From Escherichia coli (GTDB lineage Bacteria > Pseudomonadota > Gammaproteobacteria > Enterobacterales > Enterobacteriaceae): DNA of 64,000 nucleotides. How positions within the stretch are numbered: the stretch's first letter is position 1; every line of letters begins with the position of its first letter. The stretch is taken from assembly GCF_024700885.2 (NCBI RefSeq), contig NZ_CP117014.1; one strand, 5' to 3'. Positions 1 to 64,000 of this stretch are shown piece after piece. A program made the position numbers and the translations under genes. The notes below the pieces were generated by a model. It saw nothing but the letters and a program-made list of their open reading frames with translations. It did not search any database and was not told the DNA's origin.

Positions 1-277
1 GTGGTGGACGACGAGTGATGGGAAAAGACTGTAGTTGTTCATAGTGTAGTGACTCCTTGCTTTCGGAGCCGCCATCGACTGTTCCACGGTCTGGTGGCGG
101 CGCAATAAAGGCTGGAACACCGTGAGTCAACGGGGGCTTTTCAGCCACCTATATTGCACCGCCATAGGTATGACGGCGGCAATAATACGAAAAACTAAAC
201 AGTTTGTCTCAAAAAGTTGACCGGTGTGCCAATCGGTAGTGAATGTACATCGGAGAAATTTACAATTCAACTTAAAA

Positions 278-291
278 TGTTAGAAAACTAA
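278..291 (+). promoter_or_regulatory. operator-like 14-mer, copy 1
   Basis: TGTTAGAAAACTAA; identical to copies at 3783 and 18510; abuts the ref stop codon. Confidence 0.5.
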
Positions 292-866
292 TTTATCGAT
301 TCAATCGCCATCTGATACAACGTCATTTCATCGGCATTGTGCCGTATGAAATCTGCTTTTCCGCCTATTTTTCCATCAGCATGAACAGGGACCAGCCAGG
401 GATATTGTTCTCGGACCTCGGCTGGCGCTGCGTACTGGTGGTGCCATTTACACAAAGGGAGGACATATTTATGCGCGTTCTCTGCCGTTCTCCCGAAGAT
501 ATGGTGCAGGGATACCACTGGGCTATGTTGCCCGTGAATATGGCAGGCAATGCAGGGGAGAGTACCTATAGCGGTCTGTATCCGGCGTTCATCGGCTGTG
601 AGTGATCTGCCTTTCAGGCCGCGTGACGTGCGTGTTTTTTTGGGCGGAGCGGATACAGCTTTATCTTTTCTCCGCTGTTCATATTGCTTTGCTTTTTCAT
701 TTTTCTTTTGCCGATATTCAGGCGATGCGGCCTTTTCTCTCGCTCGCTGCTGCTGGCGTTGAGCTTGTTGAAGGCGCTTTGCCCTTTGTTCCTCTCGCCA
801 GGCCGGGTCAGCCAATTTTTGCATGGCTTTTTGTCTCTGTTTCTCCCAATAACTCTGTTTCTGCAT
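288..866 (-). CDS. ref: Ref-like HNH endonuclease (recombination enhancement function)
   Basis: 192-aa ORF; K/R/Q-rich N-terminal half, then LPCIACH..VSLHHI.GRT..LPLC.WHHQ.AAPAEVRE.YPWLVPVHADG, which I recognise as the HNH core of phage P1 Ref. Confidence 0.85.
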   Translation of the reverse strand: MQKQSYWEKQRQKAMQKLADPAWREEQRAKRLQQAQRQQQRAREKAASPEYRQKKNEKAKQYEQRRKDKAVSAPPKKTRTSRGLKGRSLTADERRIQTAIGTLPCIACHIHGQHSPVVSLHHIFGRTAENAHKYVLPLCKWHHQYAAPAEVREQYPWLVPVHADGKIGGKADFIRHNADEMTLYQMAIESIN

Positions 867-930
867 GATGGCAGTCTCTTACTTTTCAACGATTTTTCTA
901 TGATTGATCAAAACGGTTAGATATTCAAAA

Positions 931-944
931 TTGATTTTCTAACA
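931..944 (-). promoter_or_regulatory. operator-like 14-mer, copy 2
   Basis: Minus strand reads TGTTAGAAAATCAA; lies in the divergent region between ref (minus) and the plus-strand operon starting at 1139. Confidence 0.5.
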
Positions 945-1138
945 CAAAACATTAATATCATCACTGATAAATGTTTGGAGGACATGATGCTTATAGCTTT
1001 AAGTGCGATCCACCAGCCATCTGTGAATGAGATTGGCCTGTTCTATGTGTTGTTTTTCGGGGCGTTGGCGCTACTTGAGCTTGGTATTGAGCTTTTCGCA
1101 GTGCTTATGTTTTGCGTCACGATTTTGGGGAAATTTTG

Positions 1139-1750
1139 ATGGTGAAACGTGTTTTGAAAATTTACATCGCGGGGCCGATGACTGGTTATCCAGATTACAA
1201 CCGTGCTGCGTTTAATGCGAAAGCGAGCGAGCTGATGGCTGAAGGGCATATCGTTCTGAATCCAGCTGTGTTACCTGGTGGCCTTTGTCAGAGTGAATAC
1301 ATGGATATTTGCCTGGCAATGGTGCGTTCTGCTGATGCGATCTACTTGCTCAATCGATGGGAGGAATCGATTGGTGCTCGTGCAGAGCACGCGCTGGCTG
1401 AAAAGCTGGGGCTGACTGTAATTTATGAGTCACCAACCAACATTGAATGCCAGGTTGCTCCGCATATTTACCGGGAACTGGTCAATGCACTGCGTGATAT
1501 CGCTGCTGTATATCACGGCACAGAACAGCTTCGTGAGCGTTTAGCCCATACCATTTCCTATTACCTGTCTTTATCTCATGAGCACAAGCTCCGCCAGAAG
1601 GTAATGATCAAATTTATCATGAGGTTATCGAAATCCCTGGCAAACGCCGATCCAAAGAATCCATTACCGAAAGAGGCAATGAATTACCTGAAGTCCTGCA
1701 ACGTTGTTTCTGAAGATGGCGTTCTTTTGGTTAGAAGGAGTTCTGCGTGA
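1139..1750 (+). CDS. DUF4406 (nucleoside 2-deoxyribosyltransferase-like) protein with extra C-terminal domain
   Basis: Start moved to the internal ATG after GGGG; KIYIAGPMTGYPDYNRAAF...ADAIYLLNRWEESIGARAE matches the DUF4406 signature from memory; C-terminal PHIYRELVN..GTEQLRERL module recurs in the 506-aa protein at 8866. Confidence 0.6.
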   Translation: MVKRVLKIYIAGPMTGYPDYNRAAFNAKASELMAEGHIVLNPAVLPGGLCQSEYMDICLAMVRSADAIYLLNRWEESIGARAEHALAEKLGLTVIYESPTNIECQVAPHIYRELVNALRDIAAVYHGTEQLRERLAHTISYYLSLSHEHKLRQKVMIKFIMRLSKSLANADPKNPLPKEAMNYLKSCNVVSEDGVLLVRRSSA

Positions 1751-2064
1751 GCTGGCGGGGATGGGGAAGGGCAGAAATCATGATACTCCGCCAGTGCGCC
1801 GGAACTATGACGGTCGAGAGTATTGGGAAGCTGATCGGTCGTACCGGTGATGCCGTCAGGACTAAAGCGCGGGAGTTGGGGATCAGCATGATTCTGAAAG
1901 GAGACTTTCATCCGTCAGCCAAATTCCGGCAGAGCGATATAGAACTGGCGCGGCAGCTTCATCAGTGTGGTGTTCCCCGCCGTGAGATCGCGGAAAAACT
2001 CGAAATGCCCCTGGGCATGATTAATCAGTACGTTTATTTCGAAAGGAGAGTACATGAAGTCTGA
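1747..2064 (+). CDS. hypothetical small protein with HTH-like segments
   Basis: 105 aa; GTGA overlap with the upstream stop; segments ESIGKLIGRTGDAVRTKAREL and REIAEKLEMPLGMINQY look helix-turn-helix-like. Confidence 0.4.
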   Translation: MSWRGWGRAEIMILRQCAGTMTVESIGKLIGRTGDAVRTKARELGISMILKGDFHPSAKFRQSDIELARQLHQCGVPRREIAEKLEMPLGMINQYVYFERRVHEV

Positions 2065-2557
2065 AGGTTTAACGCCAGCACAACTGGCAGAGCGTAACGC
2101 TGAGTATGTAACGGAAATTTCCCGACTTGAGAAAGCGTGTGCTGCGCTGGCGGCGGAGAATGCGAGACTGAATGCGATATGTGAGGATCGCCGCACGTTC
2201 ATTATGAATGGCGTGCAGCTTGGCTTTATCAAGGTGCCAACAGTGGAAATAGATCCAGCTCTCGAAACAATTCGTCTCGCCCTATCACCACAAAAAACCA
2301 CTCCTGCGACCGACACTTTCCTGGATGAAGTGAAGACTGAAGCACGCAAGGAGGGCGCTTACTTTGTGGCGAACAGGATGCTGGCTGCTTGGGAAGCTGG
2401 TTTTATTGATGATACTGCGAAGAACGCCGCGGATATTGCCCGGATGATTCTTACCTCTACTGAGTTTATGGCTAATGCGCGGGAAGGCGATTTTGACCGC
2501 TCATTCTCTGATGGCGTTCTCGAAGATATCGCCGAACAGCTTAGAAAAGGAAGGTAA
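2054..2557 (+). CDS. Ead/Ea22-like protein (short paralog)
   Basis: 167 aa; coiled-coil ALAAENARL plus C-terminal ATDTFLDEVKTEARKEG..AAW..GFID module shared with the ORF at 5766. Confidence 0.5.
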   Translation: MKSEGLTPAQLAERNAEYVTEISRLEKACAALAAENARLNAICEDRRTFIMNGVQLGFIKVPTVEIDPALETIRLALSPQKTTPATDTFLDEVKTEARKEGAYFVANRMLAAWEAGFIDDTAKNAADIARMILTSTEFMANAREGDFDRSFSDGVLEDIAEQLRKGR

Positions 2558-2560
2558 ACA

Positions 2561-2809
2561 GTGAGTAATACCGCACGACTACAGCTTGGTTTTTCACCGC
2601 TATCAAAAACCATCGTGTTGGCAAAAATGCGTGACTTAGGGGATGGAACAAAACGTCGTGTTGGCAATGATCGCGGTCGTGATGTAACCAACGAGGCCGC
2701 TCAACTCCTCTGGCATCTGGTCATGGCAGAAGGCGGTGAAATTAATTGGGAGCTGGATGATGGTTCTCGCATGGTATTGAAGGCAGAAAAGCAGGAACCA
2801 CCACAGTGA
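2561..2809 (+). CDS. hypothetical protein
   Basis: 82-aa ORF, GTG start, tightly packed in the plus-strand operon. Confidence 0.35.
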   Translation: MSNTARLQLGFSPLSKTIVLAKMRDLGDGTKRRVGNDRGRDVTNEAAQLLWHLVMAEGGEINWELDDGSRMVLKAEKQEPPQ

Positions 2810-3081
2810 ATATCGACACCACGATAACGCTCGATACGGCCCTAAATACCGGTCTGGCACTTCTTGGTTGGCTTTACATCATGTCCCGTACCTGGCGATG
2901 GCTGGGTTCCATTTTCCTAAAAGAGTGGAAAAAACGGCGCAAACAGGAACTACGCCAGAAGGCATTAGAAGCGTTCTATGACGCATTTGAACTTAGCCGC
3001 ATTGAACCAGGCACAACAGCCAGAATAGCGACAAAAGGCGACCTGATGATAGTGATGTTCAGACAGGAGAAAACCAAATGA
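2806..3081 (+). CDS. hypothetical small membrane protein
   Basis: 91 aa; 4-nt overlap with the upstream gene; hydrophobic segment GLALLGWLYIMS. Confidence 0.35.
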   Translation: MNIDTTITLDTALNTGLALLGWLYIMSRTWRWLGSIFLKEWKKRRKQELRQKALEAFYDAFELSRIEPGTTARIATKGDLMIVMFRQEKTK

Positions 3082-3302
3082 CAGAACAGACGATGACAAA
3101 TCGCGAACTTGTTGATGCCGCGATTGAACTTGCTGGCGATTTTTATTCCATGATGGGGTACACGCATCGCCCAGGCTTCAAATATTGGGAGTCTCCGCAC
3201 CCGCAAGAGCAACGGGTATTTCAAATGGCCTGCCGCGCTTTTGAAGTTATTCGCGGTTCTGATGTGATGGACGCGGTTGCTGATTTGGAGGATGAAGAGT
3301 GA
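3078..3302 (+). CDS. hypothetical acidic protein
   Basis: 74 aa; about 15 D/E versus 6 K/R by my count; ATGA overlap with the upstream gene. Confidence 0.4.
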   Translation: MTEQTMTNRELVDAAIELAGDFYSMMGYTHRPGFKYWESPHPQEQRVFQMACRAFEVIRGSDVMDAVADLEDEE

Positions 3303-3610
3303 ACACAATTAAAGAAATGCCGGTAGAACGTGATGAATATGGCTGCTGGACACATCCGGAGTATGAGAAGTTTTGCGCAGGTCGTGAATATATTTCCACT
3401 GAGGAATTTGACGCCTGGATGAAGGAAAATAATCTTCAGTGGACTATTCGCAGTATGGATGAAGATGATTTTGATCTGGACGCAGCTGGTCCCGATATTG
3501 CCGCCTGGGAACCGGAGCGACCAGAGGGTGAAGGCTGGTTTGTTGGCTCTATTCATGACACTGAAGATGGTCCGGTTTGTATCTGGCTGCGTGAGAAGGT
3601 TGCCGCATGA
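3299..3610 (+). CDS. hypothetical strongly acidic protein
   Basis: 103 aa; about 26 D/E versus 9 K/R by my count; GTGA overlap with the upstream gene. Confidence 0.4.
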   Translation: MNTIKEMPVERDEYGCWTHPEYEKFCAGREYISTEEFDAWMKENNLQWTIRSMDEDDFDLDAAGPDIAAWEPERPEGEGWFVGSIHDTEDGPVCIWLREKVAA

Positions 3611-3782
3611 CCCAGGCTCTGCATGAAGTGAATTTATATAGCCGTATTGATGGTTCTGGCTATAGAAACTAGACACGGGCGCGGTTTTTAGCGGAAATCT
3701 GACGCTAATGCAGGTGAAGGGAGGGCAGCTTAAAGTCTGATCAAATCATTTACGCACTCAAAATCACGTTAGAACATTGATT

Positions 3783-3796
3783 TTAGTTTTCTAACA
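3783..3796 (-). promoter_or_regulatory. operator-like 14-mer, copy 3
   Basis: Minus strand reads TGTTAGAAAACTAA; faces a weaker half CGTTAGAACATTGA at 3767-3780; 43 bp upstream of the ORF at 3839. Confidence 0.5.
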
Positions 3797-3838
3797 TATT
3801 ATTTTACCGATCGGAACAAAACAGAGTCGGTATGCATT

Positions 3839-4834
3839 ATGAGTGCAATAATCACCCCATATGTCGTAAATGAAACTGGTGTGGCTGTCTTTCCTGTAGA
3901 TAAGCCCACCAGCAATTACATCGGCGCAGGACGCCGTTTTCTTATATCCCCATTGCCGCGTGAACAGGCTGAAAACACCCCTGATGGTGTCGTTGACCTG
4001 AATTATTCACTGGTTGCCAACCAGTCACTGGCACCCTTTTTTCAAAGTGAGCGCGTATTTAACGCGTTAGGTGGTGAGGATTCTCTCGTTCACTGGGTTA
4101 GCACCAACATTCACGATTGCCAGGTGCATGATAAGCGCGATTGCAGCCACCAGCTAACCACCCATTTCTATAACGGTTCTGCCGTTCGCCTGTGCTGGAA
4201 GCATGATGCGGAATACATGATGAAGGGATACGGCAAGCTGGAAGACCAACTGTCACTGAATCGCGCCAACTGGATTATGAACTGGGCTGCCAGCGAGTTA
4301 AAACTTCCGCCAGATCGCGATCTGAGCATGGTTGAACTCACCTTTTGGGCCATTCGCCGGAATCTTAAAGACGAACTGCCTGATGAAGCTGGTCGCATTG
4401 CATTTTGTCAGCCAAAAACTGAAATCCCTACCGGCACTCTGAAAGAGTCGGATATTACTTGGGAGCATAGTACCCGCGAGCTGGTGGATATTTCCGCAGA
4501 GCAGATCGTCAATCTGTCCGTCGATGAAGATTCTGGCCTCCTATATATGCGCCGTCCAAAAACCTTACTCGGAAAAAGCCCGGCTTATCTCCGGTTTGTG
4601 GTGTCTCGCCCGTGTGTAGGCTGCGGCGGCAAGGTTAATCACCCATTCATGTACCGCGCCCGCTCGTTAAACGAACACGACCGCTGGACTGTTCCTCTTT
4701 GCGATGACTGCGCCAGAAGCGCAGAAAACGATGTCCGGGCATGGGAAAAAGCACATGGCATACGCCTTTACGTAGCCGCTAACCAGCTTTTCGACTTCGC
4801 CATTGAGCGCGGAGTGATCACGTTCAATAACTGA
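3839..4834 (+). CDS. DUF968-like protein
   Basis: 331 aa; C-terminal Cys cluster CVGCGG...PLCDDCA resembles the prophage DUF968 family (from memory). Confidence 0.45.
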   Translation: MSAIITPYVVNETGVAVFPVDKPTSNYIGAGRRFLISPLPREQAENTPDGVVDLNYSLVANQSLAPFFQSERVFNALGGEDSLVHWVSTNIHDCQVHDKRDCSHQLTTHFYNGSAVRLCWKHDAEYMMKGYGKLEDQLSLNRANWIMNWAASELKLPPDRDLSMVELTFWAIRRNLKDELPDEAGRIAFCQPKTEIPTGTLKESDITWEHSTRELVDISAEQIVNLSVDEDSGLLYMRRPKTLLGKSPAYLRFVVSRPCVGCGGKVNHPFMYRARSLNEHDRWTVPLCDDCARSAENDVRAWEKAHGIRLYVAANQLFDFAIERGVITFNN

Positions 4835-4847
4835 TGGGAGCAATGCA

Positions 4848-5141
4848 ATGAGTCAAGGTAATGGTGACGGAGCTGCAAAGTGCAGAATCTCCACTTGTTT
4901 GATTAATGACAAAAAAATAGAACCGTGCGCGGCGTTGGCACAATCTCTGGAGAAGGATGCTGAATACACGACGCGGAAAGGTCTGCTGAAATACAAAATC
5001 TATAACCATGAATTAATTCATTCACAAGACCTGATCATGCTGCGGTCTGGTGAATTTTCTAAATCGCCTATTCGAGTTTCATTTTGCCCATTCTGTGGTG
5101 AAAGTCTGAAAACGTGGGAAGCGGAGGCAACCAGTGAATAA
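4848..5141 (+). CDS. hypothetical protein with C-terminal CxxC
   Basis: 97-aa ORF; FCPFCGESL near the C-terminus. Confidence 0.35.
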   Translation: MSQGNGDGAAKCRISTCLINDKKIEPCAALAQSLEKDAEYTTRKGLLKYKIYNHELIHSQDLIMLRSGEFSKSPIRVSFCPFCGESLKTWEAEATSE

Positions 5142-5778
5142 CCGCTTTTACATGATGTGCTTGCGTGAAACTGTGGGTAATAACGCCTCATTCCATTGCC
5201 ATAACGGCAATGGTTACAGTTCTGATATCGATCGCGCTCATATTTACACGCTGGAAGAAGCCCAAAAAGCCTGGAATTGTGGGCGAGATATCGATCAGCC
5301 TGTTTGTGCCGATAGTGTGGATGCAATGGCTGTGTGGCACGTTGATTGCCAGTACATCCCTACAGAAAGCCTGATTGAGTCAGATTGCACTGAGTATGTG
5401 GCCTACAAAAAAGGTAGCTGGAACGGCAACGATGTTTACTGGCTTCAACACGGTGGATTGCCAACAGATGACTTCAGTAAAGCGACCATCTTTAGCTTCG
5501 CCAACAAAAACGAACCAGGAATAGTTTGGTTGCCATTTTCCATTGCTGATGCAGCAAAGCGCCGGACGTTCAATATCAATAACTTTAACCGCAGAACAAT
5601 GGTTCAGGGCGCAGGTTTGGTCATGCCTGACTGGTTGAAAGAGCAGAACAGAAGAAAGAAGTCGCGAAGCGGGAAGGTGCGTTGGAATTGTCCGCATTGC
5701 GGAAAAATAACCTGGCAGTACAGCCCATATGATTTTGAAGGCTGTCGTGATTACAACTGTGAAGGATGGCGAGAATGA
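5134..5778 (+). CDS. hypothetical protein with C-terminal zinc-ribbon-like motif
   Basis: 214 aa; WNCPHCGKITW...CRDYNCEGW. Confidence 0.4.
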   Translation: MNNRFYMMCLRETVGNNASFHCHNGNGYSSDIDRAHIYTLEEAQKAWNCGRDIDQPVCADSVDAMAVWHVDCQYIPTESLIESDCTEYVAYKKGSWNGNDVYWLQHGGLPTDDFSKATIFSFANKNEPGIVWLPFSIADAAKRRTFNINNFNRRTMVQGAGLVMPDWLKEQNRRKKSRSGKVRWNCPHCGKITWQYSPYDFEGCRDYNCEGWRE

Positions 5779-6488
5779 CAATTGACTATCAGGTACTGCG
5801 TGAGGCGGCAGAAAAGGCAACACCAGACGAATGGGTCGCATTTATTTCGACGGATACTGGTACTTATGCGGTGCACACGCCCGGTGATGAACGATGTGAA
5901 GACGTTATCAAATGGACCGGCTTTGATGGACAGAAAAATGCAGAGAACAACGCTCGTTATGTTGCCGCGTTCAACCCAAAGGTTGCACTGGAGCTTCTTG
6001 GTGAAATTAAGCGCCTGGAGGACACAAATATTGATGCTATGTGTCGAATTGCAGAGCTTGAGACTAATCTCGCGGCGCTGGCGGCGGAGAATGAACTGGC
6101 TCGTAAGGCAGTTCAGGCATTCTGCGATGTTGTTGGCGACAACACCGAGGTTATCGCTGAGGAGGTTGGGCGAGATGGCGTTCTGGTTATTTTGGAGGCC
6201 ATGAAGGCAACAGGAAATATGCCAGCCACCGATGCTTTTCTGGCTGAAATTCGTGCGGAAGCACGCAACGAGGGAGTTAACTATACCGCCAGCCGTCTTG
6301 CTGCTGCGTTCAATCACGGATTTATCAATAAGTCTTTGCGTGAAGTTTTCGACGTTACACGCATGATTTTGTCAGCGAAAGAAGAGTTGGCTAATGAAGC
6401 GCATCCGATTGATGGCCTGTCTGGTGAATATGCGGAGAAATCCCTTGAAGAATGGGCGGAACAGATTCGCAAAGGAGCTGACAAGTGA
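5766..6488 (+). CDS. Ead/Ea22-like protein
   Basis: 240 aa; N-terminal YQVLREAAEKAT..W module shared with 7423; central ALAAENELA; C-terminal ATDAFLAEIRAEARNEG module shared with 2054. Confidence 0.55.
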   Translation: MARMTIDYQVLREAAEKATPDEWVAFISTDTGTYAVHTPGDERCEDVIKWTGFDGQKNAENNARYVAAFNPKVALELLGEIKRLEDTNIDAMCRIAELETNLAALAAENELARKAVQAFCDVVGDNTEVIAEEVGRDGVLVILEAMKATGNMPATDAFLAEIRAEARNEGVNYTASRLAAAFNHGFINKSLREVFDVTRMILSAKEELANEAHPIDGLSGEYAEKSLEEWAEQIRKGADK

Positions 6489-6895
6489 AGAAGATGATTT
6501 TTATCGCGGCATTGTTGGTGAATATCCAACAAGTGCATGCTTCAGCAGCTATTGTAGCCTCTACCGCCGCGACTACGGCTGCTGTAGCTGCTGCGAACTC
6601 TGCGAATATCGCAAACCAACAGGCACAGCGTGCTGCTAATGCATCAGCCAGCGTTCACTCAATCACCATTAAGAGCAGTAAGCAAAATCTGGGATTCATA
6701 ACGTGCGGCACGCGTTCTAATGAAGCTGTAGGTTCACTTGGATGTACGGTATATGGGGGTAGTGAGAATAGAGAAATTCCATGGAAAACGTGGCCCGGAT
6801 ACGTTCTTGGCTCGAAGCTCCCGGCCAGTTATGAAGTAAACGCCGTATCGTTTGATCACTATAACGGCGTGGCAACGGTCTATTTTGCATATTGA
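6485..6895 (+). CDS. small secreted protein
   Basis: 136 aa; signal-peptide-like MKKMIFIAALLVNIQQVHA followed by an Ala/Thr-rich stretch. Confidence 0.45.
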   Translation: MKKMIFIAALLVNIQQVHASAAIVASTAATTAAVAAANSANIANQQAQRAANASASVHSITIKSSKQNLGFITCGTRSNEAVGSLGCTVYGGSENREIPWKTWPGYVLGSKLPASYEVNAVSFDHYNGVATVYFAY

Positions 6896-6902
6896 GGCCC
6901 GC

Positions 6903-7436
6903 ATGAAATTCTCCAAATTTTCTGAGTTGGTGAATCGTATTTTGTTGAATCGTATTTTGTCCAACAACCACAGCCATCGTCGCGATATGGATGTAACGAT
7001 CGTTGTTCATTCGCCTGGCAGCATTGGTTCAACACCCTCAGTTGAGGTTCAGTCAATTCACGCTGGTTTTGATTGGGATTCCGGGAAAGTGCTGATTTTC
7101 CCAGCACAGCCACTGACCACTCTAACACCAGAACAGATTACTGATATTACTGATAGTGTGCGCAAAGGTCAGTCCTGGCACGCATATCAGGAATACAAGA
7201 AGCATAAAGAGCAGTTGGAAAAATTATCGATTGAACTTGATACCGCAAAACAGCGCATTGCAGAGCTGGAGAGCAATCGCGCGGCGCTGGCGGCGGAGCA
7301 TGGTATTCAGATTGCAATAAATGAACTGCTTGCTCTGGCCCCGCGTCTGGATAAACGAGCGGTGGATGCACTCTCTGTGGCTGTGGAGCACCTGTGTAAA
7401 CTGATTAAGAAGGAGGCAGTCAGTGAGCAAAATTAA
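6903..7436 (+). CDS. hypothetical coiled-coil protein
   Basis: Start moved to MKFSKF; contains ELESNRAALAAEHG, the same junction motif as the Ea22-like paralogs. Confidence 0.4.
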   Translation: MKFSKFSELVNRILLNRILSNNHSHRRDMDVTIVVHSPGSIGSTPSVEVQSIHAGFDWDSGKVLIFPAQPLTTLTPEQITDITDSVRKGQSWHAYQEYKKHKEQLEKLSIELDTAKQRIAELESNRAALAAEHGIQIAINELLALAPRLDKRAVDALSVAVEHLCKLIKKEAVSEQN

Positions 7437-8178
7437 TTACCAGGCACTGCGTGAGGCGGCAGAGAAAGCAACGTGGGGAGACTGGGACTCATATAAACCA
7501 CACCGTGGCGCACGTGGTTATAAGGTCCGACTAAGTGGTCAGGCCATTGCGCAACACGTTCTGAAAAACAACGCTGAATTTATTGCTGCCTTTAATCCAA
7601 AGGTTGCTTTGGCATTACTGGATGAACTGGAAAGAAACCAGCAATACATCAAACGCCGCGACCAGAAGAACGAGGATATTGCTCTTACGGTTGGGAAGCT
7701 GAGAGTTGAGCTTGAGGAAGTAAAACAACACGCTGAAGAATTATCCGAAACCAAGGCTGTTCGTAACCAATGGCGGCCAGATATTTGCCCAATAACCGGA
7801 CGTGCATTTTTCATGTGGATTGAGCATCCAACATTGGGAAATGTGCCGACATATGGTGGCCCATTAGATAGTTACACCATTCCAACAAAGGACGGTGACG
7901 GTGAGTTTTCATGTGAGCGTTACGATCATGATTTTGGCGGTTGGGTAGAAAGCGAATGTCTTGGGTTATATCTGATTGATGATAGAGAACAATGCAGGGT
8001 CTACGAACTGGAGGAGCGCGTTAAGGAACTGGATGCTCGGGAAATATCGCTCCCGGAACGTAGCAGCATGCTTCATCGAACAGATTTTCACGATGATTAC
8101 CAAACGGTAATGGCATACAAAGTTTCTGAAGTCATCGATGCAATCCGCGCTACTGGCATTCGCATCAAAGGAGAGTGA
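7423..8178 (+). CDS. Ead/Ea22-like protein (N-terminal module)
   Basis: 251 aa; INYQALREAAEKATWGDW..NAEFIAAFNPKVALALLDELE parallels the ORF at 5766. Confidence 0.55.
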   Translation: MSKINYQALREAAEKATWGDWDSYKPHRGARGYKVRLSGQAIAQHVLKNNAEFIAAFNPKVALALLDELERNQQYIKRRDQKNEDIALTVGKLRVELEEVKQHAEELSETKAVRNQWRPDICPITGRAFFMWIEHPTLGNVPTYGGPLDSYTIPTKDGDGEFSCERYDHDFGGWVESECLGLYLIDDREQCRVYELEERVKELDAREISLPERSSMLHRTDFHDDYQTVMAYKVSEVIDAIRATGIRIKGE

Positions 8179-8179
8179 G

Positions 8180-8590
8180 ATGAACGCTATAACCAAAGAA
8201 CGTATCAAATTATTCATTAAAAATCCGCTTGATAACGGACTTACTCGTGGCGAACAAATGGAACTGGCACGAATTGCTCTGGCATCGCTGGAAGCAGAGG
8301 CAGTTATGTTCTGTATATCAGGACAAAATGTAGATTCAGAAGAACATGTATCAACCAGCAAAGCGGTTGTTGATGCCTGGGTTGAAGAATGGAATCAGGT
8401 TGACGGAAGTCCTGGCGAACCACTGTACAAAACTATGCCACTCTACTATCACGCTGCCTTGCCAGCGCCGGTAGTGCCGGATGAAATGTATTGGCAGGAT
8501 GCGCCAGTTGAAGGCAGCAGCAAAGCGGCTGCATACGCTACAGGCTGGAACGCCTGCCGCGCCGCTATGCTTCATGGGAAAGGAGAGTGA
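8180..8590 (+). CDS. hypothetical protein, paralogous N-terminus to 8866
   Basis: Start at ATG after GGAGAG; ITKERIKLFIKNPLDNGLTRGEQMELARIALASLEA is nearly identical to the first 40 aa of the 506-aa ORF. Confidence 0.5.
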   Translation: MNAITKERIKLFIKNPLDNGLTRGEQMELARIALASLEAEAVMFCISGQNVDSEEHVSTSKAVVDAWVEEWNQVDGSPGEPLYKTMPLYYHAALPAPVVPDEMYWQDAPVEGSSKAAAYATGWNACRAAMLHGKGE

Positions 8591-8591
8591 T

Positions 8592-8855
8592 ATGGCAACT
8601 TTAACAAAAAAAGAACGGGCATGGTTGAACGAATTACAGGACGTTCTTGATCGCTGTCCATCACCGAAAAAAATTGGTTTTTACACCATTGGCGATAAAA
8701 GCATTTACCTGTATGACCTGCGCCGCATGGATGAAATCATGGAGACTCTTGATAATCGTTCGTCGATGGATTGGTGTGTTGCTGTTCATGATATGAATGC
8801 AGGGTTTGATGAAAAGATTTTGTTCCCCTCATCAGTTGAAAGCACTGCGGGTTAA
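8592..8855 (+). CDS. hypothetical protein
   Basis: 87 aa from the ATG after GGAGAG; packed in the operon. Confidence 0.4.
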   Translation: MATLTKKERAWLNELQDVLDRCPSPKKIGFYTIGDKSIYLYDLRRMDEIMETLDNRSSMDWCVAVHDMNAGFDEKILFPSSVESTAG

Positions 8856-8865
8856 GGAGTAACAC

Positions 8866-10386
8866 ATGACCACTATTACCAAAGAACGTATTGAATTGTT
8901 CATTAAAAATCCGCTTGAAAACGGGCTTACCCGTGGTGAACAAATGGAACTGGCACGGATTGCGCTGGCATCGCTGGAAGCAGATCCAGTTAAACGAGTT
9001 AACTCAGATCAGATGCGCCGAGTCTGCTTAGAAGCTAATCGCCATTTAGATAAATATGACGCGATGGCGAAAGAGGTAAATAAGTTGCTTGGACGCATCG
9101 CCCCGCCAGCGCCGGTAGTGCCGGAAGAAGCAACTCCGGAAAACGTAGAAATGCTCTCTGGCTATGTTTCCACGTACAAATTAACCGATAGCGAGCGCGA
9201 TATTGCTGCCGAAATATGGAACGCCTGCCGCACCGCCATGCTTCAGTCCGGAAACTTTCGGGAAAGCAAGAATTCGTCAACCAATAATTTTCGGGAAATC
9301 GCGGAAACGTCAACCAACTATCCGGTAATTCCTAGTGAGGTGTTGTCAGCAATCCTGAAGTTTGCCAGAGTTCGTGCCGATTTCGATGATTTTGACGGTG
9401 ACAGGCGAGGTATCGGTGATTGTCTGGATGAGGCCGAGCAAGAGCTTATCGTTACCATTAACAAATATGCCAGTCAGTTGGCAGCAGAACCGATAGCGAC
9501 TAATGACGTTCGAGAGCAAACAGCCGTTCCGCCAATACAGGCTGATGTCGCGCAAGCAATTGAAAATCTCAAGCAGAAGTTAGTGGAATGCAATCGCTAT
9601 AACTACTGCGCAGATGCAGTTAAAGGCGTAGAGGATGCCAGCCGCGTCTTGGCACTCCAAAATCAAAATATGTCAGCACCGGTAACGCCGGAGGCCATTG
9701 AAAACGCAATTGAATATATCCGCAGTATCGCTTTTCACATCGATGAAGACGATTACCACGGCAAGCATATTGCGTATTTCATGCGACAAGCATTGGCCTG
9801 GCTGGAAGGGCATTCATGCAGCGACGACAGGCTGGGTAAGGCCGACAATCAACCCGCATCTGGTAACCAGTCTGCCGAATCCAATCGCGGTAATGAGTGG
9901 ACCGGCAATCCTGATATTGATAACGCCATCATCATGCTCGACCGCATAGATACGGCGGAAAGTTGCGATGATGACCGTATTGAGGCCGTTAAGGCTGTGT
10001 TGCGTAGACTGGCAGGCAACTATCCGGATATTCCGGATAGTTCGGTGCCAGCGCCAGGAAAGGGCGTCACCGGTGAACGTATCCGCATTAAGCCGCATGT
10101 TTATCGCGAACTGGTTAACCGTCTCCACGATACAGCGATCAAGTGTGCTGGCACCCAGCAATTACGAGAAAGAATTAGCCGTGTTTTGGGCGACGTTATT
10201 ACACCAGATCATCATAAACAAGCCGAGAAAAGTGGCCTGGAAAGGTGTCGCCTTGAGGCGGCATTAAACATTAAGCCGGGGCATACGCTTGGCATTATTG
10301 ATGCACTATTGGTTCATAAGATGGCCAGGGCTTTATTGCCGCTGGTGGCTGAAAAGCATGAGGTGGACCATGCCAACGAAAGCTGA
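8866..10386 (+). CDS. multi-module hypothetical protein
   Basis: 506 aa; N-terminus paralogous to 8180; C-terminal PHVYRELVNRLHD..GTQQLRERI module paralogous to the tail of the DUF4406 protein. Confidence 0.5.
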   Translation: MTTITKERIELFIKNPLENGLTRGEQMELARIALASLEADPVKRVNSDQMRRVCLEANRHLDKYDAMAKEVNKLLGRIAPPAPVVPEEATPENVEMLSGYVSTYKLTDSERDIAAEIWNACRTAMLQSGNFRESKNSSTNNFREIAETSTNYPVIPSEVLSAILKFARVRADFDDFDGDRRGIGDCLDEAEQELIVTINKYASQLAAEPIATNDVREQTAVPPIQADVAQAIENLKQKLVECNRYNYCADAVKGVEDASRVLALQNQNMSAPVTPEAIENAIEYIRSIAFHIDEDDYHGKHIAYFMRQALAWLEGHSCSDDRLGKADNQPASGNQSAESNRGNEWTGNPDIDNAIIMLDRIDTAESCDDDRIEAVKAVLRRLAGNYPDIPDSSVPAPGKGVTGERIRIKPHVYRELVNRLHDTAIKCAGTQQLRERISRVLGDVITPDHHKQAEKSGLERCRLEAALNIKPGHTLGIIDALLVHKMARALLPLVAEKHEVDHANES

Positions 10387-10654
10387 ATTACAGGTGCGCG
10401 TAGATGAGCTTGAAAAAGAGAACGCGAGCCTCAAAAAAATGCTGTCGCGGGCGGAAAGGGAATTATCAGGCAAATTATTGCCAGAAGAACTGCCACCAGC
10501 AGATATACCTGATCGAGTGTCCTGGTGGATGAAGTATTTCCGTGCACCGTGGGAGGCGTTTTGGTGCTACGACCATCGCAGATGGTGTGATGAGCTTGAT
10601 AGCAGTTTCCCCTATTTTGCAGAAGGGAACTCTTGCCCTGAATGTAGGCGTTAA
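10370..10654 (+). CDS. coiled-coil/CxxC small protein (paralog A)
   Basis: Start at ATG after GAGGTGG; ends W..ELD.SFPYFAEGNSCPECRR. Confidence 0.45.
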   Translation: MPTKAELQVRVDELEKENASLKKMLSRAERELSGKLLPEELPPADIPDRVSWWMKYFRAPWEAFWCYDHRRWCDELDSSFPYFAEGNSCPECRR

Positions 10655-10959
10655 TGATGACCGGCGAGCTTTATTTTAAAATGGCACGGGAGCGGCGTGT
10701 GCATCTGGATCGGATATTTCATCTCCAGAAGAGAGTAGAAGAACTGGAACGTCGTCTGAACTGTTATCCTGTTGATATGGTGTCTGCAATACCGCCGATT
10801 CCAATAGAAATGCAGATCCGCCTATGGATGGAAGAATATGGAATGCCGTGGGAGATATTTTTCTGCTTCGACCATAAACAGTGGGTAGATGAGCTGGATA
10901 ATAGTTTCCCATATTTCACAGAGAACACATGCCCAGTATGCAGGAAGAACGGAATATGA
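10654..10959 (+). CDS. coiled-coil/CxxC small protein (paralog B)
   Basis: 101 aa; ends WVDELDNSFPYFTENTCPVCRKNG; paralog of the preceding gene. Confidence 0.45.
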   Translation: MMTGELYFKMARERRVHLDRIFHLQKRVEELERRLNCYPVDMVSAIPPIPIEMQIRLWMEEYGMPWEIFFCFDHKQWVDELDNSFPYFTENTCPVCRKNGI

Positions 10960-11480
10960 CAAAATTTGGAAAGCTGGAAGCTCATTTGCTAACTCGCAAC
11001 TACCGCCATGATATACACCCATATAGACAGTGGATCGATGAAAGCGAAGGAGTAGTTACATTCCCTCTCTACAGGTTTGATGGGATGTTGGCTGGGTATC
11101 AGACATATAGACCAGGTGCACCTAAGCAGCATAGCAATCCGAAGATGGCCCGGTATTTCACGCGATCACACGGCAGACAGTTACTTTGGGGAACCTATCT
11201 TCCTTTAAAAGATGGCCCAATATGGATAACTGAGTCTATTTTTAAGAGCGCAGCTGTACACAACGCGGGCGGCAATTCGTGGGCGCTGTTAGGTTCAACT
11301 TTCTCCGCAGGATTACGCCGTCAACTTGCGATGCTGCCGTATGACTTTCGCGTAATAGGTGACAATGATGCGGCTGGTGAATCACTTGTGAAGTCTTTCG
11401 GAAAAGGTTTTGTGGCCCCGGATCTTGACGAGCTACAACCACATGAAGTGTCTCATTTGATTTTTAGCCATAGCCAATAA
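10956..11480 (+). CDS. small Toprim-domain protein
   Basis: ATGA overlap start; WITESIFKS (Toprim Glu) and VIGDNDAAGE (DxD) motifs. Confidence 0.5.
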   Translation: MTKFGKLEAHLLTRNYRHDIHPYRQWIDESEGVVTFPLYRFDGMLAGYQTYRPGAPKQHSNPKMARYFTRSHGRQLLWGTYLPLKDGPIWITESIFKSAAVHNAGGNSWALLGSTFSAGLRRQLAMLPYDFRVIGDNDAAGESLVKSFGKGFVAPDLDELQPHEVSHLIFSHSQ

Positions 11481-11688
11481 GCATCTCTCCCCTTTGAGGT
11501 CACAATTAGTGGCCTTAAACAATGTGTTTTCTACCTCGATTTAGCCTTTATTATCGTTTTGCATTTCTCTAATCCGGGCAACGAGGTTACGCTGATTCGT
11601 TGGTGATGAATAGTAGCAAAGCGCACAAAATCATCTGCGGTGGTTGATGTACGTAACGCGTTTGCACCAAATGTGTCTCTTTAATGTA

Positions 11689-11708
11689 TACTGTATAAAT
11701 GAACAGTA
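11689..11708. promoter_or_regulatory. LexA (SOS) box
   Basis: TACTGTATAAATGAACAGTA fits CTG-N10-CAG; 20 bp upstream of humD. Confidence 0.75.
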
Positions 11709-11727
11709 TTATTGAGGTGAAAACGCT

Positions 11728-12117
11728 ATGGGCTTCCCTTCTCCTGCGGCGGACTATGTTGAAAGCCGAATTTCTCTTGATCAGCAACTAATCAGGCATC
11801 CATCAGCGACATACTTCATGCGGGCGGCAGACAGCCATCACCGTGAGGGAATATTGCAGGGTGCTTTGCTGGTGGTTGATTCTTCGCTTACTCCAGTTGA
11901 TGGTTCGCTGCTTGTGTGCGCTATGGAGGGAGAATATCGCGTAAAAAGATACCGGAAGTATCCGCGCCAGCACCTGGAGGATTTAAGCACCGGGAAGAAA
12001 GAGGCGTTACCAGTAGATGACGATGGTTACACGGGTAGTAATGCTGTTTTTGGTGTGATCACCCACATTATCAATGACGCCAGGGGCGGTGAATTTGATG
12101 ATAGTCCTGCTATATGA
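11728..12117 (+). CDS. humD: UmuD'-like protein HumD
   Basis: 129 aa; begins GFPSPAADY like processed UmuD'; LVVDSS..P..G.L....EGEY.VKR core; same position before phd as in P1. Confidence 0.8.
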   Translation: MGFPSPAADYVESRISLDQQLIRHPSATYFMRAADSHHREGILQGALLVVDSSLTPVDGSLLVCAMEGEYRVKRYRKYPRQHLEDLSTGKKEALPVDDDGYTGSNAVFGVITHIINDARGGEFDDSPAI

Positions 12118-12251
12118 TTTGTTTTCAGAGAAACCATAGAGAGGCATGACTGGATCTATATCGCCCTGGCCATTTAAATGATTCCTCCCATTAGACGCGG
12201 TTACTCACTTGAAGATAAGATGAGGTTATAATTCTCTTTTTAGGTACGCGA

Positions 12252-12674
12252 ATGAGTTCGTCTGCTTTTGTCACTGTTGTCACTGGAGTAAGCGTTTTTG
12301 TCCTAGGTCGACTCATCATCAAGGGGGTTGAGTCTTACATTTCATTCAAGGAACAGTTGGGGGAAATATCGCATCTGTTATTGTCTAACCAAGCAAAGCT
12401 ATCGAATCCCCGCTCTGACTTAAAACAAGAAATCATCCATGATTTGAAAGATGCGGCAGCACAGTTACGGGTGAAGTACGAACTATTACCTTTCTATATC
12501 AAAATGTTACACATCGGTTTTCGCCTTGTTCCATCAGAAACTGAAATTCGTAAAGCGGCGCAAGAATTGAATCTGATAGCCTCGATACATGATGGTAAAA
12601 CCGGAGAGCTGCCATATGAGCACATAGCCAAGATTGGATTACTGCTCAGAATTCCAACCACTTATTCTGCTTAA
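12252..12674 (+). CDS. orphan AT-rich gene, N-terminal TM protein
   Basis: 140 aa; hydrophobic N-terminus SSAFVTVVTGVSVFVLGRLII; visibly AT-richer than its flanks; sits between humD and phd. Confidence 0.45.
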   Translation: MSSSAFVTVVTGVSVFVLGRLIIKGVESYISFKEQLGEISHLLLSNQAKLSNPRSDLKQEIIHDLKDAAAQLRVKYELLPFYIKMLHIGFRLVPSETEIRKAAQELNLIASIHDGKTGELPYEHIAKIGLLLRIPTTYSA

Positions 12675-12782
12675 TCCCAGCAATTGCAAGACTGCATCTC
12701 GAGGATTTAAGGCACCAAGAAGTGGTATTCAGCATCATTAAAACCTATAATTGCGTACACATAACGAGCACACGAGGTGTTT

Positions 12783-13004
12783 ATGCAATCCATTAACTTC
12801 CGTACCGCGCGCGGCAACCTTTCTGAAGTGCTCAACAATGTTGAAGCCGGGGAAGAGGTTGAAATCACCCGCAGAGGCCGTGAGCCAGCAGTAATTGTCA
12901 GCAAGGCTACTTTTGAAGCCTACAAAAAAGCGGCGCTGGATGCCGAATTTGCATCCCTGTTTGACACCCTGGACTCCACCAACAAGGAACTGGTTAACCG
13001 ATAA
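12783..13004 (+). CDS. phd: Phd antitoxin
   Basis: [49 protein letters not shown]... matches P1 Phd (73 aa) as I remember it; start trimmed from ORF 12777. Confidence 0.95.
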
Positions 13005-13384
13005 TGAGGCATATATCACCGGAAGAACTTATTGCGCTTCATGATGCGAATATAAGCCGCTACGGCGGCCTGCCGGGAATGTCAGATCCGGGTAGGGCAG
13101 AGGCCATTATCGGGAGAGTTCAGGCCAGAGTTGCCTACGAAGAGATCACCGACCTTTTCGAAGTCTCCGCCACCTACCTGGTGGCTACGGCGAGAGGGCA
13201 TATATTCAATGATGCCAATAAGCGTACCGCGCTAAACAGTGCGCTGCTATTTCTACGCCGTAACGGTATACAGGTATATGATGATCCCGTGCTGGTGGAG
13301 CTTGCAGTGGGGGCTGCAACTGGTGAAATCCCCGTATCTTCAGTAGCGAAAAAACTACGTGAACTATATGGTTCCAATATTTGA
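13004..13384 (+). CDS. doc: Doc toxin (Fic-fold kinase)
   Basis: 126 aa; [11 protein letters not shown] Fic-like motif; ATGA-coupled to phd as in P1. Confidence 0.95.
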
Positions 13385-13386
13385 AA

Positions 13387-13414
13387 AGAAGCCCGCTCAA
13401 CCAGGCGGGCTTCT
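13387..13414. terminator. bidirectional stem-loop terminator
   Basis: AGAAGCCCGC-tcaaccag-GCGGGCTTCT between convergent doc and the 364-aa gene. Confidence 0.6.
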
Positions 13415-13419
13415 TACTA

Positions 13420-14514
13420 TCACTCAATGATTTTTTCTGCTGTCAGCCAGCTAATTTCTTGCCTGTCTTTCGGCGGTTTTAGCATGTGGGCGTATTCAGC
13501 GACATTCTCCCACGGAATTGTTTTTGCCCACTCAACGATAGCATTGTGATCTGCAGTGAAGAGTGGAATGGTGTGCGATTTCAACCATTCTAATGTCGTG
13601 ACGCCATGTTTTTTGGCGTGGTGCTGCGCATGATGCCGGGCTATCACTCGTAATGGTATTGTCCATTCACTACCATCAGGCATCGAAAAGCGCATTGTCT
13701 TCGGCATATCTGATTCAAGAACAGCCTCCCTAATACCAGGGAACTCACCAAGAATCATACGACGATAGTCATCACTATTTCGCCCGCCATACCTTTCGGC
13801 AAAATGATCAAGATATTCTTGGGTAATAAATGGTGAATCCTCCGCACTCAGCTTAATGGCTTTATATACACCACTCGGATTATCTTCAGCTAAAGCACGT
13901 CCATGATGTGAATCATAAAAAAAGCCTATTTCCTCTGGTGACGGAATTGAAGTGAGCAATATGCGTGAATCACCACTAGTCATGCTTGCCCACACAATGC
14001 TGTATGCCCGATCGCTGATATGTGCGGAATCCACAATAATGAATAAAAGATGGTCGGCGTAGTGACCTGCAATGCTATCTTCATAGTTAAGGCGGAAGTT
14101 ACAAAAGCACATTCCCCAAAATTCATTGAACATCAGACCGCTATCACCGACCTTAAAATACTCAATGATAAAAGGTTGTTTTTTCAGCAATGCCTCCCAA
14201 CATTGCCACACATATGCAACAATTCCTCTTTTGCAAACATTTGATTTTGGATAAACAATTACTGTCCGGGAATCAGGATACATAATCGTATAAAGGGTAC
14301 TAATAACAGCAAGCACTTGCGGTCGTCCGATCCCATACGGAGTGGTGACAGTAGCTTTTGCATTATTGGGCTGTATAGCTTCAACAATTTGTTGTTGCTG
14401 GTGGCTTAAATCAATATCAAACAATTCTTTTGCTGCCAGTACCCAATTGTCTTTATATTTCTCCACCAGCGACAGCCAGCGCGGATCTTTATAAATATTG
14501 CTCTTAGTCGCCAT
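13420..14514 (-). CDS. PacB-like terminase ATPase-domain paralog with degenerate Walker motifs
   Basis: Start set to MATKSNIYKDPRW (overlaps the upstream stop: ATGGCGACTAA). Aligns by eye to PacB residues ~10-265 (DPRW, SHQQQQI, YFYDSHH, SPF.T, YGGR). Walker A GHGTGKS becomes PYGIGRP and Walker B LDEAS becomes VDSAH. The C-terminal ~100 aa is unrelated to the PacB nuclease half. Confidence 0.6.
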   Translation of the reverse strand: MATKSNIYKDPRWLSLVEKYKDNWVLAAKELFDIDLSHQQQQIVEAIQPNNAKATVTTPYGIGRPQVLAVISTLYTIMYPDSRTVIVYPKSNVCKRGIVAYVWQCWEALLKKQPFIIEYFKVGDSGLMFNEFWGMCFCNFRLNYEDSIAGHYADHLLFIIVDSAHISDRAYSIVWASMTSGDSRILLTSIPSPEEIGFFYDSHHGRALAEDNPSGVYKAIKLSAEDSPFITQEYLDHFAERYGGRNSDDYRRMILGEFPGIREAVLESDMPKTMRFSMPDGSEWTIPLRVIARHHAQHHAKKHGVTTLEWLKSHTIPLFTADHNAIVEWAKTIPWENVAEYAHMLKPPKDRQEISWLTAEKIIE

Positions 14515-15271
14515 CTGCCACTTCCTTAACTTCTTCTTTGGCCTGTTCTGCAATCGCCGCACGGCATTTCGCCCTGGCTGTAGCGATTGCTTCAGCTCGC
14601 ACATCGTCTGGAATCGTTGACGTGATATACATATCCAGTTCTTCGGCACGGAATACTGTTTGGTCCAGATATTCGCGTAGCATCCAGGTAAATTCGAAAT
14701 CACACGCGATAATCTCTGCGCTACCTTCTGCACCATTTGGGAAATGAATAAATGCCTGTTTAGCCAAACCGATAACACGACATGCGGTTGCCAAAACAGC
14801 GACAACTAGGTTTACATTTTCACACGCTACGGGCTGGTTAACGCCGGAGATTACTCCATTTAACTGTCGGTTATATGGAAGGTAGTTTGAGATGCGTTCT
14901 ACGCGCCATGTGCCAGTCAGGCTGCCATTTTTAAATATAATTGGTGTAACGGATAGCCCAAGCTCGCGTATAAGTCGTTGCGCTATAGCAGGATCATTAA
15001 ACAGGTCTAATGCTACACATTCGAAAGACTGCGCAAGGGCAAACAGTTCTTCCAGAGAGTAGTCTTTGCCCCTGGCGGTGATGTAACGACGAACGCCGCT
15101 GTCTGCATCACTCCATATAGCTACGCCATGCTCTTCATTCAGCTCTTCATTAAAGCCGAGATACGTCATGATAGTGCGTTCAATCGTGTCAAACGGCAGT
15201 GACATGTCGGCGTTAACAGCCACCAGCAGGCCATTACGCAAGCGGTATTGAATTGTTTTAGTGCTTTCCAT
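14504..15271 (-). CDS. hypothetical protein coupled to the PacB paralog
   Basis: 255-aa ORF; no motif recognised; its stop overlaps the start of the downstream gene. Confidence 0.5.
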   Translation of the reverse strand: MESTKTIQYRLRNGLLVAVNADMSLPFDTIERTIMTYLGFNEELNEEHGVAIWSDADSGVRRYITARGKDYSLEELFALAQSFECVALDLFNDPAIAQRLIRELGLSVTPIIFKNGSLTGTWRVERISNYLPYNRQLNGVISGVNQPVACENVNLVVAVLATACRVIGLAKQAFIHFPNGAEGSAEIIACDFEFTWMLREYLDQTVFRAEELDMYITSTIPDDVRAEAIATARAKCRAAIAEQAKEEVKEVADGD

Positions 15272-15277
15272 GTCAAA

Positions 15278-15718
15278 TCACTCCACAACAAACCAGTCAC
15301 AGGCCAGCAGGTCGCCAACTGAAGGCACCCACGGAACAACTACACCTTGTGCATTTTTTAAGGCGAAATAAGCACCATACGGAACGAGGTCGCCGGGGAA
15401 ATATCCCTTAATGGCTTCCATTCGTGCCGGGTACTGTCCTTCAGGAACCAGCCAGCAGAATTGGTTTTCGCCGTTCCACCCGCGTCGAGCAACTTTCTTG
15501 CCTTCCTTCAGCCACATCAGCGCGTCTGAAAAGTCGGCTGCTTCAAGGTCGATTTCTTCTTGCTGGGTGGTGATGCCACCAGCAGAAATAGTTACGCTCC
15601 CGGTAAGATTAATCATCACGCCGTTGTCATCCGTAATGATGACCGTGGTTCCATTTTTTTTGTGAGCTTTGTATTTGGGACGGAACTTAAAAAGCTCTTT
15701 CGTTGCCATGTTATTCAT
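15278..15718 (-). CDS. DUF2829 (Tad2-like) domain protein
   Basis: C-terminal 85 aa FSDALMWLKEGKKVARRGWNG...VPWVPSVGDLLACDWFVVE fits the DUF2829 signature (A..LK.GKKV.R.GW ... D.LA.DW.V) from memory; extra ~60-aa N-terminus. Confidence 0.65.
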   Translation of the reverse strand: MNNMATKELFKFRPKYKAHKKNGTTVIITDDNGVMINLTGSVTISAGGITTQQEEIDLEAADFSDALMWLKEGKKVARRGWNGENQFCWLVPEGQYPARMEAIKGYFPGDLVPYGAYFALKNAQGVVVPWVPSVGDLLACDWFVVE

Positions 15719-15732
15719 AGTCTTTTCTCTGC

Positions 15733-16227
15733 TTATAACTTTTCGTACTGAAGCGGTGAACGCTTAATTTCAAAGTGGCCTTCCGATGTGCTACCAAAGC
15801 CACCAGCACCACGCTCCGTTTCGTTGAGTTCCTCAACCTCGACTAGTGAGACTTGTTCAACACGCTCAAAAATTCCTTGCATGACAGCCATTCCAGGCTT
15901 GAGACAAACGCCTTCCCCGCCGGGATCAGTAATCAGTTTTGCCATGATTTCGCCGCGATAATCGGAGTCGATAATTCCTACGCAGTTAGCCAGGCGAGTA
16001 TGTTTTTTGCAGCCCAATCCTGATCGCGGATAGAGTTTCAGACACCAGCCGGGCGGGATCTCCATAGCCAGTCCGGTATACACCCACCAGCTTGAGGAAA
16101 TTGCACCATTGCTATCGACGCATGGTTTTATTTCAACAGCCTCAAAATCCATCGCCGCCGATCCGGAGGTGGCATAAGCTGGAAGTTTTGCTGCCGGATG
16201 TAGGCGTTTCACTTTTACGTAAATCAT
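15733..16227 (-). CDS. dut: dUTPase
   Basis: 164 aa; GIIDSDYRGEI and RGAGGFGSTS trimeric dUTPase motifs. Confidence 0.8.
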   Translation of the reverse strand: MIYVKVKRLHPAAKLPAYATSGSAAMDFEAVEIKPCVDSNGAISSSWWVYTGLAMEIPPGWCLKLYPRSGLGCKKHTRLANCVGIIDSDYRGEIMAKLITDPGGEGVCLKPGMAVMQGIFERVEQVSLVEVEELNETERGAGGFGSTSEGHFEIKRSPLQYEKL

Positions 16228-16706
16228 TGTTTTTTAGCTCTCTGCGTGAAGGTGTAAACCCGACGTTTGATATGTGGAACGGTAGGAACAGGAAGACAGG
16301 AACTTTCAATAACTCCTTGCTCATCCAGCGATCGCACCGCCCGCAAGAACTGCGACGTGTCGCCGCCAAACTGGCGGGCATAGGTGCTGCCGTTATGAAG
16401 TATTTGAGCTATTACCCGAGTTTTTGTCTGGCTGTCACGATATGCGAATAGCCGCACGGCCTCTTCTGGCGCAATCGCTAACTGATAGCCTTTCCCGGCA
16501 CGGTGTCGAATGAATCCATGCGCCAGTAGGTTTTTGAGTTCGTTACGAGTGCGAACAGATCCGTAACCCAGGAAGTGTGGATTGATAACGACTGGCTTAA
16601 ACCATTCCGTAGGTGCTTTAGCTAATAGAGCTAACAGCTTCCCGGATAATTCTGGATAGGAAGACGGGTAACAATTCAGAGATGGGTAATAAGTTTTCAC
16701 CGACAC
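16224..16706 (-). CDS. hypothetical protein with two winged-helix-like segments
   Basis: 160 aa; NELKNLLAHGFIRHRAGKGYQL and FLRAVRSLDEQGVIES. Confidence 0.45.
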   Translation of the reverse strand: MSVKTYYPSLNCYPSSYPELSGKLLALLAKAPTEWFKPVVINPHFLGYGSVRTRNELKNLLAHGFIRHRAGKGYQLAIAPEEAVRLFAYRDSQTKTRVIAQILHNGSTYARQFGGDTSQFLRAVRSLDEQGVIESSCLPVPTVPHIKRRVYTFTQRAKKQ

Positions 16707-17041
16707 CCCCTTGCAGGATATCGACCGGCATTAGTATCCGGTGCAATAAAGCCGGTAGTGGGGCGAGTGAAAGCGAGATTAATCTTCTCGACCATAGTGC
16801 GATAATTTTCCTGATAGTGGGCCAGGAGTTTTTCGGCGGCAATGATGGTTACTTTCCGGACGTAGCTTTCTGCTTCCTCCAGATTTCGCCAGTTTTTTTC
16901 GAGGGTAAACACAGGGACGGCCTCAAGCCCGGTCATGATGCCGAACACAACGACAGCATGACTGTTCTTAACACCAGCGGCGAAGGTTACGGTGTAACCA
17001 TCCACCTTGAAGCGTCTTGATTCCGTGATTTGACTCTGCAA
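16697..17041 (-). CDS. hypothetical protein, first gene of the operon downstream of dre
   Basis: 114-aa ORF overlapping the next gene by 10 nt; operator copy 4 lies upstream. Confidence 0.4.
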   Translation of the reverse strand: MQSQITESRRFKVDGYTVTFAAGVKNSHAVVVFGIMTGLEAVPVFTLEKNWRNLEEAESYVRKVTIIAAEKLLAHYQENYRTMVEKINLAFTRPTTGFIAPDTNAGRYPARGCR

Positions 17042-17099
17042 AGCACCCTCCTAAATAGGCGAGGGTACTTTACAGCAAAGGCGTTAATCTAAAAAGATG

Positions 17100-17113
17100 T
17101 GTTAGAAATTTAA
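17100..17113 (+). promoter_or_regulatory. operator-like 14-mer, copy 4
   Basis: TGTTAGAAATTTAA between the dre stop (17115) and the 114-aa gene start (17041). Confidence 0.5.
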
Positions 17114-17114
17114 T

Positions 17115-18143
17115 TTACGAATCCATCAGGCGGCTATTAGCCCCCACAGACACGCCGCCACGGCGAAGATACCGCATAAGTGTTTCCGGTTTCTTCCAGG
17201 TTCCTTCCTGCATGATCTCCACCATAGACACCTGCTTTTCAGCCATATCAATAGCGGCCCCGACGCGTGCACTATGCCCGGTCCACGTCCGGTATCTTCC
17301 TTTGTTTGGCGTAGCATCTCTTTTATTCAGCAACACCCAGGCGTCGCTGAATATTTTCTCCATTGCAGGTGCAGTAAGGGGCGTTGTCGTGATCCTGGCC
17401 TTATTGCTACGGTGTATCGGCGGGAACAGCACTGCGTCAGGATGTTCGCGAAGCCCGGAAACATCCAGCCAGTCATTCAGCACAGCGGTAGTGCGACGGG
17501 AAAGCACCTTATCAAGCCCGGCGGCGGTCGTTATTGTCTTCGTGTGTGAAATATGTAGCGTGACAGTGTCACCTGTTTGATCCAGATCTCCTACACGAAT
17601 ACGCGAGATTTCCGACATACGCATCAGCGTATTGTATGCAACAAAGAGAAAAGCCCGGTTGCGCAGGTCCACCAGCCGTTCTGACCTGGACAACAGGACG
17701 TCGAGCAGTTTCAGATCGTCCCACCGAAGCGGTATAGCCTGGCCTGTTCGTTCGCCTTTTTCAGTTGCCGCTTCGCGCCGGATGCGCCGCATAGCCAGAG
17801 AAACACTTTTATCATCCGAAAGTGGCGGAAGGCCACAATGCGAAAGCAGCATATTCAGCATGGCGTAGTGCTTATCAATGGTGGTCGAAGCCAGATCGGC
17901 ATCATGCAGCTGAAGAAAATACTCGCGGGCCATTTCTGGTGAGATCGGAAACCAGGCAAGCTGGCGAGCGTGACACCAGCGCGCCCATGAATGAAACACC
18001 AACCGGAGGTCGCGCAGAGTATTCGGCGCATAAGCCCCCTGGTCATTCATGAACCGCATAAAGTTTTCTGCAGCCTCCTGGTACTCTTTGCCAATGTTGC
18101 GCAGAAAACCACCGGAGCTGCCAGAGATAATTAATTCACTCAT
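17115..18143 (-). CDS. dre: Dre tyrosine recombinase (Cre homolog of phage D6)
   Basis: 342 aa; aligns along its length to P1 Cre (WFP..PE....Y, VSL.MRRIR.E, AYNTL.R..EI.RIRV.D, GHSARVGAA.DMA); begins MSELIISGSSGGFLRN as I recall for Dre; cognate rox site 150 bp upstream. Confidence 0.9.
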   Translation of the reverse strand: MSELIISGSSGGFLRNIGKEYQEAAENFMRFMNDQGAYAPNTLRDLRLVFHSWARWCHARQLAWFPISPEMAREYFLQLHDADLASTTIDKHYAMLNMLLSHCGLPPLSDDKSVSLAMRRIRREAATEKGERTGQAIPLRWDDLKLLDVLLSRSERLVDLRNRAFLFVAYNTLMRMSEISRIRVGDLDQTGDTVTLHISHTKTITTAAGLDKVLSRRTTAVLNDWLDVSGLREHPDAVLFPPIHRSNKARITTTPLTAPAMEKIFSDAWVLLNKRDATPNKGRYRTWTGHSARVGAAIDMAEKQVSMVEIMQEGTWKKPETLMRYLRRGGVSVGANSRLMDS

Positions 18144-18295
18144 GAAACTATTTAACCTCTATATACAGATAACGCTACGCGAAAAATATAAAAATGACAG
18201 GGTAGCTATAAGTTAATTTTCAAGATTCAAGCCTTTGATTCGAGGCGCGTATTTTCAGTGATGTCAATACTGATCATCTACCCATAATTATAGCC

Positions 18296-18327
18296 TAACT
18301 TTAAATAATGCCAATTATTTAAAGTTA
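18296..18327. other. rox recombination site
   Basis: TAACTTTAAATAAT-GCCA-ATTATTTAAAGTTA: perfect 14-bp inverted arms around a 4-bp spacer, identical to the published rox site as I remember it. Confidence 0.9.
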
Positions 18328-18422
18328 TAAAATGCCGATTTTTTTTAATCCATCATAGATTGATGATGACCAGTAACACGTTGCCTTCATGGTCTTTAAT
18401 TTGCGAAGTGTGGTTTCTACGG

Positions 18423-18436
18423 TTGGTTTTCTAAAA
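18423..18436 (-). promoter_or_regulatory. operator-like 14-mer, copy 5 (degenerate)
   Basis: Minus strand reads TTTTAGAAAACCAA; between rox and the ORF at 18538. Confidence 0.3.
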
Positions 18437-18509
18437 TTGATGACAAAAAATCACAGTTCGATCCTTTACTCACTCTGTTATTCGACATAAATTTGTCATA
18501 GTAATTTTA

Positions 18510-18523
18510 TGTTAGAAAACTAA
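18510..18523 (+). promoter_or_regulatory. operator-like 14-mer, copy 6
   Basis: TGTTAGAAAACTAA, 15 bp upstream of the ATG at 18538. Confidence 0.5.
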
Positions 18524-18537
18524 ATCGAGTAGGAATA

Positions 18538-19575
18538 ATGAGTAAGAAGTCGATCGAGAAAGAGTACAAACGGTTCCTGCAAACCGCTGAACGGTGGAAA
18601 GAGCTGGTGGTCGCAAACTCTGTTTTCCATGATACCAGTTATGCTGGCGAGGAATTCCGCCATGTTGCATTAACGCATGACCAAAACATATTAGAAGAAG
18701 CTGAAAAATGTCTTGCTGAATGGAAAGCCTTCGTTGACATGTGCCGCGATGCCGACGGCAAAGCGTCGAACATTGTTGAGTCTGTATATTCTCCGATCCC
18801 ATTCATCATTGAGGACACCAATCAAAGCACGCATGTCGTTGTGCAAAGCGCTACAACAACACGTACATTTACACGTGAACAATTGCTAAAAAAATACGAC
18901 AAAATCATAAAGAAAAGCCTTAAAAATAGGGTTTTTTCTCAAATCGTAGGTGATCTTGAAGAAGAACAGCGCTTCTTTGAAGCTGAGCCTGAAGGCGAGA
19001 TCTACCGGGCGCGTAAAGAGGCATATACAGATGTTGTGCTGACAACAAACATCGAAGGCAGCAATGCCCTTTCTCGCTTTAGAGTTGGCGCACATGGTGC
19101 ATTGGTTTTCGCAAGACTACCGAAGACAACGATCCCCGTTGTCAATAATGTTGGTGAACGCCGGAGCATTACAATTTATTCTGGCGTCGAATCGGTACCT
19201 TGCAGCCTTCTCGGCGATTTTAACTTATATCGTGTTCGTGACCTGGAAAAACACCAGCCAAGCTATGTTGCGAAGTCGTACATCTTAAGGAACATCGATA
19301 TTCGCAATGAAAGCCTTAAGCAGAAATCCGCTAAGATGCTGGAGGATGCCGATCCGGCTATTCGCCATATCATTGAGCGTAAGATACGTACATCACGTGA
19401 AGCAATGGCAAGGCTGGATAAAATGGATCTGGAATTGTTAGACGTAATGATGGCCTCTGGAGACGACCTGACCGGCATTAAACTGAATGAAGCTCGTAAA
19501 AAATACGGCAAAGCAATCGAAGAACGTTACGGATACACATTCCCCCAAACGCAGTACGCCGCGAAGCTCTGGTAA
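18538..19575 (+). CDS. hypothetical protein at the c1-equivalent position
   Basis: 345 aa; sits between rox and the 3' end of pacB, where P1 has c1; two operator copies upstream; no sequence similarity to P1 C1 visible to me. Confidence 0.5.
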   Translation: MSKKSIEKEYKRFLQTAERWKELVVANSVFHDTSYAGEEFRHVALTHDQNILEEAEKCLAEWKAFVDMCRDADGKASNIVESVYSPIPFIIEDTNQSTHVVVQSATTTRTFTREQLLKKYDKIIKKSLKNRVFSQIVGDLEEEQRFFEAEPEGEIYRARKEAYTDVVLTTNIEGSNALSRFRVGAHGALVFARLPKTTIPVVNNVGERRSITIYSGVESVPCSLLGDFNLYRVRDLEKHQPSYVAKSYILRNIDIRNESLKQKSAKMLEDADPAIRHIIERKIRTSREAMARLDKMDLELLDVMMASGDDLTGIKLNEARKKYGKAIEERYGYTFPQTQYAAKLW

Positions 19576-19584
19576 TCACAACCG

Positions 19585-19605
19585 GCCCCGCATCGCGGGG
19601 CTTTA
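19585..19605 (+). terminator. stem-loop terminator
   Basis: GCCCCGC-atc-GCGGGGC followed by TTT; between convergent genes. Confidence 0.6.
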
Positions 19606-21111
19606 TATATCCAGATCCGGCATTTCGATATCCGCCAGAACCTGATCTCGGAAAGTTGCCATTTCGGCACCAATATCTTCATTAGCAGGCACATAGTCCA
19701 CCAGCATAGTGAAGCAGTAGGTATCCCATCGGTCAGGCGATTTGATGTTTAGCTTTTGCCGCATGTGCTCTTTGCGCATCATCGCCATTTTCCCTTCTTC
19801 ATTCAGTAAAAAGGGGATTTTTGACGCTTGCTCTGCCGTTTTAGGGTCACTGTCTATCCGCATACGCCCTGACTTTATGGCATCACGCGCCATAATGTTT
19901 GCGTAGGCACGCTGATTAACAAATCGCTCCCTGTCTTTGTTCGCAAACATGGGTTTTCCCCACCGAATACGTACCGGGTTCGCACCACGACGCACCAACT
20001 GCGCACACGTATCAGAACCAAAACCATCAGCATCAACCGCGATTGTTATATTCGGGTATTTTTCCGGCGTACATTCGTTATATATGAAGTCAGCAAAGGC
20101 CAATGGGTCCATAGTGCCAGGCATCTCCATTACCTTAAAGTTAACAACGCGCCGCTTATCCCTGTGACCTGATACCTTGCAGATGTTGAGGACCGACTTA
20201 TCTCGCCCATTACCAACGTCAGCCGTTGCCACCCATCCCCAGTTTTTCTCCAACAACACCTTGCGGCGAGCAGAGCGATCGCATTCATCACGACCAAGCA
20301 AATAGCCGTTAATTTCTCGTGGGAACTGACCAAGCACCTTGACCATGTACTCAATAGAATCGCGCCCACCATATTCCAGAAGCTTCTCCTTGATGAATTG
20401 TGGTGTGACGAACGGTGATTCTTCCGAGTTAAGAACAATTGCTGTCCAGATCCCTTTCGGGTTGTCTGGGGTTTTTGCTCGAGAATGGTGCGAATCGTAG
20501 AAATAACCACTTGGCCTTGTTGGCTGGGATAGCATCAACATCCGGTTATCTTCTTCAGTAAGAGCACCGGTCATTACGCCGATCGCCTTATCAGATATAC
20601 CAGATGCTTCATCCAGAATTAGAAGCAAATGTGCCGCGTGTTCCCCCGCCAGCGCTTCTTCGTTGCCGAGTCGATAACCTTTGCAGAGAACTTCCCAAAT
20701 CCCCTTACGGGAGCGCTCATAAAACATGGTGTCAGAGAGGACAAAATAGGTCTGCAACCACCCATGACGCTTAACTGCATTCGCCCAATACTGTTTAACG
20801 TATTTGAATACGCCTGTTTTTACCTGGCCTATCTTGTTAGCAACAATGATGACACGGGCATCGGGGAACAGGATCATAAAAATCAACAGCAACATCGCGG
20901 TAAGGGACGACTTCCCCGTTCCGTGTCCGGACGTGACGGTCGTCCTACTCCCCGTTTCCTGCACTGACTGAATGATCTGCTGCTGCTGGTGGGAGGGGAA
21001 CATCCCAAAAATATCGACTACAGCCTGGGTAAAGTTGTAGCGGTATTTGATTACCATATCGCGCCAGCGTGGATCGCTGGTGACGCATTTAATCTTGCGC
21101 CCGCCAGCCAT
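19603..21111 (-). CDS. pacB: terminase large subunit PacB
   Basis: 502 aa; Walker A GHGTGKS, Walker B LLILDEAS; follows pacA with an ATGA-type overlap as in P1. Confidence 0.85.
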   Translation of the reverse strand: MAGGRKIKCVTSDPRWRDMVIKYRYNFTQAVVDIFGMFPSHQQQQIIQSVQETGSRTTVTSGHGTGKSSLTAMLLLIFMILFPDARVIIVANKIGQVKTGVFKYVKQYWANAVKRHGWLQTYFVLSDTMFYERSRKGIWEVLCKGYRLGNEEALAGEHAAHLLLILDEASGISDKAIGVMTGALTEEDNRMLMLSQPTRPSGYFYDSHHSRAKTPDNPKGIWTAIVLNSEESPFVTPQFIKEKLLEYGGRDSIEYMVKVLGQFPREINGYLLGRDECDRSARRKVLLEKNWGWVATADVGNGRDKSVLNICKVSGHRDKRRVVNFKVMEMPGTMDPLAFADFIYNECTPEKYPNITIAVDADGFGSDTCAQLVRRGANPVRIRWGKPMFANKDRERFVNQRAYANIMARDAIKSGRMRIDSDPKTAEQASKIPFLLNEEGKMAMMRKEHMRQKLNIKSPDRWDTYCFTMLVDYVPANEDIGAEMATFRDQVLADIEMPDLDI

Positions 21112-22475
21112 TAATCATCCTCCGGCGGTTCTATCGCGATATCATCATCTCCGGCGTCATACCCTGCATCAGATGCATCATAATCACCGTAAATTTCAGC
21201 CGTTGCCGAAGGGTCAATATCCAGCTCTTCGTCGTTGGCCTCGAATTCTCCAGCTTTACGCTCGCCATTGCGGTCGTAATCTCCGCACCCCAATTCTTCA
21301 ACAATGGTTGCCACATCCGCCCGGCGCTCTGCCAGCCATTGCGGATGGTTAGCCTGAAGCGTTGCAAACTCCCTTGCCTCTTTGTCCAGCTGTTCATCAT
21401 CAACATCATTGACGTCAGAAACAGGTGGTTCGAGAAGAGTGATAGCTTTCGCCGCGCGCGCCGCGAGGATAGCCGGGACGCTGACACCCTGGCGCTCGAT
21501 GTATTCAGCAACACCGATATCATCCAGTTCCTCGCGCTCACGCATACGTATAGCGGCGGCGATAACTCTGGCTGCGCGTGCGTCAGCGCCAATGCGATAT
21601 TCAATCTCTTTGCCACGCTGTTCGGCCTGTAGGCGTGCTAATTCGAGTTTTTCTCTGGCCTCAGCCTCTTTGAATGCTTGCTGGCGAGCGCTCTGACGAA
21701 GCTTTTCATCCCCCTGTCGCAGCTTTTGTTCGGACTGATATATAGCTGCCAACCTACTGATAAAATCATTCATGTAGTAGGCCGCGTCACTGATTAGACC
21801 GAGAAGGCGCTGCCCAGGGTGCATTCCTTCTGGCTCTTTATCGCCCAAGGCGTCTATTTCCGCCTGTAGACGTTCGGCCTCCTGATCAACAATGCTTTGA
21901 TACTGAAGTGCGCGCTCTTGCGCCATTTGAATTGCTAACCGCAGGTGTTCTTCTGCGCCGTTCTTCATCATATCGCGAGCCACATTCGTAGTTGGCAATG
22001 TGGCACGCTGCACAGCACCGTCAGGGATCATTGCAGAAGATCCCTCAATTTTTGGGGCGTTTTTATCTTCTTCGGGGATCATTTTCGCCATTTTTTCGCG
22101 CAATGATCTCCTGACAGATTCTTTTATCTCATTGTTATTATTTGAATTATTTTCATGATCCGAAGTTTTCTTTCTCGGCATACTTCGGAAAGAACCTGCG
22201 CCCTGCGAATTGTCAATTTCTGTAAATTTTGTTTTTTCTGCACCCTCTTCCAGCTTTTTTGTTGCTCTTCCCGCCCGTTTTTTTTCAGGTGATTTGGTGC
22301 TTTTTTTTGTTGTCTTTACCTGCGACCGCACCTCATTTTTTTTCATATTGAGATGCTTTCTGGCTGTATTGAAGCTAAGGCCATGCTCCTCACAGTATTC
22401 CTTTACAGTGATCCCTTTTTCTTCACGCAACGCTATAAAGCGGGCGCGGTGCTCCTCCCAATTAACCAGACTCAT
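21111..22475 (-). CDS. pacA: terminase small/pac-recognition subunit PacA
   Basis: 454 aa; N-terminal HTH-like EYCEEHGLSFNTARKHL, charged middle, acidic C-terminus; immediately upstream of pacB. Confidence 0.7.
   Translation of the reverse strand: MSLVNWEEHRARFIALREEKGITVKEYCEEHGLSFNTARKHLNMKKNEVRSQVKTTKKSTKSPEKKRAGRATKKLEEGAEKTKFTEIDNSQGAGSFRSMPRKKTSDHENNSNNNNEIKESVRRSLREKMAKMIPEEDKNAPKIEGSSAMIPDGAVQRATLPTTNVARDMMKNGAEEHLRLAIQMAQERALQYQSIVDQEAERLQAEIDALGDKEPEGMHPGQRLLGLISDAAYYMNDFISRLAAIYQSEQKLRQGDEKLRQSARQQAFKEAEAREKLELARLQAEQRGKEIEYRIGADARAARVIAAAIRMREREELDDIGVAEYIERQGVSVPAILAARAAKAITLLEPPVSDVNDVDDEQLDKEAREFATLQANHPQWLAERRADVATIVEELGCGDYDRNGERKAGEFEANDEELDIDPSATAEIYGDYDASDAGYDAGDDDIAIEPPEDD
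22026..22160. other. candidate pac site (GATC cluster inside pacA)
   Basis: Five GATC within 135 bp (22026, 22039, 22077, 22105, 22157), mostly as TGATC(N) hexamers; P1 pac is a Dam-regulated TGATC(A/G) cluster inside pacA. Confidence 0.3.
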
Positions 22476-22864
22476 AAAGCAACACCACGCTTTTTAACGG
22501 CGGCATTCCACAGCTTATTCGCCATGTCCACCAGCTCTCGTTGCTCTTTTCGCGCCTGTTCGACTGATTTCCTGCTACAGTTTTTAACCAGTAAACTGCC
22601 ATATTCAGGGGTTCGCCCACGCACCTTGAACTGATATCCGTTCAGGCCATGCAACCAGTATTTTCGTGGGTAAACACGATCATCAAGCTCACAGATTGCC
22701 CTGCTTGAACGAACAAAATGACGAATGATGTTAGTTACACTTACTCGTGAAACATGGAGATGAGGGTATTTTTCTTTGGCGAGAGTGGTAATTTCAGTGA
22801 CTGTCAGATAGCAGTCAGCCCTGATCATGATATCCGCAATTTCTGCGCTGCTGATTTGTTCCAT
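22472..22864 (-). CDS. lpa: late promoter activator (Lpa)-position protein
   Basis: 130 aa; overlaps the pacA start; operator copy 7 upstream, as expected for C1-controlled lpa in P1; assignment is positional. Confidence 0.45.
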   Translation of the reverse strand: MEQISSAEIADIMIRADCYLTVTEITTLAKEKYPHLHVSRVSVTNIIRHFVRSSRAICELDDRVYPRKYWLHGLNGYQFKVRGRTPEYGSLLVKNCSRKSVEQARKEQRELVDMANKLWNAAVKKRGVAL

Positions 22865-22942
22865 TAATCCCCCGGGCAGGAAATGACCGAGGGGATGATA
22901 ATGAGAATGTTAAAACTGTATAGACTGGTAAAAAGATGAATG

Positions 22943-22956
22943 TATTAGAAAATTAA
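22943..22956 (+). promoter_or_regulatory. operator-like 14-mer, copy 7 (variant)
   Basis: TATTAGAAAATTAA, about 80 bp upstream of the lpa-position gene. Confidence 0.4.
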
Positions 22957-22972
22957 TACTAAATATCTAATG

Positions 22973-23365
22973 CTACCAGCTAGACAAACGAACAACATGT
23001 TTCACTTTTGCGATCCACTGTCCGCGATAACTATTGATTACGGCCTGTGCCAGCTTCAAATTGGCTTCAAAATCAGCCTTACTACCATCAGACTCCACCA
23101 GCATTCCTCCATCTATTTCTGGTAAACATAGATAATCCTGCTCAACCTGCAGCGGCATTGATGGCTCTCTGAATGGGGTTACTTGCTCTGCTTTCCAGCG
23201 AAATCTAACCCTTATCCCCCTGGTGGTCATTACTAGATAGCCTGTTATAGTGCTTTTATGGCCCACATCAGTACGCGTGGCATTGCATGACTCGATCTTA
23301 CAGTTAGCGATAGACCACTCCATATTGGTGGCCTGTTGAGTGCTTAATTTGGTAGTCCCGTACAT
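22973..23365 (-). CDS. hypothetical protein (pdcA position)
   Basis: 130-aa ORF, ATGA-type overlap with the upstream gene. Confidence 0.4.
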   Translation of the reverse strand: MYGTTKLSTQQATNMEWSIANCKIESCNATRTDVGHKSTITGYLVMTTRGIRVRFRWKAEQVTPFREPSMPLQVEQDYLCLPEIDGGMLVESDGSKADFEANLKLAQAVINSYRGQWIAKVKHVVRLSSW

Positions 23366-23940
23366 CAGAAAGCCTCCCAGTCAGTCGCGATAATATCCAC
23401 ACCAGTTGCAAACCAGTCTGTCTGCGCCTGTAAATCCCCATTCATCATTACCAGGCGAGGCATCACCATCACATCGCACCCTTCCACAATATCGAATGCC
23501 TCTTCCGGCAAGAATTCGAAGAGCTTTTCTTTGCTGCCAATACTGCCACGGAACATCGATATATAGCTCCCTTTGGGCCATGATGTCCGCCGGGCATCAA
23601 GCCCTTTCATCATCCAGTAAAAAGCCGAGGAAAAAGGGATATTCTTTTTGCCAATGATTACATTATTCGCTTCTGTGTATTTCAGGAACTTAACTAACCT
23701 TACCATTGACTCGGATAACGCAACGTATGGCTCATGATTGATTGCTGACACGCTTACACCGTGCAATCCAACGCTTACCACTGTCATATCGCCGCTCTGT
23801 GCGGTTTCGATATTGACGCCTTTGCGAACTAATGAGGCGTAAATTTCCTCTCGCTTTTGGGTCCAGCGTTCACGCTTCCCTATGAAGTCACTCAAAATGA
23901 GATCTTCTTCTGTATATGCGTTATCGTTCGCCATTAACAT
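23365..23940 (-). CDS. protein with C-terminal DUF2829-like domain (pdcB position)
   Basis: 191 aa; FSSAFYWMMKGLDARRTSWPKGSYI...DWFATGVDIIATDWEAF follows the DUF2829 pattern. Confidence 0.5.
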   Translation of the reverse strand: MLMANDNAYTEEDLILSDFIGKRERWTQKREEIYASLVRKGVNIETAQSGDMTVVSVGLHGVSVSAINHEPYVALSESMVRLVKFLKYTEANNVIIGKKNIPFSSAFYWMMKGLDARRTSWPKGSYISMFRGSIGSKEKLFEFLPEEAFDIVEGCDVMVMPRLVMMNGDLQAQTDWFATGVDIIATDWEAF

Positions 23941-24162
23941 AACGTTTCCTTTTTTACACGCGCGACTATCCCCCGGAAGTACCGGTAGTGATGTCGTAAC
24001 TTCGTATTAATTAAGGGGTACAGCCTGAGCGGCTATATGATGAATTGAAAGGAGTTGTGGCGGTGGTGCCTCCACCTGCCAGGTTAGCCACTCCTGGCGA
24101 CGTCACTTATCAGAACGTAGTGAATGAAAATGGCTTCGTCACGAGCGCATAGCCGCAATTAC

Positions 24163-24210
24163 CACAACGGAAACGGCGCTCACGCTAATTAAACGCCTTT
24201 TCCTGTTGTG
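24163..24210. repeat. hairpin H1
   Basis: CACAACGGAAACGGCG / CGCCTTTTCCTGTTGTG, 15-nt loop, one mismatch and one bulged T. Confidence 0.6.
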
Positions 24211-24392
24211 CGCCGTGCTCTTCCGGCTGTCACACCGAATCGCCAGGATGGTGAATCCGCAGTCCGACGCTATGAACGGGGCTTGCACATTCCGGCTACC
24301 TGGTGTGCCCATGCAGTGTTAGTAAAAGGTACCTAACAGCTACACCAGACCGCTAACGACGCATGTGCCATACGCCGTGTTACAACCAAATG

Positions 24393-24468
24393 TGGTGGCC
24401 CCTACCGGACTTGAACCGGTGACCGTGCGATTATGAGTCGCCCGCTCTAACCACTGAGCTAAAGGGCC
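24393..24468 (-). tRNA. tRNA-Ile2/Met (anticodon CAT, ileX-like)
   Basis: Reverse complement GGCCCTTTAGCTCAGTGGTTAGAGC..GACTCATAATC..GGTTCAAGTCC..GGGGCCACCA folds as a cloverleaf and closely resembles E. coli ileX. Confidence 0.85.
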
Positions 24469-24477
24469 AGATTACTG

Positions 24478-24606
24478 TTAATTACGCTTACGCTTTTTGC
24501 CAGAACCGCGTAAGGCTTTTGCCGCTTGCTCTACCCCGTATGCAACCACCAGCAGAAACAATAATGTCCACTCCGGGTTTTTATCGGCAAACGCCCAAAA
24601 ATCCAT
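24478..24606 (-). CDS. possible 42-aa membrane peptide
   Basis: Hand translation MDFWAFADKNPEWTLLFLLVVAYGVEQAAKALRGSGKKRKRN; AGGTGG 9 nt upstream; below the ORF-track cutoff. Confidence 0.25.
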   Translation of the reverse strand: MDFWAFADKNPEWTLLFLLVVAYGVEQAAKALRGSGKKRKRN

Positions 24607-24785
24607 CACTTGCAGCCACCTTTTAAGACAAAACGCCATTGCTGTTAGGTTGCGGTGCCGGGCGCCTCCCGGTGACGTTAACCAGTTAACAATTAACGCC
24701 GGATCACTTATGGATTCTCGTTACGCCAGTAAAAAGACCACCTTTACTGTTTTAACTGTTCCGCGTGCGCTTAGCCGCATTCACC

Positions 24786-24895
24786 GCAATGGTAAGAGCA
24801 TTTGGCTGACTGGGCGGCGATGACGCCTGTACGCATTTGGTGATCCGGTTCTGCTTCCGGCATTCGCTTAATTAGCCAAATACCCTTAATGTTGC
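24786..24895. repeat. hairpin H2
   Basis: GCAATGGTAAGAGCATTTGGC / GCCAAATACCCTTAATGTTGC (21 positions, 16 Watson-Crick); ends 2 nt from the CCA end of tRNA-Ser. Confidence 0.5.
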
Positions 24896-24897
24896 AC

Positions 24898-24984
24898 TGG
24901 CGGAGAGTAATGGAATCGAACCATCATCGCTTGCGCAATGGGACGGTTTTCAAGACCGCTTGAGCACCATGCTCCCTACTCTCC
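24898..24984 (-). tRNA. tRNA-Ser (anticodon TGA)
   Basis: 87 nt; acceptor GGAGAGT/ACTCTCC, anticodon loop CTTGAAA, long variable arm (6 bp plus GCAA loop), T-loop TTCGATT, encoded CCA. Confidence 0.85.
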
Positions 24985-25114
24985 CGTTATTGTGGCGACC
25001 GGTGCTGATCTCCGGCTTGCGGTTATTTCAGACTCTCACGGGCGTTTAATTGCCCCGCCGAACAGCTCTTTTCCGCAATAGCTGCAATGTCTTTCGCGCA
25101 TCAGCCTGCGCATT

Positions 25115-25214
25115 CACCACAATGTTGAGAACACTGGTTGTCACGCTGCAACGCAACATTTATTCGTAGATTGGGATATGACCCCGTTACGCCAGTGTTC
25201 TCAACGTTGTAGTG
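25115..25214. repeat. hairpin H3
   Basis: CACCACAATGTTGAGAACACTGG / CCAGTGTTCTCAACGTTGTAGTG: 23 positions, 21 Watson-Crick, 1 G-T, 1 mismatch; 54-nt loop. Confidence 0.65.
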
Positions 25215-25350
25215 CCGGTTACGGTTCCGGCCAGACCTCTTCCTCAACGGGGTGTTCTCCATACGGACTACCGTTTATTGGTCGTTCCTGCGGTTTATGT
25301 TGTGAAGCCAGATGCTTATCTTCTGGTTGCTTCAAAGAGCTGCACTTCAT
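25215..25350 (-). pseudogene. decayed tRNA-Thr-like copy
   Basis: CCGGTTACGGTTCCGGCCAGACC aligns with the 3' third of the intact tRNA-Thr (GCCGGTTAACGGGATCGAACCGCTGACC); T-arm destroyed, no CCA; the 5' part is only weakly alignable. Confidence 0.4.
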
Positions 25351-25437
25351 CACAACGGTAAGAGCATTTATGGCTCGCATCGCGGGAAAAAGCCCACGGT
25401 AGAGAGTCGAACTCTACAAATGCTCTTACCTGTTGTG
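25351..25437 (-). ncRNA. hairpin H4: tRNA-like junction with a T-arm
   Basis: 19-bp basal stem CACAACGGTAAGAGCATTT / AAATGCTCTTACC(T)GTTGTG. On the minus strand it encloses GTAGAG-TTCGACT-CTCTAC (25399-25417, canonical T-loop) and CGTGGG-CTTTTT-CCCGCG. It starts 1 nt after the CCA of tRNA-Thr. Confidence 0.5.
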
Positions 25438-25438
25438 T

Positions 25439-25514
25439 TGGTGCCGGTTAACGGGATCGAACCGCTGACCATTCGCTTACAAAGCGACTGCTCTACCAAC
25501 TGAGCTAAACCGGC
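25439..25514 (-). tRNA. tRNA-Thr (anticodon TGT)
   Basis: 76 nt; acceptor GCCGGTT/AACCGGC, D-arm GCTCAGTTGGTAGAGC, anticodon loop TTTGTAA, T-loop TTCGATC, encoded CCA. Confidence 0.85.
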
Positions 25515-25518
25515 AATT

Positions 25519-25605
25519 TGGTGGGGAGTGATGGAGTCGAACCACCCGAGTCGCAATGACAGTAGATTTACAGTCTACCCCGCTACCCCTACGGACTAAC
25601 TCCCC
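25519..25605 (-). tRNA. tRNA-Tyr (anticodon GTA)
   Basis: 87 nt; acceptor GGGGAGT/ACTCCCC, anticodon arm GTAGA-CTGTAAA-TCTAC, long variable arm, T-loop TTCGACT, encoded CCA. Confidence 0.85.
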
Positions 25606-25610
25606 TAAAT

Positions 25611-25687
25611 TGGCGATGGTGGGTGGATTCGAACCACCTACCGAAAGCTTAGAAGGCTGCTGTTCTATCCTACTGAGCTACACCATC
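25611..25687 (-). tRNA. tRNA-Arg (anticodon TCT)
   Basis: 77 nt; acceptor GATGGTG/CACCATC, anticodon loop CTTCTAA, T-arm GGTGG-TTCGAAT-CCACC, encoded CCA; the anticodon stem has one mismatch. Confidence 0.8.
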
Positions 25688-25887
25688 ACTTGCCGGGTAC
25701 GTCTCCGGCGAGGGCTTCCACCTCCGTATGCTTTTCGGCGCACCGCGCCCTGGCTGCAATTCGGTAACAGGGGATGCACAACCCTGGCTTCCAGCGTGAT
25801 TAGCGCCTTCAGCATGACGGGATATACCCGTTACAAGAAGTTCTCCCAGGATGCCATTAAGCAATGGCTGTTACGCGGGAAGGACGC

Positions 25888-25964
25888 AACAGGTAAGGGC
25901 GCTGACCAGAAAGACCTGACCCTTCTCATTCATCTGGTTAATCACACCAGCGCCCTTGCCTGTT
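25888..25964. repeat. hairpin H5
   Basis: AACAGGTAAGGGCGCTG / CAGCGCCCTTGCC(T)GTT with inner stem ACCAGA/TCTGGT; same bulged T as H1 and H4. Confidence 0.6.
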
Positions 25965-26148
25965 ATGCCTCCCCGTTCCCTAATACACAGACGGGGACAC
26001 TCTGCGGTCGATTTTTTTGACGGGGGACGACTCATACCCCGTGGCGTCTGGCTTCTTAGGCCGCTACCATCATCAGATCATCGTTTGCATTTACTTTAAT
26101 GGTCAGTTTCTAAACCGCCGCAAAGTCGCTAACCATGACGAAAACCCT

Positions 26149-26172
26149 AAAAAAGCCCACCCGAAGATGGGC
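26149..26172 (-). terminator. rho-independent terminator (minus strand)
   Basis: Minus strand reads GCCCA-TCTTCGGG-TGGGC followed by TTTTTT. Confidence 0.55.
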
Positions 26173-26191
26173 AAATACGCTACATCTCACA

Positions 26192-26270
26192 CAAGAAAGA
26201 AGCCGACTGCCTGAGCTGGATTCACTTTCAAATGCCCGCTGAAAGGGATCACAAGTCGGCTTCTTTCTTG
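26192..26270. repeat. hairpin H6
   Basis: CAAGAAAGAAGCCGACT / AGTCGGCTTCTTTCTTG: 17-bp perfect stem, 45-nt loop with inner stem CTTTCA/TGAAAG. Confidence 0.7.
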
Positions 26271-26486
26271 ATGCGGCACTCTCTCCGCCCGTCACCGCTC
26301 TGTCTCGGTTGTCGCGTTTGCCACGCCAGCCGTAACGAGGTTTAAAGTCTTTACACGTTTCCATCACTCGACTGCCGTCTGTGGCTGTTCGTTGCAGCGG
26401 GGGTGCCTCCCCCTGGGGATATCCCCGGCCTTACCCCATTCTTTCAAGACACAATGCAAGGCCACATCCGCATAGGTGCATTACCG

Positions 26487-26551
26487 CAACATTAAGGAGA
26501 CTCAGGGCAAAAGGTAACCGCCACAAAAATCCCTATGCCTCCTTAATGTTG
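26487..26551. repeat. hairpin H7
   Basis: CAACATTAAGGAG / CTCCTTAATGTTG: 13-bp perfect stem. Confidence 0.65.
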
Positions 26552-26559
26552 AAGATGTG

Positions 26560-26614
26560 CATTGATGATTAGATGCAGCATGTACCGTTACTCTCTGCCG
26601 GACCATCATCAATG
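26560..26614. repeat. hairpin H8
   Basis: CATTGATGAT / ATCATCAATG: 10-bp perfect stem, 35-nt loop. Confidence 0.55.
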
Positions 26615-26750
26615 AACACCTTAAAAAGACCTTCCGTGGCTCAACATGTATTGTCGTTTACTCCGCAAAGTGCTCTCTCTGAAACCACTTTCCGCACTAA
26701 ACCTGCTGAACTTTGGCCTGCACGGTGCCAAAGCGTGCTCTTGCATTACT

Positions 26751-26764
26751 ATACATTTCTAACA
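26751..26764 (-). promoter_or_regulatory. operator-like 14-mer, copy 8
   Basis: Minus strand reads TGTTAGAAATGTAT and overlaps a TATAGT -10-like hexamer pointing into the non-coding island. Confidence 0.45.
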
Positions 26765-26906
26765 CTTTAATTTGTTAAATGCTGGTGGGCGAACAATAAC
26801 CAATAAGTGACTATCAAGCCCAGCAAGCGAAACGTGGGTACCGCCCACCAGCAAGGAAAATTCTATGTTAAGTTATCTTCACAATCAATACATTCGAATT
26901 GTGATT

Positions 26907-26920
26907 TTAGATTTCTAACA
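26907..26920 (-). promoter_or_regulatory. operator-like 14-mer, copy 9
   Basis: Minus strand reads TGTTAGAAATCTAA, followed by TAAAAT; directly after the stop of the 402-aa gene. Confidence 0.45.
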
Positions 26921-26922
26921 CA

Positions 26923-28131
26923 TTATTTCCCATAAAGATCTTCTACACCCCCATTCTTCTTATCCCATTCGTTCGCCCATACCCGGCAAGCGTCAATGAT
27001 TTCCTGACGACGATCTCCTTGCATGAACGGGATGCTTTCATGGAAACAGCTTGGAATGCAGGCCACACTGAATACAGTATCAAACTCCGTCTGCTTGATT
27101 GCCTCCAGCGTCTCCGGACGCATTTTTAATTCATCGATTGGCGCATCCTTAGAGTCCATAATCCGGCGATATAAGCGCGGAAAATCCGTCTCCAGATACG
27201 CCATAATTTTATCTGCGAGACATTCGTCTATGTCGGTATTCCAGTCCTTTTCGAAGCCCGGCAGGCGATAGTAAAGCGGCGTTCCCCATACCGATGGGAT
27301 CACATCCATCGTTAACAGGCGATTGGTTCTGATTTGTTGATGGTAATTAGCCGTCAGCAGTGCTTCGCCACGCTGCCCAGTTTCCGCAACCAGGCCGTGC
27401 GGATACTCATGGATGTAGGCAATGGCATCCCTTCCATCATACATAAGTGGAAATGTCTCTGGTCTTTGTCCCATGCCACAAGCACGGTTCAGATCGTGAC
27501 CAAGCTGTGAGCACTCTCGCTTTAATGTTTCGATAATGCTCTGCGCTGTAGCCAACTTTTTACGCAGTGTGACGCCTTCGCCTTGATAATCAATGCATTG
27601 CTGATTGAGCTTGGTTAAACGCTCTTTTAGTTCCCGGCGCTCTCTTTTCAGCGTGCGGTTATCCTTCTCCGCAACATCCAGCCGCTTTGTCAGGCTTGGC
27701 GGATAGTCTTTTTTGTAACGGTTCAAATCGGCTTCGGCAGATTTACGCAGTGTATTTGCCTGTTCAAGACGCGCTTCCAGATTGCCGATCTCATTACGCA
27801 TATTCGCGGCAAATTGATTAACTGCATCACCCAGGCTTTCAACTGTCGCTGATACGCCTGTGACTTGTGAAAAACGGATCAAGCCATCATTAACTGCTTG
27901 TTGGTATTCCTCAAACTGATCCACCAGCTTATTGTAATCAACTGCCCCATCATCAAGCAGCTTGTTGATTTCCGCCACCAGGTTATCTGTAGTGGCAATG
28001 ACACTCTCGTGCAGTCGCTTTGACAGGTCATCACCCGGATTCCGTTTCTGTATAAGAGCGATTTGTGTGCGCAGCGTTTCAATTGCTGTCGAGATAATTT
28101 CCAGATTAGAAGTATCAGTGTGTTGACTCAT
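26923..28131 (-). CDS. coiled-coil protein of unknown function
   Basis: 402 aa; N-terminal ~215 aa heptad-rich, globular C-terminal half; operator copy 10 lies 25 bp upstream. Confidence 0.55.
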   Translation of the reverse strand: MSQHTDTSNLEIISTAIETLRTQIALIQKRNPGDDLSKRLHESVIATTDNLVAEINKLLDDGAVDYNKLVDQFEEYQQAVNDGLIRFSQVTGVSATVESLGDAVNQFAANMRNEIGNLEARLEQANTLRKSAEADLNRYKKDYPPSLTKRLDVAEKDNRTLKRERRELKERLTKLNQQCIDYQGEGVTLRKKLATAQSIIETLKRECSQLGHDLNRACGMGQRPETFPLMYDGRDAIAYIHEYPHGLVAETGQRGEALLTANYHQQIRTNRLLTMDVIPSVWGTPLYYRLPGFEKDWNTDIDECLADKIMAYLETDFPRLYRRIMDSKDAPIDELKMRPETLEAIKQTEFDTVFSVACIPSCFHESIPFMQGDRRQEIIDACRVWANEWDKKNGGVEDLYGK

Positions 28132-28155
28132 TGCTATTCCCGTTACTTTGTTAAA

Positions 28156-28169
28156 TTATTTTTCTAACA
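28156..28169 (-). promoter_or_regulatory. operator-like 14-mer, copy 10
   Basis: Minus strand reads TGTTAGAAAAATAA. Confidence 0.5.
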
Positions 28170-28212
28170 TATTTTATTAGTTTGATGACAGTATCGAAAG
28201 ATGCAATAAACA

Positions 28213-28238
28213 AAAAACCCGCTAATTGGCGGGTTTTT
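28213..28238 (-). terminator. stem-loop terminator
   Basis: AAAAACCCGC-taattg-GCGGGTTTTT, symmetric A/T runs. Confidence 0.6.
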
Positions 28239-28244
28239 ATGCAA

Positions 28245-28559
28245 TTACTGTGTTGCAGCCTGATAAATAAGATACGCGATAAATACAGGTACGATGGCCC
28301 ATTGCAGCAATGAAAGTAGCCTCATTACTGTTATTGGGGTAACTCCATCCACGTATTGTTTCTCTGACATTTTCCCGAACCAACTAACCGACAACAGTGC
28401 CGAGTTTTCCCCCAATTCCAGCTCTCTGAGAGCTTCACGGATTAACGGCGCTGTCACAGCCTTAACCGGTGTGCTCAACGTGATACTCCGCGTCCTCCCC
28501 GCATCGTCAGCGAACGCCAGACTCACATAATATTTTTTGCTCAATGTACAAACTCCCAA
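28245..28559 (-). CDS. hypothetical protein with C-terminal TM segment
   Basis: 104-aa ORF; LLSLLQWAIVPVFIAYLIY near the C-terminus; start uncertain. Confidence 0.35.
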   Translation of the reverse strand: MGVCTLSKKYYVSLAFADDAGRTRSITLSTPVKAVTAPLIREALRELELGENSALLSVSWFGKMSEKQYVDGVTPITVMRLLSLLQWAIVPVFIAYLIYQAATQ

Positions 28560-28741
28560 TCATCAGCGCTTGCACTTTCCGGGGTTATGTGAACCTTATC
28601 GCCAGTAACAATATTGCGAGCTTCAAAACTTCCATTGATACGTTTCGAGATCTCAATACATAGAGCCTGCTGCCATGAGCGACGACGAGCGATAGCATTA
28701 GTTCCTGCAGGGATAAGTTCTGCCACGTTAAGTAACCGCAA
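28541..28741 (-). CDS. 66-aa protein, weakly DUF2829-like
   Basis: AIARRRSW near the N-terminus and SASADDWEFV at the C-terminus echo the DUF2829 end motifs. Confidence 0.35.
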   Translation of the reverse strand: MRLLNVAELIPAGTNAIARRRSWQQALCIEISKRINGSFEARNIVTGDKVHITPESASADDWEFVH

Positions 28742-28755
28742 AACGATTTCTCCGT

Positions 28756-29250
28756 TTAATCAAGACAAACATACTCCGTGATAGCTTTTATGGCTTCAGC
28801 GGCACTGCGCGCCTCAAAGCAGTAGTAACCGGCTTCTGTGAGGCGAGTCATCCAGACGAGTTGTTCGGGAGTCAGGCGATTTCTCCCATGTTTCATCTCA
28901 ATGCGCATTCCGTGGTATCCCCCACAAGCAAGGTCTATAGAAAGATCGGGATATCCCTTCTTTTGGCCCTCTGCCACCATTTTTATTGCCGTCCTTATGC
29001 CTCGCAGGCCACCGTTTGGAGTGGCGTGAGTATGCTCATACACATAACGCATATTGCGATACATCCAGTCCAGGACGCGAACCTGCTCGTAATGCTCATG
29101 GTTCCTTTTGATTAGATCTGGGTTTTTCTCCAGTTCTCTAAGAGCTGCGGCATGTGGGGATGTTTCAGAATATTCACTGCGACGCCTTCTCTTTCGCGCT
29201 ATTTTTCTAACACACCCATTGATAGTAAATATGCGAAATAATAACAACAA
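28756..29250 (-). CDS. VRR-NUC domain nuclease
   Basis: YPDLSIDLACGGYHGMRIEMKHG (D...ExK) followed by LTPEQ..W; start uncertain because operator copy 11 lies inside the annotated 5' end. Confidence 0.6.
   Translation of the reverse strand: MLLLFRIFTINGCVRKIARKRRRRSEYSETSPHAAALRELEKNPDLIKRNHEHYEQVRVLDWMYRNMRYVYEHTHATPNGGLRGIRTAIKMVAEGQKKGYPDLSIDLACGGYHGMRIEMKHGRNRLTPEQLVWMTRLTEAGYYCFEARSAAEAIKAITEYVCLD
29199..29212 (-). promoter_or_regulatory. operator-like 14-mer, copy 11
   Basis: Minus strand reads TGTTAGAAAAATAG. Confidence 0.4.
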
Positions 29251-29386
29251 CGTTAGATTTGTAAAACAAGAGAGATACTACTCAAGGATGGTCTATATGC
29301 AACAGGTCGGATTTGCTTTTAGAGTAAAGAGTGACCTTAATCAACAAGGAGGGTAAATCGCATGGCATTTACCCAACCTGTTATTT

Positions 29387-29647
29387 TTAAAGGGTTATTT
29401 TATCCTGTTCGGATAATTCTTTGATTGTCTTGTCGATTGCGATCAACCAACCTTCATAGGTTAAATCATCAACAAGTTCTACCAACTTATCATCGGTGTG
29501 AGGAAAGTATATCCAGCTCCAGTTCGCAGGGTTTTCTGCTTTTCGCAGCGTAAAAACCTTCTTGTATCGGTGGAACTCAAGGATATACCCCTTCGATATG
29601 GAATATTCCTTTAGGTCTTCGACCGTAAACCTACGATTCTTTCGCAT
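29387..29647 (-). CDS. hypothetical protein
   Basis: 86-aa ORF, 2 nt after the upstream stop. Confidence 0.4.
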   Translation of the reverse strand: MRKNRRFTVEDLKEYSISKGYILEFHRYKKVFTLRKAENPANWSWIYFPHTDDKLVELVDDLTYEGWLIAIDKTIKELSEQDKITL

Positions 29648-29649
29648 GG

Positions 29650-30084
29650 CTACCCCATAATTCGATATTTCTCTATAGACTCGTCGTAACTTGTGTACAC
29701 GTATGGCTCTGTATCATCGGCATAAGGTGCGACTTCCAGAGCATGAACAGGATTGTATACCGCGTCATTTTCCAGGCGATCGCTCGAATACAGATGCCCA
29801 GCCAAAACCGTAAGCGCCGGGCGACTCATTTTGTAGATCTCTGCCACATCACTATCTACAACTTGTCCAAATGATATGTCGCCGCGCTCCAGCAATAACG
29901 TTTTAAGCGCAGGCCACCACGGCCCATAAAGGTGATAAAGCTGTGGATCTCGTTTCAGCCTTTCCACCATGCCATTCAGATATGCATCCAGAAACGCCTC
30001 TTCACTCCTGCCATTGAGCGCCTGCGGCAAAATGTCCTCAAGGTAGGATTCCGTCGGTTTTACAGTGTCAATTAATGTCGTCAT
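29650..30084 (-). CDS. hypothetical protein downstream of darB
   Basis: 144-aa ORF; no motif recognised. Confidence 0.45.
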   Translation of the reverse strand: MTTLIDTVKPTESYLEDILPQALNGRSEEAFLDAYLNGMVERLKRDPQLYHLYGPWWPALKTLLLERGDISFGQVVDSDVAEIYKMSRPALTVLAGHLYSSDRLENDAVYNPVHALEVAPYADDTEPYVYTSYDESIEKYRIMG

Positions 30085-30120
30085 TCAAATTCGGCCCCAG
30101 TTGGGGCCGCTCCTTATCTG

Positions 30121-33100
30121 TTAGGCCGCATCGGCGATTATTTTACGCAGTTCATCTACCGAGTAACGCGTAGATACCATCCATGCAGGACGGTCAAAGT
30201 TCACATCAGCAACCGGGTTTGCTTCAAAATTCCAGAAACGTCCGCCAATCTTCTTAATCGCGTCTTTGGCGTTCCGTATTGTCGAGGAACCTGGTTGGTC
30301 GGCAATGAGATAAACCGCGCCAACGTCCTCGCTGACGCTCCACCAGCGCCCGCGAACACGCGCCTTAGCGCGAATCGGCTTATCATTAACCACAATGATA
30401 TAGTCATCATTCGCCGCTTCATCAGCTCTGGCTTCAGCCACTGCCGCCTGCTCTTCTCTTTTGCTTTCAGCCTGCTCAAGCCTTTCCGCGATCTCTGATT
30501 CAGTGGCCCCGCCGTTTTTCAGCGATACATAGTCCTGCCACGTTGCCGATTTGAGCGTATCCGGCAACTCATTCACATAGTCGCCGTCTTTCAACTCACG
30601 GGCGCGGCGGGTAGCCATTTCTACCAGGCGATTAACAGAAACAGCATCAGCAAAATCGTCCTTACTAATGTGTTTTTCATCAAATGCATTGATGACAGCC
30701 CCCACCTTAATCCACTGTGCTGCCGGTGATTCCAGGGGGTTATCAGCCTGAACAATGGCGAGTTTCGCTCCATCTACCCCATTATTCGCCAGCTGTTCCA
30801 ATGCCGCCCATCCATCTGCATCACTGAGTGATTTATATTGCTCAAACAATGCATCGCGCCAGGCCACCAGCGCAGAACGTGTTTTTTCGATCTTCGCCTT
30901 AATTTTCGCGATCTTGACCTGATTAAACATCCGTTCAATATCATCGATATTGCTAAAGGCTTTCATCCTGCCCTGGAATAAACGGTATGCCAGCACGGTC
31001 CTCCAGAATGATTCCAGACCTTCTCCGGACGGTTTGCGGAACAAGCTAAGAATATCTTCAGAAGTGACTTTATTAAGCGAACGACCTGACAGACCACGCC
31101 CAGCCATCCAGTTTTCGAACTCATGGGCAACATCATCCATCGTTGCCTGTGCGCCCCATGCCTGCATTCCCTGGGTGTAATCATACCCATACAATGCCTG
31201 GAGGAATCCCTCGCCGTCCACGATATTCAGCGGGTTATCACTGGCTTGTATTTTTGCCACTTCACGCTTCAGCGCCTCGTCGTTGCCATCAGGATATATC
31301 CATCGCTCAGGTGCTATATCCGATGCTCGCCCGATTTTTTGGCCTATCACGCCATCATAGGCCGATGACAGCGCGATCTGACCATCATCTGTGCGATATG
31401 CCCAGTATTTAATAGCTGACCCACCGCCCCATGCATTACCAGGTTTACCAGCAATAACATTCATTACCCCATTGCGAATAGCATCATAGAACTGATCGCG
31501 AGTAAGTATTGTTGATAGCTGGTGGCACTGAACACCACGCGCAGCCGTTGCGCGCGATTCAGCTACCCCCTCTTCAAAAGTTACCGCTTCAATCACAGAG
31601 TCAAACGGCAATGTAACGATTGACCCCGGTGCTCGAGCGTAACGACTTGCTCTATCCAGCCAGGCGATACGGCAGAGGTATTGTGCTTTTTCACCGTCAA
31701 TTTTTTCCACCCGGACAATCGCTGTTGTTTCGCGATCATCAATGACTGCACGGTAATAACTACCTTTATGCAACAGGATATTCTTGTCAGTGCGCATATA
31801 TTCCTGTGGGTTCTGAATAACATCGATACTGATATCCAGCACACCAGACTTAATAGCGCGCTCCACCTCACCACGAGAGCGTTTCATTATGGTATCCGCG
31901 TCTTTTGCCCTGGTGATCGCAAACCGCAGCACCCGCGCACGTTTTCTGTAGCTACTCAACTGCTCAAGCGCGTATTTTTGCCCATTCCTGTTCGTACCCG
32001 CTTTTATCAGGTCGTCAAGATTGCGCTGGTAATACTCTATCTGTTCCATCGCGCTTTTCAGTTCTGTCTCCATCATGCCGATATCTTTTCCGGCGGCGTT
32101 TGCCGCTTTCAGGTAGATATCGAGAGCATTGTTGGCCTCGCGCTGTGCTTTCAGTTTCAGACGTTCTTCACGCTCTTGCGCCTGGCGAGCCATGATTGCG
32201 CGGCGTTCTTCCGGGTTTGCCGCCAGCATAATGGCGCGTTCATCAGCATCATCCGCATCACCATTGGCGATCTCTGACATGTCGGATGTCATCACCATCT
32301 TGATCCAGTCTTTCTTACGTTTCAGCGTATCCAGACGGAAGTCGTCGAATGTGCCTTTGCCACAATAGTAGTGAACATTGACCTTTTCTTGCGGTGAACC
32401 TACGCGCGCACCGCGCCCATTTCGTTGGTCGATACTGGCTGGTGTCCAGGGTAGTGTCAGGTGGTGGATATCGGTTGTCCCGATGTGCAGGTTAATACCT
32501 ACTTCAGCCTTCTTGTTACAGATTATGATGCGCGTGCGACCTTCGTTATAGTCGGCGGCAATACCTTCCATGCCCTCAAGGCCAGCATCATTTTTAGCGG
32601 AGAGATAATCCTCATATTGGGCAAGTTTGCTGTAGTAGGTTTCCCATGCCCCTTCTTTGTATTCACCGTTTTTGTTTGGAGTAGGTTCGGTCGGCTTATT
32701 CACCTTCTTCAGCTTGATGCCACCAGCCTGGCTAACTGTCGTCGCATTGATAATGCCAATCTCCTGCTCCGGCATTTGCAGTGCACTGGCGATAATACGG
32801 CGCAGCTTCTGGTGCTGGGCTTTTTCATCAATAAAGACGATCTGCTTACCGTTCTTCAGACCTTCACGAAGATTTTCGATCAGCGCGGCATACTTCGGCG
32901 GGATGGGGTGCGACACCTGCTGCATATCAATGCCGGCAGCCGCAATGGCCTTCAGTATTTCAGCTTCCAGTTCAATGCTGGCACGTATTTCAACATGCGT
33001 CGGATGTTCACTAAAAGCGGTCTTCACTACCTTGCTGGTACGCGTACTGACCAGCCCGCCAGCGCCGTCTTCCTCGGCCTCATCAACATCATCTGCCACT

Positions 33101-36100
33101 TTACCGCCAGCTACTTTTGGCAAGGCATCAGCAATAGCTTTTACCTGGTCTGCAAGCTCAACGGGGAACTGGAATGTAATCGCACTGGCATACAGATCCG
33201 GGTCTATAGCAACCTTATCCATGTCACGGATGATGGAGAAGATGAAATCATCCGGTTTGTCGTTAGTGATATGCCCGTTTTCATCGACTGTCAGCTCATC
33301 ATTGCGACTTAACTCCTGAGCACGCTTACGAAGCTCTTCATAAGCAGTCTCCTGCTCCCCTGTCATCGGGATCTGCAAGGTGTTCTCGATGATGTCGGGA
33401 ATTTTAACCGTCGCTCCGACATCTGCAGCAGTCTTCAGAGTGGTCCAACGATGGAAAATACCACGCAGGCCGTCAAGGTTCTGGAAGCCCACCAGCCCCT
33501 GCTTCTCTTCCACTTCCCCGGAAATTTTCTGGACCTGAACTGTGGCTGTTTTGCCAAACACACGAACGAAATCATCAGGCGTAATGATGCCCATGCGCAT
33601 CCACTCTTCCTGCGGAATGACAGTAGACAGCATGTTGAAGGCATCAATCGGACTGTTCACCAGCGGTGTTGCCGTCAGCATGACTACACCACGCCCGTTG
33701 TTGCGTTTCATCATGTACGCAGCTTTTACAGCCATGTCGCGGGCCATCTTGGATACTGCCGGGTTAGGCAAATATGCCAGTTGTCCCGCTTCACGCCCGG
33801 CATTAAAGGAGTTGCGGTAGTTATGCCCCTCGTCGGCAATCACGCTATCGAAGTTCATATCCTCAAAGTACGGGATATTCTGCTTCTTCGTTGTACCGGT
33901 ATTCGCGGCCTGATCCTTAATCTTGTTCTTCTTCTGCGCATCACGGTGTTTACCGGACGCCAGGTCAAGACGCCCCATTTCCACAGCATTAAAGACAGCT
34001 TGCTGTGAGTTCTCCTCGATGGTTTTTTCTCGTAGCGGGATAGACGCGAATTGTTCTTTTGTCATGATGACCGTTCGCCAATTTGACGACGGGATCATGT
34101 TCATGCGCTGAACGATAACGGCGCTGGCGGACTCTTTCACAACATTTCTGGTAAGAGGCTGCCCGTTACTGTCGAGGCGTGGTTCGCCATTTTCATCAAG
34201 CACCGGCGCGGTCAGAATATTTCCGCTGTCATCACGAACTTCATCCAAACCGATAAACATCATATTGGCGAAGGCATCAGCACTGTAGAAACTCTGTGCC
34301 TCGTGATACCAGTTCTGATAAACCGCCTTCGGAACAACAATACACGTGCGTTTAGTGCGACCTGTTTCGAAGTTATACGCCTCAAGCGCAAGCGCGGTCG
34401 TGGTTTTACCCAGCCCGGTACCAAATCCCATGATGCCGCGCCCATCTTCTGACAAGCTACGAACTTCTTCATTCTGATAAGTCAGAGGAATGCGCTTTCC
34501 ACTAATCCCTTCCAGGCCAAGCGGTGCGTTAGAGTGCGTGAACGGAATGAAGCCATTGAATGCGTCGTTATAGTCACGGGCTATCTGATCCGCCTGCGGG
34601 TGGGTGCGTAACCAGTCGTTAAAGCTAACTTCCAGTTGAGCAATTTTATCCAAGTACTCGTTAGCGTTCTGCCCACGCGGTTTAACACCGTTCAGGTAGT
34701 TTTCTAACTGGTTCAGGAAGCCGTCTTTATTGTTGGCCTTCTTGAACTCATTCCCGTTTTTGCCGTTTACGGTTCGTAGTTGATAGCCGGTAAATACCCC
34801 GTCCTTACCTTCGTAATCGTCCGGAGATACCAGAATGCCATCGACGACCTTCAGATCAGGTTCAGTGTACTTAAACTCGTCATAGCCCTGCTCTGCCAGG
34901 AACTCTTTTATCAAGCGGCGATCCAGCCAGCGGGCATTCAGATTAACGGTGACTTTATTTAGTGGCGTGAAAATGCGTTTCTCTTCGATTTTCGCCAACT
35001 GACGCTCAAAGTTCGCTTTCTGCTCACCTGTTGACGCATCACGCCAGCCCACCAGCAGTGCTGTTTTGGTTGCAACATCGCCGCTGGTGGCGCGGTCCAT
35101 CGGCAGCAGACAGCCATACCCATCAATAGCGATATCATCAAATTTCGCCAGGTATTCAAGGACCGCGTCGTCGTCCTCTGGCAGTTCACCAGCAAACGCC
35201 TCACGAAAGTCGCCCAGCGTTATAGGATTAAGGGCTACATCACTAAAAAGATGTGCTATCACTTGTTCAGGACGCGTAAAGTCAATACCGGCAGCACCAT
35301 CCGTTACATCAAGTCGCCCTGCCAGAAGGTCAGAAGTGGAACCATCCTGTTTCACATTGCCAGTGAACGTCATCCAGTTTTTAGCGCCAGCTTCAGCAAG
35401 CCCATTCAGCTTAATCGCGTGCGGTGGTCCATACTTCGCAACTTCTGCTGCCGCCAGGCGGGATGCATCTGCCAGTTTGTCATCAACGTTCACCCCCAGG
35501 TTACGCAAATCAAGTGCCTTGTTGATCAACTGACCTATCAGTGCACCGCGCATAACGCGCTCCCTGTCTTTTTCTCGCTGCTTGCCAGCAAAGCGAATCA
35601 TTGCTGCCACTTCATCACTGACAACCGATGGATAGTCGGACGCGATCGCCGATATCTGGTCCCATGACAAAGCCAGAATCCCGTTTGTTGACTGGAACGC
35701 GATCTGCAGATCGCCAAACGTCGAAACACCATATCGACTTACATCAAGCGCGGAGGATTTGGTTGTCGTGTCCTTAACCCATTTCAGACCATCAAACTCA
35801 TGCCAGATACCGCCTACAAGGCGTTTATCGCCCACTTTCGCGCCCTGCCATGCCTGAGTAGTTACGCCGAGCAAATCCCAATTGATGCGACTATCAAAGC
35901 GACGAGATAGCGCGGTTTTCATCGACTCATTGGATACACGACCGTCTTTTTTCACCACCAGGGTATTGCGGAAGCTGGTACGTTCCATGTCGCCGTAAAC
36001 AAATCGCTTCCCTTCGGTTGTAAACCATTTCCCTTTGAGGAAGGTATCCCAAAGGACGTTTGCCGATTTGAGCGTCGAATCATCCGTATCGGGGATCATC

Positions 36101-36957
36101 ACCAGGAAGGCTTCCGGGTGTTTACGCAATACCCATACGTCCACCACGGTATCTGTACCTGATTCACTGAACGTACCGGAAGGCATACGATGCGCGCCCA
36201 AAAATTCCGCTTTACGGCTGACTTTATCGCGCAATTTTTTGTATTTCGTACCATCAGTCATGCCATTCGGCACCACCAATACGATAAGCCCACCAGGTTT
36301 AACCTTGTCGATCGTGCGCAGCACAAAGTAATTGCCAACGTTCTTCTCGTTTGCATATGCCGGATCAAGCCCTGCAACGCCGGAACGGCCTTCGCCAAAC
36401 GGTACGTTACCAACAGCGTGGTCATACATTGCGTCTTTCGCCGCCAGCGCCTCAAACGCCCCGATATTCACATCGTCTTCCGGGTGCAAAAGCTGGTTTA
36501 TTCGACCGGAAATCGGAGACAGCTCGGCGCTGGTCATTATCATTCCCTGCCGTTTTGTCTCCTGGAAAATACCCGTGCCAGCTGATGGTTCCAGTACGTG
36601 ACCGCCATCAATACCGTAGTCAGCAAACAGCTCCCATATACCTTCAGCCATAAACTGTGGCGTGTAGTATTCGTATTGGCTGCCCTCACCATCTGTCAGG
36701 CCGCCTTCACCGGTATACCCAGCAAGAATCTGACGTTGTTCGTCAGTTAATTTCGCCCCATCGAAGCCGGGCGGAAGGGAATTAAGAAGATTTACTGCGG
36801 CATTGTTTGCTGCCCGGCGTGTTTTCTGAATACTGACGCCATCGGCTTTCCTGACGCCAAAGGTCGCAACAGCACGTAATTTATGCAACCGACTAACAAT
36901 TTCAATCAGTTCGCCTAAGCTGGAGGCTTCACTGATTGAATGAAGTAGTTTGTCCAA
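30121..36957 (-). CDS. darB: DarB-like methyltransferase-helicase (capsid-packaged anti-restriction protein)
   Basis: 2278 aa (P1 DarB is about 2255 aa); MTase motifs EPSAGTG and NVPF; helicase motifs GTGLGKT, DEGH, TATPL, QRNGRGARVG. Confidence 0.85.
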   Translation of the reverse strand: MDKLLHSISEASSLGELIEIVSRLHKLRAVATFGVRKADGVSIQKTRRAANNAAVNLLNSLPPGFDGAKLTDEQRQILAGYTGEGGLTDGEGSQYEYYTPQFMAEGIWELFADYGIDGGHVLEPSAGTGIFQETKRQGMIMTSAELSPISGRINQLLHPEDDVNIGAFEALAAKDAMYDHAVGNVPFGEGRSGVAGLDPAYANEKNVGNYFVLRTIDKVKPGGLIVLVVPNGMTDGTKYKKLRDKVSRKAEFLGAHRMPSGTFSESGTDTVVDVWVLRKHPEAFLVMIPDTDDSTLKSANVLWDTFLKGKWFTTEGKRFVYGDMERTSFRNTLVVKKDGRVSNESMKTALSRRFDSRINWDLLGVTTQAWQGAKVGDKRLVGGIWHEFDGLKWVKDTTTKSSALDVSRYGVSTFGDLQIAFQSTNGILALSWDQISAIASDYPSVVSDEVAAMIRFAGKQREKDRERVMRGALIGQLINKALDLRNLGVNVDDKLADASRLAAAEVAKYGPPHAIKLNGLAEAGAKNWMTFTGNVKQDGSTSDLLAGRLDVTDGAAGIDFTRPEQVIAHLFSDVALNPITLGDFREAFAGELPEDDDAVLEYLAKFDDIAIDGYGCLLPMDRATSGDVATKTALLVGWRDASTGEQKANFERQLAKIEEKRIFTPLNKVTVNLNARWLDRRLIKEFLAEQGYDEFKYTEPDLKVVDGILVSPDDYEGKDGVFTGYQLRTVNGKNGNEFKKANNKDGFLNQLENYLNGVKPRGQNANEYLDKIAQLEVSFNDWLRTHPQADQIARDYNDAFNGFIPFTHSNAPLGLEGISGKRIPLTYQNEEVRSLSEDGRGIMGFGTGLGKTTTALALEAYNFETGRTKRTCIVVPKAVYQNWYHEAQSFYSADAFANMMFIGLDEVRDDSGNILTAPVLDENGEPRLDSNGQPLTRNVVKESASAVIVQRMNMIPSSNWRTVIMTKEQFASIPLREKTIEENSQQAVFNAVEMGRLDLASGKHRDAQKKNKIKDQAANTGTTKKQNIPYFEDMNFDSVIADEGHNYRNSFNAGREAGQLAYLPNPAVSKMARDMAVKAAYMMKRNNGRGVVMLTATPLVNSPIDAFNMLSTVIPQEEWMRMGIITPDDFVRVFGKTATVQVQKISGEVEEKQGLVGFQNLDGLRGIFHRWTTLKTAADVGATVKIPDIIENTLQIPMTGEQETAYEELRKRAQELSRNDELTVDENGHITNDKPDDFIFSIIRDMDKVAIDPDLYASAITFQFPVELADQVKAIADALPKVAGGKVADDVDEAEEDGAGGLVSTRTSKVVKTAFSEHPTHVEIRASIELEAEILKAIAAAGIDMQQVSHPIPPKYAALIENLREGLKNGKQIVFIDEKAQHQKLRRIIASALQMPEQEIGIINATTVSQAGGIKLKKVNKPTEPTPNKNGEYKEGAWETYYSKLAQYEDYLSAKNDAGLEGMEGIAADYNEGRTRIIICNKKAEVGINLHIGTTDIHHLTLPWTPASIDQRNGRGARVGSPQEKVNVHYYCGKGTFDDFRLDTLKRKKDWIKMVMTSDMSEIANGDADDADERAIMLAANPEERRAIMARQAQEREERLKLKAQREANNALDIYLKAANAAGKDIGMMETELKSAMEQIEYYQRNLDDLIKAGTNRNGQKYALEQLSSYRKRARVLRFAITRAKDADTIMKRSRGEVERAIKSGVLDISIDVIQNPQEYMRTDKNILLHKGSYYRAVIDDRETTAIVRVEKIDGEKAQYLCRIAWLDRASRYARAPGSIVTLPFDSVIEAVTFEEGVAESRATAARGVQCHQLSTILTRDQFYDAIRNGVMNVIAGKPGNAWGGGSAIKYWAYRTDDGQIALSSAYDGVIGQKIGRASDIAPERWIYPDGNDEALKREVAKIQASDNPLNIVDGEGFLQALYGYDYTQGMQAWGAQATMDDVAHEFENWMAGRGLSGRSLNKVTSEDILSLFRKPSGEGLESFWRTVLAYRLFQGRMKAFSNIDDIERMFNQVKIAKIKAKIEKTRSALVAWRDALFEQYKSLSDADGWAALEQLANNGVDGAKLAIVQADNPLESPAAQWIKVGAVINAFDEKHISKDDFADAVSVNRLVEMATRRARELKDGDYVNELPDTLKSATWQDYVSLKNGGATESEIAERLEQAESKREEQAAVAEARADEAANDDYIIVVNDKPIRAKARVRGRWWSVSEDVGAVYLIADQPGSSTIRNAKDAIKKIGGRFWNFEANPVADVNFDRPAWMVSTRYSVDELRKIIADAA

Positions 36958-37108
36958 AGGATTTCCCCCTCTAAACCGTAAAAAATTCCGCTATGCGGTA
37001 CGGTTGAGAGGGTATGGAGAATGTTATTTTCAGGGGGACGATACTACCGTCAAAATCACATACTCCCCATAGTTTGCCTACTTATTAACCCATGACCGGG
37101 AGAAAAAT

Positions 37109-37594
37109 ATGGCAAACATTGAACCTCGCTGGCTAATTGAAGCCCGTAAGCACATTGGCTTGACTGAAATAAAAGGCGCTAAACACAACCCTGAAATCGT
37201 TCAGTTCTGGCGCGACATCAAGCGCGGCGGAATTAAAGACGATGAAACGCCGTGGTGCGCAGCATTTGTCGGTGCAATGCTGGAACGTGTAGGCATTCGC
37301 TCAACAAGATTTGAGTCGGCAAAATCCTATCTGGATTGGGGCGAGAAATTAGATACACCGGCATACGGATGTATCGTTGTATTTACCCGCGTAGGCGGTG
37401 GGCACGTAGGCTTCGTTGTCGGACGCCGCGCCAATGGCGATCTGCTTGTCCTGGGTGGGAACCAGGGGGATGCGGTTAATATTCGCGCATTCCCAACATC
37501 AAGAGTGTCTGGCTATCGCTGGCCTGCTGGCGAACCACGCAATACCGCCCTGTTACCAGTCGGAGACGCAGCAACCTCAACTAATGAGGCATGA
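37109..37594 (+). CDS. TIGR02594-type (NlpC/P60-CHAP-like) peptidoglycan hydrolase
   Basis: 161 aa; TEIKGAKHNPEIVQFW..TPWCAAFV..GGHVGFVVG pattern of that family (from memory). Confidence 0.6.
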   Translation: MANIEPRWLIEARKHIGLTEIKGAKHNPEIVQFWRDIKRGGIKDDETPWCAAFVGAMLERVGIRSTRFESAKSYLDWGEKLDTPAYGCIVVFTRVGGGHVGFVVGRRANGDLLVLGGNQGDAVNIRAFPTSRVSGYRWPAGEPRNTALLPVGDAATSTNEA

Positions 37595-37599
37595 AAAAA

Positions 37600-37618
37600 G
37601 CCCCGGCCAGGCCGGGGC
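37600..37618 (-). terminator. stem-loop terminator
   Basis: GCCCCGGC-cag-GCCGGGGC with a T-run on the minus strand. Confidence 0.55.
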
Positions 37619-37626
37619 ATCACGCT

Positions 37627-37827
37627 TCAAGTCACGATCCAATCATTACCGACTATATCAGCCGTCGATAAATCAACTTCCCGGATCTGGAGTCCATTAA
37701 TACAAAACCATCCGGTAGTAGAGTAATTATCAGGCCAGGCCCATACACCAACACTCCATGCTTTACGGCGGCACACTTCAGCCTGTCCTTCCCTGATTTT
37801 TTTTACCGCCTGCATGATGTCCATCAC
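37627..37827 (-). CDS. 66-aa protein, DUF2829-like
   Basis: MQAVKKIREGQAEVCRRKAW...STADIVGNDWIVT mirrors the N- and C-terminal DUF2829 motifs in a shortened form. Confidence 0.4.
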   Translation of the reverse strand: MMDIMQAVKKIREGQAEVCRRKAWSVGVWAWPDNYSTTGWFCINGLQIREVDLSTADIVGNDWIVT

Positions 37828-38531
37828 TCACCTCCCCAACCGATCACCTGGAATTGCCCCATTTTGGGGTGATACCAGCGTTTTCCTCGGTGTTCAGCCT
37901 CCGACATCATCCGGTTAAAAGCATTCATGAAGGGAGATAAGGCCACGATGGAACGACGCGACAATACCCCCTCTGGAGTCAAAAACTCATGTGTATCGGT
38001 GGGAATCCGGTAAGCGTTGACAAGGTTTCGGCATTTGGCTTCAGTCAGGCCGCATTTCGCCGCCAGCTGGCGGTAGCCAATGTAGCCTTCCGGAATATTG
38101 CCTTTCTTTATTTGCTCGACGGTTTCAGCGACCTGGCTAACCTTTGACTCAACAGCATGAATCAGCTTTTGCTGCTGAACTGCATTCGCAGCCATTGCAG
38201 CGATCATCTCTATTTCGGTCAACGGCTGGCGTACTTGTTCTTCCAGTTCGCGCCAGCGGTCCACCAGCCGGGCGGTGAATTCGGGAGAGAGCTGCGCGAC
38301 GACAATGATGCTGTCTCGTTTGCCTTGCTCGCCTTCGAAGACGTAAGCCTCAACGCCACGACGCAATCCTAAGTTATTGATTTTTTCGAAAACAGCCATT
38401 GGCGGTTTTCGGATAATGCTTCGAGCAACCATACGCTCAATACTACGTTTAACGTCAGAGTGTTGGCTTCCCACCAGCTCCGCAATCTCAATGCTGGTCA
38501 TTGATAGTTTTTCGAGAATGCAGATACCCAT
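37824..38531 (-). CDS. Rha-family regulatory protein (antirepressor position)
   Basis: 235 aa; MTSIEIAELVGSQHSDVKRSIERM is the typical Rha N-terminus; follows an icd-sized ORF as ant does in P1 immI. Confidence 0.6.
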   Translation of the reverse strand: MGICILEKLSMTSIEIAELVGSQHSDVKRSIERMVARSIIRKPPMAVFEKINNLGLRRGVEAYVFEGEQGKRDSIIVVAQLSPEFTARLVDRWRELEEQVRQPLTEIEMIAAMAANAVQQQKLIHAVESKVSQVAETVEQIKKGNIPEGYIGYRQLAAKCGLTEAKCRNLVNAYRIPTDTHEFLTPEGVLSRRSIVALSPFMNAFNRMMSEAEHRGKRWYHPKMGQFQVIGWGGE

Positions 38532-38755
38532 CAGTGTGCCTCCGCAATTCCGGGATTGGTAATATTGCGATACCAGGGATTAGTGTTTGGTTGTGGGGAA
38601 GTAGAGAAACGACCAGTAAGAACACCATGCTGATCAGGGATCAGAGAACGGGCTTCTTTTTCGGTTGCGGCAATTGCGAAGTGATCGCAGCGTTTTTGCA
38701 GGGAGTGGAAACGCCAGATGAATTCTGGACGTGAGCAAGGATTGGCATTAACCAT
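38531..38755 (-). CDS. Icd-position small protein
   Basis: 74 aa (P1 Icd is 73 aa); 1-nt ATGA overlap with the downstream Rha gene; positional call only. Confidence 0.35.
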   Translation of the reverse strand: MVNANPCSRPEFIWRFHSLQKRCDHFAIAATEKEARSLIPDQHGVLTGRFSTSPQPNTNPWYRNITNPGIAEAH

Positions 38756-38759
38756 AGTT

Positions 38760-38990
38760 ACGGCCTCACTAACAGGTTTAACAACCTGCCACCCGCTGTC
38801 AAACAGGTGGCAGGACGTGACAGGGTTGACAGACTGGCGTTAGTGAAACCAGCAGGCCGAAGCCTCCCCATCACGCCCCACCATAATTCGGGCGTAACGC
38901 GGTTTACGGACACAAAAATACCGCAATATCGGAAATCTGCGGTTGTCCGCACTAACATTCAGGCTGTCAAACCCGGTCGCAGAATTTGCT
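38760..38990 (-). ncRNA. candidate c4-like antisense RNA region
   Basis: Non-coding leader between operator copy 12 and the icd-position ORF. The minus strand carries GTTTGACAGC twice (38972-38963, 38804-38795) flanking the complementary CTGTCAAC (38832-38825), plus hairpin CCTGCCACC/GGTGGCAGG. Confidence 0.25.
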
Positions 38991-39100
38991 ACGACGGCAT
39001 GAATATAAGCCTGAAAACATGGAAGATCAACTAAAAATTTCAGCAATGGATGACTTCAGTCGATGATGCAGATCATACATTCCGTTTTAGAAACAGCAAA

Positions 39101-39114
39101 TTAATTTTCTAACA
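39101..39114 (-). promoter_or_regulatory. operator-like 14-mer, copy 12
   Basis: Minus strand reads TGTTAGAAAATTAA; faces the weak half TTTTAGAAACAGCA. Confidence 0.5.
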
Positions 39115-39168
39115 TAAATAATCGGCCGAGCATTTTCCGATCATTGGGATGTTTTGTAGACACACAGG

Positions 39169-40131
39169 TCATCCCCTAAATCCCGCAGGGATTGACCAAT
39201 CCTCACGGTCAAATTCAGACCGATAGCCACGCTGTTTCATCAGGTCAAAGGCTTCACCAATGGTTGCACACCCCTGGGAGCCAGAATAATCCATTGAGAA
39301 ATCTAGGGCACTGGATTGTTTAGGCTTATTCACTGCGGTAGCGGCACTACGTATCCATGCAAATTTTTTTGCCAGCTTTTCAGCGGTACGATACAGAGCC
39401 TGCCGTTTTGCGTGCCCCTCGTCTGAACGACGCTTTGCAGCTCTCGCTTTTGCCGCCGCCAGGCAGTGGTTGGTATGTTCTTCCCTGATTACTGGTTTTT
39501 TATCCAGTACCCCGTTATCCGTTTGAGAACTATCTGCAGGTGAAGCCTTTGGCTGAACCGCGCATGATCTTTCTCTTCTTTTGGCTATAGAGTGACTCTT
39601 ATTTTCTATTGGCTGTTCATTTTGAACATGGGGGGACTTGTTCAATTTGAACAGGGGGTTCCCAGTTTCAAAAAAATAACGAACCTTTGAAATCAACTGC
39701 TTAACCAGTTTTGTGGCGTTGGCAAATTTGATGCCCTGCTTACCCCCTATCTCCATTGCTACATGAATGAAGTGGAGAAATTGTGTCGTAAACCGATATA
39801 CGTTACACACCTGGGCATTGTTATTCGCTACCTGATGTTGCTTAACAAGCATTCCGCACTTCGTCGCTTCAGCAAATGCCCGGCGCACAGTAGAAATACT
39901 GCGTCCTGTAATCTCGGACATATCAGCATATGAGCGACGGATCATGTATTCATCGGTAGACCCTGCCAGGTTGGCGAACTCGGCAATAATGGCGCTATGT
40001 GAAGGGGAAAGAAGACCGCTATGACGAGCAAAAAAACTCAACTGATGACCTTTGATTTTTTTGTGGTATTCAGTGTTGTTTTTATACTCAGAAGTGTTGA
40101 AAGTTACTGAAACTGAATTTAAAATACTCAC
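39169..40131 (-). CDS. wHTH protein, possible RepL-like lytic replication initiator
   Basis: 320 aa, GTG start; MSEITGRSISTVRRAFAEATKCGMLVK winged-helix segment; operator copy 13 upstream, as for C1-controlled kilA-repL in P1; functional call is weak. Confidence 0.35.
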   Translation of the reverse strand: MSILNSVSVTFNTSEYKNNTEYHKKIKGHQLSFFARHSGLLSPSHSAIIAEFANLAGSTDEYMIRRSYADMSEITGRSISTVRRAFAEATKCGMLVKQHQVANNNAQVCNVYRFTTQFLHFIHVAMEIGGKQGIKFANATKLVKQLISKVRYFFETGNPLFKLNKSPHVQNEQPIENKSHSIAKRRERSCAVQPKASPADSSQTDNGVLDKKPVIREEHTNHCLAAAKARAAKRRSDEGHAKRQALYRTAEKLAKKFAWIRSAATAVNKPKQSSALDFSMDYSGSQGCATIGEAFDLMKQRGYRSEFDREDWSIPAGFRG

Positions 40132-40194
40132 CAGATAGTTCCGTGAAAAAATCTATCTACCGTATAAATCTATGGCAGTGGATTTATACACCCA

Positions 40195-40226
40195 AAAAGC
40201 CGCTTCTCAGCGGCTTTTGCTTTTTT
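40195..40226 (-). terminator. stem-loop terminator after the pro-position gene
   Basis: AAAAGCCGC-ttctca-GCGGCTTTT with T-runs on both strands. Confidence 0.6.
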
Positions 40227-40304
40227 GGCAGTCGCTACCGGAGCAGTGACCGCGATCCTACTCGATCCCATCCACCAGGATCAACAGTGTATATAAATAC
40301 ACTA

Positions 40305-40318
40305 TGTTAGAAATTTAA
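40305..40318 (+). promoter_or_regulatory. operator-like 14-mer, copy 13
   Basis: TGTTAGAAATTTAA, preceded by the palindrome AGTGTATATAAATACACT (40286-40303). Confidence 0.45.
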
Positions 40319-40331
40319 CTTAACAAGGCGA

Positions 40332-41330
40332 TTACCCCCTTCTGGAAACGAAGAGTAACGGGGTAGTGTTTTTGTTCTCCTTCGGTGATAACTCTGGTTC
40401 TTTCTTGCCTGATACCGGTAAGCCATAAGTAGCATTTGCCCCAAGAGATTCAAGCATCGCAGCCACTATGCGGGCATCATCTTCAGACTGCATACGGCAG
40501 AGCGCCCGGCGCTGTTCTGCGCTGATAAAAACAGGCATTTCCTGGATAGCTTCACGCAAAATCCGGCGGCATTGCTTTGCATTTTCCCCCTGGCTTTCCA
40601 TCATCGCTGTTTGAGCGCGCAGCTTATCTCGAAGCTGTATGTTTTCCACTTCAAGGAGCATCAATTCTGATTCCAGGGCTTCACGATGTGCAGATTCGAG
40701 CATGGCTTGCTGATTTTTCATTGCTGAAAAGTGGTGAACCAGATCCGTAGCAGCGTTATCGGTAAAACCTTGTTCGATAAGTGCTGCATGAATAGCCGCA
40801 TCGCGCTCTTCTGCTGATTCAAGCATCAGGCTTTTCTTGTCGAGGCTGATATAGTTAGGCACAGTTACGTAATCAAAGCCGTGGAAAGACTTTACCAGGG
40901 ATACCGATGAATCTGGACCAGATGTAGCCCACGACCAACCACCAGCACCAGAATTAATCATGCCCTGAACAATACGCCCGGTGTCTGTATTCAGTATTTC
41001 CTGCGTATGAGTAACAATGCCGTTGTCGTCAATCGAAATGTCGATAGTCCTGTTTGACGGCACGTTCTCCAATACAACAGGCTTCCCATCTACCATCACA
41101 ACAGAGACTTCCGGCAAGTTCAGGCTTTTCGTTTTGTTATAGTGCATCGCCCGGCGACCATGACCGTAATAACCATACATCTCACCCAGCGCGATACGCT
41201 CTTTTGTTTCTGGCGAGTTGAATGTGTCTCGTACCGACTGAATGACGTAATTTCGGTTGTTCTGCGGTGTGTGTTTGCGGATTTTCTCTACCAGGGAGAA
41301 GCGATCCGTAACAGTATTCAGTGATTGCAT
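40332..41330 (-). CDS. pro: head processing protease/scaffold-like protein (pro position)
   Basis: 332 aa directly after the portal-position gene; C-terminal coiled coil; positional analogy to P1 prt-pro. Confidence 0.45.
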   Translation of the reverse strand: MQSLNTVTDRFSLVEKIRKHTPQNNRNYVIQSVRDTFNSPETKERIALGEMYGYYGHGRRAMHYNKTKSLNLPEVSVVMVDGKPVVLENVPSNRTIDISIDDNGIVTHTQEILNTDTGRIVQGMINSGAGGWSWATSGPDSSVSLVKSFHGFDYVTVPNYISLDKKSLMLESAEERDAAIHAALIEQGFTDNAATDLVHHFSAMKNQQAMLESAHREALESELMLLEVENIQLRDKLRAQTAMMESQGENAKQCRRILREAIQEMPVFISAEQRRALCRMQSEDDARIVAAMLESLGANATYGLPVSGKKEPELSPKENKNTTPLLFVSRRG

Positions 41331-41343
41331 TATTTCCCTCCGG

Positions 41344-43026
41344 TTAATTGCTCATCACAAATTTTGCAAAGTTTATTAACTGTTCTGGCGTCCAGTTTTC
41401 CGGATCGTCACCGGACGACAACGGCGCGGATTCGTACATACCATGCTCGTTGTTTTGCTCTGATTCATTCGCCTTAAACTCTTTGATCATGGTGTTGAGA
41501 GTGTCATCGTCGATGTGCAACTGCTCAGTGAACAGATAACGCATAAACGCGTCGCTACCAGCCAGTTTCGGGTTGTTCTGGATCTGGTCCATAATTTGGG
41601 AGATGACAGCAACAAAGTTGGCGCGTGCATCCAGTTCTCGGTTTTCCTCTTCCTGGATAGCTGTGTTCATTGAGTTGAATTGCACGTCATAAGGGCGGTT
41701 TGTTTCGGTGTAAACCTTGCCGTATTTATAAGCGAGGTGAATGTCCAGAAGCCGATAAATAGTTCGCTGGGCGGCCTGTCTGATCCAGTTCGCACGCAAT
41801 GCAGCCTGGATAGCAGTTTGCTGCCAGCCGCCTTCTCCAAGCCCTCCGCTCATCTGATCAGCCCAGCCAAGCATTGTTGCGTCAATGCCGAGGCTTGCAG
41901 CAAGCTGCCGGAGGTGAAACATAACGTCTTCGATACCACTGATATCTGCGGGTATGGATTGCGTATCAATGGTGATGCCGTTCTTCCCGTCTCCCATAAC
42001 AGGTATCAGATGGTTAAGCACAGTCGGAATAGCGTTGGCATTAATCGACCTTTGCGCCACCAGGTCACTATGACGCTTCAATGCCTGGCTGACGCCACGC
42101 GTATAGTTCGCCGCATTAACCGGGTCCAGTGTGTTCGTCGTAAGAGCAATCAGGCGGTCAATTTTGGCTGCATTATTTCGCGTTGATTTCAGCGCGGCGA
42201 GCGAAGCACATAAATTAAGGTAAGGTTCATAGCTGTATTCCAGGAATGAAGTTCCGTAATTCTGCGTCTCCATTAACGGCTTATCAGCCTGATCACTTAA
42301 CAGTGAGTACCCTTTTGTGCCGTAGCTAACCGGAATAACTTTATGCTGTGGCGTCCAATAGGGATTTTTCATGGAAACCAGATTCCACGGTTCGGTTATT
42401 ACTCTGCGCAAACTATGCGTATCCAGAATGTAATCACCACTGAAACCTACCAGCTGGCTACCACGATAAAACTCCTGGACGAAGTGTGGCAGAGTGTAAT
42501 AACTGGACTCAATGCCTGTTATCCCCCTGCCCTGTTCAGCATAAGGTCGGACATAAGACACCCCAAAGATCGCCATAATCATGGCCCATGAAGGAAGTCC
42601 GTCATTAATCACCGTCCCCAAATCAGCGGTTAACTCTTCACATCTACTTACTGCCTCGGCATCGGAACCATCCTTTGGCGAAAGGATGAATGCTTGTCCG
42701 GTTTTTTTTGAAGGCGCAAGCGCATGTGCAATGTGAATATTTAAAGCCGTCGAGATAGTCGGGCTTTTAGCCATCGTTTCCAGGATGTTGTACTTTTGCA
42801 GGCGGTCGCCGGGCAGTTCTGCCGAAATTGATACTGTATCTGCCGCGCTTGTCATGCCATCGCTATTGCCACCCAGTATCCCCGGACGTAAAGCGGACAG
42901 ACCAGAACGCGCAACGACACTATGACCGCTCGTAAAAACGACCGGATCGGCAGGCGTGACATCGCCACTGTTGAAGGCTTTCTTCAATGCCGACAGAAAG
43001 CCTTTGTTTTTGTCTTTCGTTGCCAT
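41344..43026 (-). CDS. prt: portal-position protein
   Basis: 560 aa; size and position upstream of the pro-position gene as in P1; no motif verified. Confidence 0.5.
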   Translation of the reverse strand: MATKDKNKGFLSALKKAFNSGDVTPADPVVFTSGHSVVARSGLSALRPGILGGNSDGMTSAADTVSISAELPGDRLQKYNILETMAKSPTISTALNIHIAHALAPSKKTGQAFILSPKDGSDAEAVSRCEELTADLGTVINDGLPSWAMIMAIFGVSYVRPYAEQGRGITGIESSYYTLPHFVQEFYRGSQLVGFSGDYILDTHSLRRVITEPWNLVSMKNPYWTPQHKVIPVSYGTKGYSLLSDQADKPLMETQNYGTSFLEYSYEPYLNLCASLAALKSTRNNAAKIDRLIALTTNTLDPVNAANYTRGVSQALKRHSDLVAQRSINANAIPTVLNHLIPVMGDGKNGITIDTQSIPADISGIEDVMFHLRQLAASLGIDATMLGWADQMSGGLGEGGWQQTAIQAALRANWIRQAAQRTIYRLLDIHLAYKYGKVYTETNRPYDVQFNSMNTAIQEEENRELDARANFVAVISQIMDQIQNNPKLAGSDAFMRYLFTEQLHIDDDTLNTMIKEFKANESEQNNEHGMYESAPLSSGDDPENWTPEQLINFAKFVMSN

Positions 43027-43209
43027 GAGTCACCGCGAAATGTTTTCAGTTTGCGGCAGCATAATCAGTATGTGATTTTTGATGATGGATCTTTTCAACT
43101 AGAAATATTGGCTGGCCCCTCTCGTAACAAAGTGAAGAATAAAACTTGAATATGCACATTGTGCGCATTAAGATTGAAAAAGTTGACCACTTTGCTGCGG
43201 AGAAATCCC

Positions 43210-43512
43210 ATGAAAAGCTCTTTAATTAATTCCAAATTACACCAACTTGCTATCAAAAATCGAGTTCCTGCATGGTCGGTTTACATGCATATCAGCCGCG
43301 CATGTCTGAGCAATGAAAACATTTACAATCTGCAAATTCTAAGCCGGGAAGGCAGGACTTTGTTTAGCGTTGCAGAGGATTCCTATAAGGCCTGGGATAT
43401 GCTGGATGACGCGTTAAGCCAATACGCGCAAACAGAAGAATGCCAAAAAGAATGGGCCAGGTACTGTGATGAAGGGATGCCATGCTGCGGTCTATTCGGC
43501 GCAGCTCTGTGA
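43210..43512 (+). CDS. hypothetical protein
   Basis: 100 aa from the first ATG (the ORF-track start at 43159 is TTG). Confidence 0.3.
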   Translation: MKSSLINSKLHQLAIKNRVPAWSVYMHISRACLSNENIYNLQILSREGRTLFSVAEDSYKAWDMLDDALSQYAQTEECQKEWARYCDEGMPCCGLFGAAL

Positions 43513-43524
43513 ATCGATTCAACG

Positions 43525-43788
43525 ATGATATACTTCGTTGCGAATCACAGCATTGGCAAAGGGCATATTGTGAAACAACTCCCACCAAACACCCCGGAAA
43601 CTATAATTGAAATCCGCCAGCGAATGGGGCTAACGCAAACGGAGTTAGCCCACAAAATGGGGTATCAACTCCGGGCTTGGCAATTCAAAGAAGATAGAAA
43701 TAAACCGAGACGCCTTATGGCTGGTGAATTTGAGTACCTGTTATTGCTTGCTGGAGAGCATCCTGAATTTATTCTTACACCACGCTAA
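43525..43788 (+). CDS. hxr: XRE-family HTH protein
   Basis: IIEIRQRMGLTQTELAHKMGY is a classic Xre HTH; P1 has hxr next to the dar operon; start uncertain. Confidence 0.5.
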   Translation: MIYFVANHSIGKGHIVKQLPPNTPETIIEIRQRMGLTQTELAHKMGYQLRAWQFKEDRNKPRRLMAGEFEYLLLLAGEHPEFILTPR

Positions 43789-43793
43789 AAAAA

Positions 43794-43809
43794 CCCGCCT
43801 GACGGCGGG
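43794..43809. terminator. bidirectional stem-loop
   Basis: CCCGCC-tgac-GGCGGG with A-run before and a T-run on the minus strand. Confidence 0.5.
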
Positions 43810-43822
43810 ATTATCAATCATA

Positions 43823-44116
43823 TCAATTCACATCAATGTCTTGATATGATTCGCCAGTATCGTCTTCGTCGTCAGGATCTCCTTCCACCTCTGGCCACTC
43901 AACCTCCCAGCCAACAGTTTCCAGGCTCCGCAGAACAAACACCCCATCGGCATGAATGGTATTCACGATCCCCATTGCGGAATTTGAGTTGATAAAGCGT
44001 AAATCTTGCGCAATATTTTCTTCCGAAATATCGCCTTCAAATATACGCAATGTGCCGTCATCAGAGCATTCAACAATCCCTCTAATCCCAGCGGGACTCA
44101 CAATGCTATACTTCAT
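43823..44116 (-). CDS. hypothetical protein with acidic tail
   Basis: 97 aa; overlaps the end of the ddrB-position gene by 11 nt; C-terminus EGDPDDEDDTGESYQDIDVN. Confidence 0.4.
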   Translation of the reverse strand: MKYSIVSPAGIRGIVECSDDGTLRIFEGDISEENIAQDLRFINSNSAMGIVNTIHADGVFVLRSLETVGWEVEWPEVEGDPDDEDDTGESYQDIDVN

Positions 44117-47100
44117 TTTGCAACTCCTTCATACATCCCAAGAAAAATTCCAGCACGCCGTCATTGTTTAATACAGAGTTAGTCGCCTGCTCCGGATCGG
44201 CATACATCTGCAAGGCCATAGAAAAAATCTCAGTCGCCCTGCAATTGCTTAATGCAGGTGGCTTTGATATAAATCTGCCGCTGACAGAACTTACCGTATT
44301 TTCCATATAAATTTTAGACATATATCCATGACTTAGGTCGGTTCGCACCAAATACTCAGCACTGCCACGGCTACCAATATTATGATAAGAAACTTTACCG
44401 TTAGTTTTTGATTTAATGAAGGCTTTGGCCCTCTCCAATAGATGGGGATTTGAATGTTCTATATGGTGACCTATTTCATGCCATAATACACGCTCGTGAT
44501 CACTATTAGCATCAATTGTTATATTCCCATTTCGACTTGCAAAAGCACGAACATTGTTCTTGTGGTTAATATTTTTTAATGTAGATAAAGTCCCTCCTGA
44601 AATAATATAGGCTTTTTCAATCGTCTCGCGAATACTGTATGCTTTACGGGAGAAAGTTTCATTATCGTGACCACTTAACTGCTCTGCTTCATCAGAAATA
44701 GCAATCCCACGACTCCATTCCTTAGACTGGTCATGTGACACATTTGACGATTCAAGAATCATGTCAAATGCGGCTCTGACTTTTTTATGTACTACATTTT
44801 CAAGCGCATTAGGATAGGCTTTTTGTCCACGTGTTAATGAAGCTATTTCATATAGTTCTGCTTGCAAGTCTTCCGGTATGTCCAGATTAAAAACAAGCAT
44901 TTTTTTCAGATCATATCCAATCCCATGATCATTCTGGTGCAAAACCTCAGCAAGGTAGTCAGTGAGTTTTTCCTTATTTGACCTAACTTTATTGATTTGT
45001 TCTATAGTAAAGTCAACACGCTCCTTGATTCCGTAATATGAGGAATGCTCTGCTAATTCCACTATCTCCTTAAGCCTGACAAGTGTCTCAATATACGCAT
45101 CAGCGATCTCCTCTGCCGTTAGTTCAGAGCTAACTCCGACACTGGCTGTTATTTTCCTACCAGCCGCCATAATATCGTCGATATTATGCAAGCTCTTTTT
45201 GAATAACTTCAAAGTATTTTGGATTATGCACACCATCTCTTCTGCGCTTCCAGCTTTATTCATTTCCTTTCTAAATCTTAAAGCTGTTTTCTCTGCAATA
45301 GACGCTGGAGATTTTAAATAGTTACCTAACCAAACAAGACAACCATTGCGCAATTCATCAATACTAAAGTCATCAGGAATATGTTTTGCTGCATTATGTA
45401 AAACACGTATAAATTGTTCAGCGGGCACGCCTTCTTCTGATATGTTGCAAAACGTTTCAATATCACAATCAATATTTCTTTCATCTGCGAGCGAAGGAGC
45501 TTCATCTCCTTTTTCAATCGCGTCACGCAGTGCGTTAGCATAAAAATTGCTGCGTTGATAAGACAATAACATCGTTGTTAACACAGCGTCGCTGTATCCA
45601 TAACGTTTAGCCCACTCCTTAATCTCATTAACGGTGACATTGCGAATATAAAAACCAAGTTCCAAAAATACATTGCGCTTTATTTTTTTTGCGGACTCCT
45701 TAATTTTTTCTGACACCTTCACGATTCGGATCAAGTCCTCCACGCTGGTCGCATCAGCAATTAGCTTTGAAATGTATGGTTCGACATCTCCTGAAACCGA
45801 TTCAAACATGGCGAAATTAAGCCCTTTACCTTCGCCATACTCAGCCTCAATTTCATCAGAAACGGCAGATAAAATGCTACGCAGATCGACATCTCCGCCG
45901 CCGAACATATCGCCTAACGCTTGTTGCTGGTGAATAAGTTCATCGTTAATTTTTTGCGCCAGTTTCTTGAAAGCTGCCCCCATTCGCTTAGCGCTTCGGT
46001 TGTTGGCAACAATAAACAGAGCAAGCGCTTCTGCTTCCGGAGTGCTATCTCCAAACAATCCACGCTGTGCGATCACCTCTTCTACTGCCTGACCGTTATC
46101 TTTTGCTTCACGAACAAGGTTAATTGCTTCCTGTAGCGCGGCAATAGCCTGTTTATCCAGACCATTCAATTGCTCTATACCGTCTACCAGTCCGGTTACC
46201 GTGTCATGGTGAACATCACCTGAAAGCGACTGCATTTGCGCAAAATCGCTGGCTGCCGTATTTAATGCGGTAAGAATGTTACGCATTTCCGGATCTGGCT
46301 CTTCCGCCACCAGCCGAACAAGCCTTTCATCCTTGTACGCTTTGGCAAAAATTGCATTCTGGATGCGGTCGATAAGTTGTTTCGTTGGACGCCCATCGGC
46401 AGTAAGCAAACCTGCCGTCGCCGTATCACCTATTTCGCGCAAAAACGCACGAATAAACGCATCATTGGACCGCGCCAGTAGATTTCCATCATCTGAAGGA
46501 TTAAATAGCGCCATGACGCTCTCAGTGAGAAATTGCGCATCCGCATACGCTTTTTCACTTGCAGCCATCTCTTGCAGATCGCTGATGTTTGAATCGCGGG
46601 CAAATTGTGCGCGGTCTACATCTGTGAGTCTTTCTCGCACCAATACGGGCATAGACATTTGTGAAATGTCGTCAGGATTCAGACCAAACTCTTTTGCATG
46701 ATCGATCAGGTACTGGCGATATTCATCCGCCTGCCCTTGCTCATAGGCACGCCAGATACCCATGCTCCTTCCGTTGCCGGATTCAACAACGTTGTCCGGA
46801 CCAACTATCGGCGCTCCGTGGCTGCTCATGCCGGAATCCGTTAATTGTGCCGGGCGTAAATTGGAGGCAATACGGTTAACCTGGAGTTTGCTTGATAGCC
46901 GTGTACGGTCACGTGGCTGGAGTTCTTCCGGGAAGGCCGGATTAATCGTACCGTCAAGGTTGTTCGAAATGATCAGACTGCTGGCATCAACGACCTTAAA
47001 AGCCGTCTTTACCTCTGCCCCTTTACTGGTGACTACGTAACTACTGCGCCCCTGGCGTGTTTCTCGCCTCTCTAATGAAGAAACCAGCGCAATAACACTG

Positions 47101-47147
47101 TTAATGTCTGCTGCTTCGGATAGCGCGGAAGTAACTGACTTGTTCAA
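44106..47147 (-). CDS. ddrB: DdrB-position large protein with C-terminal HEXXH module
   Basis: 1013 aa after the ddrA-position gene (P1 order darA-ddrA-ddrB); WHEIGHHIEH encoded at about 44466-44480; the C-terminal half is visibly AT-richer. Confidence 0.5.
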   Translation of the reverse strand: MNKSVTSALSEAADINSVIALVSSLERRETRQGRSSYVVTSKGAEVKTAFKVVDASSLIISNNLDGTINPAFPEELQPRDRTRLSSKLQVNRIASNLRPAQLTDSGMSSHGAPIVGPDNVVESGNGRSMGIWRAYEQGQADEYRQYLIDHAKEFGLNPDDISQMSMPVLVRERLTDVDRAQFARDSNISDLQEMAASEKAYADAQFLTESVMALFNPSDDGNLLARSNDAFIRAFLREIGDTATAGLLTADGRPTKQLIDRIQNAIFAKAYKDERLVRLVAEEPDPEMRNILTALNTAASDFAQMQSLSGDVHHDTVTGLVDGIEQLNGLDKQAIAALQEAINLVREAKDNGQAVEEVIAQRGLFGDSTPEAEALALFIVANNRSAKRMGAAFKKLAQKINDELIHQQQALGDMFGGGDVDLRSILSAVSDEIEAEYGEGKGLNFAMFESVSGDVEPYISKLIADATSVEDLIRIVKVSEKIKESAKKIKRNVFLELGFYIRNVTVNEIKEWAKRYGYSDAVLTTMLLSYQRSNFYANALRDAIEKGDEAPSLADERNIDCDIETFCNISEEGVPAEQFIRVLHNAAKHIPDDFSIDELRNGCLVWLGNYLKSPASIAEKTALRFRKEMNKAGSAEEMVCIIQNTLKLFKKSLHNIDDIMAAGRKITASVGVSSELTAEEIADAYIETLVRLKEIVELAEHSSYYGIKERVDFTIEQINKVRSNKEKLTDYLAEVLHQNDHGIGYDLKKMLVFNLDIPEDLQAELYEIASLTRGQKAYPNALENVVHKKVRAAFDMILESSNVSHDQSKEWSRGIAISDEAEQLSGHDNETFSRKAYSIRETIEKAYIISGGTLSTLKNINHKNNVRAFASRNGNITIDANSDHERVLWHEIGHHIEHSNPHLLERAKAFIKSKTNGKVSYHNIGSRGSAEYLVRTDLSHGYMSKIYMENTVSSVSGRFISKPPALSNCRATEIFSMALQMYADPEQATNSVLNNDGVLEFFLGCMKELQNEV

Positions 47148-47240
47148 AATACACTCCCCTTACATAGAAAGCAGGAAGTGTAAAAAGTGTGTGATTTATG
47201 GACTTACAGGAAAGTGAAAGGGGCATTTCAGCCCCTTTGA

Positions 47241-47609
47241 TTACCCTGCATAACCGTTGGCTTTCACCCAGCTTATGGTCTGCTCTTTTGCCTGTTCCAA
47301 CGTAAGGAACTCGCCAACATAGTTTGAGATCCCACGCAGCGCATCAATAAATTCCATTTGTGTGGACTTTGTGAACACACCGCCCAGGAAGTCAGTCACT
47401 ATCTTAGGAACTTCATCTACAACAGGATCAGTCTGTTGTTGCGGTTCCGCTGCCGGTTGCGCGGCAGTCCCCAAGCCCAATTTCAGCATCACATCAACAA
47501 TCTGCTTACCAATGGTGACGCGTTGCAATACTGGCGCCGTTTTCTGCGCCTGCATTAGATCTGATAGCTCTTTACCTAATTTCAGGCGGTCTAAAACAGA
47601 GATGGTCAT
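47241..47609 (-). CDS. ddrA: DdrA-position protein
   Basis: 122 aa; ATGA-type overlap with the darA stop; positional. Confidence 0.4.
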   Translation of the reverse strand: MTISVLDRLKLGKELSDLMQAQKTAPVLQRVTIGKQIVDVMLKLGLGTAAQPAAEPQQQTDPVVDEVPKIVTDFLGGVFTKSTQMEFIDALRGISNYVGEFLTLEQAKEQTISWVKANGYAG

Positions 47610-49534
47610 TAAGCACCTCCCTGCTGAATTTCAGCCAGAATGTTGATCAGGTAGTCAACTGCTGCACCAACAGTGGCTTCGTTCTCGTCGTATCGACCTG
47701 CGCTGATTAGAGCGTTTGCTGCTTCCTGCACATGATCAAGTTCAGCACTGATGACCGTCAGATCGCGGGATGTAAACTGCTCCGGCACGGATTTCAGGTA
47801 CTCCAGTGCTTTATCTGCCTCCTGATCAGCTTCACTTGCTGATTCACCAGCTTCTTCTGGCTCCGGCTCCTGTTCTGGTGCTGGTTGTGGTTGTGATTCC
47901 GGCTCAACCACATGCTCTGCTTTTACTTCGCTTGAATGATTTTGAAGGGCGTTATACACGTCCATAATGAAAAGGTTCTCCCCATCACCAAGTGGATACG
48001 CCACGTTTGGAAACGCTTTGCGGAAAAGAATTTTCACTTGCGCCTTGAATGTTTTCAGGTCACTGCCAAACAGGTCTACATAGCCATCAATATGTTTCGA
48101 CATGCTGGACACAACCAATTGGCCTGCAAAATCTTTCAGCTCATCTTCATCAGGAAGATAGAGCAACTCGTACTGGCTGACTTCTTCATCTGTCAGTTTA
48201 CGGTCATACGTAATGATACCGTGACGAGCATATTCGTAATACTGATCAGCCTGGTCAGGACGATCAAGCACGGCTTTATTTCCATCCGGCACAGCACCAA
48301 CACCAGCCGGGCGAGATTGAAGTGCATAGTGGTATTTACCTACATCCTGGCTCTCTGGTTGTGATACTGGGTTCGTCTCGGGGTCTGTCTGTGGTGGTTC
48401 GGGGTCTTCCTGCTGGCCTGGTAACACATCAACTTTATATTTATCTGCGTTATGCTCTCGGTAGGCTTTAAGTAATTTGGTTGCAGCATCTGCCAAACTG
48501 CCTCCTTTGACAGCACTGGCATCAATACTGAATTTACCTTCAGGTGCTACTATCGTAACGAAATTGTCACTGCCGGACGTGATATAATTAACTTCAGCGC
48601 CATTATCCAGCACTGTTTTTCCGTCAATGGCAAGATTATGTTTTACATGTCGCAGCTGGTCACTAAACGCTCGTTCCTTCGTTTTTTCACCTTTAGCAGA
48701 CAACAATTTATCGCGTTTTTCTTGTAATTCCTCGTTGATGGCTTTCTGGGCATCAAGTTTTTTTTGCATCTCCGTAAGAGCAGCACGCTTTTCAGTCAGC
48801 CCACGTTGCGCAACGTCCACCTGATCAATCATTATTGACCGTTCTTCTGCCAGTTTATCTGCTTCATTGAGATAACTCTCAATATCTGCCTTCATTTTGT
48901 CCTGGCGCTCTTTTGCTTTCTTAAATTTTTCGCTGTTACGCTCAATCAAATTAGATAGCGCCTGGCATACCTGGCTTAAAGAAACATCTCTCCCACCAAT
49001 CGGGGCGACAACGTGAGTTACGTTACGCTTATTAAGTAAAAACTGAAATGCAACAAGCTCGTCGTTACTCTTTATTTTTGCCCCGTCAGCTGTTGGAGAG
49101 TGGAAAATTATGCTTGTACTCTGCCCGTCAGTAAGTGGTATCTGCGCGGTCAAAACAGGGATATTAGCTACCCGACGTACACGACCGATAATCGCACCAC
49201 CAATACAATTACGTCCATTTTCATCGGTCCCGGCTTCATCAGTCCCTGCCATAATATTCGTACCATTCAGGCCACGATTCAGCGCACGGACGAAAGCTCG
49301 CATTGTTTGGGCTAACCGAATTCTGGTTGTAGTTATGGACTCAAACATAGCTTCGTCAGACACAACCAGAATTTCATTGCCCATATAGGCAAGCTCAATA
49401 TCTTCTAAGGTCGCCGCCTCAAAAATCAGGTCATCTTCGCTTAATTCTTCTGAAGACCAGCGACTTGGCACATAGCCGGGGATCGTATCAGCAAAAGTAG
49501 ACTGAATATTAATTCGTAAAGGATTGTTAATCAT
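47609..49534 (-). CDS. darA: DarA-like capsid-packaged anti-restriction protein
   Basis: 641 aa from the ATG 6 nt after GGAGG (P1 DarA is about 639 aa); overlaps the hdf-position stop (ATGATTAA); acidic Pro/Glu-rich linker. Confidence 0.55.
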   Translation of the reverse strand: MINNPLRINIQSTFADTIPGYVPSRWSSEELSEDDLIFEAATLEDIELAYMGNEILVVSDEAMFESITTTRIRLAQTMRAFVRALNRGLNGTNIMAGTDEAGTDENGRNCIGGAIIGRVRRVANIPVLTAQIPLTDGQSTSIIFHSPTADGAKIKSNDELVAFQFLLNKRNVTHVVAPIGGRDVSLSQVCQALSNLIERNSEKFKKAKERQDKMKADIESYLNEADKLAEERSIMIDQVDVAQRGLTEKRAALTEMQKKLDAQKAINEELQEKRDKLLSAKGEKTKERAFSDQLRHVKHNLAIDGKTVLDNGAEVNYITSGSDNFVTIVAPEGKFSIDASAVKGGSLADAATKLLKAYREHNADKYKVDVLPGQQEDPEPPQTDPETNPVSQPESQDVGKYHYALQSRPAGVGAVPDGNKAVLDRPDQADQYYEYARHGIITYDRKLTDEEVSQYELLYLPDEDELKDFAGQLVVSSMSKHIDGYVDLFGSDLKTFKAQVKILFRKAFPNVAYPLGDGENLFIMDVYNALQNHSSEVKAEHVVEPESQPQPAPEQEPEPEEAGESASEADQEADKALEYLKSVPEQFTSRDLTVISAELDHVQEAANALISAGRYDENEATVGAAVDYLINILAEIQQGGA

Positions 49535-50147
49535 GCTCATCCTCCAGGCGCGCGATTTCTTCTTTAAGAGCACGTGTCTTAGCTACTTCCTGAGACAAGG
49601 CAGCTTTAACGTTACCCGTATCTTGCATTACTTTGTCTGACTTGCTCTGGAGTTTAGACAGTTTGTCGTTAGCATTAGCGATATCTTCACGGAGTGCATC
49701 ACGTGATTCTTTCGCTTCAGCTAATTTCTGAGCGTTAGATTTAACTCCCTGCCGCTTCTTATTTCCGTCATCAATATTTTTTGCTGCACGAGCAAGTTTT
49801 CGAGCTAATGACTTCTGGAAAGAAGTTGCTCCGCGATTAAATAAAGCCGCAAGAGATTGCCCCAAAGCCGACATTGTTTTTACTGGCTTGAACGGTACTG
49901 TTTTACCATTCAGTTTGATCCCAGATATATCACCGGTATCGTTAACCTGAACTTCCATTGTCTGTTCATCAATACCAATAAGGGTAAATGTGCGCGTCAT
50001 GATCCCATCTTTCTTCCTGCCATTACTTGCAGGGATCACCCTCGCTATCTTGTAACCACCTTTGCTGATTTCTTTGACGAGTTTTGCCAGCCCCTTTTCG
50101 TTTAACTCATCATAATTAAGAAGAACATAATTATTCTTATTTGACAT
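49527..50147 (-). CDS. hdf: Hdf-position protein
   Basis: 206 aa from the ATG after AAGGAG; immediately upstream of darA, as hdf is in P1. Confidence 0.4.
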   Translation of the reverse strand: MSNKNNYVLLNYDELNEKGLAKLVKEISKGGYKIARVIPASNGRKKDGIMTRTFTLIGIDEQTMEVQVNDTGDISGIKLNGKTVPFKPVKTMSALGQSLAALFNRGATSFQKSLARKLARAAKNIDDGNKKRQGVKSNAQKLAEAKESRDALREDIANANDKLSKLQSKSDKVMQDTGNVKAALSQEVAKTRALKEEIARLEDEHD

Positions 50148-50583
50148 CCCAGTCTCCTTCACGCTTTTCGATCGTAAACTGGCGCTCTATGCAGTCATTG
50201 ATAGGGAAAATGCGATAAAGCGGATTCAGTCGGCAGTTACCGTTAGTCAATGTGACTTTCAGATCCCACTTCGTTGGCTCAAGATATTTCGTATCGATGA
50301 GCAAATACTCTTCTCTCTCACCGCGTTTTGAGGCGTCAACTGGTCGCGTTTTCCCTGAAATAACCACAGATGGATTTTTCAGGTCTTGCAACCAATATTC
50401 GATTTGAGCATTGCTGACCCAGCTTCGCTTAACACGTAGCGAAACAGGAAATGCTATAGCGGATTCTTTCACTACAGCGTCACCAATACTCAAAATCTCA
50501 ACACTCTTGCGACGAAAAATGAAACGGTCAATGATGGCAACAAATGCCATGATAAAAATGAAATAATTTCCAAAGTTACCCAT
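50137..50583 (-). CDS. lydB: LydB-like antiholin
   Basis: 148 aa (P1 LydB is 147 aa); N-terminal TM; ATGA overlap with lydA. Confidence 0.5.
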   Translation of the reverse strand: MGNFGNYFIFIMAFVAIIDRFIFRRKSVEILSIGDAVVKESAIAFPVSLRVKRSWVSNAQIEYWLQDLKNPSVVISGKTRPVDASKRGEREEYLLIDTKYLEPTKWDLKVTLTNGNCRLNPLYRIFPINDCIERQFTIEKREGDWDVK

Positions 50584-50909
50584 TATTTCTCTCCACCTTT
50601 TCCCCCATTCGCTATTACGCTTAAGAGATTCAAGACGTAACTAGCTCTGGACTTCAAGCCCTGTAAAATTTCACTACCGTTGTTACTGGCAATCAGAACA
50701 ACGCAGAAAATGATACCTTCAGGCCATTCTTGGCTAACCGCCACCCCATACCCCGCAAGCCCGGCTGTTACCGCAGTAAACAATTCACTCGCAAGATTGA
50801 GCAGGGACGCAGAAATGCGCCCGTCTCTAACTCCGAGAAGGAATACGCCGGTTCCACTTAGTAGGGATGTTATGACTACTACAGCCAGATTTTCATAATC
50901 TGCAAACAT
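50583..50909 (-). CDS. lydA: LydA-like holin
   Basis: 108 aa (P1 LydA is 109 aa); three hydrophobic segments; next to cin as in P1. Confidence 0.55.
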   Translation of the reverse strand: MFADYENLAVVVITSLLSGTGVFLLGVRDGRISASLLNLASELFTAVTAGLAGYGVAVSQEWPEGIIFCVVLIASNNGSEILQGLKSRASYVLNLLSVIANGGKGGEK

Positions 50910-51012
50910 ACCCCTCCAGAAATAACATCTAATGCGCCACTAACTTAGTCAGTTTGTTATTTCCTTACAGGACATCTTCTAGGATCGTATCCTTAGCATA
51001 CAAGGGAGACAT

Positions 51013-51048
51013 ATGCTTATTGGATACATTCGCATATCAACAAATGAT
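51013..51048 (+). pseudogene. orphan N-terminal fragment of a serine recombinase
   Basis: ATG CTT ATT GGA TAC ATT CGC ATA TCA ACA AAT GAT = MLIGYIRISTND, matching the first 12 aa of Cin, then unrelated sequence to a stop after 52 codons; convergent with cin. Confidence 0.5.
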
Positions 51049-51125
51049 GATGCGCCGCGCGATAAATGCACTCTATCTTGTGCGATAAATGGCATCCACG
51101 CGGCGTTTCATTATTTGAAAAAGAA

Positions 51126-51698
51126 TTACATTTCAGGTTGCGTTATGACAGTCCCAACAGGGTGATAGCGGTAGATCGTTGACAGTCCAATATCATAGAT
51201 AATTGCCAGCCGCTTTCTGTCATACCCTTTCTGGAGCAATCTTGCGATCTGCTCATGCTGCTCCTTCGTCAGTTTCGGGCGACGTCCTCCAACTCTTCCT
51301 TGTGCTCGCGCAGCAGCCAGTCCTGCCAGCGTGCGCTCAACTATCAGTTCACGCTCCATTTCTGCCAGTGCACCCATCATATGAAAAAAGAACCTTCCCA
51401 TCGGAGTGCTGGTATCGATTGAATCCGTCAGACTGCGAAAATTGACACCTTTTGCGCGTAACTCTTCTGTGAGAGCAATGAGGTGTTTCATTCTTCTACC
51501 CAACCGATCCAGCTTCCAGACCACCAATGTATCCCCTCTTTTAAGGCACTTTAAAGCGCGTTTCAGGCCTGGTCGTTCCGACTTGGTTCCGCTCATTTTG
51601 TCCTCAAAAATCTGTTCACATCCTGCGCACATTAATGCATTGCGTTGCAAATCTGTGTTTTGGTCATTTGTTGACACACGTATGTAGCCAATCAGCAT
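51126..51698 (-). CDS. cin: Cin-type serine DNA invertase
   Basis: 190 aa from MLIGYIRVSTNDQNTDLQ (catalytic Ser); C-terminal HTH GLSTIYRY; the 45-codon N-terminal extension in the ORF track runs into cixL and is rejected. Confidence 0.9.
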   Translation of the reverse strand: MLIGYIRVSTNDQNTDLQRNALMCAGCEQIFEDKMSGTKSERPGLKRALKCLKRGDTLVVWKLDRLGRRMKHLIALTEELRAKGVNFRSLTDSIDTSTPMGRFFFHMMGALAEMERELIVERTLAGLAAARAQGRVGGRRPKLTKEQHEQIARLLQKGYDRKRLAIIYDIGLSTIYRYHPVGTVITQPEM

Positions 51699-51752
51699 TA
51701 AAAATACTCCCTTTTGAGTGGTTAAAGTACTGAGATAATGTGGGGAGGATTT

Positions 51753-51778
51753 GAGAGATAAACGTTGGTTTGGGAGAA
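51753..51778. other. cixL crossover site
   Basis: Reverse complement TTCTCCCAAACCAACGTTTATCTCTC; the first 14 nt are identical to the site at 53584, in inverted orientation. Confidence 0.8.
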
Positions 51779-52123
51779 GCGGCAAAACGGAATGTGGGCA
51801 CAGGAGATAATCAGATACCGGATATGGGAGCATTCGCTTCTGGTTCGGGATGGTTCAGGCTACCAGGTGGATATATTGTTCAGTTTGGCACTTTTTCAGG
51901 AAACACGACCCGCTTTATCAGTGGACACTTCCCTATACCATTCCCTAATCGGCCGATGGTTTCAGTCAGTGTTATGTCTGATGCCGTTCAGTCAGACCCG
52001 TCGAATCCTGCCCCGCATGTTTTGTCTGTAAATTTTGAACATATCAGTAATTCAGCGTGGCGTGTGGCAACCAGTGATATCTCACAGCAATACAGATTCA
52101 GTTATATTTCGATAGGATGGTAG
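51770..52123 (+). CDS. alternative tail-fibre C-terminal segment Sv' (silent orientation)
   Basis: Reading frame continues from cixL as [21 protein letters not shown]...; it has no start of its own and would fuse to Sc after inversion. Confidence 0.7.
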
Positions 52124-52125
52124 AA

Positions 52126-52566
52126 ATGCAGAAATATATTTTCAGTGCCGATAAAAATGCGTTTTTCCCTGTGGAGCTTAAAATCGCTTATCAGGAATCC
52201 GGCGAATGGCCCGATGATGGAATCGAAATTGACGACACTGTTGCTGCCGAATTTATGAAGGAAGCACCAGAAGGAAAATACAGAGGTGTCATCGACGGAA
52301 TGCCTGCATGGATTGATATTCCACCGCCAACTCATGAGGAACAAATTGCCGCAGCCGAACTGAAAAAGCAGCAATTGATTAATCAGGTCAACGAATACAT
52401 AAACAGTAAGCAATGGCCTGGTAAAGCGGCGATTGGTCGCCTGAAAGGTGAGGAACTGGTGCAATATAATTTGTGGCTGGATTATCTGGACGCACTGGAA
52501 CTGGTCGATACTTCCAGTGCGCCAGATATTGAATGGCCTACGCCTCCGGCAGTTCAGGCCAGATGA
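52126..52566 (+). CDS. tail-fibre assembly protein U' (silent orientation)
   Basis: 146 aa; MQKYIFSADKNAFFP and C-terminal W..YLDAL..VDTS.AP.I.WP are typical Tfa motifs. Confidence 0.75.
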   Translation: MQKYIFSADKNAFFPVELKIAYQESGEWPDDGIEIDDTVAAEFMKEAPEGKYRGVIDGMPAWIDIPPPTHEEQIAAAELKKQQLINQVNEYINSKQWPGKAAIGRLKGEELVQYNLWLDYLDALELVDTSSAPDIEWPTPPAVQAR

Positions 52567-53131
52567 CATCAGGCGCGGTGCTGGTATCTGTTGCCTCCAC
52601 CGCGTCAATGTAATCCAGCACAGCGTTAAGTCGGGTGGTTTCTGCCTGCGTCAGCTTCCGCCCGGCCCGTAATTTCAGCTGAATCAGACTGATGGAAGCC
52701 ATTGCAGCATCAATCAGCGACTGGCGCTTTACTTCTGCCGCGTCTAGTGCGGCGCTATGCTGTGCCTCGGTATCCGTCACCCATTTCTCACCATCCCATT
52801 TATCGTATGGCGTTAACGGTGAAAGCGTGACATAACCGTCTTTGATGGCACCGATATAATCCACTGTAACAGCTGCGCCATTTTCTGTTGAGTAAACAGT
52901 CTCATTGCGATGGTCTTCTTCATGGCTCCATCCCTTACCCGTAAATACTGCCACTCTTCCCGGAATGTATTCGCCCGGGTCAATACCAGTGGAACAGGCG
53001 GGCATACTTACGCCAGTATTAATATATTCATCAGACCAGCCAGTATATTCATACGTAACTGCCTCATAATAAAAACAACGCATATTACCCGGTACTGTAG
53101 CCAGCCCATTTTCATCAAAAACAGGTTTCAT
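52538..53131 (-). CDS. U: tail-fibre assembly protein U
   Basis: 197 aa; C-terminal LNAVLDYIDAVEATDTSTAPDVIWPELP Tfa motif; ATGA overlap with the S stop. Confidence 0.75.
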   Translation of the reverse strand: MKPVFDENGLATVPGNMRCFYYEAVTYEYTGWSDEYINTGVSMPACSTGIDPGEYIPGRVAVFTGKGWSHEEDHRNETVYSTENGAAVTVDYIGAIKDGYVTLSPLTPYDKWDGEKWVTDTEAQHSAALDAAEVKRQSLIDAAMASISLIQLKLRAGRKLTQAETTRLNAVLDYIDAVEATDTSTAPDVIWPELPEA

Positions 53132-55740
53132 TATGCAGCCCTCACAATATAATTAAAGGCGATGTTACGTGGACGGTTTTCATTAGCTGTTGGCACGACA
53201 CGAGAGGCGTCGAATCCAAGGTCATCGGTTTTGCCTATATCAGTTGTGTTATTCGGCATTCTCGCTGATCGTGTTCCTGCATCGTAAAAAGCCCCTCTGA
53301 TTGCATCAAAAGACATACCGATCCCGCCATCTGCGAATCCCTCAATATTTCTTATTGCATCCCCCTGTGAAGATAATAATTGTCGCCCGGCATCCACTCC
53401 ACGTCCGTCATCCCAGCCACGAATAAATTCACCGCGTAAATCAGGCAATTTATTTGTCGGATAAACCTTTGCCAGTTCCGGGTATTCTTCAGCAGAAAAA
53501 GCCGCACCGTTGCATTTCAGCCAGCCTGTTGGCGGAGTGGCGGAAGGCCACGGAACAGGCACACCAACGGGTAATGCCGAACCTTCTCCCAAACCAAGGT
53601 AATTGAGGACATCTTTTATACTGCCCTTAGCGATAATAGCGCGACCAATAGCTGTAAGGGTTGTCAGCGCTGCGCGGTCTGCTCCGGTAAAATAAGGCAA
53701 CCGATCTGCTGCAGTGGCAAGTCCTGCCAGAGCAGTGAGCGTGGCATCTGCCGGTTGTTTTCCGTTTGCCAGATCGTATGCAGCCTTGACAGCTTTCGGT
53801 GTAGCGGCCAGCACTTCAGACGTGCTGTTAGTGGCACTACTGAGCTGAGTGATGCCTTTCGCTGTCAATGAAGCTGTTGGCACACCAGTGATCTGATTCC
53901 AGGGATGTATATGATTGGATGGTGCCTTTCCGGCTGCTAGATCGTATGCAGCTTTAACCGCTTTTGGAGTTGCAGCTAATGTTTCAGAAGTGCTGTTGGT
54001 GTCGCTACTGAGCTGAACTATCCCTTTTTGTGTCGTGGTTGCATCCTGGGCTGTGTACTTCCCGTTAGCCAGGTCATATGCAGCCTTGACAGCTTTCGGT
54101 GTAGCGGCCAGCACTTCAGACGTGCTGTTAGTGGCACTACTGAGCTGAGTGATGCCTTTCGCTGTCAATGAAGCTGTTGGCACACCAGTGATCTGATTCC
54201 AGGGATGTATATGATTGGATGGTGCCTTTCCGGCTGCTAGATCGTATGCAGCTTTAACCGCTTTTGGAGTTGCAGCTAATGTTTCAGAAGTGCTGTTGGT
54301 GTCGCTACTGAGCTGAACTATCCCTTTTTGTGTCGTGGTTGCATCCTGGGCTGTGTACTTCCCGTTAGCCAGGTCATATGCAGCCTTGACAGCTTTCGGT
54401 GTAGCGGCCAGCACTTCAGACGTGCTGTTAGTGGCACTACTGAGCTGAGTGATGCCTTTCGCTGTCAATGAAGCTGTTGGCACACCAGTGATCTGATTCC
54501 AGGGATGTATATGATTGGATGGTGCCTTTCCGGCTGCTAGATCGTATGCAGCTTTAACCGCTTTTGGAGTTGCAGCTAATGTTTCAGAAGTGCTGTTGGT
54601 GTCGCTACTGAGCTGAACTATCCCTTTTTGTGTCGTGGTTGCATCCTGGGCTGTGTACTTCCCGTTAGCCAGGTCATATGCAGCCTTGACAGCTTTCGGT
54701 GTAGCGGCCAGCACTTCAGACGTGCTGTTAGTGGCACTACTGAGCTGAGTGATGCCTTTCGCTGTCAATGAAGCTGTTGGCACACCAGTGATCTGATTCC
54801 AGGGATGTATATGATTGGATGGTGCCTTTCCGGCTGCTAGATCGTATGCAGCTTTAACCGCTTTTGGAGTTGCAGCTAATGTTTCAGAAGTGCTGTTGGT
54901 GTCGCTACTGAGCTGAACTATCCCTTTTTGTGTCGTGGTTGCATCCTGGGCTGTGTACTTCCCGTTAGCCAGGTCATATGCAGCCTTGACAGCTTTCGGT
55001 GTAGCGGCCAGCACTTCAGACGTGCTGTTAGTGGCACTACTGAGCTGAGTGATGCCTTTCGCTGTCAATGAAGCTGTTGGCACACCAGTGATCTGATTCC
55101 AGGGATGTATATGATTGGATGGTGCCTTTCCGGCTGCTAGATCGTATGCAGCCTTGACAGCTTTCGGTGTAGCCGCTTTTCTTTCTTCTGTACTGCTTAT
55201 TTCATTAGAGAATTCGACACCAACAGCCCGGTTAACCCGGTATTTAAGCACAATCATTTCTTTAGTCACAGCCGTTGCGCCGCTAGGCACGATAACTCGA
55301 CATAATTCAATTTGATTCTGCCCAATAGTATTGTCCGTACGCGCGTAAATTCTTGCAGCACTGACAGAAGATGCGCTATCTACCTGTGTCGTTTTTACAC
55401 CATGTTCAAAATTGGCTTCCAGCACAATAATGTTGGTAGCCCCTGCCTTTACCGAGACAGTCACATCTTCTATTTGCTGAACGGATATCTGAACATTATT
55501 TACATCTACTGAAGCAGCCCCTTTACCTTCGGAGTTTTCAGAAGTTATGCGGACACTCAACCCTGTGCCGGGAACCGGTTCAAATCCACAGTAAAAGCCA
55601 GGCAAAACAATATTTTTTAGTTTTCTGTTAAGAGCCAGACTACTATAGAGTTCGAAATATTGAACATCAGCAAGCAACGACTGTGAGACACCAGAGGATA
55701 GTGTCATTATGTTGTTCGTTTTATCAGCCCCCATAATCAA
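53131..55740 (-). CDS. S: tail fibre protein S (Sc plus currently expressed Sv)
   Basis: 869 aa; repeated AATPKAVKAAYDLA / LSS.TNSTSE fibre motifs; cixR is embedded at the YLGLGEG junction. Confidence 0.85.
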   Translation of the reverse strand: MIMGADKTNNIMTLSSGVSQSLLADVQYFELYSSLALNRKLKNIVLPGFYCGFEPVPGTGLSVRITSENSEGKGAASVDVNNVQISVQQIEDVTVSVKAGATNIIVLEANFEHGVKTTQVDSASSVSAARIYARTDNTIGQNQIELCRVIVPSGATAVTKEMIVLKYRVNRAVGVEFSNEISSTEERKAATPKAVKAAYDLAAGKAPSNHIHPWNQITGVPTASLTAKGITQLSSATNSTSEVLAATPKAVKAAYDLANGKYTAQDATTTQKGIVQLSSDTNSTSETLAATPKAVKAAYDLAAGKAPSNHIHPWNQITGVPTASLTAKGITQLSSATNSTSEVLAATPKAVKAAYDLANGKYTAQDATTTQKGIVQLSSDTNSTSETLAATPKAVKAAYDLAAGKAPSNHIHPWNQITGVPTASLTAKGITQLSSATNSTSEVLAATPKAVKAAYDLANGKYTAQDATTTQKGIVQLSSDTNSTSETLAATPKAVKAAYDLAAGKAPSNHIHPWNQITGVPTASLTAKGITQLSSATNSTSEVLAATPKAVKAAYDLANGKYTAQDATTTQKGIVQLSSDTNSTSETLAATPKAVKAAYDLAAGKAPSNHIHPWNQITGVPTASLTAKGITQLSSATNSTSEVLAATPKAVKAAYDLANGKQPADATLTALAGLATAADRLPYFTGADRAALTTLTAIGRAIIAKGSIKDVLNYLGLGEGSALPVGVPVPWPSATPPTGWLKCNGAAFSAEEYPELAKVYPTNKLPDLRGEFIRGWDDGRGVDAGRQLLSSQGDAIRNIEGFADGGIGMSFDAIRGAFYDAGTRSARMPNNTTDIGKTDDLGFDASRVVPTANENRPRNIAFNYIVRAA
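53584..53609. other. cixR crossover site
   Basis: TTCTCCCAAACCAAGGTAATTGAGGA inside S. Confidence 0.75.
53781..55151. repeat. perfect 300-bp tandem repeat, about 4.6 copies, inside S
   Basis: 60-nt sequence lines at 53821/54121/54421/54721/55021 (and the following lines) are letter-identical; each unit encodes 100 aa made of two diverged sub-repeats of 56 and 44 aa. Confidence 0.95.
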
Positions 55741-56183
55741 CCCTCAACTTGCTCGATTGTCATGAGAATACTGTAACGTTTACCTTTATAGAGGGTATCT
55801 TGCTGGGTGCAAAGCACACCAAAAGCCTGTTCCTCAGCATCAACAAGCACAAGCGTGTTAAAGTCGTAAGGCGTGTTATCCGGCATTCTTTCTTGAGGGA
55901 AGGCTGCATTGATCGTGATAATCCCATCCACGCTGGACAATATCAGATCGGACACAGCAAACTGTTGAGCGCCACTCAATTTAAAATCGAGCGGAATGTC
56001 CGCTATATTCCAGCCTCCTGCACCATTAGCAGTTACCAGACTAGATTTGCACCAATACGCCTTAGAGATAACAAAACGCGCACCTTTGCCGATCGCCGAC
56101 TCTGCGCGGCGTGAATAATAGTAGGAAAGTAATTGCGCCTTATACAGGCGGTTACCATCTCTTGCCTTTAAATTTTCAGCCAT
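55737..56183 (-). CDS. R: tail-fibre-associated protein R
   Basis: 148 aa; overlaps the S start; P1 order S-R-16. Confidence 0.5.
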   Translation of the reverse strand: MAENLKARDGNRLYKAQLLSYYYSRRAESAIGKGARFVISKAYWCKSSLVTANGAGGWNIADIPLDFKLSGAQQFAVSDLILSSVDGIITINAAFPQERMPDNTPYDFNTLVLVDAEEQAFGVLCTQQDTLYKGKRYSILMTIEQVEG

Positions 56184-56277
56184 ACGAACATAGCCCCTTC
56201 ATAAGCAATGAACCAAAGGAGAGTATGCTCAGTTTGTGATTTCCGTTGTTCTTCCCCCAAATGCGGGGGAAGAATTA

Positions 56278-57123
56278 TTAAACAGATTGAAGGTGGTAAT
56301 CCAAAGGCCACGCATCGAGTGGGGTTACATCAAGATGTAATTGCTTTTCTGCCGTTCGGTTCGGTATGGCATTAAGAGAAATATTGTCTGCCTGGCAGGA
56401 GGTATCACTACGGGATAGCATATCAGCCATACTCTCAGTAACATAAACACCTTCAATTACCGAAACATCCGTAGACAGGTAATTTAATATTTCTGCCACT
56501 TCAGGGAATACAGCACTAAGCCGAAACGAGACGCCATCAAAAACAATATGCAATGGCAACAAAGGGGCTATTACTGTTTCGAAGTCAGATAACAATTTCT
56601 GCACAGCGGCTTCTTTATCCTGCTCTCCATATGAGCGATATAGCTTGTTCTGATCAACAACGACCAGCCCCCTTGATGTCAGGAAGAGCTCACCGAATTG
56701 AGCCTGTGCCGTAGGTATTTCTATTTCGGTCGCAAAATATGAACCATAGGGGTGTTTTTCTATATTTACAGGTGCATACAGCGGTTCCCAACTAACAGGA
56801 ATACAACCGAATTCACGCCAGAATGTCTGCTCAATAGGCAAGATAGTACCTTTAAAGTGCACTTCATCTAAACGCTGCGCCAGAAGCATTGGCCTACGGG
56901 CATTATCTTTTTCAGTGATAACGAAAAAACGCCCGTATTCAGCAATGCGGGCATCCATATCCTCACTGTCCATAGTGAAGAAGGATTTTCTGTTACTTAT
57001 TCTTGTTAATATTGGTTCTACTGCCTCATTCCAGACATCCTGTAAAGCGTCTATAAATGCACTCCAGAGATGTGAATCCTGTTTTACTTTAGTTAATCGT
57101 TCCTTAAGCCAATTATCTTTCAT
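56278..57123 (-). CDS. 16: baseplate/tail-fibre attachment protein (gp16 position)
   Basis: 281 aa; positional match to P1 gene 16. Confidence 0.45.
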   Translation of the reverse strand: MKDNWLKERLTKVKQDSHLWSAFIDALQDVWNEAVEPILTRISNRKSFFTMDSEDMDARIAEYGRFFVITEKDNARRPMLLAQRLDEVHFKGTILPIEQTFWREFGCIPVSWEPLYAPVNIEKHPYGSYFATEIEIPTAQAQFGELFLTSRGLVVVDQNKLYRSYGEQDKEAAVQKLLSDFETVIAPLLPLHIVFDGVSFRLSAVFPEVAEILNYLSTDVSVIEGVYVTESMADMLSRSDTSCQADNISLNAIPNRTAEKQLHLDVTPLDAWPLDYHLQSV

Positions 57124-57133
57124 GCTAACCTCA

Positions 57134-58564
57134 TTACGGGTAAGAAATGCTGAACGTTGAAGATTTTACGTTAAGATAAATGAAGTCATTAAAGTAAACA
57201 GCATCTTTCATATTTTGTATTGTTATGTCGTAAGACAGAAACATATCCAGAGACTCTATTACTCGCCAAATATCTTTAACTTTTACCTGTGCATAACATT
57301 GCTGGGAATCATCATCACTCTGTAGTAATAAACTGAATGATGACGAATCACGGCCAAAATTATCTTCCAACGCTGCTTTAATAGCATTTTGAGCATCGTC
57401 TATCAGAACATTTTTACGTGCAATACCTATAAATTTTATAGTAAATGGCTGTTCATTTGTATCTACATACTCGAACCGCTTGTTCAACTCATTTGGAACA
57501 TTCTCTAGAGCTTTCAGTATTTCTGATTTTAGCTGAGCCTGGCTTACACCCGGCTTATGTCCGCAAAAGAAAATTTTGTTGATGTTTCGAACGTCAAACC
57601 CAGTTATTTTCTCTTGTAACGCTTCGCCCCAAACGTTCAACCATGAAGTTCCATGAACAACATTCTGAATGAATTGGCGATAATCACCGCCCCATACCAC
57701 TTGTTCATCGTATGCAACATAATACTGAGCACGATTTCGAGTTTCTTCTGTAGTTTCCATACCACTACCACCGGTAATGATCGAATCAGTTTTAAACTCT
57801 AGTGACTCCGCATATTGAGCGATATTTCCAGCCGGTTCTAACTTTTGTCCTTCAGCCAAAGTATAGTCGCCAAGGCTAGCCATAACATCGATTCGAACCT
57901 GACAGCCTGCTGGAGGCATCATACCCATAGAACCATCACCAAACTTGACTCCAAGTTGTTCTGTAGGTTTATATGCCAATGAATAGTGCTTACTCTTGTC
58001 TCTGGACATTCTAAATAATGGGTTATATGTCCATTTTTCTTCTACTCCATCTGTAATAACATAAACATCCAGGCTAGAGACTTCTTTTGTTAACTCTCTG
58101 GAAAGCAACAATGTCAGAAATAAAGTTTCCTTCTCAATATCAAATGTAATGCTAACAGCTTCATGCTGTTTAGTTTCTACGCCAGAAACAGTTCCTCCAG
58201 CAGGAATTACAACACTGTTAATAATTGCCAAAGGTGTTTGGTCATTGGCAAGCAATTCAGCCCCGGCTGGTAACGTAATATCCCGATCAGTTTTATTGGT
58301 TATAGACGTTGTTCCGTATGAAGCACTAACAAATCGCCCTACGTAGCTACGGTCTTCAGCAACCGCTAAAATACTTGAGCGACGCGTTGCCGTTGAAATA
58401 AGTCCCTCAGTGAGGCCGCGGCTTGCAAATGTACGGGCAATATAAATAAGCTGCGCTCCGAATATAGCGTGCATCTGCACAAACTGACTATTTACAAATC
58501 GTGACCACCATGTGTTTTCGTTTAACTTGGCGTTAAATTTGTCCAGTAATTCTGTAATCGTCAC
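57134..58564 (-). CDS. bplA: baseplate protein (BplA position, gpJ-like)
   Basis: 476 aa; overlaps the upstream gene by 4 nt; positional. Confidence 0.5.
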   Translation of the reverse strand: MTITELLDKFNAKLNENTWWSRFVNSQFVQMHAIFGAQLIYIARTFASRGLTEGLISTATRRSSILAVAEDRSYVGRFVSASYGTTSITNKTDRDITLPAGAELLANDQTPLAIINSVVIPAGGTVSGVETKQHEAVSITFDIEKETLFLTLLLSRELTKEVSSLDVYVITDGVEEKWTYNPLFRMSRDKSKHYSLAYKPTEQLGVKFGDGSMGMMPPAGCQVRIDVMASLGDYTLAEGQKLEPAGNIAQYAESLEFKTDSIITGGSGMETTEETRNRAQYYVAYDEQVVWGGDYRQFIQNVVHGTSWLNVWGEALQEKITGFDVRNINKIFFCGHKPGVSQAQLKSEILKALENVPNELNKRFEYVDTNEQPFTIKFIGIARKNVLIDDAQNAIKAALEDNFGRDSSSFSLLLQSDDDSQQCYAQVKVKDIWRVIESLDMFLSYDITIQNMKDAVYFNDFIYLNVKSSTFSISYP

Positions 58565-58935
58565 GCGCCCACCCCACTTGATTTCTGCATAACAATATCC
58601 ATGCTCCCACCTTTCGCATAAAAACTAATTAATAAAGAATCTTCAGAAATTGATGTGCAACGAATCCCCTGCACATCCAAACCTGGCAAGTCTTGTCGTA
58701 GTTTTTTCATCATTCTCCCTTCAATAGCCACTTCAACTATGTGCGAAGTTTCAGAGCCGAATGGTTCATGCTTAAATTCTTCCATTGGACTCCCCCAAGA
58801 GGGTAAACCATAAACACTCCCTTCAGGGGTTCGTAGCCACTCGTCAAGTCGGGCCATCCATGCTGCGGTACTTCCTTCTGCAATAATGACACCGCTCTCA
58901 TTCGTTTGAAGTCTTGCGTCTATTTCGTAAAGCAT
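58561..58935 (-). CDS. pmgA: small baseplate protein (PmgA position, gp25/GPW-like)
   Basis: 124 aa directly after the sit-position gene; size typical of a baseplate wedge subunit. Confidence 0.4.
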   Translation of the reverse strand: MLYEIDARLQTNESGVIIAEGSTAAWMARLDEWLRTPEGSVYGLPSWGSPMEEFKHEPFGSETSHIVEVAIEGRMMKKLRQDLPGLDVQGIRCTSISEDSLLISFYAKGGSMDIVMQKSSGVGA

Positions 58936-58940
58936 CAGTA

Positions 58941-61900
58941 TTAATCCTCAAGCAGAGCATCCAGCGACTGGTCATTAATAGTTGTGCTCGCACGTGGTCG
59001 CGGCTGCGGCTGCGATGTTTTGACAACATTATCCGGATCGCCTTTTGTATTGTTCTTGTTCACATTCAGCAGATCGTTCAGGATAGAGCAGATGTTATCC
59101 AGCGCCTTCAACATAGCAGGATCGTTATTTATAGTGTCAGTAGTTAATGGTTGTCTTATTCCGCTTCGTGCGAGATCGGTTACAGTAGGGAGTTGTGGCG
59201 GCATAGCAAGAAAAGGTTCTTGCACAGCTGAAGCAGAGCCAAATATGGCGTTATTGGCACCAGTTGCTATTCCCCTAATGCTATTAGCGGTTTGTTGAAT
59301 CCCCCCATTCAGCCAGTCTCCAACATTTCTTGTTAATGGGCTAATAGCTCGCGCAATCGCACTATTCTGCCCAGTAGACTGCATTACAAGATCGTTCAAT
59401 ATCCCTGTACTATCAATCCCCCCAACAAGTCGTGAAAGGTTATCGCCAACGGCAGGAATTACTGCGGTTCCTGTCTGTTTAAGCCCTGACACCGTGGAAT
59501 CAAATAGCGAACCAAAGAAGCTCTTATCCTCACCTGTAACCACCTTGTAGCCGTTGTCATAAATCTGCACATCACTTGGTGCCGTGATAGTTCGTTTTCC
59601 AGAGGTAACTACTGGCGCAGCTCCCGCCATAGCCTGGCTGATTGCTAGAGCCTGCTCCTGCTGTGGAGTTTTCGGAGTAGAAGGGGATACTTGATCTCCC
59701 GGAAGTAGATCAATGATTTCTGTATCGTGATTAACAGTGCGTTTTTGTTGTATGGCTGTTGCGATATCAGCCACTTGAGAAGCTTTTTTAAATCCAAAAG
59801 ATTTACCGGTTAAGCCGGATATCTTTTCAGTAAGAGCCTGATCCATTCCTTTCGCTTTTTCGGAAAGCGAAGATATAGAACCAAACGAAGTAGCCAACGC
59901 AAAATCCTTTACCAGGTCCAGACTTGTTCCAGCAAGGCTGGTAGCCGCGCCGCCAAATAAATTACTTGCACCACTGATTCCGCTTTCATTTATTGCGATT
60001 AACCGCTCAAGCAAACTCGATGGAGAGCCGGTATTAACATCAGCGTTCTCTGGATTAATCGGTTGTGGTTGGTTACCTGTTTTTTGTGGCTTTTTGACTG
60101 CCTGGGCATGTTGTGCAACCTCAATTGGCTGTTGTGTTGCTGTCGGAACGGCATTCAAAACTGGTTGAGCTGGAGATTTTCCATTAGCATATTTTACCTT
60201 GCGACCAACACTATATTGCGAATCGCGGGCAATTAGCTGACCACCATTTTCTTTCTGAATTTTATTAATCCGCGCCAAGGTTTCGTCAGAGAATTGCCCC
60301 TCCCATCGACCAGTGTTTGTGTTAAATGCTCCAAGTGCGTTCTTAATGAACTCATTATTAACTGCCGGATTTCCGCCTTCTTTCGTCGCAATTGCACGAA
60401 CTAATTGCGTCATAACCTCTGGTTTGCTGACATCTATTTTTTCATTAGGCGATACACCAAGATATTTACTGACGTTATCAATATATTGGTTAGTATTGTT
60501 CTCATTTGGCGGTGCCCATTTTGAAATGATGCTGGATACCGTCTGTAACTTCTGATATCCCGCTGCGGCACTGGTGCCGTTGTAATAGCTGGAAACCTGG
60601 TTTGCCAGTGCCCTGATCCCTTCTTCAGGTGTGTTAAATCGCGCAAAACGTTGTTCACCTTTTGCATTTGGCGATTCCAGCGTCGCCCCTTCCTGGTTGG
60701 CAAAAACAAGATTGCCGAGATTATTATTTCGGTAATTGCGGTTTTTAGCGTTGCTGCCGCCAATATTCAGATCCGCTGCAATGGTGTTGTTGGCAGGTGC
60801 ACTAAATTCAGTTGGAGAAGTATACCCGTGCTCACCAACTCCATCCTCGCCATTACGCCCACCTTGTAATTGTTCACCTAGAGAATGAATCGCATCGACA
60901 GTTTTTTTGGTGCCGTCTTCAACAGCTTTTTTTACTTGTTTCGTGTTTTCGTCAGTGGATAAAAATGTATCCTTAAGGCTACCAAAAACAGATTTGGTGA
61001 TATCTACCGCGCCGTTAACACCACGAGCAATATCTCCGGTATCAAAATTCTGAAGTTTTTCACCTGCTCTTTCAAATCCTAGCGCAGAAATTCCTTTCCC
61101 TATCAAGTTCGTTGCGCCCGACACCAAGCCCCCCATATCGAGCACATTAGCTGTTGCGTAAGCCGTTTTTTGCTGTTCGGATACAGCATTATCGTCACTT
61201 AATCCAAAGGCTGCCTTTTGCGCCTCTGTATCTGTGTAACCATCTATGGCGTCATATCCAGCCATTGCCAGCGAACCGATGATAGGGACCGCTCTTGCCG
61301 CTGTGGATGCTGCTGATTTAACACCTATTTTTGCAGCACTTTTGAGGGCTACAGATTCAGTTTTTTTCTTTGCAATGGCTTCGCCGGTTTTAATGGTGGC
61401 ATCTTCAGCCACAACACCAGCTGACTTCACGGCCTTAGCAGTATTTTTTGTTTCCTTTGCAATCCCCTTTGATGTATCGCTGATAGTGCTTACATCTTTG
61501 GGTTTGCTGATCTTATTTTTAACTACTTTTGCTGCTCCGACACCAGTGCCAGCCGCAGCGCTACCGGCAGCAACTTTTTCGCCAGCGGAGAGTGCTTTTT
61601 TCCCAAGATTGCGTCCTTTCCTTTTCGATTTGTTCCGTTTATTTTTTCCCGTCTGATCACCAATATTGATTTTATTTCTTCTGCTTGCTCGATTTTTCCA
61701 GAGATCACTTAAGCCGAACTTATTTCCAGAAGACACTGATTTCCGAAGCTTAACTATCTCGTCAGAAACATTTTCCAGACCATCAATTATTTCGTTGTCA
61801 TTGGTCTGAAGGATTTTGGTTTGCTCTTCTACTGCTTGTGCGGATTTTGTCTCAACAGCGTTATTGAACGCTTTTGCAGATGTTGCTTTTTGAGAATTCA

Positions 61901-62810
61901 CCGCCGCCGGATAAGTAATTACTGGTGATATTGCTTTCGAGGTTGATGTTTCTTTTTTCCCCTTTTCTACCCATTCTTTAAGAGATTCTGCTTTACCTGT
62001 GATCTCTTTAGTTATATCGTACATGCCACGAGCCGCCATCCAGAACGGCCCACCAGCACCGACACCAGCTGCATTTGTTAAAGACTCTTCACTGGAAGAC
62101 CGATTGCCATCTACCCCCATAATGGAACCTAGCTTTCTGAGAAAGCCAGCTTGTAATTTTGCGTCGGCTTTACGTGCGTTCTGCAATTCTTTTTTTCTGG
62201 CTACATCCTCATTGCTTTTTTGGGATACAAAACGTCCATTACTATCCCGCAGCGGGCCTTTTAGACTTTGGGGGGATTGTGGTTCAAGAGGGGCTGAATT
62301 AGCAGCTACCGGTATAAAACCGTCCGATTTTCGGATGGTCTGACGTGATTGCACGGAGCGAACACTTTCTGGTGTGTTCGTTGCAACGATAGAGCGGTCC
62401 ACGGTTTGGTTTATCGGTGCCCTCTCCTTTTTAGCAGGGAGACGTTTTTTATATGGGTTAGTTTGGACATCTCTAACGCTATCAGATGTACTTTGCTCGT
62501 ACTCTTTACGCCTGCGTGATAGTCTGTTGCTAACTCTGCCTTGCCTTTCGTCCTGTTGAGTTATGGTGCTTGCCCCAGAAAGAATGGCGTCTTTTACCTC
62601 AGCAAGAGCTTTAAGTTCGTTTGTGCTCGCTTCCTGAATAGCGTCAATTATTGCGATACGGTCTTTATTCTCTTTCAAAATAACCTCTCTTTTACCAGCG
62701 CGATCAACGTTTCCCGGCTTGAGCTTTGTATTTTTCTTCCAGGGCTTTTGACATATGGAGTGCTCGCCATTGCGGTAATTGTTCAGCGTCACTAACGGGC
62801 TGATATCCAT
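58941..62810 (-). CDS. sit: Sit-like tape-measure / injection transglycosylase protein
   Basis: 1289 aa (P1 Sit is about 1140 aa); Ala/Gly/Ser/Lys-rich low-complexity regions; position between the pmgB and pmgA equivalents. Confidence 0.65.
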   Translation of the reverse strand: MDISPLVTLNNYRNGEHSICQKPWKKNTKLKPGNVDRAGKREVILKENKDRIAIIDAIQEASTNELKALAEVKDAILSGASTITQQDERQGRVSNRLSRRRKEYEQSTSDSVRDVQTNPYKKRLPAKKERAPINQTVDRSIVATNTPESVRSVQSRQTIRKSDGFIPVAANSAPLEPQSPQSLKGPLRDSNGRFVSQKSNEDVARKKELQNARKADAKLQAGFLRKLGSIMGVDGNRSSSEESLTNAAGVGAGGPFWMAARGMYDITKEITGKAESLKEWVEKGKKETSTSKAISPVITYPAAVNSQKATSAKAFNNAVETKSAQAVEEQTKILQTNDNEIIDGLENVSDEIVKLRKSVSSGNKFGLSDLWKNRASRRNKINIGDQTGKNKRNKSKRKGRNLGKKALSAGEKVAAGSAAAGTGVGAAKVVKNKISKPKDVSTISDTSKGIAKETKNTAKAVKSAGVVAEDATIKTGEAIAKKKTESVALKSAAKIGVKSAASTAARAVPIIGSLAMAGYDAIDGYTDTEAQKAAFGLSDDNAVSEQQKTAYATANVLDMGGLVSGATNLIGKGISALGFERAGEKLQNFDTGDIARGVNGAVDITKSVFGSLKDTFLSTDENTKQVKKAVEDGTKKTVDAIHSLGEQLQGGRNGEDGVGEHGYTSPTEFSAPANNTIAADLNIGGSNAKNRNYRNNNLGNLVFANQEGATLESPNAKGEQRFARFNTPEEGIRALANQVSSYYNGTSAAAGYQKLQTVSSIISKWAPPNENNTNQYIDNVSKYLGVSPNEKIDVSKPEVMTQLVRAIATKEGGNPAVNNEFIKNALGAFNTNTGRWEGQFSDETLARINKIQKENGGQLIARDSQYSVGRKVKYANGKSPAQPVLNAVPTATQQPIEVAQHAQAVKKPQKTGNQPQPINPENADVNTGSPSSLLERLIAINESGISGASNLFGGAATSLAGTSLDLVKDFALATSFGSISSLSEKAKGMDQALTEKISGLTGKSFGFKKASQVADIATAIQQKRTVNHDTEIIDLLPGDQVSPSTPKTPQQEQALAISQAMAGAAPVVTSGKRTITAPSDVQIYDNGYKVVTGEDKSFFGSLFDSTVSGLKQTGTAVIPAVGDNLSRLVGGIDSTGILNDLVMQSTGQNSAIARAISPLTRNVGDWLNGGIQQTANSIRGIATGANNAIFGSASAVQEPFLAMPPQLPTVTDLARSGIRQPLTTDTINNDPAMLKALDNICSILNDLLNVNKNNTKGDPDNVVKTSQPQPRPRASTTINDQSLDALLED

Positions 62811-62824
62811 ACAGAGTCAGGTTG

Positions 62825-63646
62825 TTAATAATGGTTAGCCATCCATTCAGATCTAATTGATGGGATAAACTCTCTATTGAGAAAGGGGACGTACAGTGTG
62901 GTTGTCACATCTGCACCCTCCTTAGCGTTTTTGCAATGTTGCGGAGGCAGGATCAGTCGGCTTGAGCCTCTCTCAATAGACATTTTCAGGCCGTGACGTA
63001 GGTCTTTTTGCATAAGCTGTATGCGAGCCACAAGCGGAGTAAATTCGGTTTCAAGCGCCATGCTTTCAATGATGTCAAAGCGTCGGTTAGCGGCCTGCGT
63101 GAAGTCCTCCGGATCGTCTTCAAGCGCCGTGCATAAAGCGAGTTCAGCAATTCGCATCCGTGCTACGCCAGCACTGTATTCGGGACTTTTCATATCAGGA
63201 AGTGACGCTCGCATTCGTTCAAGGAGTTCCGCACCTTTCCCGGTTAATGGTTTAAGTATCCAGTCAGTTGGTACTCCATTTACTGGTACGTTGGTTTTCA
63301 CGTAAGGAGGTACAGTGAGTATTTCTACTGTTTGGGCCAGGTCGCTCAGGTTAATATCTGCATGATGCGTATTACCGCAGTGACTGCACTCATAGGAGTA
63401 GGTCATTACTGCATCGGGGCGCGAATTAACAAATATCCACCAAAGGGCAGTTCTGCGATCCTGGACTGTCCAGTAAGCACTGTCGTTAATTTCACCATCC
63501 TGCATAGAGTTAAGGTACTCTGTAGTAGTTGCCTCATCTTCTGCCGGGTTCAGGTCAGAATATTTCAGCGCATCCTTCACGGTAGGGGCGTGGAACTGAA
63601 TTTCTGTCTCAGGACGGGAAGGCAATGGGAATTTTGGAATGTTCAA
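62825..63646 (-). CDS. hypothetical structural-module protein (PmgB position)
   Basis: 273-aa ORF, first gene of the minus-strand tail block next to oriR. Confidence 0.4.
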   Translation of the reverse strand: MNIPKFPLPSRPETEIQFHAPTVKDALKYSDLNPAEDEATTTEYLNSMQDGEINDSAYWTVQDRRTALWWIFVNSRPDAVMTYSYECSHCGNTHHADINLSDLAQTVEILTVPPYVKTNVPVNGVPTDWILKPLTGKGAELLERMRASLPDMKSPEYSAGVARMRIAELALCTALEDDPEDFTQAANRRFDIIESMALETEFTPLVARIQLMQKDLRHGLKMSIERGSSRLILPPQHCKNAKEGADVTTTLYVPFLNREFIPSIRSEWMANHY

Positions 63647-63732
63647 GTATTCCTCCGATAAGCAGATGTCTGTTTATTCGTTGGAGGATAGGTAGTGTGT
63701 GAAATTGGGTGGAGCTTTGTAATTCTTCTTTT

Positions 63733-63741
63733 TTATCCACA
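63733..63741 (+). promoter_or_regulatory. DnaA box
   Basis: TTATCCACA consensus. Confidence 0.7.
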
Positions 63742-63744
63742 GGA

Positions 63745-63795
63745 TAGATCCAATATATAGATCCTGATTAGATCCATATAGTACCAAATAGATCC
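63745..63795. repeat. four TAGATCC heptamers (Dam GATC sites) of oriR
   Basis: TAGATCC at 63745, 63758, 63769 and 63789, as in the AT-rich half of P1 oriR. Confidence 0.7.
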
Positions 63796-63840
63796 CGTAG
63801 CTCTTCAGGCCGCGCCACATAAGGCTTTAACCACTATTCA

Positions 63841-63944
63841 GATGTGTGCTGGAGGGAGAACGATGTGTGCTGACGGGAAAAATATGTGTGCTGGAGGGTT
63901 TTACATGTGTGCTGACGGGATGTAGGATGTGTGCTGACGGGAAA
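63841..63944 (+). repeat. five RepA iterons (incC/oriR)
   Basis: (G/T/C)ATGTGTGCTG(G/A)(A/C)GGG... at 63841, 63862, 63883, 63904 and 63926, with 21-22 bp spacing; matches the P1 19-bp iteron ATGTGTGCTGGAGGGAAA. Confidence 0.85.
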
Positions 63945-64000
63945 AAAAGCCGGATATCCACTGTCGTAAACTTTATTCACAACATGACGGTAACTTATTG

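Follow-up and report, generated by a model that had tools for sequence, protein, structure and literature searches.

The D6-like element and its c1 gene

The window, that is, the whole stretch of 64,000 nucleotides analysed here, matches D6 at 96-98% identity in the aligned portions, and by this similarity its element is a D6-like phage-plasmid of the P1 supercluster, in agreement with the D6 type predicted in a preliminary description of the same DNA. Every site described below has a D6 counterpart at the corresponding coordinate, one of which, at repL, carries a single core change (TATGTTAGCAATTTAA). About five further D6 sites (54204, 64114/64132, 72198 and 72929) lie outside the range of the window, which covers the regulon only in part. 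Operators are not annotated in any of the three GenBank records of D6 (MF356679 / NC_050154; immC region AY753669).

Genes follow in the order dre, rox, c1 and pacB, with c1 beside the recombinase and a lox-type site. The candidate repressor encoded by c1 shares 21% identity over 268 aa with P1 C1 (BLASTP, E=1e-8), both proteins fall in phrog_1678, and D6 gene 1 is annotated as 'prophage repressor'. Against the NCBIfam equivalog model phage_rep_C1 (NF041318), with a curated cutoff of 500, the window protein scores 25.9 bits. Judged by sequence, it is a distant member of the family and not the same protein as P1 C1.

A dispersed 16-bp motif and its placement

The 14-mer TGTTAGAAAWNTAA has eight exact matches in the window (278, 3783, 17100, 18510, 26907, 28156, 39101 and 40305), against 0.00 expected from 100 dinucleotide shuffles, and 12 matches with at most one mismatch (0.21 expected), the added sites being 931, 22943, 26751 and 29199. 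A thirteenth copy at 18423 (TTTTAGAAAACCAA) has two mismatches to the 14-mer, and its core, TTAGAAAA, is unchanged across diverged relatives. All thirteen copies reported in the preliminary description are thus present, including the three identical ones at 278, 3783 and 18510 (TGTTAGAAAACTAA). In a 9-mer over-representation scan of the window, from which a 300-bp tandem repeat had been taken out beforehand, TGTTAGAAA ranked first (n=11, 0.74 expected, P=5e-10), and in D6 intergenic DNA no 9-mer is more frequent. Weight-matrix scanning added one weak site (29253-29268), bringing the total to 14, and gave no score above 9.9 bits in the late-gene half of the window (40319-64000). By information content, the 5' side has two further positions under constraint, a T followed by A/G, so that the site is a 16-mer, TRTGTTAGAAAWNTAA, which can be written as T-R-TGTTAGAAA-W-N-TAA; the asymmetry of the motif described earlier stands, and its extent of 14 bp is revised.

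Nearly all copies had been described as intergenic, and the independently annotated D6 genome bears this out: 17 of its 19 sites are intergenic, in DNA that makes up 10.2% of the genome (P=2e-15), and a similar density in coding regions was not seen. The D6 site at 72929 sits within simB. The sites of the window and the features around them are given below, where operators and promoters are predicted and bivalent operators consist of a strong and a weak half in inverted orientation.

276..291, + strand: operator AATGTTAGAAAACTAA, 24.5 bits; overlaps the ref stop codon (288-290), as P1 Omat does, and heads a leftward operon running off the window
913..946: bivalent operator, gap 2 bp, in the divergent region of ref and the early operon, at the position of P1 Oref; strong half 931-946 (- strand, TGTGTTAGAAAATCAA, 23.8 bits), weak half 913-928 (+ strand, ACGGTTAGATATTCAA, 5.0 bits)
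3765..3798: bivalent operator, 41 nt upstream of the DUF968 (pdcB-like) gene at 3839; strong half 3783-3798 (- strand, 26.2 bits), weak half 3765-3780 (+ strand, 3.8 bits)
17098..17113, + strand: operator TGTGTTAGAAATTTAA, 24.9 bits; 1 nt past the dre stop codon
18423..18438, - strand: distal, weaker c1 operator, 19.1 bits; upstream of c1
18465..18493, + strand: candidate c1 promoter (-35 TTTACT, 17-bp spacer, -10 TAAATT)
18508..18523, + strand: proximal c1 operator TATGTTAGAAAACTAA, 26.2 bits; 14 nt before the c1 ATG
18538..19575, + strand: c1, candidate repressor of 345 aa, distant homologue of P1 C1
22941..22974: bivalent operator, 77-110 nt upstream of lpa (ATG 22864, - strand); strong half 22941-22956 (+ strand, 22.7 bits), weak half 22959-22974 (- strand, 5.6 bits)
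24393-25687, - strand: five tRNA genes
26751..26766, - strand: downstream operator in the leader of the tRNA island, 18.1 bits
26888-26860: sigma-70-like promoter (TTGATT, 17 bp, TAGAAT) facing the five tRNA genes
26907..26922, - strand: operator TGTGTTAGAAATCTAA, 25.0 bits; directly after the pmgS-like stop codon, at the position of P1 Obanab
28156..28171, - strand: operator TATGTTAGAAAAATAA, 24.8 bits; 25 nt before the pmgS-like ATG (28131)
29199..29268, - strand: two operators around the promoter of the VRR-NUC (pmgM-like) gene, upstream of the gene
29199-29214, - strand: first VRR-NUC operator, 21.7 bits; about +17 to +32
29253-29268, - strand: second VRR-NUC operator, 15.9 bits; over the -35
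29265-29238, - strand: VRR-NUC sigma-70-like promoter (TTTACA, 16 bp, TATTAT)
37824-38531, - strand: Rha-type antirepressor with a Rha domain, following icd
38531-38755, - strand: icd, following C4 and a1b1
38803-38888, - strand: C4 antisense RNA (Rfam, 68.8 bits)
38956-39008, - strand: a1b1 target element of C4 (Rfam c4-a1b1, 55.2 bits)
39083..39116: operator of the immI-like operon; strong half 39101-39116 (- strand, 26.0 bits), weak partner 39083-39098 (+ strand, 0.0 bits)
40303..40318, + strand: operator TATGTTAGAAATTTAA, 24.9 bits; between the pro stop codon (40332) and repL (ATG 40131, - strand), at the position of P1 OrepL

Two of these assignments depart from the preliminary description. 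The site at 278, placed there in the divergent region of ref and the early operon, instead heads a second, leftward immI-like operon, which in D6 comprises orf86, orf85, isrK, C4, icd and ant. The supposed cargo operon after dre is actually a conserved leftward operon of the D6 lineage (orf117-like, orf116-like, dut and further genes), whose operator at 17098..17113 is kept in L006, L007 and L009. The same description had put this operon and the RNA island under prophage repression; the cargo label falls, and for the island the proposal agrees with the arrangement of the five tRNA genes, which follow sites 26907 and 26751 and share their strand, as P1 Oban precedes the tRNA/tciA/ban operon.

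Upstream of c1, the TTTTCTAA block of the distal operator is invariant in alignment A1 and both hexamers of the candidate promoter fall within invariant blocks, while the proximal operator would span about +8 to +23 of that promoter, a location that predicts autoregulation. In the tRNA leader, site 26907 lies just upstream of the predicted promoter and, at a distance of 19-34 nt from the -35, does not cover it. The operator at 28156..28171 is preceded by a terminator hairpin (28238-28213) and by the -10-like hexamer TAAAAT. The a1b1 element and the C4 RNA follow the site at 39083..39116 at 108 and 228 nt, respectively, and the P1-type immI module is complete, with C4 and a1b1 upstream of icd and the antirepressor and a candidate C1 operator at the operon head.

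Four strong sites have a weaker inverted partner at a gap of exactly 2 bp, for which the background is about 0.1% per position. The weak halves reach full strength in L006 and L009, and in Escherichia marmotae L006 both halves of the ref-region operator (3543/3561) are perfect. The bivalent sites are an addition to what had been described before.

Conservation and co-variation with the repressor clade

The motif is kept, with diverging flanks, in elements that have a C1 80%, 69.5% or 68% identical to that of the window, and TGTTAGAAA is kept with C1 proteins that are 68-100% identical. The D6 motif is found only with a D6-type C1, and ATTGCTCTAAT only in P1, whose C1 is 21% identical. Plasmids of Citrobacter and Leclercia (NZ_CP099368, NZ_CP042508) share with the window the order of recombinase, c1 and terminase and a dispersed motif with a TTAGA core; however, their motif is CCTTAGAWT(N5)GT (CCTTAGAAT), located at the same relative places, including the spot of 17098..17113, and their C1 proteins are about 29-30% identical to the window protein and 49% to each other. 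In the Citrobacter plasmid (C1 29% identical), CCTTAGAWT occurs 10 times against 1.19 expected, at the same relative positions. The TTAGA core is common to the motifs of all three clades.

Proposed function and comparison with P1

The repeats are very probably operators of the C1-family prophage repressor of the element (345 aa, 18538-19575), a function that would be transferred from P1 C1 by distant homology and synteny. We infer C1 as the binding protein, repression upon binding and the promoter locations, and a different protein, whether one of the element (the Rha-type antirepressor, say, or a small DNA-binding protein from the early operon) or one of the host, could occupy the sites while C1 reads something else. 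D6-like early operons do encode other predicted DNA-binding proteins, and C1 has neither a recognisable DNA-binding domain in Pfam nor a solved relative. However, this is improbable in view of the position-by-position coincidence with proven P1 C1 operators and of a motif that changes along with the C1 clade in three clades. Moreover, neither the window nor the intergenic DNA of D6 yielded another dispersed over-represented motif that C1 might use, and the site of a host factor would not be expected to change in sequence between related plasmids of the same hosts.

The direction of the operators with respect to the regulated gene is mixed (7 same, 5 opposite), and the distance from the motif to the best promoter candidate spans about -70 to +32, which a core promoter element could not tolerate. 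Thus, it is rather less probable still that the motif belongs to early-promoter architecture, as a -10/discriminator or a recognition element for modified RNA polymerase, and is not a repressor site, even if predicted promoters lie near all sites and -10-like hexamers directly precede several of them (for example, TAAAAT at 28156 and, in motif orientation, TAATAT at 3783). Inverted pairs at a fixed 2-bp gap fit a DNA-binding protein rather than a promoter element, and one site is located in front of the repressor gene itself, whose expression is required in the lysogen. A chance or compositional feature of intergenic DNA, which is somewhat more AT-rich (43.6% GC), as is the motif, or functionless remnants of duplication, can practically be dismissed, because 16 intergenic matches are observed in D6 against 0.10 in composition-matched simulations, the flanks are unrelated from site to site and, therefore, the sites are not duplications, and the motif is kept while flanks diverge.

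As C1 operators, the sites suggest the following mechanism. In the plasmid-prophage state, C1 would occupy the asymmetric 16-bp TRTGTTAGAAAWNTAA, as single sites or as tail-to-tail pairs 2 bp apart, at or beside sigma-70 promoters, and block early and lytic transcription. The repressed set would include ref with the early operon diverging from it, the DUF968 and VRR-NUC genes, the dut operon that follows dre, the late activator lpa, pmgS, repL, the tRNA island and the two C4/icd/antirepressor operons, and C1 at the front of its own gene would provide autoregulation. Late structural genes, which lack sites, could be controlled indirectly through lpa. The positions of the sites with respect to predicted promoters are heterogeneous, so that the mode of repression may vary by site, or the promoter calls may be wrong. 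The sequence of the operator would set the immC immunity specificity, with only the TTAGA core in common with the P1 operator, and the same design as P1 with a different recognition sequence most likely defines a separate immunity group.

A wider reading, to which we lean only slightly, is that throughout the supercluster the C1 family reads the TTAGA core and clade-specific flanks set specificity (P1, ATTAGAGCAAT; D6 type, TGTTAGAAAA; Citrobacter/Leclercia type, CCTTAGAAT), the D6 type working without Coi and Lxc, with another pair geometry and with two antirepressor operons controlled by C1. In that case, the sequence of any P1-like phage-plasmid could reveal both its immunity group and its repressed regulon.

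The C1 protein of P1 recognises an asymmetric 17-bp operator present in 22 dispersed copies, and repL and lpa are under its control (PMC8546580); the reference used here was the set of experimentally defined C1 operators, annotated as protein_bind features of NC_005856, the P1/P7 operators (immC) being Op2, Op21, Op51, Op53, Op68, Op72, Op82-88, Op94 and Op99. The two systems differ in several respects. Between rox and c1 there is no ORF longer than 33 aa and, thus, none of coi size upstream of c1, and the ORF found at the lxc position, of 86 aa, is assigned to another PHROG and shows no similarity to Lxc; Lxc was likewise not found in a D6-like plasmid (PMC6799933). Since counterparts of Coi and Lxc are not detectable, the switch must differ in some respect from that of P1. 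The D6-type repressor has 345 aa and that of P1 283 aa, and the consensus is TRTGTTAGAAAWNTAA in the former and ATTGCTCTAATAAATTT in the latter. The P1 operator has no match in the window at up to three mismatches, its 13-mer core has none at up to one mismatch in any D6-type locus, and the D6 motif was not found in P1. D6-type pairs are tail-to-tail with a 2-bp gap (TTAG ... CTAA), whereas the annotated P1 pairs (Oban, Oc1) overlap by 6 bp (CTAA ... TTAG). The DUF968 gene, the dut operon after dre and the second immI-like operon are extra targets in the D6 type, and the ssb, rlf and pmgT operators of P1 are absent from its set.

Nevertheless, the overall design is that of P1: a single repressor gene beside a recombinase and lox-type site, with about 20 asymmetric sites of 16-17 bp at the heads of early and lytic operons, single and paired sites being mixed in both. 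As the preliminary description had noted, the distribution mirrors the P1 C1 regulon and the motif shares only a TTAGA core with the P1 operator. Common targets comprise ref, lpa, c4/icd/ant, repL, the tRNA operon, pmgR/S, the pmgM region and c1, often at similar distances: the lpa operator is 77-92 nt upstream in the window and 71-87 nt in P1 (Olpa), and P1 Oc4 precedes a1b1 and C4 RNA by 115 and 203 nt, compared with 108 and 228 nt in the window. P1 OpmgRa/b precede pmgR-pmgS as 28156..28171 precedes the pmgS-like gene, P1 O26 and Oppp flank pmgL-pmgM where the window has 29199-29268 upstream of its pmgM-like gene, and the site of the D6 hrdC-dmt operon matches P1 Odmt. The best alignment of the D6 and P1 operator profiles is antiparallel, and joins them at a common TTAGA/TCTAA core.

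Distribution of the probable operator motif

The first part of the window (1-20000) matches Escherichia phage D6 (MF356679 / NC_050154) at 96% identity across 55% of its length, with P1 and P7 also matching over shorter stretches, and 20001-44000 is 98% identical to many non-mobilizable E. coli plasmids of ~90-97 kb. Thus, the window belongs to a D6-like phage-plasmid of the P1 supercluster, in which D6 position 1 corresponds to window position 18312. D6 is the source phage of the Dre/rox recombinase, and D6-like phage-plasmids form a common family in E. coli, Salmonella, and Shigella.

The preliminary description had listed thirteen copies of an asymmetric 14-mer, three of them identical, and had read them as a repressor regulon. 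Both the coordinates and the identical copies are as it gave them, and the regulon interpretation is supported by the statistics of the motif, the placement of the sites, their conservation, and co-variation across three clades. The sequence TGTTAGAAAWNTAA has eight exact matches in the window against 0.00 in shuffles and, at one mismatch or fewer, 12 against 0.21 expected, the thirteenth listed copy, at 18423, requiring two mismatches. When the 13 sites are aligned, two further 5' positions are constrained (T in 10/13 and, next to it, A or G in 13/13) and, therefore, the unit is a 16-mer, TRTGTTAGAAAWNTAA. A weight matrix derived from this alignment scores the listed sites at 18-26 bits and adds one more, 29253-29268, at 15.9 bits, with no match above 9.9 bits in 40319-64000, where the portal, tail, and baseplate genes lie. 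Moreover, after removal of the tandem repeat at 53131-55740, no 9-mer of the window is more over-represented than TGTTAGAAA (11 against 0.74, P=5e-10); every k-mer outranking it in the first pass was derived from the repeat. This repeat lies in a gene for 869 aa that contains about five 300-bp tandem units, and the k-mers CTAGATCGTA and AGCTCAGTAG were rejected as regulatory, since all of their copies come from it.

The placement of the sites was assessed on the D6 GenBank annotation, made independently of this analysis, whose records carry no operator features. The complete D6 genome contains 19 sites of at least 14.9 bits, 17 of them in intergenic DNA, which makes up 10.2% of the genome (binomial P=2e-15). 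Intergenic DNA searched alone gives 16 matches against 0.10 in composition-matched simulations, and its commonest 9-mer is again TGTTAGAAA. One of the two coding sites corresponds to window 29199, within the VRR-NUC gene (28756-29250, - strand; D6 orf12, 10918-11412), whose annotated start is TTG; the first 17 codons hold the operator, a good promoter precedes, and the Pfam domain begins at residue 45. This start is probably over-extended, PGAP beginning the gene further downstream in relatives. The regulon reaches past the window edges, with D6 sites before orf52, paired before the hrdC-dmt operon, between mat and simB, and inside simB. The same intergenic DNA (D6 segments L001 and L003) also holds AAATCACA 12 times and TGAGGGCAA six times, which may be iterons or partition sites.

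Correspondence with the P1 operators

The sites occupy the same relative places as the curated C1 operators of the P1 RefSeq record, bearing out the P1-like distribution proposed earlier.

P1 C1 operators and their counterparts (window coordinates unless stated)
Oref: in P1 upstream of ref; counterpart 913-946
Omat: in P1 2628-2645, over the ref stop codon (ref ends 2637); counterpart 276-291, over the ref stop 288-290
Olpa: in P1 71-87 nt before lpa; counterpart 22941-22956, 77-92 nt before lpa
Oc4: in P1 115 nt before the a1 target and 203 nt before C4; counterpart 39101-39116, 108 nt before the a1b1 element and 228 nt before the C4 RNA (Rfam)
OrepL: in P1 upstream of kilA-repL; counterpart 40303-40318
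OpmgRa/b: in P1 before pmgR-pmgS; counterpart 28156-28171
O26 / Oppp: in P1 around pmgL-pmgM; counterparts 29199 and 29253, before the VRR-NUC gene
Obanab: in P1 before the tRNA/tciA/ban operon; counterparts 26907 and 26751, upstream of five same-strand tRNA genes
Oc1a-e: in P1 upstream of c1; counterparts 18423 and 18508
Odmt: in P1 before the uhr-hrdC-dmt operon; counterparts D6 64114/64132

The P1 operators Ossb, Orlf, and OpmgT have no counterpart here, whereas three sites of the D6 lineage have no P1 equivalent, namely 3765-3798 before the DUF968 gene, 17098-17113, and the one before orf52. Site 17098-17113 starts 1 nt past the dre stop codon, ahead of an operon that had been regarded as cargo; however, every D6-type relative examined has kept this operon, dut included. 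The site at 278 also required reassignment: it had been placed in the ref/early divergent region, but it lies over the stop codon of ref and points leftward. The features that follow on that side in D6 are orf86, orf85, an isrK-like RNA, a second C4 RNA, icd, and a Rha/KilA-type antirepressor and, thus, the unit controlled by this site is likely a second immI-like operon continuing off the window. This second immI-like region of D6 (75233-75443, - strand; 25233-25443 in segment L003), immediately outside the window on its left, holds the isrK-family RNA (59.1 bits) and, directly downstream of it, the second C4 RNA (76 bits). P1 Omat (L004 2628-2645) is annotated on the - strand in RefSeq, and its consensus-orientation sequence ATGCACTAATAAATATA is that of the + strand.

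The operator sequence itself differs from that of P1, as had been claimed, the P1 consensus having no match in the window at up to three mismatches; reciprocally, P1 contains no D6-type site above 13.2 bits. The shared TTAGA core proposed earlier agrees with the best alignment of the two profiles, which is antiparallel on TTAGA (score 4.33; the best parallel alignment scores 3.37). The orientation of operators relative to genes, meant to choose between the two alignments, gave seven same and five opposite cases. The profile comparison, together with the third clade described below, favours the antiparallel alignment.

Site architecture and candidate promoters

At each of the strong sites 931, 3783, 22941, and 39101, the TAA tail is separated by exactly 2 bp from a weaker, inverted partner, whose score is at a level attained by ~0.1% of positions, and the bivalent sites of relatives are strong in both halves. 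This geometry differs from that of the annotated P1 bivalent operators, which are 17-mers overlapping by 6 bp with cores inward. Among species-representative genomes, the perfect palindromic pair has a single match, in an unrelated member of the Flavobacteriaceae. Operator orientation with respect to the regulated gene is mixed here, as it is in P1.

A strict sigma-70 consensus scan finds few promoters at the sites, and a relaxed scan finds plausible but heterogeneous ones. All promoter assignments are predictions from sequence, and the only well-supported ones are Pc1, the best of them, and those of the tRNA island and the VRR-NUC gene. The Pc1 candidate (TTTACT, 17 bp, TAAATT; 18465-18493) has hexamers that are each invariant in diverged relatives; relative to it, the proximal operator would span about +8 to +23 and the distal one would lie ~70 bp upstream. 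A predicted promoter (TTGATT, 17 bp, TAGAAT) comes after site 26907, and another (TTTACA, 16 bp, TATTAT) lies between the two VRR-NUC sites; at the remaining sites, candidate -35, spacer, or -10 elements coincide in part with the operator. With five matches where 3.4 are expected, the window shows no enrichment of ACAAGTGACT, the -22 box of P1 late promoters, and the Lpa homologue probably reads another late-promoter element.

Several other sequence features were recorded. The five tRNA genes (24393-25687, - strand) are those for Met, Ser(UGA), Thr, Tyr, and Arg, of which the 87-nt Ser(UGA) gene (24898-24984) falls slightly under the Rfam threshold as tRNA-Sec. A sub-threshold STnc100-like match occurs at 24651-24788, and GGTAAGAGCATTT is found three times in this tRNA/RNA island (24793, 25359 on the + strand, and 25421 on the - strand). 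In the window, TAAGAGCA occurs 10 times against ~2 expected. The Chi sequence GCTGGTGG has 36 copies where 7.6 are expected and is strand-biased, 26 of the copies lying on the - strand and 10 on the +.

The candidate repressor and its relation to P1 C1

The candidate repressor C1 (345 aa) is encoded at 18538-19575, where D6 has a gene annotated as 'prophage repressor' with similarity to P1 c1; proteins of this type, ranging from 25 to 100% identity, are encoded by 148 plasmids in PLSDB. The alignment with P1 C1 (283 aa) runs from end to end at 21% identity (E=1e-8), and both proteins belong to phrog_1678. Against the NCBIfam C1 equivalog model, the protein scores 25.9 bits where the cutoff is 500; moreover, it lacks any Pfam domain, and the PDB contains no solved relative of it. 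Thus, C1 is a distant member of the P1 C1 family, which fits a different DNA specificity.

The motif is kept at orthologous positions in relatives whose C1 is 80% (E. marmotae), 69.5% (S. dysenteriae), and 68% (a fragment in S. Typhi pK91) identical, and alignments of the regions upstream of c1 and pmgS place it among the few invariant blocks, the rest having diverged. The pK91 segment (L007, NZ_CP029965, 18557-21038) comprises a D6-type dre-c1 stretch with its two operators, beside IS26, and is a captured fragment rather than a whole phage-plasmid; pK91 is a conjugative IncFIB plasmid that also carries qnrS1, blaTEM-1, and sul2.

Citrobacter and Leclercia plasmids of the P1 supercluster encode C1 proteins ~29-30% identical to that of the window and 49% identical to each other. 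The D6 motif was not found in these plasmids, whose top intergenic k-mer is CCTTAGAA, and CCTTAGAWT(N5)GT occurs 10 times in the Citrobacter locus against 1.19 expected. GTGATCAC repeats of the Leclercia plasmid were rejected as an alternative operator, being few and partly within coding sequence.

Copies of the third motif, CCTTAGAWT(N5)GT, in two loci of relatives
L011 (NZ_CP099368): 5778, 13546, 13617, 18377, 19663, 26027, 29264, 39792
L008 (NZ_CP042508): 8084, 9470, 24317

This third, operator-like motif lies directly past the recombinase stop codon, in the ref divergent region, before rdgC-dam, before c1, directly past the stop of the pmgS-like gene, and before the VRR-NUC gene, relative positions that match those of the D6 and P1 operators. 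When motif and C1 clade are cross-tabulated, every motif is limited to its own clade, and TTAGA is common to all three. In the window, C1 is probably the protein that binds the sites, and its binding would act as repression.

In P1, the activity of C1 is tuned by Coi and Lxc (PMC8546580). In contrast to P1 immC, no coi-like ORF (>33 aa) is present in 18144-18537, between rox (18297-18328) and c1. An 86-aa ORF (29387-29647, - strand) holds the lxc position, directly after the ulx-like gene and darB, but its sequence is not similar to that of Lxc (phrog_6844 against phrog_2160), for which reason it was rejected as Lxc itself; it may be unrelated or an analogue. Lxc was likewise not found in a published analysis of a D6-like plasmid (PMC6799933). 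Therefore, the D6-type switch either works without the Coi and Lxc inputs or has unrecognised analogues of them.

Knowledge of the operator makes it possible to predict which elements exclude one another (immunity groups) and which genes stay silent while the element is carried, among them the tRNA island, dut, ref, and the two antirepressor modules. It also provides a second repressor/operator pair for use as a tool, which probably acts orthogonally to P1 C1. Any relative of P1 that is heteroimmune is bound to differ in its operators, so a finding of this kind is unsurprising; no description of the D6 operators was found in the open-access papers searched, and a prior description may exist. 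Taken with the operators of P1, those of D6 would give the P1 C1 system a second operator specificity, and those of the Citrobacter type a third.

Follow-up and report, generated by a model that had tools for sequence, protein, structure and literature searches.

Why does a plasmid prophage that carries an intact pair of terminase genes also keep a second, broken copy of the terminase ATPase domain? The question is raised by a gene in the window, the whole 64,000-nucleotide stretch of Escherichia coli DNA analysed here (contig NZ_CP117014.1). A sequence-only reading had singled the gene out as a catalytically degenerate paralog of the large terminase PacB, coupled to an upstream gene and perhaps serving as a decoy or inhibitor of packaging. 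It is an accessory pseudo-enzyme gene of a D6-like plasmid prophage, and from its sequence the product is most likely a binding-only terminase mimic that takes part in phage-host or phage-phage conflict. The genes and domains concerned are:

13420..14514, minus strand: pseudo-terminase gene (364 aa), coding for a PacB ATPase-domain paralog that is Walker-dead, lacks the nuclease and carries a small accessory domain (ORF, BLASTP, PHROG, hhalign)
13735..14514, minus strand: ATPase-like N-domain of the paralog (aa 1-260), a hypervariable allele cassette (alignment, motif census, identity matrix, sliding dN/dS)
13423..13731, minus strand: tail domain of the paralog (aa 262-364), belonging to a widespread phage family of stand-alone proteins of ~100 aa
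14504..15271, minus strand: isaA homolog (255 aa), with a conserved alpha/beta core and a variable acidic C-terminal tail
19603-21111, minus strand: resident PacB, with SGHGTGKS and ILDEAS intact and the nuclease half present (PHROG terminase match)
21111-22475, minus strand: resident PacA (PHROG terminase match)

The alignment with the N-terminal half of PacB, first drawn by eye, was borne out by pairwise and profile comparison. In BLASTP, aa 7-259 of the paralog matched aa 10-264 of the resident PacB with 96 of 258 residues identical (37%, E 6e-57), and the blocks DPRW, SHQQQQI, FYDSHH, ESPF, YGGR and G.FP all fall inside this alignment. Profile comparison was likewise positive for terminase homology: the paralog and the resident PacB both matched phrog_5902 (E 8.6e-165 and 3.3e-152) and the TerL family phrog_2 (E 9.4e-09 for the paralog), and hhalign placed a profile of the dead paralogs on a 40-sequence profile of the live PacB family with a probability of 100% (E 2.5e-68). 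Nothing significant was found for the paralog in Pfam/NCBIfam, and single-sequence and shallow-profile searches of PDB sequences gave no match. Solved TerLs were reached by the 40-sequence live PacB profile only, which aligned with the Sf6 gp2 large terminase (4idh, E 8e-16), SGHGTGKS falling on the Sf6 Walker A motif and DEAS on its Walker B motif and catalytic Glu. Judged by these alignments, homology between the paralog and the ATPase half of the resident PacB is genuine. With the PacB of P1 and D6, a TerL of the Sf6 gp2 type, it has in common an N-terminal ASCE ATPase domain and the motifs DPRW, HQQ, FYDSHH, NPxG, YGGR and GxFP, and the N-terminal ~45 residues as well as several PacB-specific motifs are found in dead and live proteins alike.

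Unlike PacB, the paralog has no in-register Walker A lysine, no Walker B aspartate and no RNase H-like nuclease domain. At the positions mapped through Sf6 gp2, the window paralog reads TPYGIGRPQ for the SGHGTGKS of PacBs and IIVDSA for their ILDEAS, so that both motif replacements reported earlier are confirmed. Other dead alleles carry GIGQKT, GIGHKS, GIGETS, GVGMHT and similar at Walker A, none of them in register; GTGKS is retained in 114 live relatives. Across all dead alleles the Walker B Asp position is occupied by V, T, A, M, I or P, and the catalytic Glu position by D, E, N, Q or H. Similarity to PacB ends at about aa 260, before the nuclease half, which the motif census found missing from every dead representative. 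Since such a protein would be unable to power or cut DNA, it presumably acts by binding. The gene descends from an old duplicate of the PacB ATPase domain that lost the Walker A Lys, the Walker B Asp and the nuclease and to which the tail was fused; its product would imitate the shape of the terminase ATPase domain and be suited to binding rather than catalysis. In some alleles a Lys-Ser/Thr is still present but displaced (GIGQKT, GIGHKS), and the catalytic Glu survives (TEAA, AEAA); residual nucleotide binding could conceivably persist in these.

A duplicate that has shed its catalytic motifs and nuclease half, and that is absent from many relatives, might be a non-functional pacB remnant on its way to loss, but the state of the gene in relatives makes this hardly credible. 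All 17 IMG/VR copies are intact, with a pN/pS of 0.12, and each of the listed full-length matches in plasmids is unbroken; the 364-aa frame is thus as open as had been claimed, and frequent frameshifting in relatives, which would mark a pseudogene, was not seen. Full-length copies occur in about 162 of the 748 P1/D6-like plasmids that have a PacB-like match and are missing from about 78% of them, and the window allele is present in 35 of 5426 complete E. coli genomes, always on a plasmid. D6-type alleles give pairwise dN/dS values of 0.06-0.17, and P1-type alleles values of 0.33-0.47. The Walker-dead, nuclease-less PacB paralogs are mostly one old clade, with 12 of the 14 dead representatives grouping apart from live PacBs, and alleles of this deep clade (34-76% identical) all have open frames and the same domain boundary. 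Decay also fits poorly with the gain of a second domain and with a conserved SD and coupled start. The paralog is maintained and not decaying, given its intactness in 17/17 IMG/VR copies, its pN/pS and its full-length presence in these plasmids; the selection and intactness data effectively refute decay.

The start of the frame lies within the end of the upstream gene:

14504..14527, minus strand: coupling junction, with the SD AAGGAAG at 14527-14521, the paralog ATG at 14514-14512 and the isaA TAA at 14506-14504 (sequence read directly)

From this ATG the paralog runs to a TGA at 13422-13420. The overlap of its ATG with the isaA stop, noticed earlier, amounts to 11 nt and reads ATGGCGACTAA, a junction kept in 12 of 13 closely related IMG/VR loci (in the exception, L056, it reads ATGGTAACTAA); four IMG/VR loci with ~64% alleles have a different isaA-paralog junction. 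By this arrangement, with its overlap and its SD, the paralog is translationally coupled to isaA. The ATG at 14514 is regarded as the real start because an SD is present and the N-terminus is conserved across alleles. Two longer readings, of 461 aa from a TTG at 14805 (mechanical ORF list) and of 438 aa (database call P0002), were rejected, as both overlap isaA out of frame.

The upstream 255-aa protein, formerly an unknown, is now identified as a homolog of P1 IsaA (phrog_2326, E 9.7e-134). In tblastn, its aa 1-225 match P1 IsaA at 48% and D6 orf113 at 97%, and it occupies the same place as P1 IsaA in the known hypervariable region of P1-like phage-plasmids. Searches of Pfam/NCBIfam returned nothing significant for IsaA, and PADLOC-DB 2.0 gave no match at E <= 1 for either IsaA or the paralog. 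The notion of a fixed pair did not survive the survey of relatives. A dead paralog lies 3' of isaA in the window and in roughly one in three isaA-bearing plasmids, yet isaA is found in 471 plasmids against 162 with a full-length paralog. Both D6 and the reference P1 have isaA without the paralog, the slot 3' of it being filled by pdcA in D6 and by IS1 and an unrelated isaB in the reference P1. P1 IsaB was considered as a possible paralog remnant and rejected for lack of any similarity. Conversely, dead paralogs without isaA follow ref or a radical-SAM gene, lie in other accessory runs, or stand alone. Alleles of IsaA and of the paralog N-domain co-vary loosely (r = 0.51, 28 element pairs), and elements that carry the paralog differ from those that lack it at the 3' end of isaA. 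As each is found without the other, the two are not an obligate two-gene system, and IsaA would count as a linked neighbour, not as a partner that the paralog requires.

The tail had been described as an unrelated His-rich sequence in place of the nuclease. It does belong to an unrelated, separate family, but the His-rich helix is lineage-specific and not a property of that family, whose stand-alone members have the consensus IAxNRAxxYAxEFGGD. The family is unannotated, widespread in phages and usually encoded as stand-alone ~100-aa proteins, which are located in lambdoid nin and early-left accessory regions; the tail domain matched no solved fold. Its independence raises the thought that the terminase ancestry is incidental, the fold having been reused as a scaffold or adaptor, for instance in a tail-driven host-factor binder or a co-worker of IsaA. 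The tail family is very widespread and functions alone in lambdoid and other phages with unrelated terminases, and between the window and CP104667/L031-type alleles the tail is kept (94-100% nucleotide identity) while the N-domain is swapped, with 85-100% identity of the tail protein over all elements compared. The loose co-variation with IsaA and the differing isaA 3' ends point the same way. However, many members of the dead clade are ~260-aa proteins without a tail, which means that the ATPase-like domain must be functional by itself; the occurrence of IsaA and the paralog without each other speaks against a joint task, and the conservation of PacB surface motifs over the deep clade suggests selection on a terminase-like shape. 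We regard incidental ancestry as rather unlikely.

The paralog closes a leftward gene string, which is made up of and bordered by the following features:

13391..13406, minus strand: terminator-like hairpin directly 3' of the paralog, in the 35 nt that separate its stop from the convergent doc (consensus scan)
15278..15718, minus strand: Tad2-like (DUF2829) gene, 6 nt upstream of isaA (Pfam PF11195, E 5.9e-23)
15733-16227, minus strand: dUTPase (Pfam dUTPase)
16224-16706 and 16697-17041, minus strand: two small ORFs (ORF list)
17115-18143, minus strand: Dre recombinase (ORF list and D6 annotation)
18287..18314, minus strand: sigma-70-like promoter match, TTGGCA-16-TATAAT (11/12), before dre (consensus scan)
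23365-23940: second Tad2-like gene

The string runs from dre through dUTPase, the Tad2-like gene and isaA to the paralog, and between 15733 and 18143 it is tightly packed, with gaps or overlaps of at most 14 nt except for 73 nt after dre. The sole strong sigma-70-like match upstream of it, at 18287..18314, may drive isaA and the paralog, and the hairpin is likely the end of the leftward transcription unit, both assignments being consensus matches. The whole window was searched for the P1 C1 operator consensus and for a P1 late-promoter pattern built in this analysis from two annotated late promoters of P1, and neither was found; Rfam detected no RNA family over 12500-18600. The order Tad2-like, isaA, paralog repeats in D6-type and P1-type elements. 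In P1-type elements it borders the hxr-ddrB end of the dar anti-restriction operon, adjoining hxr/ddrB in E. albertii P1-type plasmids, and the paralog follows ssb, a lytic gene under repressor control. The Tad2-like neighbours belong to a family named after an anti-defence protein; the DUF2829 family is broad, and the adjacency is a weak hint of an anti-defence role.

The N-terminal region of lambda gpA and T4 gp17 binds the small terminase subunit. A PacB paralog that retains the corresponding region, and whose gene lies about 5 kb from pacAB, could regulate the packaging of its own phage, as the sequence-only reading had offered as one option, by titrating PacA or capping PacB and so preventing premature pac cleavage or tuning the headful. 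Unlike pacB, however, the gene does not stand beside that of the small subunit but in an accessory string, it is dispensable and polymorphic for presence and absence, and its product has the extra unrelated C-terminal domain. D6, whose PacA and PacB are 99% identical to those of the window, is viable without it, and most P1/D6-like plasmids have no full-length copy; isaA is nonessential in P1, and the reference P1 of that screen has IS1 and isaB in place of the paralog.

The allele comparison weighs further against such a regulator. Between CP104667 and L031, identity is 100% for PacA and PacB and 99% for IsaA, against only 75% for the paralog N-domains; between the window and L032-34, the PacB N-halves are 97-98% identical and the paralog N-domains 54%. 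Among D6-like elements as a whole, PacBs are 91-100% identical and paralog N-domains down to 50%. Paralog alleles co-vary weakly with PacA and PacB (r = 0.25-0.36), and sliding dN/dS is about 1 over codons 91-120 of the paralog. The identity matrix thus rejects any tracking of the resident PacA or PacB, and the N-domain is a hypervariable cassette exchanged independently of them. Because the cassette does not follow the resident terminase, regulation of own packaging is disfavoured, and we consider it very unlikely. A target other than the own terminase is suggested by this independence, by the dispensability of the gene in near-identical phages and by its Tad2-like neighbours.

One such target would be the packaging machinery of an incoming phage or satellite, in keeping with the other option of the earlier reading. 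In superinfection exclusion or anti-satellite defence, the dead domain would bind the PacA-type TerS, the PacB ring or the portal of the incomer and spare the resident terminase. The paralog is prophage-borne, shares one string with dre and adjoins phd-doc, and its presence/absence polymorphism and its allele swaps independent of the resident terminase are what the evolution of a self-sparing weapon could produce; the N-terminal ~45 residues and several PacB-specific motifs are common to dead and live proteins. Precedents exist among accessory proteins of mobile elements that bind TerS or TerL: the Listeria prophage protein TerI (65 aa) binds TerS, and SaPI Ppi, PICI RppA and Vibrio PLE Gpi target terminase so that packaging is blocked or redirected (10.1101/2025.02.27.640495). 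The likeness is conceptual only, as none of these, unlike the paralog, is presented in that paper as terminase-derived; the paralog has no homology to proteins of the TerI, Ppi, RppA or Gpi type, and none would be expected. Against interference, the divergence of the N-domains next to near-constant PacBs goes far beyond what target discrimination would need, no self-immunity partner is evident, and the position after ssb in P1-type elements fits a lytic-cycle role better than protection of a lysogen. We consider interference with rival packaging unlikely.

Host immunity offers another set of binders. The ATPase domain of terminase is by itself enough to activate EcAvs2, which touches the ATP of the terminase active site via a bridging ATP, and Upx likewise senses this domain (PMC13601566). 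The paralog resembles T4 vs.8, a TerL-ATPase-like protein that stands alone, has its Walker motifs intact and activates EcAvs2 (PMC13601566), and, more loosely, Ksap2, a stand-alone phage protein resembling the terminase ATPase domain (PMC11564622). Like the paralog, vs.8 is an extra protein without a nuclease, and its gene lies away from the packaging module in a phage with a TerL of its own. It differs, in a comparison by description (PMC13601566), in its conserved Walker A and B motifs and its kinship with T4-type TerL, whereas the paralog is PacB-derived, has both motifs destroyed clade-wide and often carries an added domain. No published description or function of the paralog itself was found in the literature, in agreement with what the earlier reading had stated.

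The explanation we prefer, although tentatively and as a possibility well short of an even chance, is that the dead mimic catches the host proteins by which a terminase ATPase domain is recognised, for example sensors of the Avs1-3 or Upx type. The paralog would occupy these sensors without the bound nucleotide used in activation and thereby shield the true PacB, and the tail domain may add a separate binding function. The step from mimic to immune-sensor decoy is one that we infer, and the opposite outcome is also conceivable: in most cases Avs2 or Upx is still activated by constructs that consist of the ATPase domain only and by Walker B mutants (PMC13601566), and a dead mimic could for that reason trigger the sensors rather than block them. 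That the paralog is the first phage-encoded pseudo-terminase decoy, expressed in one transcription unit with other accessory genes and blocking activation of Avs1-3 or Upx, with a cassette that records an arms race with these receptors, is a bolder proposal and must be considered doubtful.

No protein of tailed phages is more conserved than the large terminase, which is a main target both of immune sensors and of the interference proteins of satellites and prophages. A catalytically dead copy of its sensor-exposed domain that is conserved and under selection is an obvious candidate mimic in that conflict, and the paralog diversifies apart from the real terminase, amid anti-defence-type genes of phage-plasmids that are widespread in E. 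coli and Salmonella. If the paralog blocks immune sensors, it would represent a new anti-defence principle; if it poisons the packaging of rivals, a new principle of exclusion. On either reading, if true, part of the isaA variable region of P1-like elements, long without explanation, would acquire a function, and so would a large unannotated family of ~100-aa phage proteins.

The window is a D6-like, P1-type plasmid prophage that also encodes a C1-type repressor. Its PacA, PacB and Dre match their phage D6 counterparts at 99-100% identity, and E. coli plasmids such as NZ_CP074704 contain a stretch with 99.7% identity to the window. The ORFs referred to below are:

12777-13384, plus strand, phd-doc
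13420-14514, minus strand, 364-aa PacB paralog
14504-15271, minus strand, 255-aa protein upstream of the paralog
17115-18143, minus strand, Dre recombinase
19603-21111, minus strand, PacB
21111-22475, minus strand, PacA

As the sequence-only reading had it, the paralog ORF is intact (ATG 14514 to TGA 13420, minus strand) and its start overlaps the stop of the 255-aa ORF (TAA at 14506-14504), giving an 11-nt frame overlap (ATGGCGACTAA); an AAGGAAG motif is sited 6 nt before the ATG. The proposed homology to the ATPase half of PacB was likewise confirmed by BLASTP against the resident protein (37% over 258 residues, E 6e-57), with similarity limited to PacB residues 10-264. Both proteins match PHROG 5902 and the TerL PHROG 2, and in a profile-profile alignment a profile of paralogs lacking both Walker motifs (hereafter dead) matched a 40-sequence profile of intact (live) PacB-family terminases with E 2.5e-68. 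The live profile in turn matched a solved structure, that of the Sf6 gp2 large terminase (4idh, E 8e-16); SGHGTGKS coincides with its Walker A, and DEAS with its Walker B and catalytic glutamate, so the earlier motif assignment stands. At these positions the paralog has TPYGIGRPQ and IIVDSA, respectively, and beyond residue ~260 it bears no resemblance to the PacB nuclease half.

The paralog has relatives with the same losses. Of the best hits from an exhaustive search covering 1.84 billion representative proteins, ~114 were 450-570-aa terminases with GTGKS and DEAS intact; ~20 hits lacked both motifs, and every one of these also lacked the nuclease half, being either 230-270 aa long or longer by virtue of a different C-terminal domain. 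In a neighbour-joining distance tree, which carries no support values, 12 of 14 dead representatives formed one clade apart from the live PacBs, with branch depths similar to those between terminases of different phage groups. The paralog is a member of an old clade of pseudo-terminases. Other dead paralogs sit after a radical-SAM gene, near parM, or in runs of accessory genes that include DUF551, Ead/Ea22, hot and umuC-like ones. On Citrobacter-type P1-like plasmids (loci L005, 5336-6792, and L022, 4333-5789), a 263-aa dead paralog lies between ref and mat, with a 4-nt overlap with the stop of the Ref-family RecA-dependent HNH nuclease gene.

The upstream 255-aa protein, previously regarded as unknown, proved to be an IsaA homolog (phrog_2326, E 1e-133). 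Its residues 1-225 are 97% identical to D6 orf113, labelled "similar to P1 gene isaA," and it shares 48% identity with P1 IsaA. The gene is named after the adjoining IS1 in reference P1, lies in a region known to be hypervariable among P1-like phage-plasmids (PMC6906374, PMC9603915), and was shown with CRISPRi to be nonessential in P1 (PMC10695390). The slot 3' of isaA holds IS1 and isaB (unrelated to the paralog) in reference P1, pdcA in D6, and in wild P1 MH422554 a 364-aa protein 51% identical to the paralog over its full length, tail included. IsaA combines a conserved core with a variable acidic C-terminal tail, which in the homologs is strongly acidic and of low complexity (window 14504-14600, minus strand; e.g. 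EEQSDEVAADVEAEVAEDADADA). Similarity between IsaA alleles with and without a downstream paralog ends at ~aa 225, indicating a recombination boundary within the isaA 3' end. IsaA without the paralog is common, and the two are not an obligate pair. The order Tad2-like (DUF2829) gene, isaA, paralog recurs in D6-type and P1-type elements of E. coli and E. albertii. The Tad2-like gene adjoining isaA here (15278-15718, minus strand) has the short 146-aa form, as in D6; forms in related plasmids are 216-233 aa, with an additional ~70-85-aa segment after the conserved N-terminus. A second Tad2-like gene (23365-23940, minus strand, 191 aa; Pfam PF11195, E 9.5e-10) lies just past lpa and pacA, giving the element two such genes, and related contigs L031-L034 show this arrangement too.

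The genes in the dre-to-paralog stretch all share one strand and are spaced by at most 14 nt or overlap, except for 73 nt after dre. By consensus matches only, the sole strong sigma-70-like match is upstream of dre, and just past the stop of the paralog is a terminator-like hairpin. It lies in the 35 nt (13385-13419) that separate this stop from that of doc; the 198-nt pdcA that follows doc in phage D6 is missing, and that side of doc is taken up by the paralog, which runs convergently. In P1-type elements the genes come after ssb, a gene with a C1 operator. The 64-kb window was searched for the P1 C1 operator consensus (allowing up to 3 mismatches) and for a P1 late-promoter pattern (-22 box plus -10, derived here from two annotated P1 late promoters); neither was found, even upstream of pacA, and D6-type regulatory sites must therefore differ from those of P1. 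Elsewhere, a very long ORF (30121-36957, minus strand, 2278 aa) may be the counterpart of the giant methylase/DarB-like gene found in P1-type phages.

The ATPase-like N-domain (residues 1-260) shows the widest range of identity among the proteins and domains compared.

Identity among nine D6-like elements
PacB halves: 91-100%
Dre: 89-100%
Tail of the paralog: 85-100%
PacA: 74-100%
IsaA: 68-100%
N-domain of the paralog: 50-100%

NZ_CP104667 and L031 do not differ in PacA or PacB, and their IsaA proteins are 99% identical, yet their N-domains are only 75% identical; L032-L034 and the window share 97-98% in the PacB N-halves but only 54% in the N-domains. N-domain identity correlates poorly with PacA or PacB identity (0.25-0.36). 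Nucleotide identity between the window and NZ_CP104667 alleles rises from 53-64% in codons 1-200 to 94-100% in the tail, which puts a recombination boundary close to the junction of the two domains. Codons 91-120 (window ~14155-14244, minus strand) form a local hypervariable patch, with dN/dS ~1 against 0.42 for the whole gene between two alleles whose elements agree fully in PacA and PacB. The N-domain behaves as a hypervariable cassette independent of the resident terminase. D6 has the same terminase as the window and no paralog, and this absence, together with the lack of co-variation, disfavours the earlier suggestion that the protein regulates the phage's own packaging.

The tail (residues ~262-364) was correctly described as unrelated to the nuclease half; it belongs to a widespread separate domain family, matching the C-terminus of phrog_17928 and stand-alone ~100-aa proteins. 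A profile search gave at least 1272 clusters at 90% identity, none with a Pfam domain and all named "hypothetical protein" at source, and a confident AF2 model found no fold match in the PDB. Where context was readable, stand-alone genes lie either in lambdoid prophages, within the nin region or the early-left accessory region, or among small phage genes arranged in runs; homologs also occur in Xanthomonas CP2-like phages and Cronobacter phage JK004. The His-rich helix is restricted to the P1/D6 lineage; in its place the consensus of the family has IAxNRAxxYAxEFGGD.

The paralog is maintained, not decaying. Far from being a frameshifted pseudogene in relatives, the ORF is uninterrupted in 17 of 17 IMG/VR loci; among closely related loci the degenerate motifs are unchanged (13/13) and the junction is identical in 12 of 13. 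Mean pN/pS is 0.12 over 45 pairs of distinct IMG/VR alleles, and pairwise dN/dS is 0.06-0.17 for D6-type and 0.33-0.47 for P1-type alleles. A full-length paralog occurs in 162 of the 748 plasmids that gave a PacB-like match, always as a single piece among the matches listed, and isaA in 471 plasmids. The window allele is full-length in 35 of 5426 complete E. coli genomes and partial in 56 more, all plasmid-borne and single-copy.

The data solidly describe a conserved pseudo-enzyme, an ATP-site-dead, nuclease-less terminase ATPase domain usually joined to a small accessory domain, whose gene is accessory in behaviour, both dispensable and exchangeable. Such a protein presumably acts by binding. 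E. coli and Salmonella Avs2/Avs3, as well as Upx, have the ATPase domain of the terminase as their ligand; EcAvs2 senses the nucleotide held in the active site of the terminase via a bridging ATP, and is activated by T4 vs.8, a TerL-like ATPase that stands alone and keeps its motifs intact (PMC13601566). We slightly prefer the reading in which the paralog would be an immune-sensor decoy, mimicking this domain and shielding the true terminase rather than triggering the sensors, in keeping with the loss of the nucleotide-binding residues and the location beside a Tad2-like gene. However, ATPase-only and Walker B-mutant terminases mostly still activate these sensors, so a mimic could be a trigger instead of a shield. 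The rival conflict-type reading would be packaging interference against related phages or satellites, with precedents in TerI, Ppi, RppA and Gpi; as a third possibility, the terminase shape may be a reused scaffold, with the activity in the tail or with IsaA.

Full-text searches (covering isaA/isaB, paralogous and inactive terminases, terminase pseudoenzymes and anti-Avs proteins) returned no description of the paralog or its clade, in agreement with the sequence-only reading; in databases it appears as "hypothetical protein" or, incorrectly, as "terminase large subunit." T4 vs.8 is already known as a stand-alone terminase-ATPase-like accessory protein, and the form described here is dead, PacB-derived and often domain-fused.

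Follow-up and report, generated by a model that had tools for sequence, protein, structure and literature searches.

Six packed genes between dre and doc

The window, a 64,000-nt stretch of DNA from Escherichia coli, derives from a D6-type phage-plasmid and shows 99.6% identity to E. coli p702_18_3. On its minus strand, six closely packed genes occupy the interval between an operator-like site at 17100-17113 and a strong terminator hairpin at 13386-13415. Their upstream neighbour, which lies outside the operon, is a Cre-type tyrosine recombinase gene (17115..18143, minus strand), annotated as dre in both AY753669 and phage D6. The first gene, g1 (16697..17041, 114 aa), opens with a TTG start codon behind an AGGAGG ribosome-binding site. 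It is followed by g2 (16224..16700, 158 aa, or 160 aa with the upstream GTG at 16706), dut (15733..16227, 164 aa), g4 (15278..15718, 146 aa), g5 (14504..15271, 255 aa) and g6 (13420..14514, 364 aa), all on the minus strand. The operon genes named in AY753669 are orf2, orf3 and dut.

A first-pass annotation had proposed a six-gene operon at this position, and all six minus-strand reading frames are present where it placed them. Its description of the genes as tightly overlapping holds for the packing, but overlap is found at only three of the five junctions: a GTGA between g1 and g2, an ATGA between g2 and dut, and 11 nt between g5 and g6. Gaps of 14 nt and 6 nt separate dut from g4 and g4 from g5, respectively.

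The gene calls made earlier (an orphan, a tandem winged-helix protein, a dUTPase, a Tad2-like protein, a 255-aa protein and a dead PacB paralogue) were correct for all six. The orphan g1 corresponds to D6 orf117/orf2 (phrog_1968); it had no match in Pfam, NCBIfam or PDB and is represented by only 12 cluster representatives among 1.8 billion, while its TTG start and ribosome-binding site are kept in four lineages. In g2 (D6 orf116/orf3, phrog_6669) the H1-H2-H3-wing topology is present twice, and g5 (phrog_2326) is an IsaA homologue with an acidic C-terminal tail. PDB sequence searches with g1, g2, g5 and g6 returned nothing below E = 0.4, and across the operon proteins dut gave the sole NCBIfam match.

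As had been proposed, the operon ends convergently on doc. An intrinsic terminator (AAGAAGCCCGC/GCGGGCTTCTT plus a T-run; 13383..13415, minus strand) lies between the stop codons of g6 and doc (13384 for doc) and is shared by the two genes; the hairpin followed by its T-run scores -20 kcal/mol (z = -2.9). Approximately 50 D6-like plasmids that lack g6 have an identical copy of the final 37 nt of this operon region.

The operator-like site and a putative promoter

The dre stop codon is followed, 2 nt further on, by the C1-type operator-like site TTAAATTTCTAACA (17100..17113, minus strand). Counted along the window this is copy 4, as first annotated, of a 14-bp motif with 11 copies in the window at up to two mismatches, against 0.58 expected. 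This enrichment is approximately 19-fold, none of 100 shuffles reached 11, and all 11 copies are intergenic. The window, D6, pEc-050 and the diverged pK91 all have the 16-nt ATTAAATTTCTAACAC unchanged between flanks that differ, and the operator core TCTAACA stands at a constant distance from the g1 start in four diverged lineages.

The P1 operator consensus ATTGCTCTAATAAATTT had no match in the window with up to three mismatches, and the D6 motif was therefore derived de novo; the mismatch is consistent with a repressor of different specificity. By position and analogy, the motif probably belongs to the D6 C1 repressor. Further copies precede the lpa homologue by 79-92 nt and the Ref homologue (PF16786; 288-866), and the motif also adjoins the c1 start. 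In P1, lpa, c1 and ref are C1-controlled through Olpa, Oc1 and Oref, and the recurrence of this asymmetric motif at their homologues is one of the grounds for reading the operon as likely to be C1-controlled.

A putative weak sigma-70 promoter (TTTTAG, 16-nt spacer, TAAAGT; 17067..17094, minus strand) may serve g1. Its proposed -35 is poor, and a scan for consensus sigma-70 promoters called none between the operator and g1. The -10-like TGTAAAGTAC is kept in pK91 and in a further relative, L012, where the -35 is better (TTGCGT) and the recombinase gene is followed by a terminator of its own. The operator sits upstream of the -35 and not over the core promoter, and repression from such a site is plausible; P1 Olpa has the same geometry, just upstream of the -35 and touching it. 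Matches to the P1-type late promoter (AAGTGAYTT, N4, TANNNT) numbered 10 against 9.9 expected, with none at g1, and a late-promoter reading of AAGTACCCT-CGCC-TATTTA was dropped.

Rather than controlling a g1 promoter, the site might block or delimit read-through from dre, or belong to another regulator; the operon would then be weakly expressed along with dre in lysogens. Its closeness to the dre stop and the lack of a called consensus promoter fit this reading, and as the window has no terminator between dre and g1, read-through from dre is possible. However, in L012 the terminator lies between the recombinase gene and the same operator-promoter arrangement, so the operator goes with g1 and not with dre. 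The spacing from operator to -10 (27 nt) is identical in L012, and the motif recurs at the homologues of lpa, c1 and ref. Taken together, we regard a roadblock or an unrelated site as very unlikely.

The dUTPase, the Tad2-family protein and the dead terminase paralogue

The dut product is a trimeric-type dUTP diphosphatase (PF00692, E = 1.7e-14; NCBIfam equivalog NF001862, 121.5 bits against a cut-off of 103), and its motifs I-V all align with the solved dUTPases 8y1q and 3mbq. Nothing relevant was found in the literature on dUTPase as an anti-defence factor.

In g4, a Tad2 domain (DUF2829) occupies residues 58-146 behind a 57-aa N-terminal extension and matches PF11195 (Tad2-like) with 81.6 bits (gathering cut-off 25, E = 5.9e-23). 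The best PDB matches were ModTad2 (9eib, E = 8e-21), 8v3e, HgmTad2/AcrIIA7 and SPO1 Tad2. Residues W25, N26, W73, S76 and D79 of SPO1 Tad2, which contact its ligand (S76 via water; 10.1101/2023.05.01.538930), correspond to W81, N82, W130, S133 and D136 of g4. On the adenine side, SPO1 T65, D67, H71 and T78 are replaced by N, Q, V and G. As the adenine-side pocket residues are unlike those of both SPO1 Tad2 and ModTad2, a Thoeris signal is only a putative ligand of g4. On sequence grounds, g4 is a member of a proven anti-defence family, of the Thoeris-signal sponge type; Tad2 in D6/P1 phage-plasmids was previously reported in a 2025 preprint.

Another possibility is that these genes form an early replication and nucleotide-housekeeping operon without a dedicated counter-defence role, in which Dut is the key product and both the DUF2829 protein and IsaA work in DNA metabolism. 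This would suit the universal retention of dut with intact motifs, and also the position of the Tad2-like/IsaA pair after ssb in P1-like phages (in SJ46, the Tad2-like gene lies between ssb and isaA). Some elements lack Tad2 entirely, and the fusion of dUTPase to Tad2 in one Klebsiella relative ties the domain to nucleotide metabolism. Yet the DUF2829 proteins characterised so far all bind immune signalling nucleotides (10.1101/2023.05.01.538930, 10.1101/2024.01.03.573942), g4 keeps the core residues for ligand contact, and the SJ46 pair sits beside the dar/ddr anti-restriction genes. A pure housekeeping role therefore appears unlikely to us.

The last gene, g6, encodes a paralogue of the ATPase domain of PacB, the large terminase, joined to a C-terminal domain of approximately 100 aa. 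It shares 37% identity with the element's own PacB over 258 aa (residues 10-264, E = 6e-57) and 33% with P1 PacB. Three g6 alleles are degenerate, each in a different way: Walker A reads GIGRP, GIGQK or GIGHK against GTGKS in PacB, with loss of the Walker A lysine, and Walker B reads IVDS, VTEA or VMDA against LDEA, with loss of the Asp-Glu pair. An RNase H-like nuclease domain was not recognisable in g6, and PacB beyond residue ~265 has no significant counterpart there; the C-terminal ~100 aa of g6, which are conserved, are either unrelated to PacB or degenerate. The family comprises seven clusters in all. Near full-length g6 is found in 33 plasmids, with a divergent allele in a few more, amounting to approximately a quarter of elements.

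The ruined Walker motifs, the missing nuclease domain and the absence of g6 from most relatives are what would be expected of a decaying, functionless pseudogene copy of pacB. Against this, the three alleles are mutually only 63-66% identical, and all retain intact frames of 364-366 aa. The N domain shows a dN/dS of 0.27-0.46 and the C domain one of 0.08-0.25, the non-catalytic PacB motifs FYDSHH, NPxG, YGG and LGEFP are kept, and the overlap of the g6 start with the IsaA stop is the arrangement expected for translational coupling. The dN/dS values and the intact alleles led us to reject the pseudogene reading, which is scarcely credible. g6 is under purifying selection and is a maintained gene.

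Conservation of the operon and comparison with known systems

The first-pass annotation had seen this locus as a variable cargo slot, on the model of P1, carrying an anti-defence or inter-phage competition module. The P1 comparison needs a small correction: in that phage cra lies upstream of cre, and it is c8, ref, mat and res/mod that follow downstream. What stands is the view of one unit of genes reading in the same direction, preceded by a repressor-operator-like site, at the position where P1 has the C1-controlled ref and mat.

Conservation was the outcome that the annotation itself had named as counting against cargo, and it is what we found. The g1-g2-dut block is present in 127 plasmids, near full length in 125, compared with 115 carrying dre in the same search. 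The order recombinase-g1-g2-dut-(Tad2)-IsaA is kept in relatives at approximately 50% protein identity, in Klebsiella and in a 90-kb element. Universal conservation with core-gene synteny thus applies to g1-g2-dut, and essentially to IsaA. Exchangeability holds for g6, which is present or absent, and partly for Tad2, but not for the rest. Five genes are a conserved feature of the D6 lineage; only g6 is truly variable, and Tad2 partly so.

We therefore consider it quite improbable that the six genes form an interchangeable island for anti-defence or for competition between phages, set in a variable accessory hotspot behind the recombinase. Such an island could explain why the slot holds c8, ref, mat, res and mod in the P1 lineage but other genes in the D6 lineage, why g6 comes and goes among near-identical plasmids, and why Tad2, a genuine anti-defence family, is missing from pK91, lies elsewhere in L012 and is joined to dUTPase in L013. 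It fits poorly with a g1-g2-dut block at least as frequent as dre and with synteny extending to other genera. No mobile-element boundaries were seen, and the base composition of the operon matches its flanks except over g6. The anti-defence label itself is borne out for the Tad2-family gene (PF11195) alone; the other five proteins have no anti-defence evidence, and PADLOC defence models matched none of the six.

In our judgement the unit is reasonably likely to be a lineage-conserved early operon of D6-type phage-plasmids, distal to dre and gated by C1. In a lysogen, D6-type C1 would probably bind 17100-17113 upstream of the weak promoter and silence the operon, and on infection or induction a single message would be transcribed to the terminator. 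The dUTPase, if active, would keep uracil out of replicating phage DNA, and the Tad2-family sponge would sequester ADP-ribose-derived TIR (Thoeris) alarm molecules. The tandem winged-helix protein g2 may be a DNA-binding product, and g1 and IsaA would be two lineage-specific ones; around a quarter of elements would add g6, which would mimic the ATPase domain of terminase but lack its catalysis.

A bolder combination, which we hold only tentatively and think unlikely, is that g6 acts early as a dead terminase mimic in conflict while g4 catches a TIR signal missed by known Tad2 proteins. g6 might blunt host sensors of the large terminase (Avs1-3, Upx), or might instead act against a P1-type rival resident in the same cell by poisoning its packaging motor. 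Type IV Thoeris was described from E. coli, and an E. coli-adapted Tad2 might sequester, for example, its N7-cADPR.

E. coli, Shigella and Salmonella commonly carry D6-type phage-plasmids, and reading the unit as a conserved repressor-gated operon, as opposed to cargo, shows annotators which genes to look for beside dre and gives a defined promoter-operator for work on D6 immunity. It also offers an enterobacterial Tad2 allele series, a natural dUTPase-Tad2 fusion and a dead terminase paralogue of possible relevance to immunity that senses terminase, although none of these leads overturns current understanding.

Of the individual products, dut shares all five motifs with known trimeric dUTPases (PDB 8y1q, E. 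coli 1dud), a short C-terminal tail being the sole difference detected. The fold domain of ModTad2 (9eib) is ~46% identical to g4, and ModTad2, SPO1 Tad2 (8sme) and HgmTad2/AcrIIA7 (8kbi) have the Trp/Asn/Trp/Ser/Asp ligand contacts in common with it; g4 differs from known Tad2 sponges in its N-terminal extension, which is longer in other alleles, and in being fused to dUTPase in Klebsiella. T4 vs.8 (PMC13601566) resembles g6 in being phage-encoded, homologous only to the large-terminase ATPase domain and of unknown role. Unlike g6, it keeps Walker A and B and activates EcAvs2, and it lacks the extra conserved C-terminal domain.

Phage D6 (MF356679) has the first five of these genes, in unchanged order, downstream of dre (orf117-orf113, 97% nucleotide identity), with an identical operator site; it lacks g6, in whose stead pdcA lies on the opposite strand. 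P1 provides precedents for C1-controlled units in Oref-ref and Omat-mat, both downstream of cre, and in Ossb-ssb-isaA. As proposed for the window, P1 early units place a monovalent operator at a weak sigma-70 promoter that drives accessory early genes. The two systems share an IsaA homologue and the position relative to a Cre-type recombinase, but differ in operator sequence and gene content, the Ref homologue of the window lying elsewhere.

Organization of the operon and its host element

The interval 13000-18200 is 99.6% identical to the E. coli plasmid p702_18_3 (NZ_CP074704.1) and, across the 77% of it covered by phage D6, 97.2% identical to that phage. The recombinase upstream of the operon is Dre and the neighbouring genes are c1, pacB, pacA and lpa (annotation in AY753669 and MF356679); because of these identities and neighbours, the window is assigned to a D6-type phage-plasmid. 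A further plasmid, NZ_OY754373.1, carries an IS21-family insertion (ISEc62 istA/istB) within the matching interval and is otherwise 99.5% identical.

The six-gene operon proposed in the first-pass annotation is confirmed by six minus-strand open reading frames that fill 13420-17041, closed by a terminator hairpin (AAGAAGCCCGC/GCGGGCTTCTT plus a T-run; 13386-13415, minus strand; -20 kcal/mol, z = -2.9) lying 4 nt past the operon end and adjoining the doc stop. The genes are g1, g2 (tandem winged-helix), dut, g4 (Tad2 family), g5 (IsaA homologue) and g6 (a paralogue of the PacB ATPase domain). Of these, g1 and g2 overlap in GTGA and g2 and dut in ATGA, gaps of 14 and then 6 nt flank g4, and g5 and g6 share 11 nt. 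No further convincing terminator was found inside the operon on the operon strand. The g1 start codon is a TTG lying five bases past AGGAGG, and both start and ribosome-binding site are kept in four diverged lineages. We have high confidence that the operon and its operator are real.

The 114-aa g1 product matches phrog_1968 as its sole family, with 12 cluster representatives among 1.8 billion, while dut passes the NCBIfam equivalog cut-off and retains motifs I-V. The g5 product is 48% identical to P1 IsaA; its predicted model is confident (pLDDT 84), and its sole structural likeness is to an uncharacterised B. cereus phage protein. IsaA proteins end in a strongly acidic, variable tail (e.g. 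EEPSDEAVADVEAEVAEDADA; C-termini in the IsaA alignment), which in the window is shorter where g6 overlaps (14504-14560).

A conserved operator and putative promoter upstream of g1

The operator TTAAATTTCTAACA (17113-17100, minus strand) begins 2 nt past the dre stop and is monovalent. With up to 2 mismatches allowed, the motif occurs 11 times in the 64 kb against 0.58 expected, and 11 of 11 copies lie between ORFs. In P1, C1 controls lpa, c1 and ref through Olpa, Oc1 and Oref. The window motif marks homologues of all three: it precedes the lpa homologue (PF25716) by 79-92 nt, lies 15-28 nt from where c1 begins, and precedes the Ref homologue (PF16786; 288-866) by 65-78 nt. An inverted GTTAGA/TTAGA half-site lies ~10-15 nt upstream of the copies at 931-944, 3783-3796, 22943-22956 and 39101-39114, and these half-site-bearing copies resemble P1's bivalent, palindromic C1 operators. 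The P1 operator consensus was not found in the window, an absence that fits a D6-type repressor of different specificity from P1 C1.

The Ref homologue (192 aa; RecA-dependent nuclease family) is encoded on the minus strand far from dre, with operator copies nearby at 278-291 and 931-944. One of these falls in the intergenic stretch preceding the gene; ref thus remains under this motif in the D6 lineage, at a different locus. The difference between lineages drawn in the first-pass annotation is borne out here, as the slot downstream of the P1 recombinase gene holds c8, ref, mat and res/mod.

The window, D6, the plasmid pEc-050-T0_3 and the S. Typhi plasmid pK91 (~80% identical) share an unchanged 16-nt sequence, ATTAAATTTCTAACAC, next to which the bases drift. 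In two much more distant elements (~50% protein identity), L012 and the Klebsiella michiganensis contig ABHTOV040000057.1 (L013), the core TCTAACA is kept at an unchanged distance from the g1 TTG and recurs upstream of lpa and beside c1. L012 has a terminator between the recombinase gene and the operator, followed after the operator by a TTGCGT-N16-TAAATT promoter, and the operator-to-(-10) spacing is 27 nt in both L012 and the window, whose candidate -10 is TAAAGT at 17067-17072; the operator therefore belongs to the g1 promoter. The window operator shares the geometry of P1 Olpa, sitting just upstream of the -35 and touching it. We infer with moderate confidence that C1 binds this operator and represses the operon.

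Core genes, accessory genes and the Tad2-IsaA pair

The six genes had initially been read as a variable cargo slot. In a megablast comparison against 72,556 plasmids, dre was present in 115 plasmid records and the g1-g2-dut block in 127 (125 near full length); g6 was found in 33, plus a few with a divergent allele. The gene order lpa-pacA-pacB-c1-recombinase-g1-g2-dut-(Tad2)-IsaA is kept in relatives at ~50% protein identity. Judged by the refutation criterion that came with it, the cargo reading therefore fails for g1, g2, dut and isaA, and stands for g6 and partly for Tad2, the only genes that behave as accessory. In about 50 D6-like plasmids nothing is left of g6 but the 37 nt at its 3' end, stop codon included (13420-13456), adjoining the terminator; D6 has pdcA in place of g6, and two further variants (L010 and L011) carry the divergent g6 allele. 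pEc-050-T0_3 encodes a 220-aa Tad2 and lacks g6, pK91 lacks Tad2, and in L012 Tad2 is absent from the operon, with a Tad2-like gene just upstream of lpa (L012:1-396).

The g4 product carries PF11195, now named Tad2-like (E = 6e-23), and its closest solved relatives are ModTad2 (~46% of aligned positions identical), 8v3e, HgmTad2/AcrIIA7 and SPO1 Tad2. The SPO1 ligand residues W25, N26, W73, S76 and D79 (10.1101/2023.05.01.538930) are conserved in g4, which carries N, Q, V and G in place of T65, D67, H71 and T78. The His-ADPR of type II Thoeris is sequestered by ModTad2 and by an enterobacterial relative (10.1101/2024.01.03.573942), and type IV Thoeris is not blocked by known Tad2 proteins (10.1101/2024.10.24.620036). 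With moderate confidence, g4 is predicted to act as a Tad2 sponge. Tad2-like alleles are 146, 220, 233 and 281 aa long (window 15278-15718; L005, pEc-050-T0_3, 3356-4018; L010:3401-4102; L004, the P1-like SJ46, 6048-6893); the window and D6 alleles are missing a ~75-aa N-terminal domain, and the L010 allele differs in the loop that follows strand beta-2, where HgmTad2 and ModTad2 form a second ligand pocket. In the K. michiganensis contig, a single 304-aa ORF (L013:7434-8348) takes the place of separate dut and g4, with dUTPase at residues 47-148 and Tad2-like at residues 227-302.

In P1, Ossb controls ssb-isaA; between ssb and isaA, SJ46 encodes a protein of 281 aa whose Tad2 domain is 86% identical, and the gene for this protein adjoins hxr and the ddr/dar anti-restriction genes. 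Tad2-IsaA thus forms a two-gene module in repressor-controlled early units of both lineages. The first ~59 residues of P1 IsaA (L009:2070-3032) correspond to the N-terminal part of J46_0048, the Tad2-like protein of SJ46, the remainder being IsaA, which suggests loss of the Tad2 domain in laboratory P1; an in-frame deletion seems to have removed it, fusing the two genes.

The PacB paralogue and a possible role for the operon

The g6 ATPase domain shares 37% identity with the PacB encoded by its own element and 33% with P1 PacB, whereas the two PacB proteins are 56% identical. Its Walker A reads GIGRP rather than GTGKS and its Walker B IVDS rather than LDEA; degeneration has taken other forms in two further alleles (63-66% identical). 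A ~100-aa domain, almost identical between alleles, replaces the nuclease domain. A decaying pacB copy is ruled out by dN/dS (0.27-0.46 in the N domain, 0.08-0.25 in the C domain), and we therefore consider g6 a maintained gene. In a set of 5.8 billion proteins, the g6 family forms just 7 clusters. G+C is 0.40-0.45 across 13500-14500 and 0.47-0.51 elsewhere in the operon; between alleles, synonymous sites are saturated in the N domain (dS about 1.4), with dS about 0.1 in the C domain. Comparison of the alleles indicates that g6 is a recombinant mosaic.

We propose that the operon is an early accessory unit under repressor control that carries a putative Tad2 sponge. C1 would keep it off in the plasmid prophage, and derepression would yield a single early transcript from which Dut would cleanse the dNTP pool used in lytic replication, Tad2 would soak up TIR-derived signals, g2 would probably bind DNA and g6, where present, would serve as a non-catalytic terminase mimic. 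Our confidence in the parts beyond the operon and operator, C1 repression and the Tad2 sponge is low. Overall, the observation that opened this analysis holds and its interpretation is supported in part.

The annotation of D6 orf113-117 and dut was already known, as was Tad2 in these elements, a 2025 preprint reporting it in 93% of the D6-like phage-plasmids and 56% of the P1-like ones (10.1101/2025.09.12.675607). As far as we have checked, the conserved operator-promoter, the cross-genus synteny, the dead PacB paralogue with its allelic pattern, the Dut-Tad2 fusion and the origin of P1 IsaA are new. The most promising lead of the operon is g6, for which T4 vs.8 provides a precedent as a stand-alone terminase-ATPase paralogue; vs.8 activates Avs2 by way of an intact ATP site (PMC13601566), whereas g6 lacks that site.
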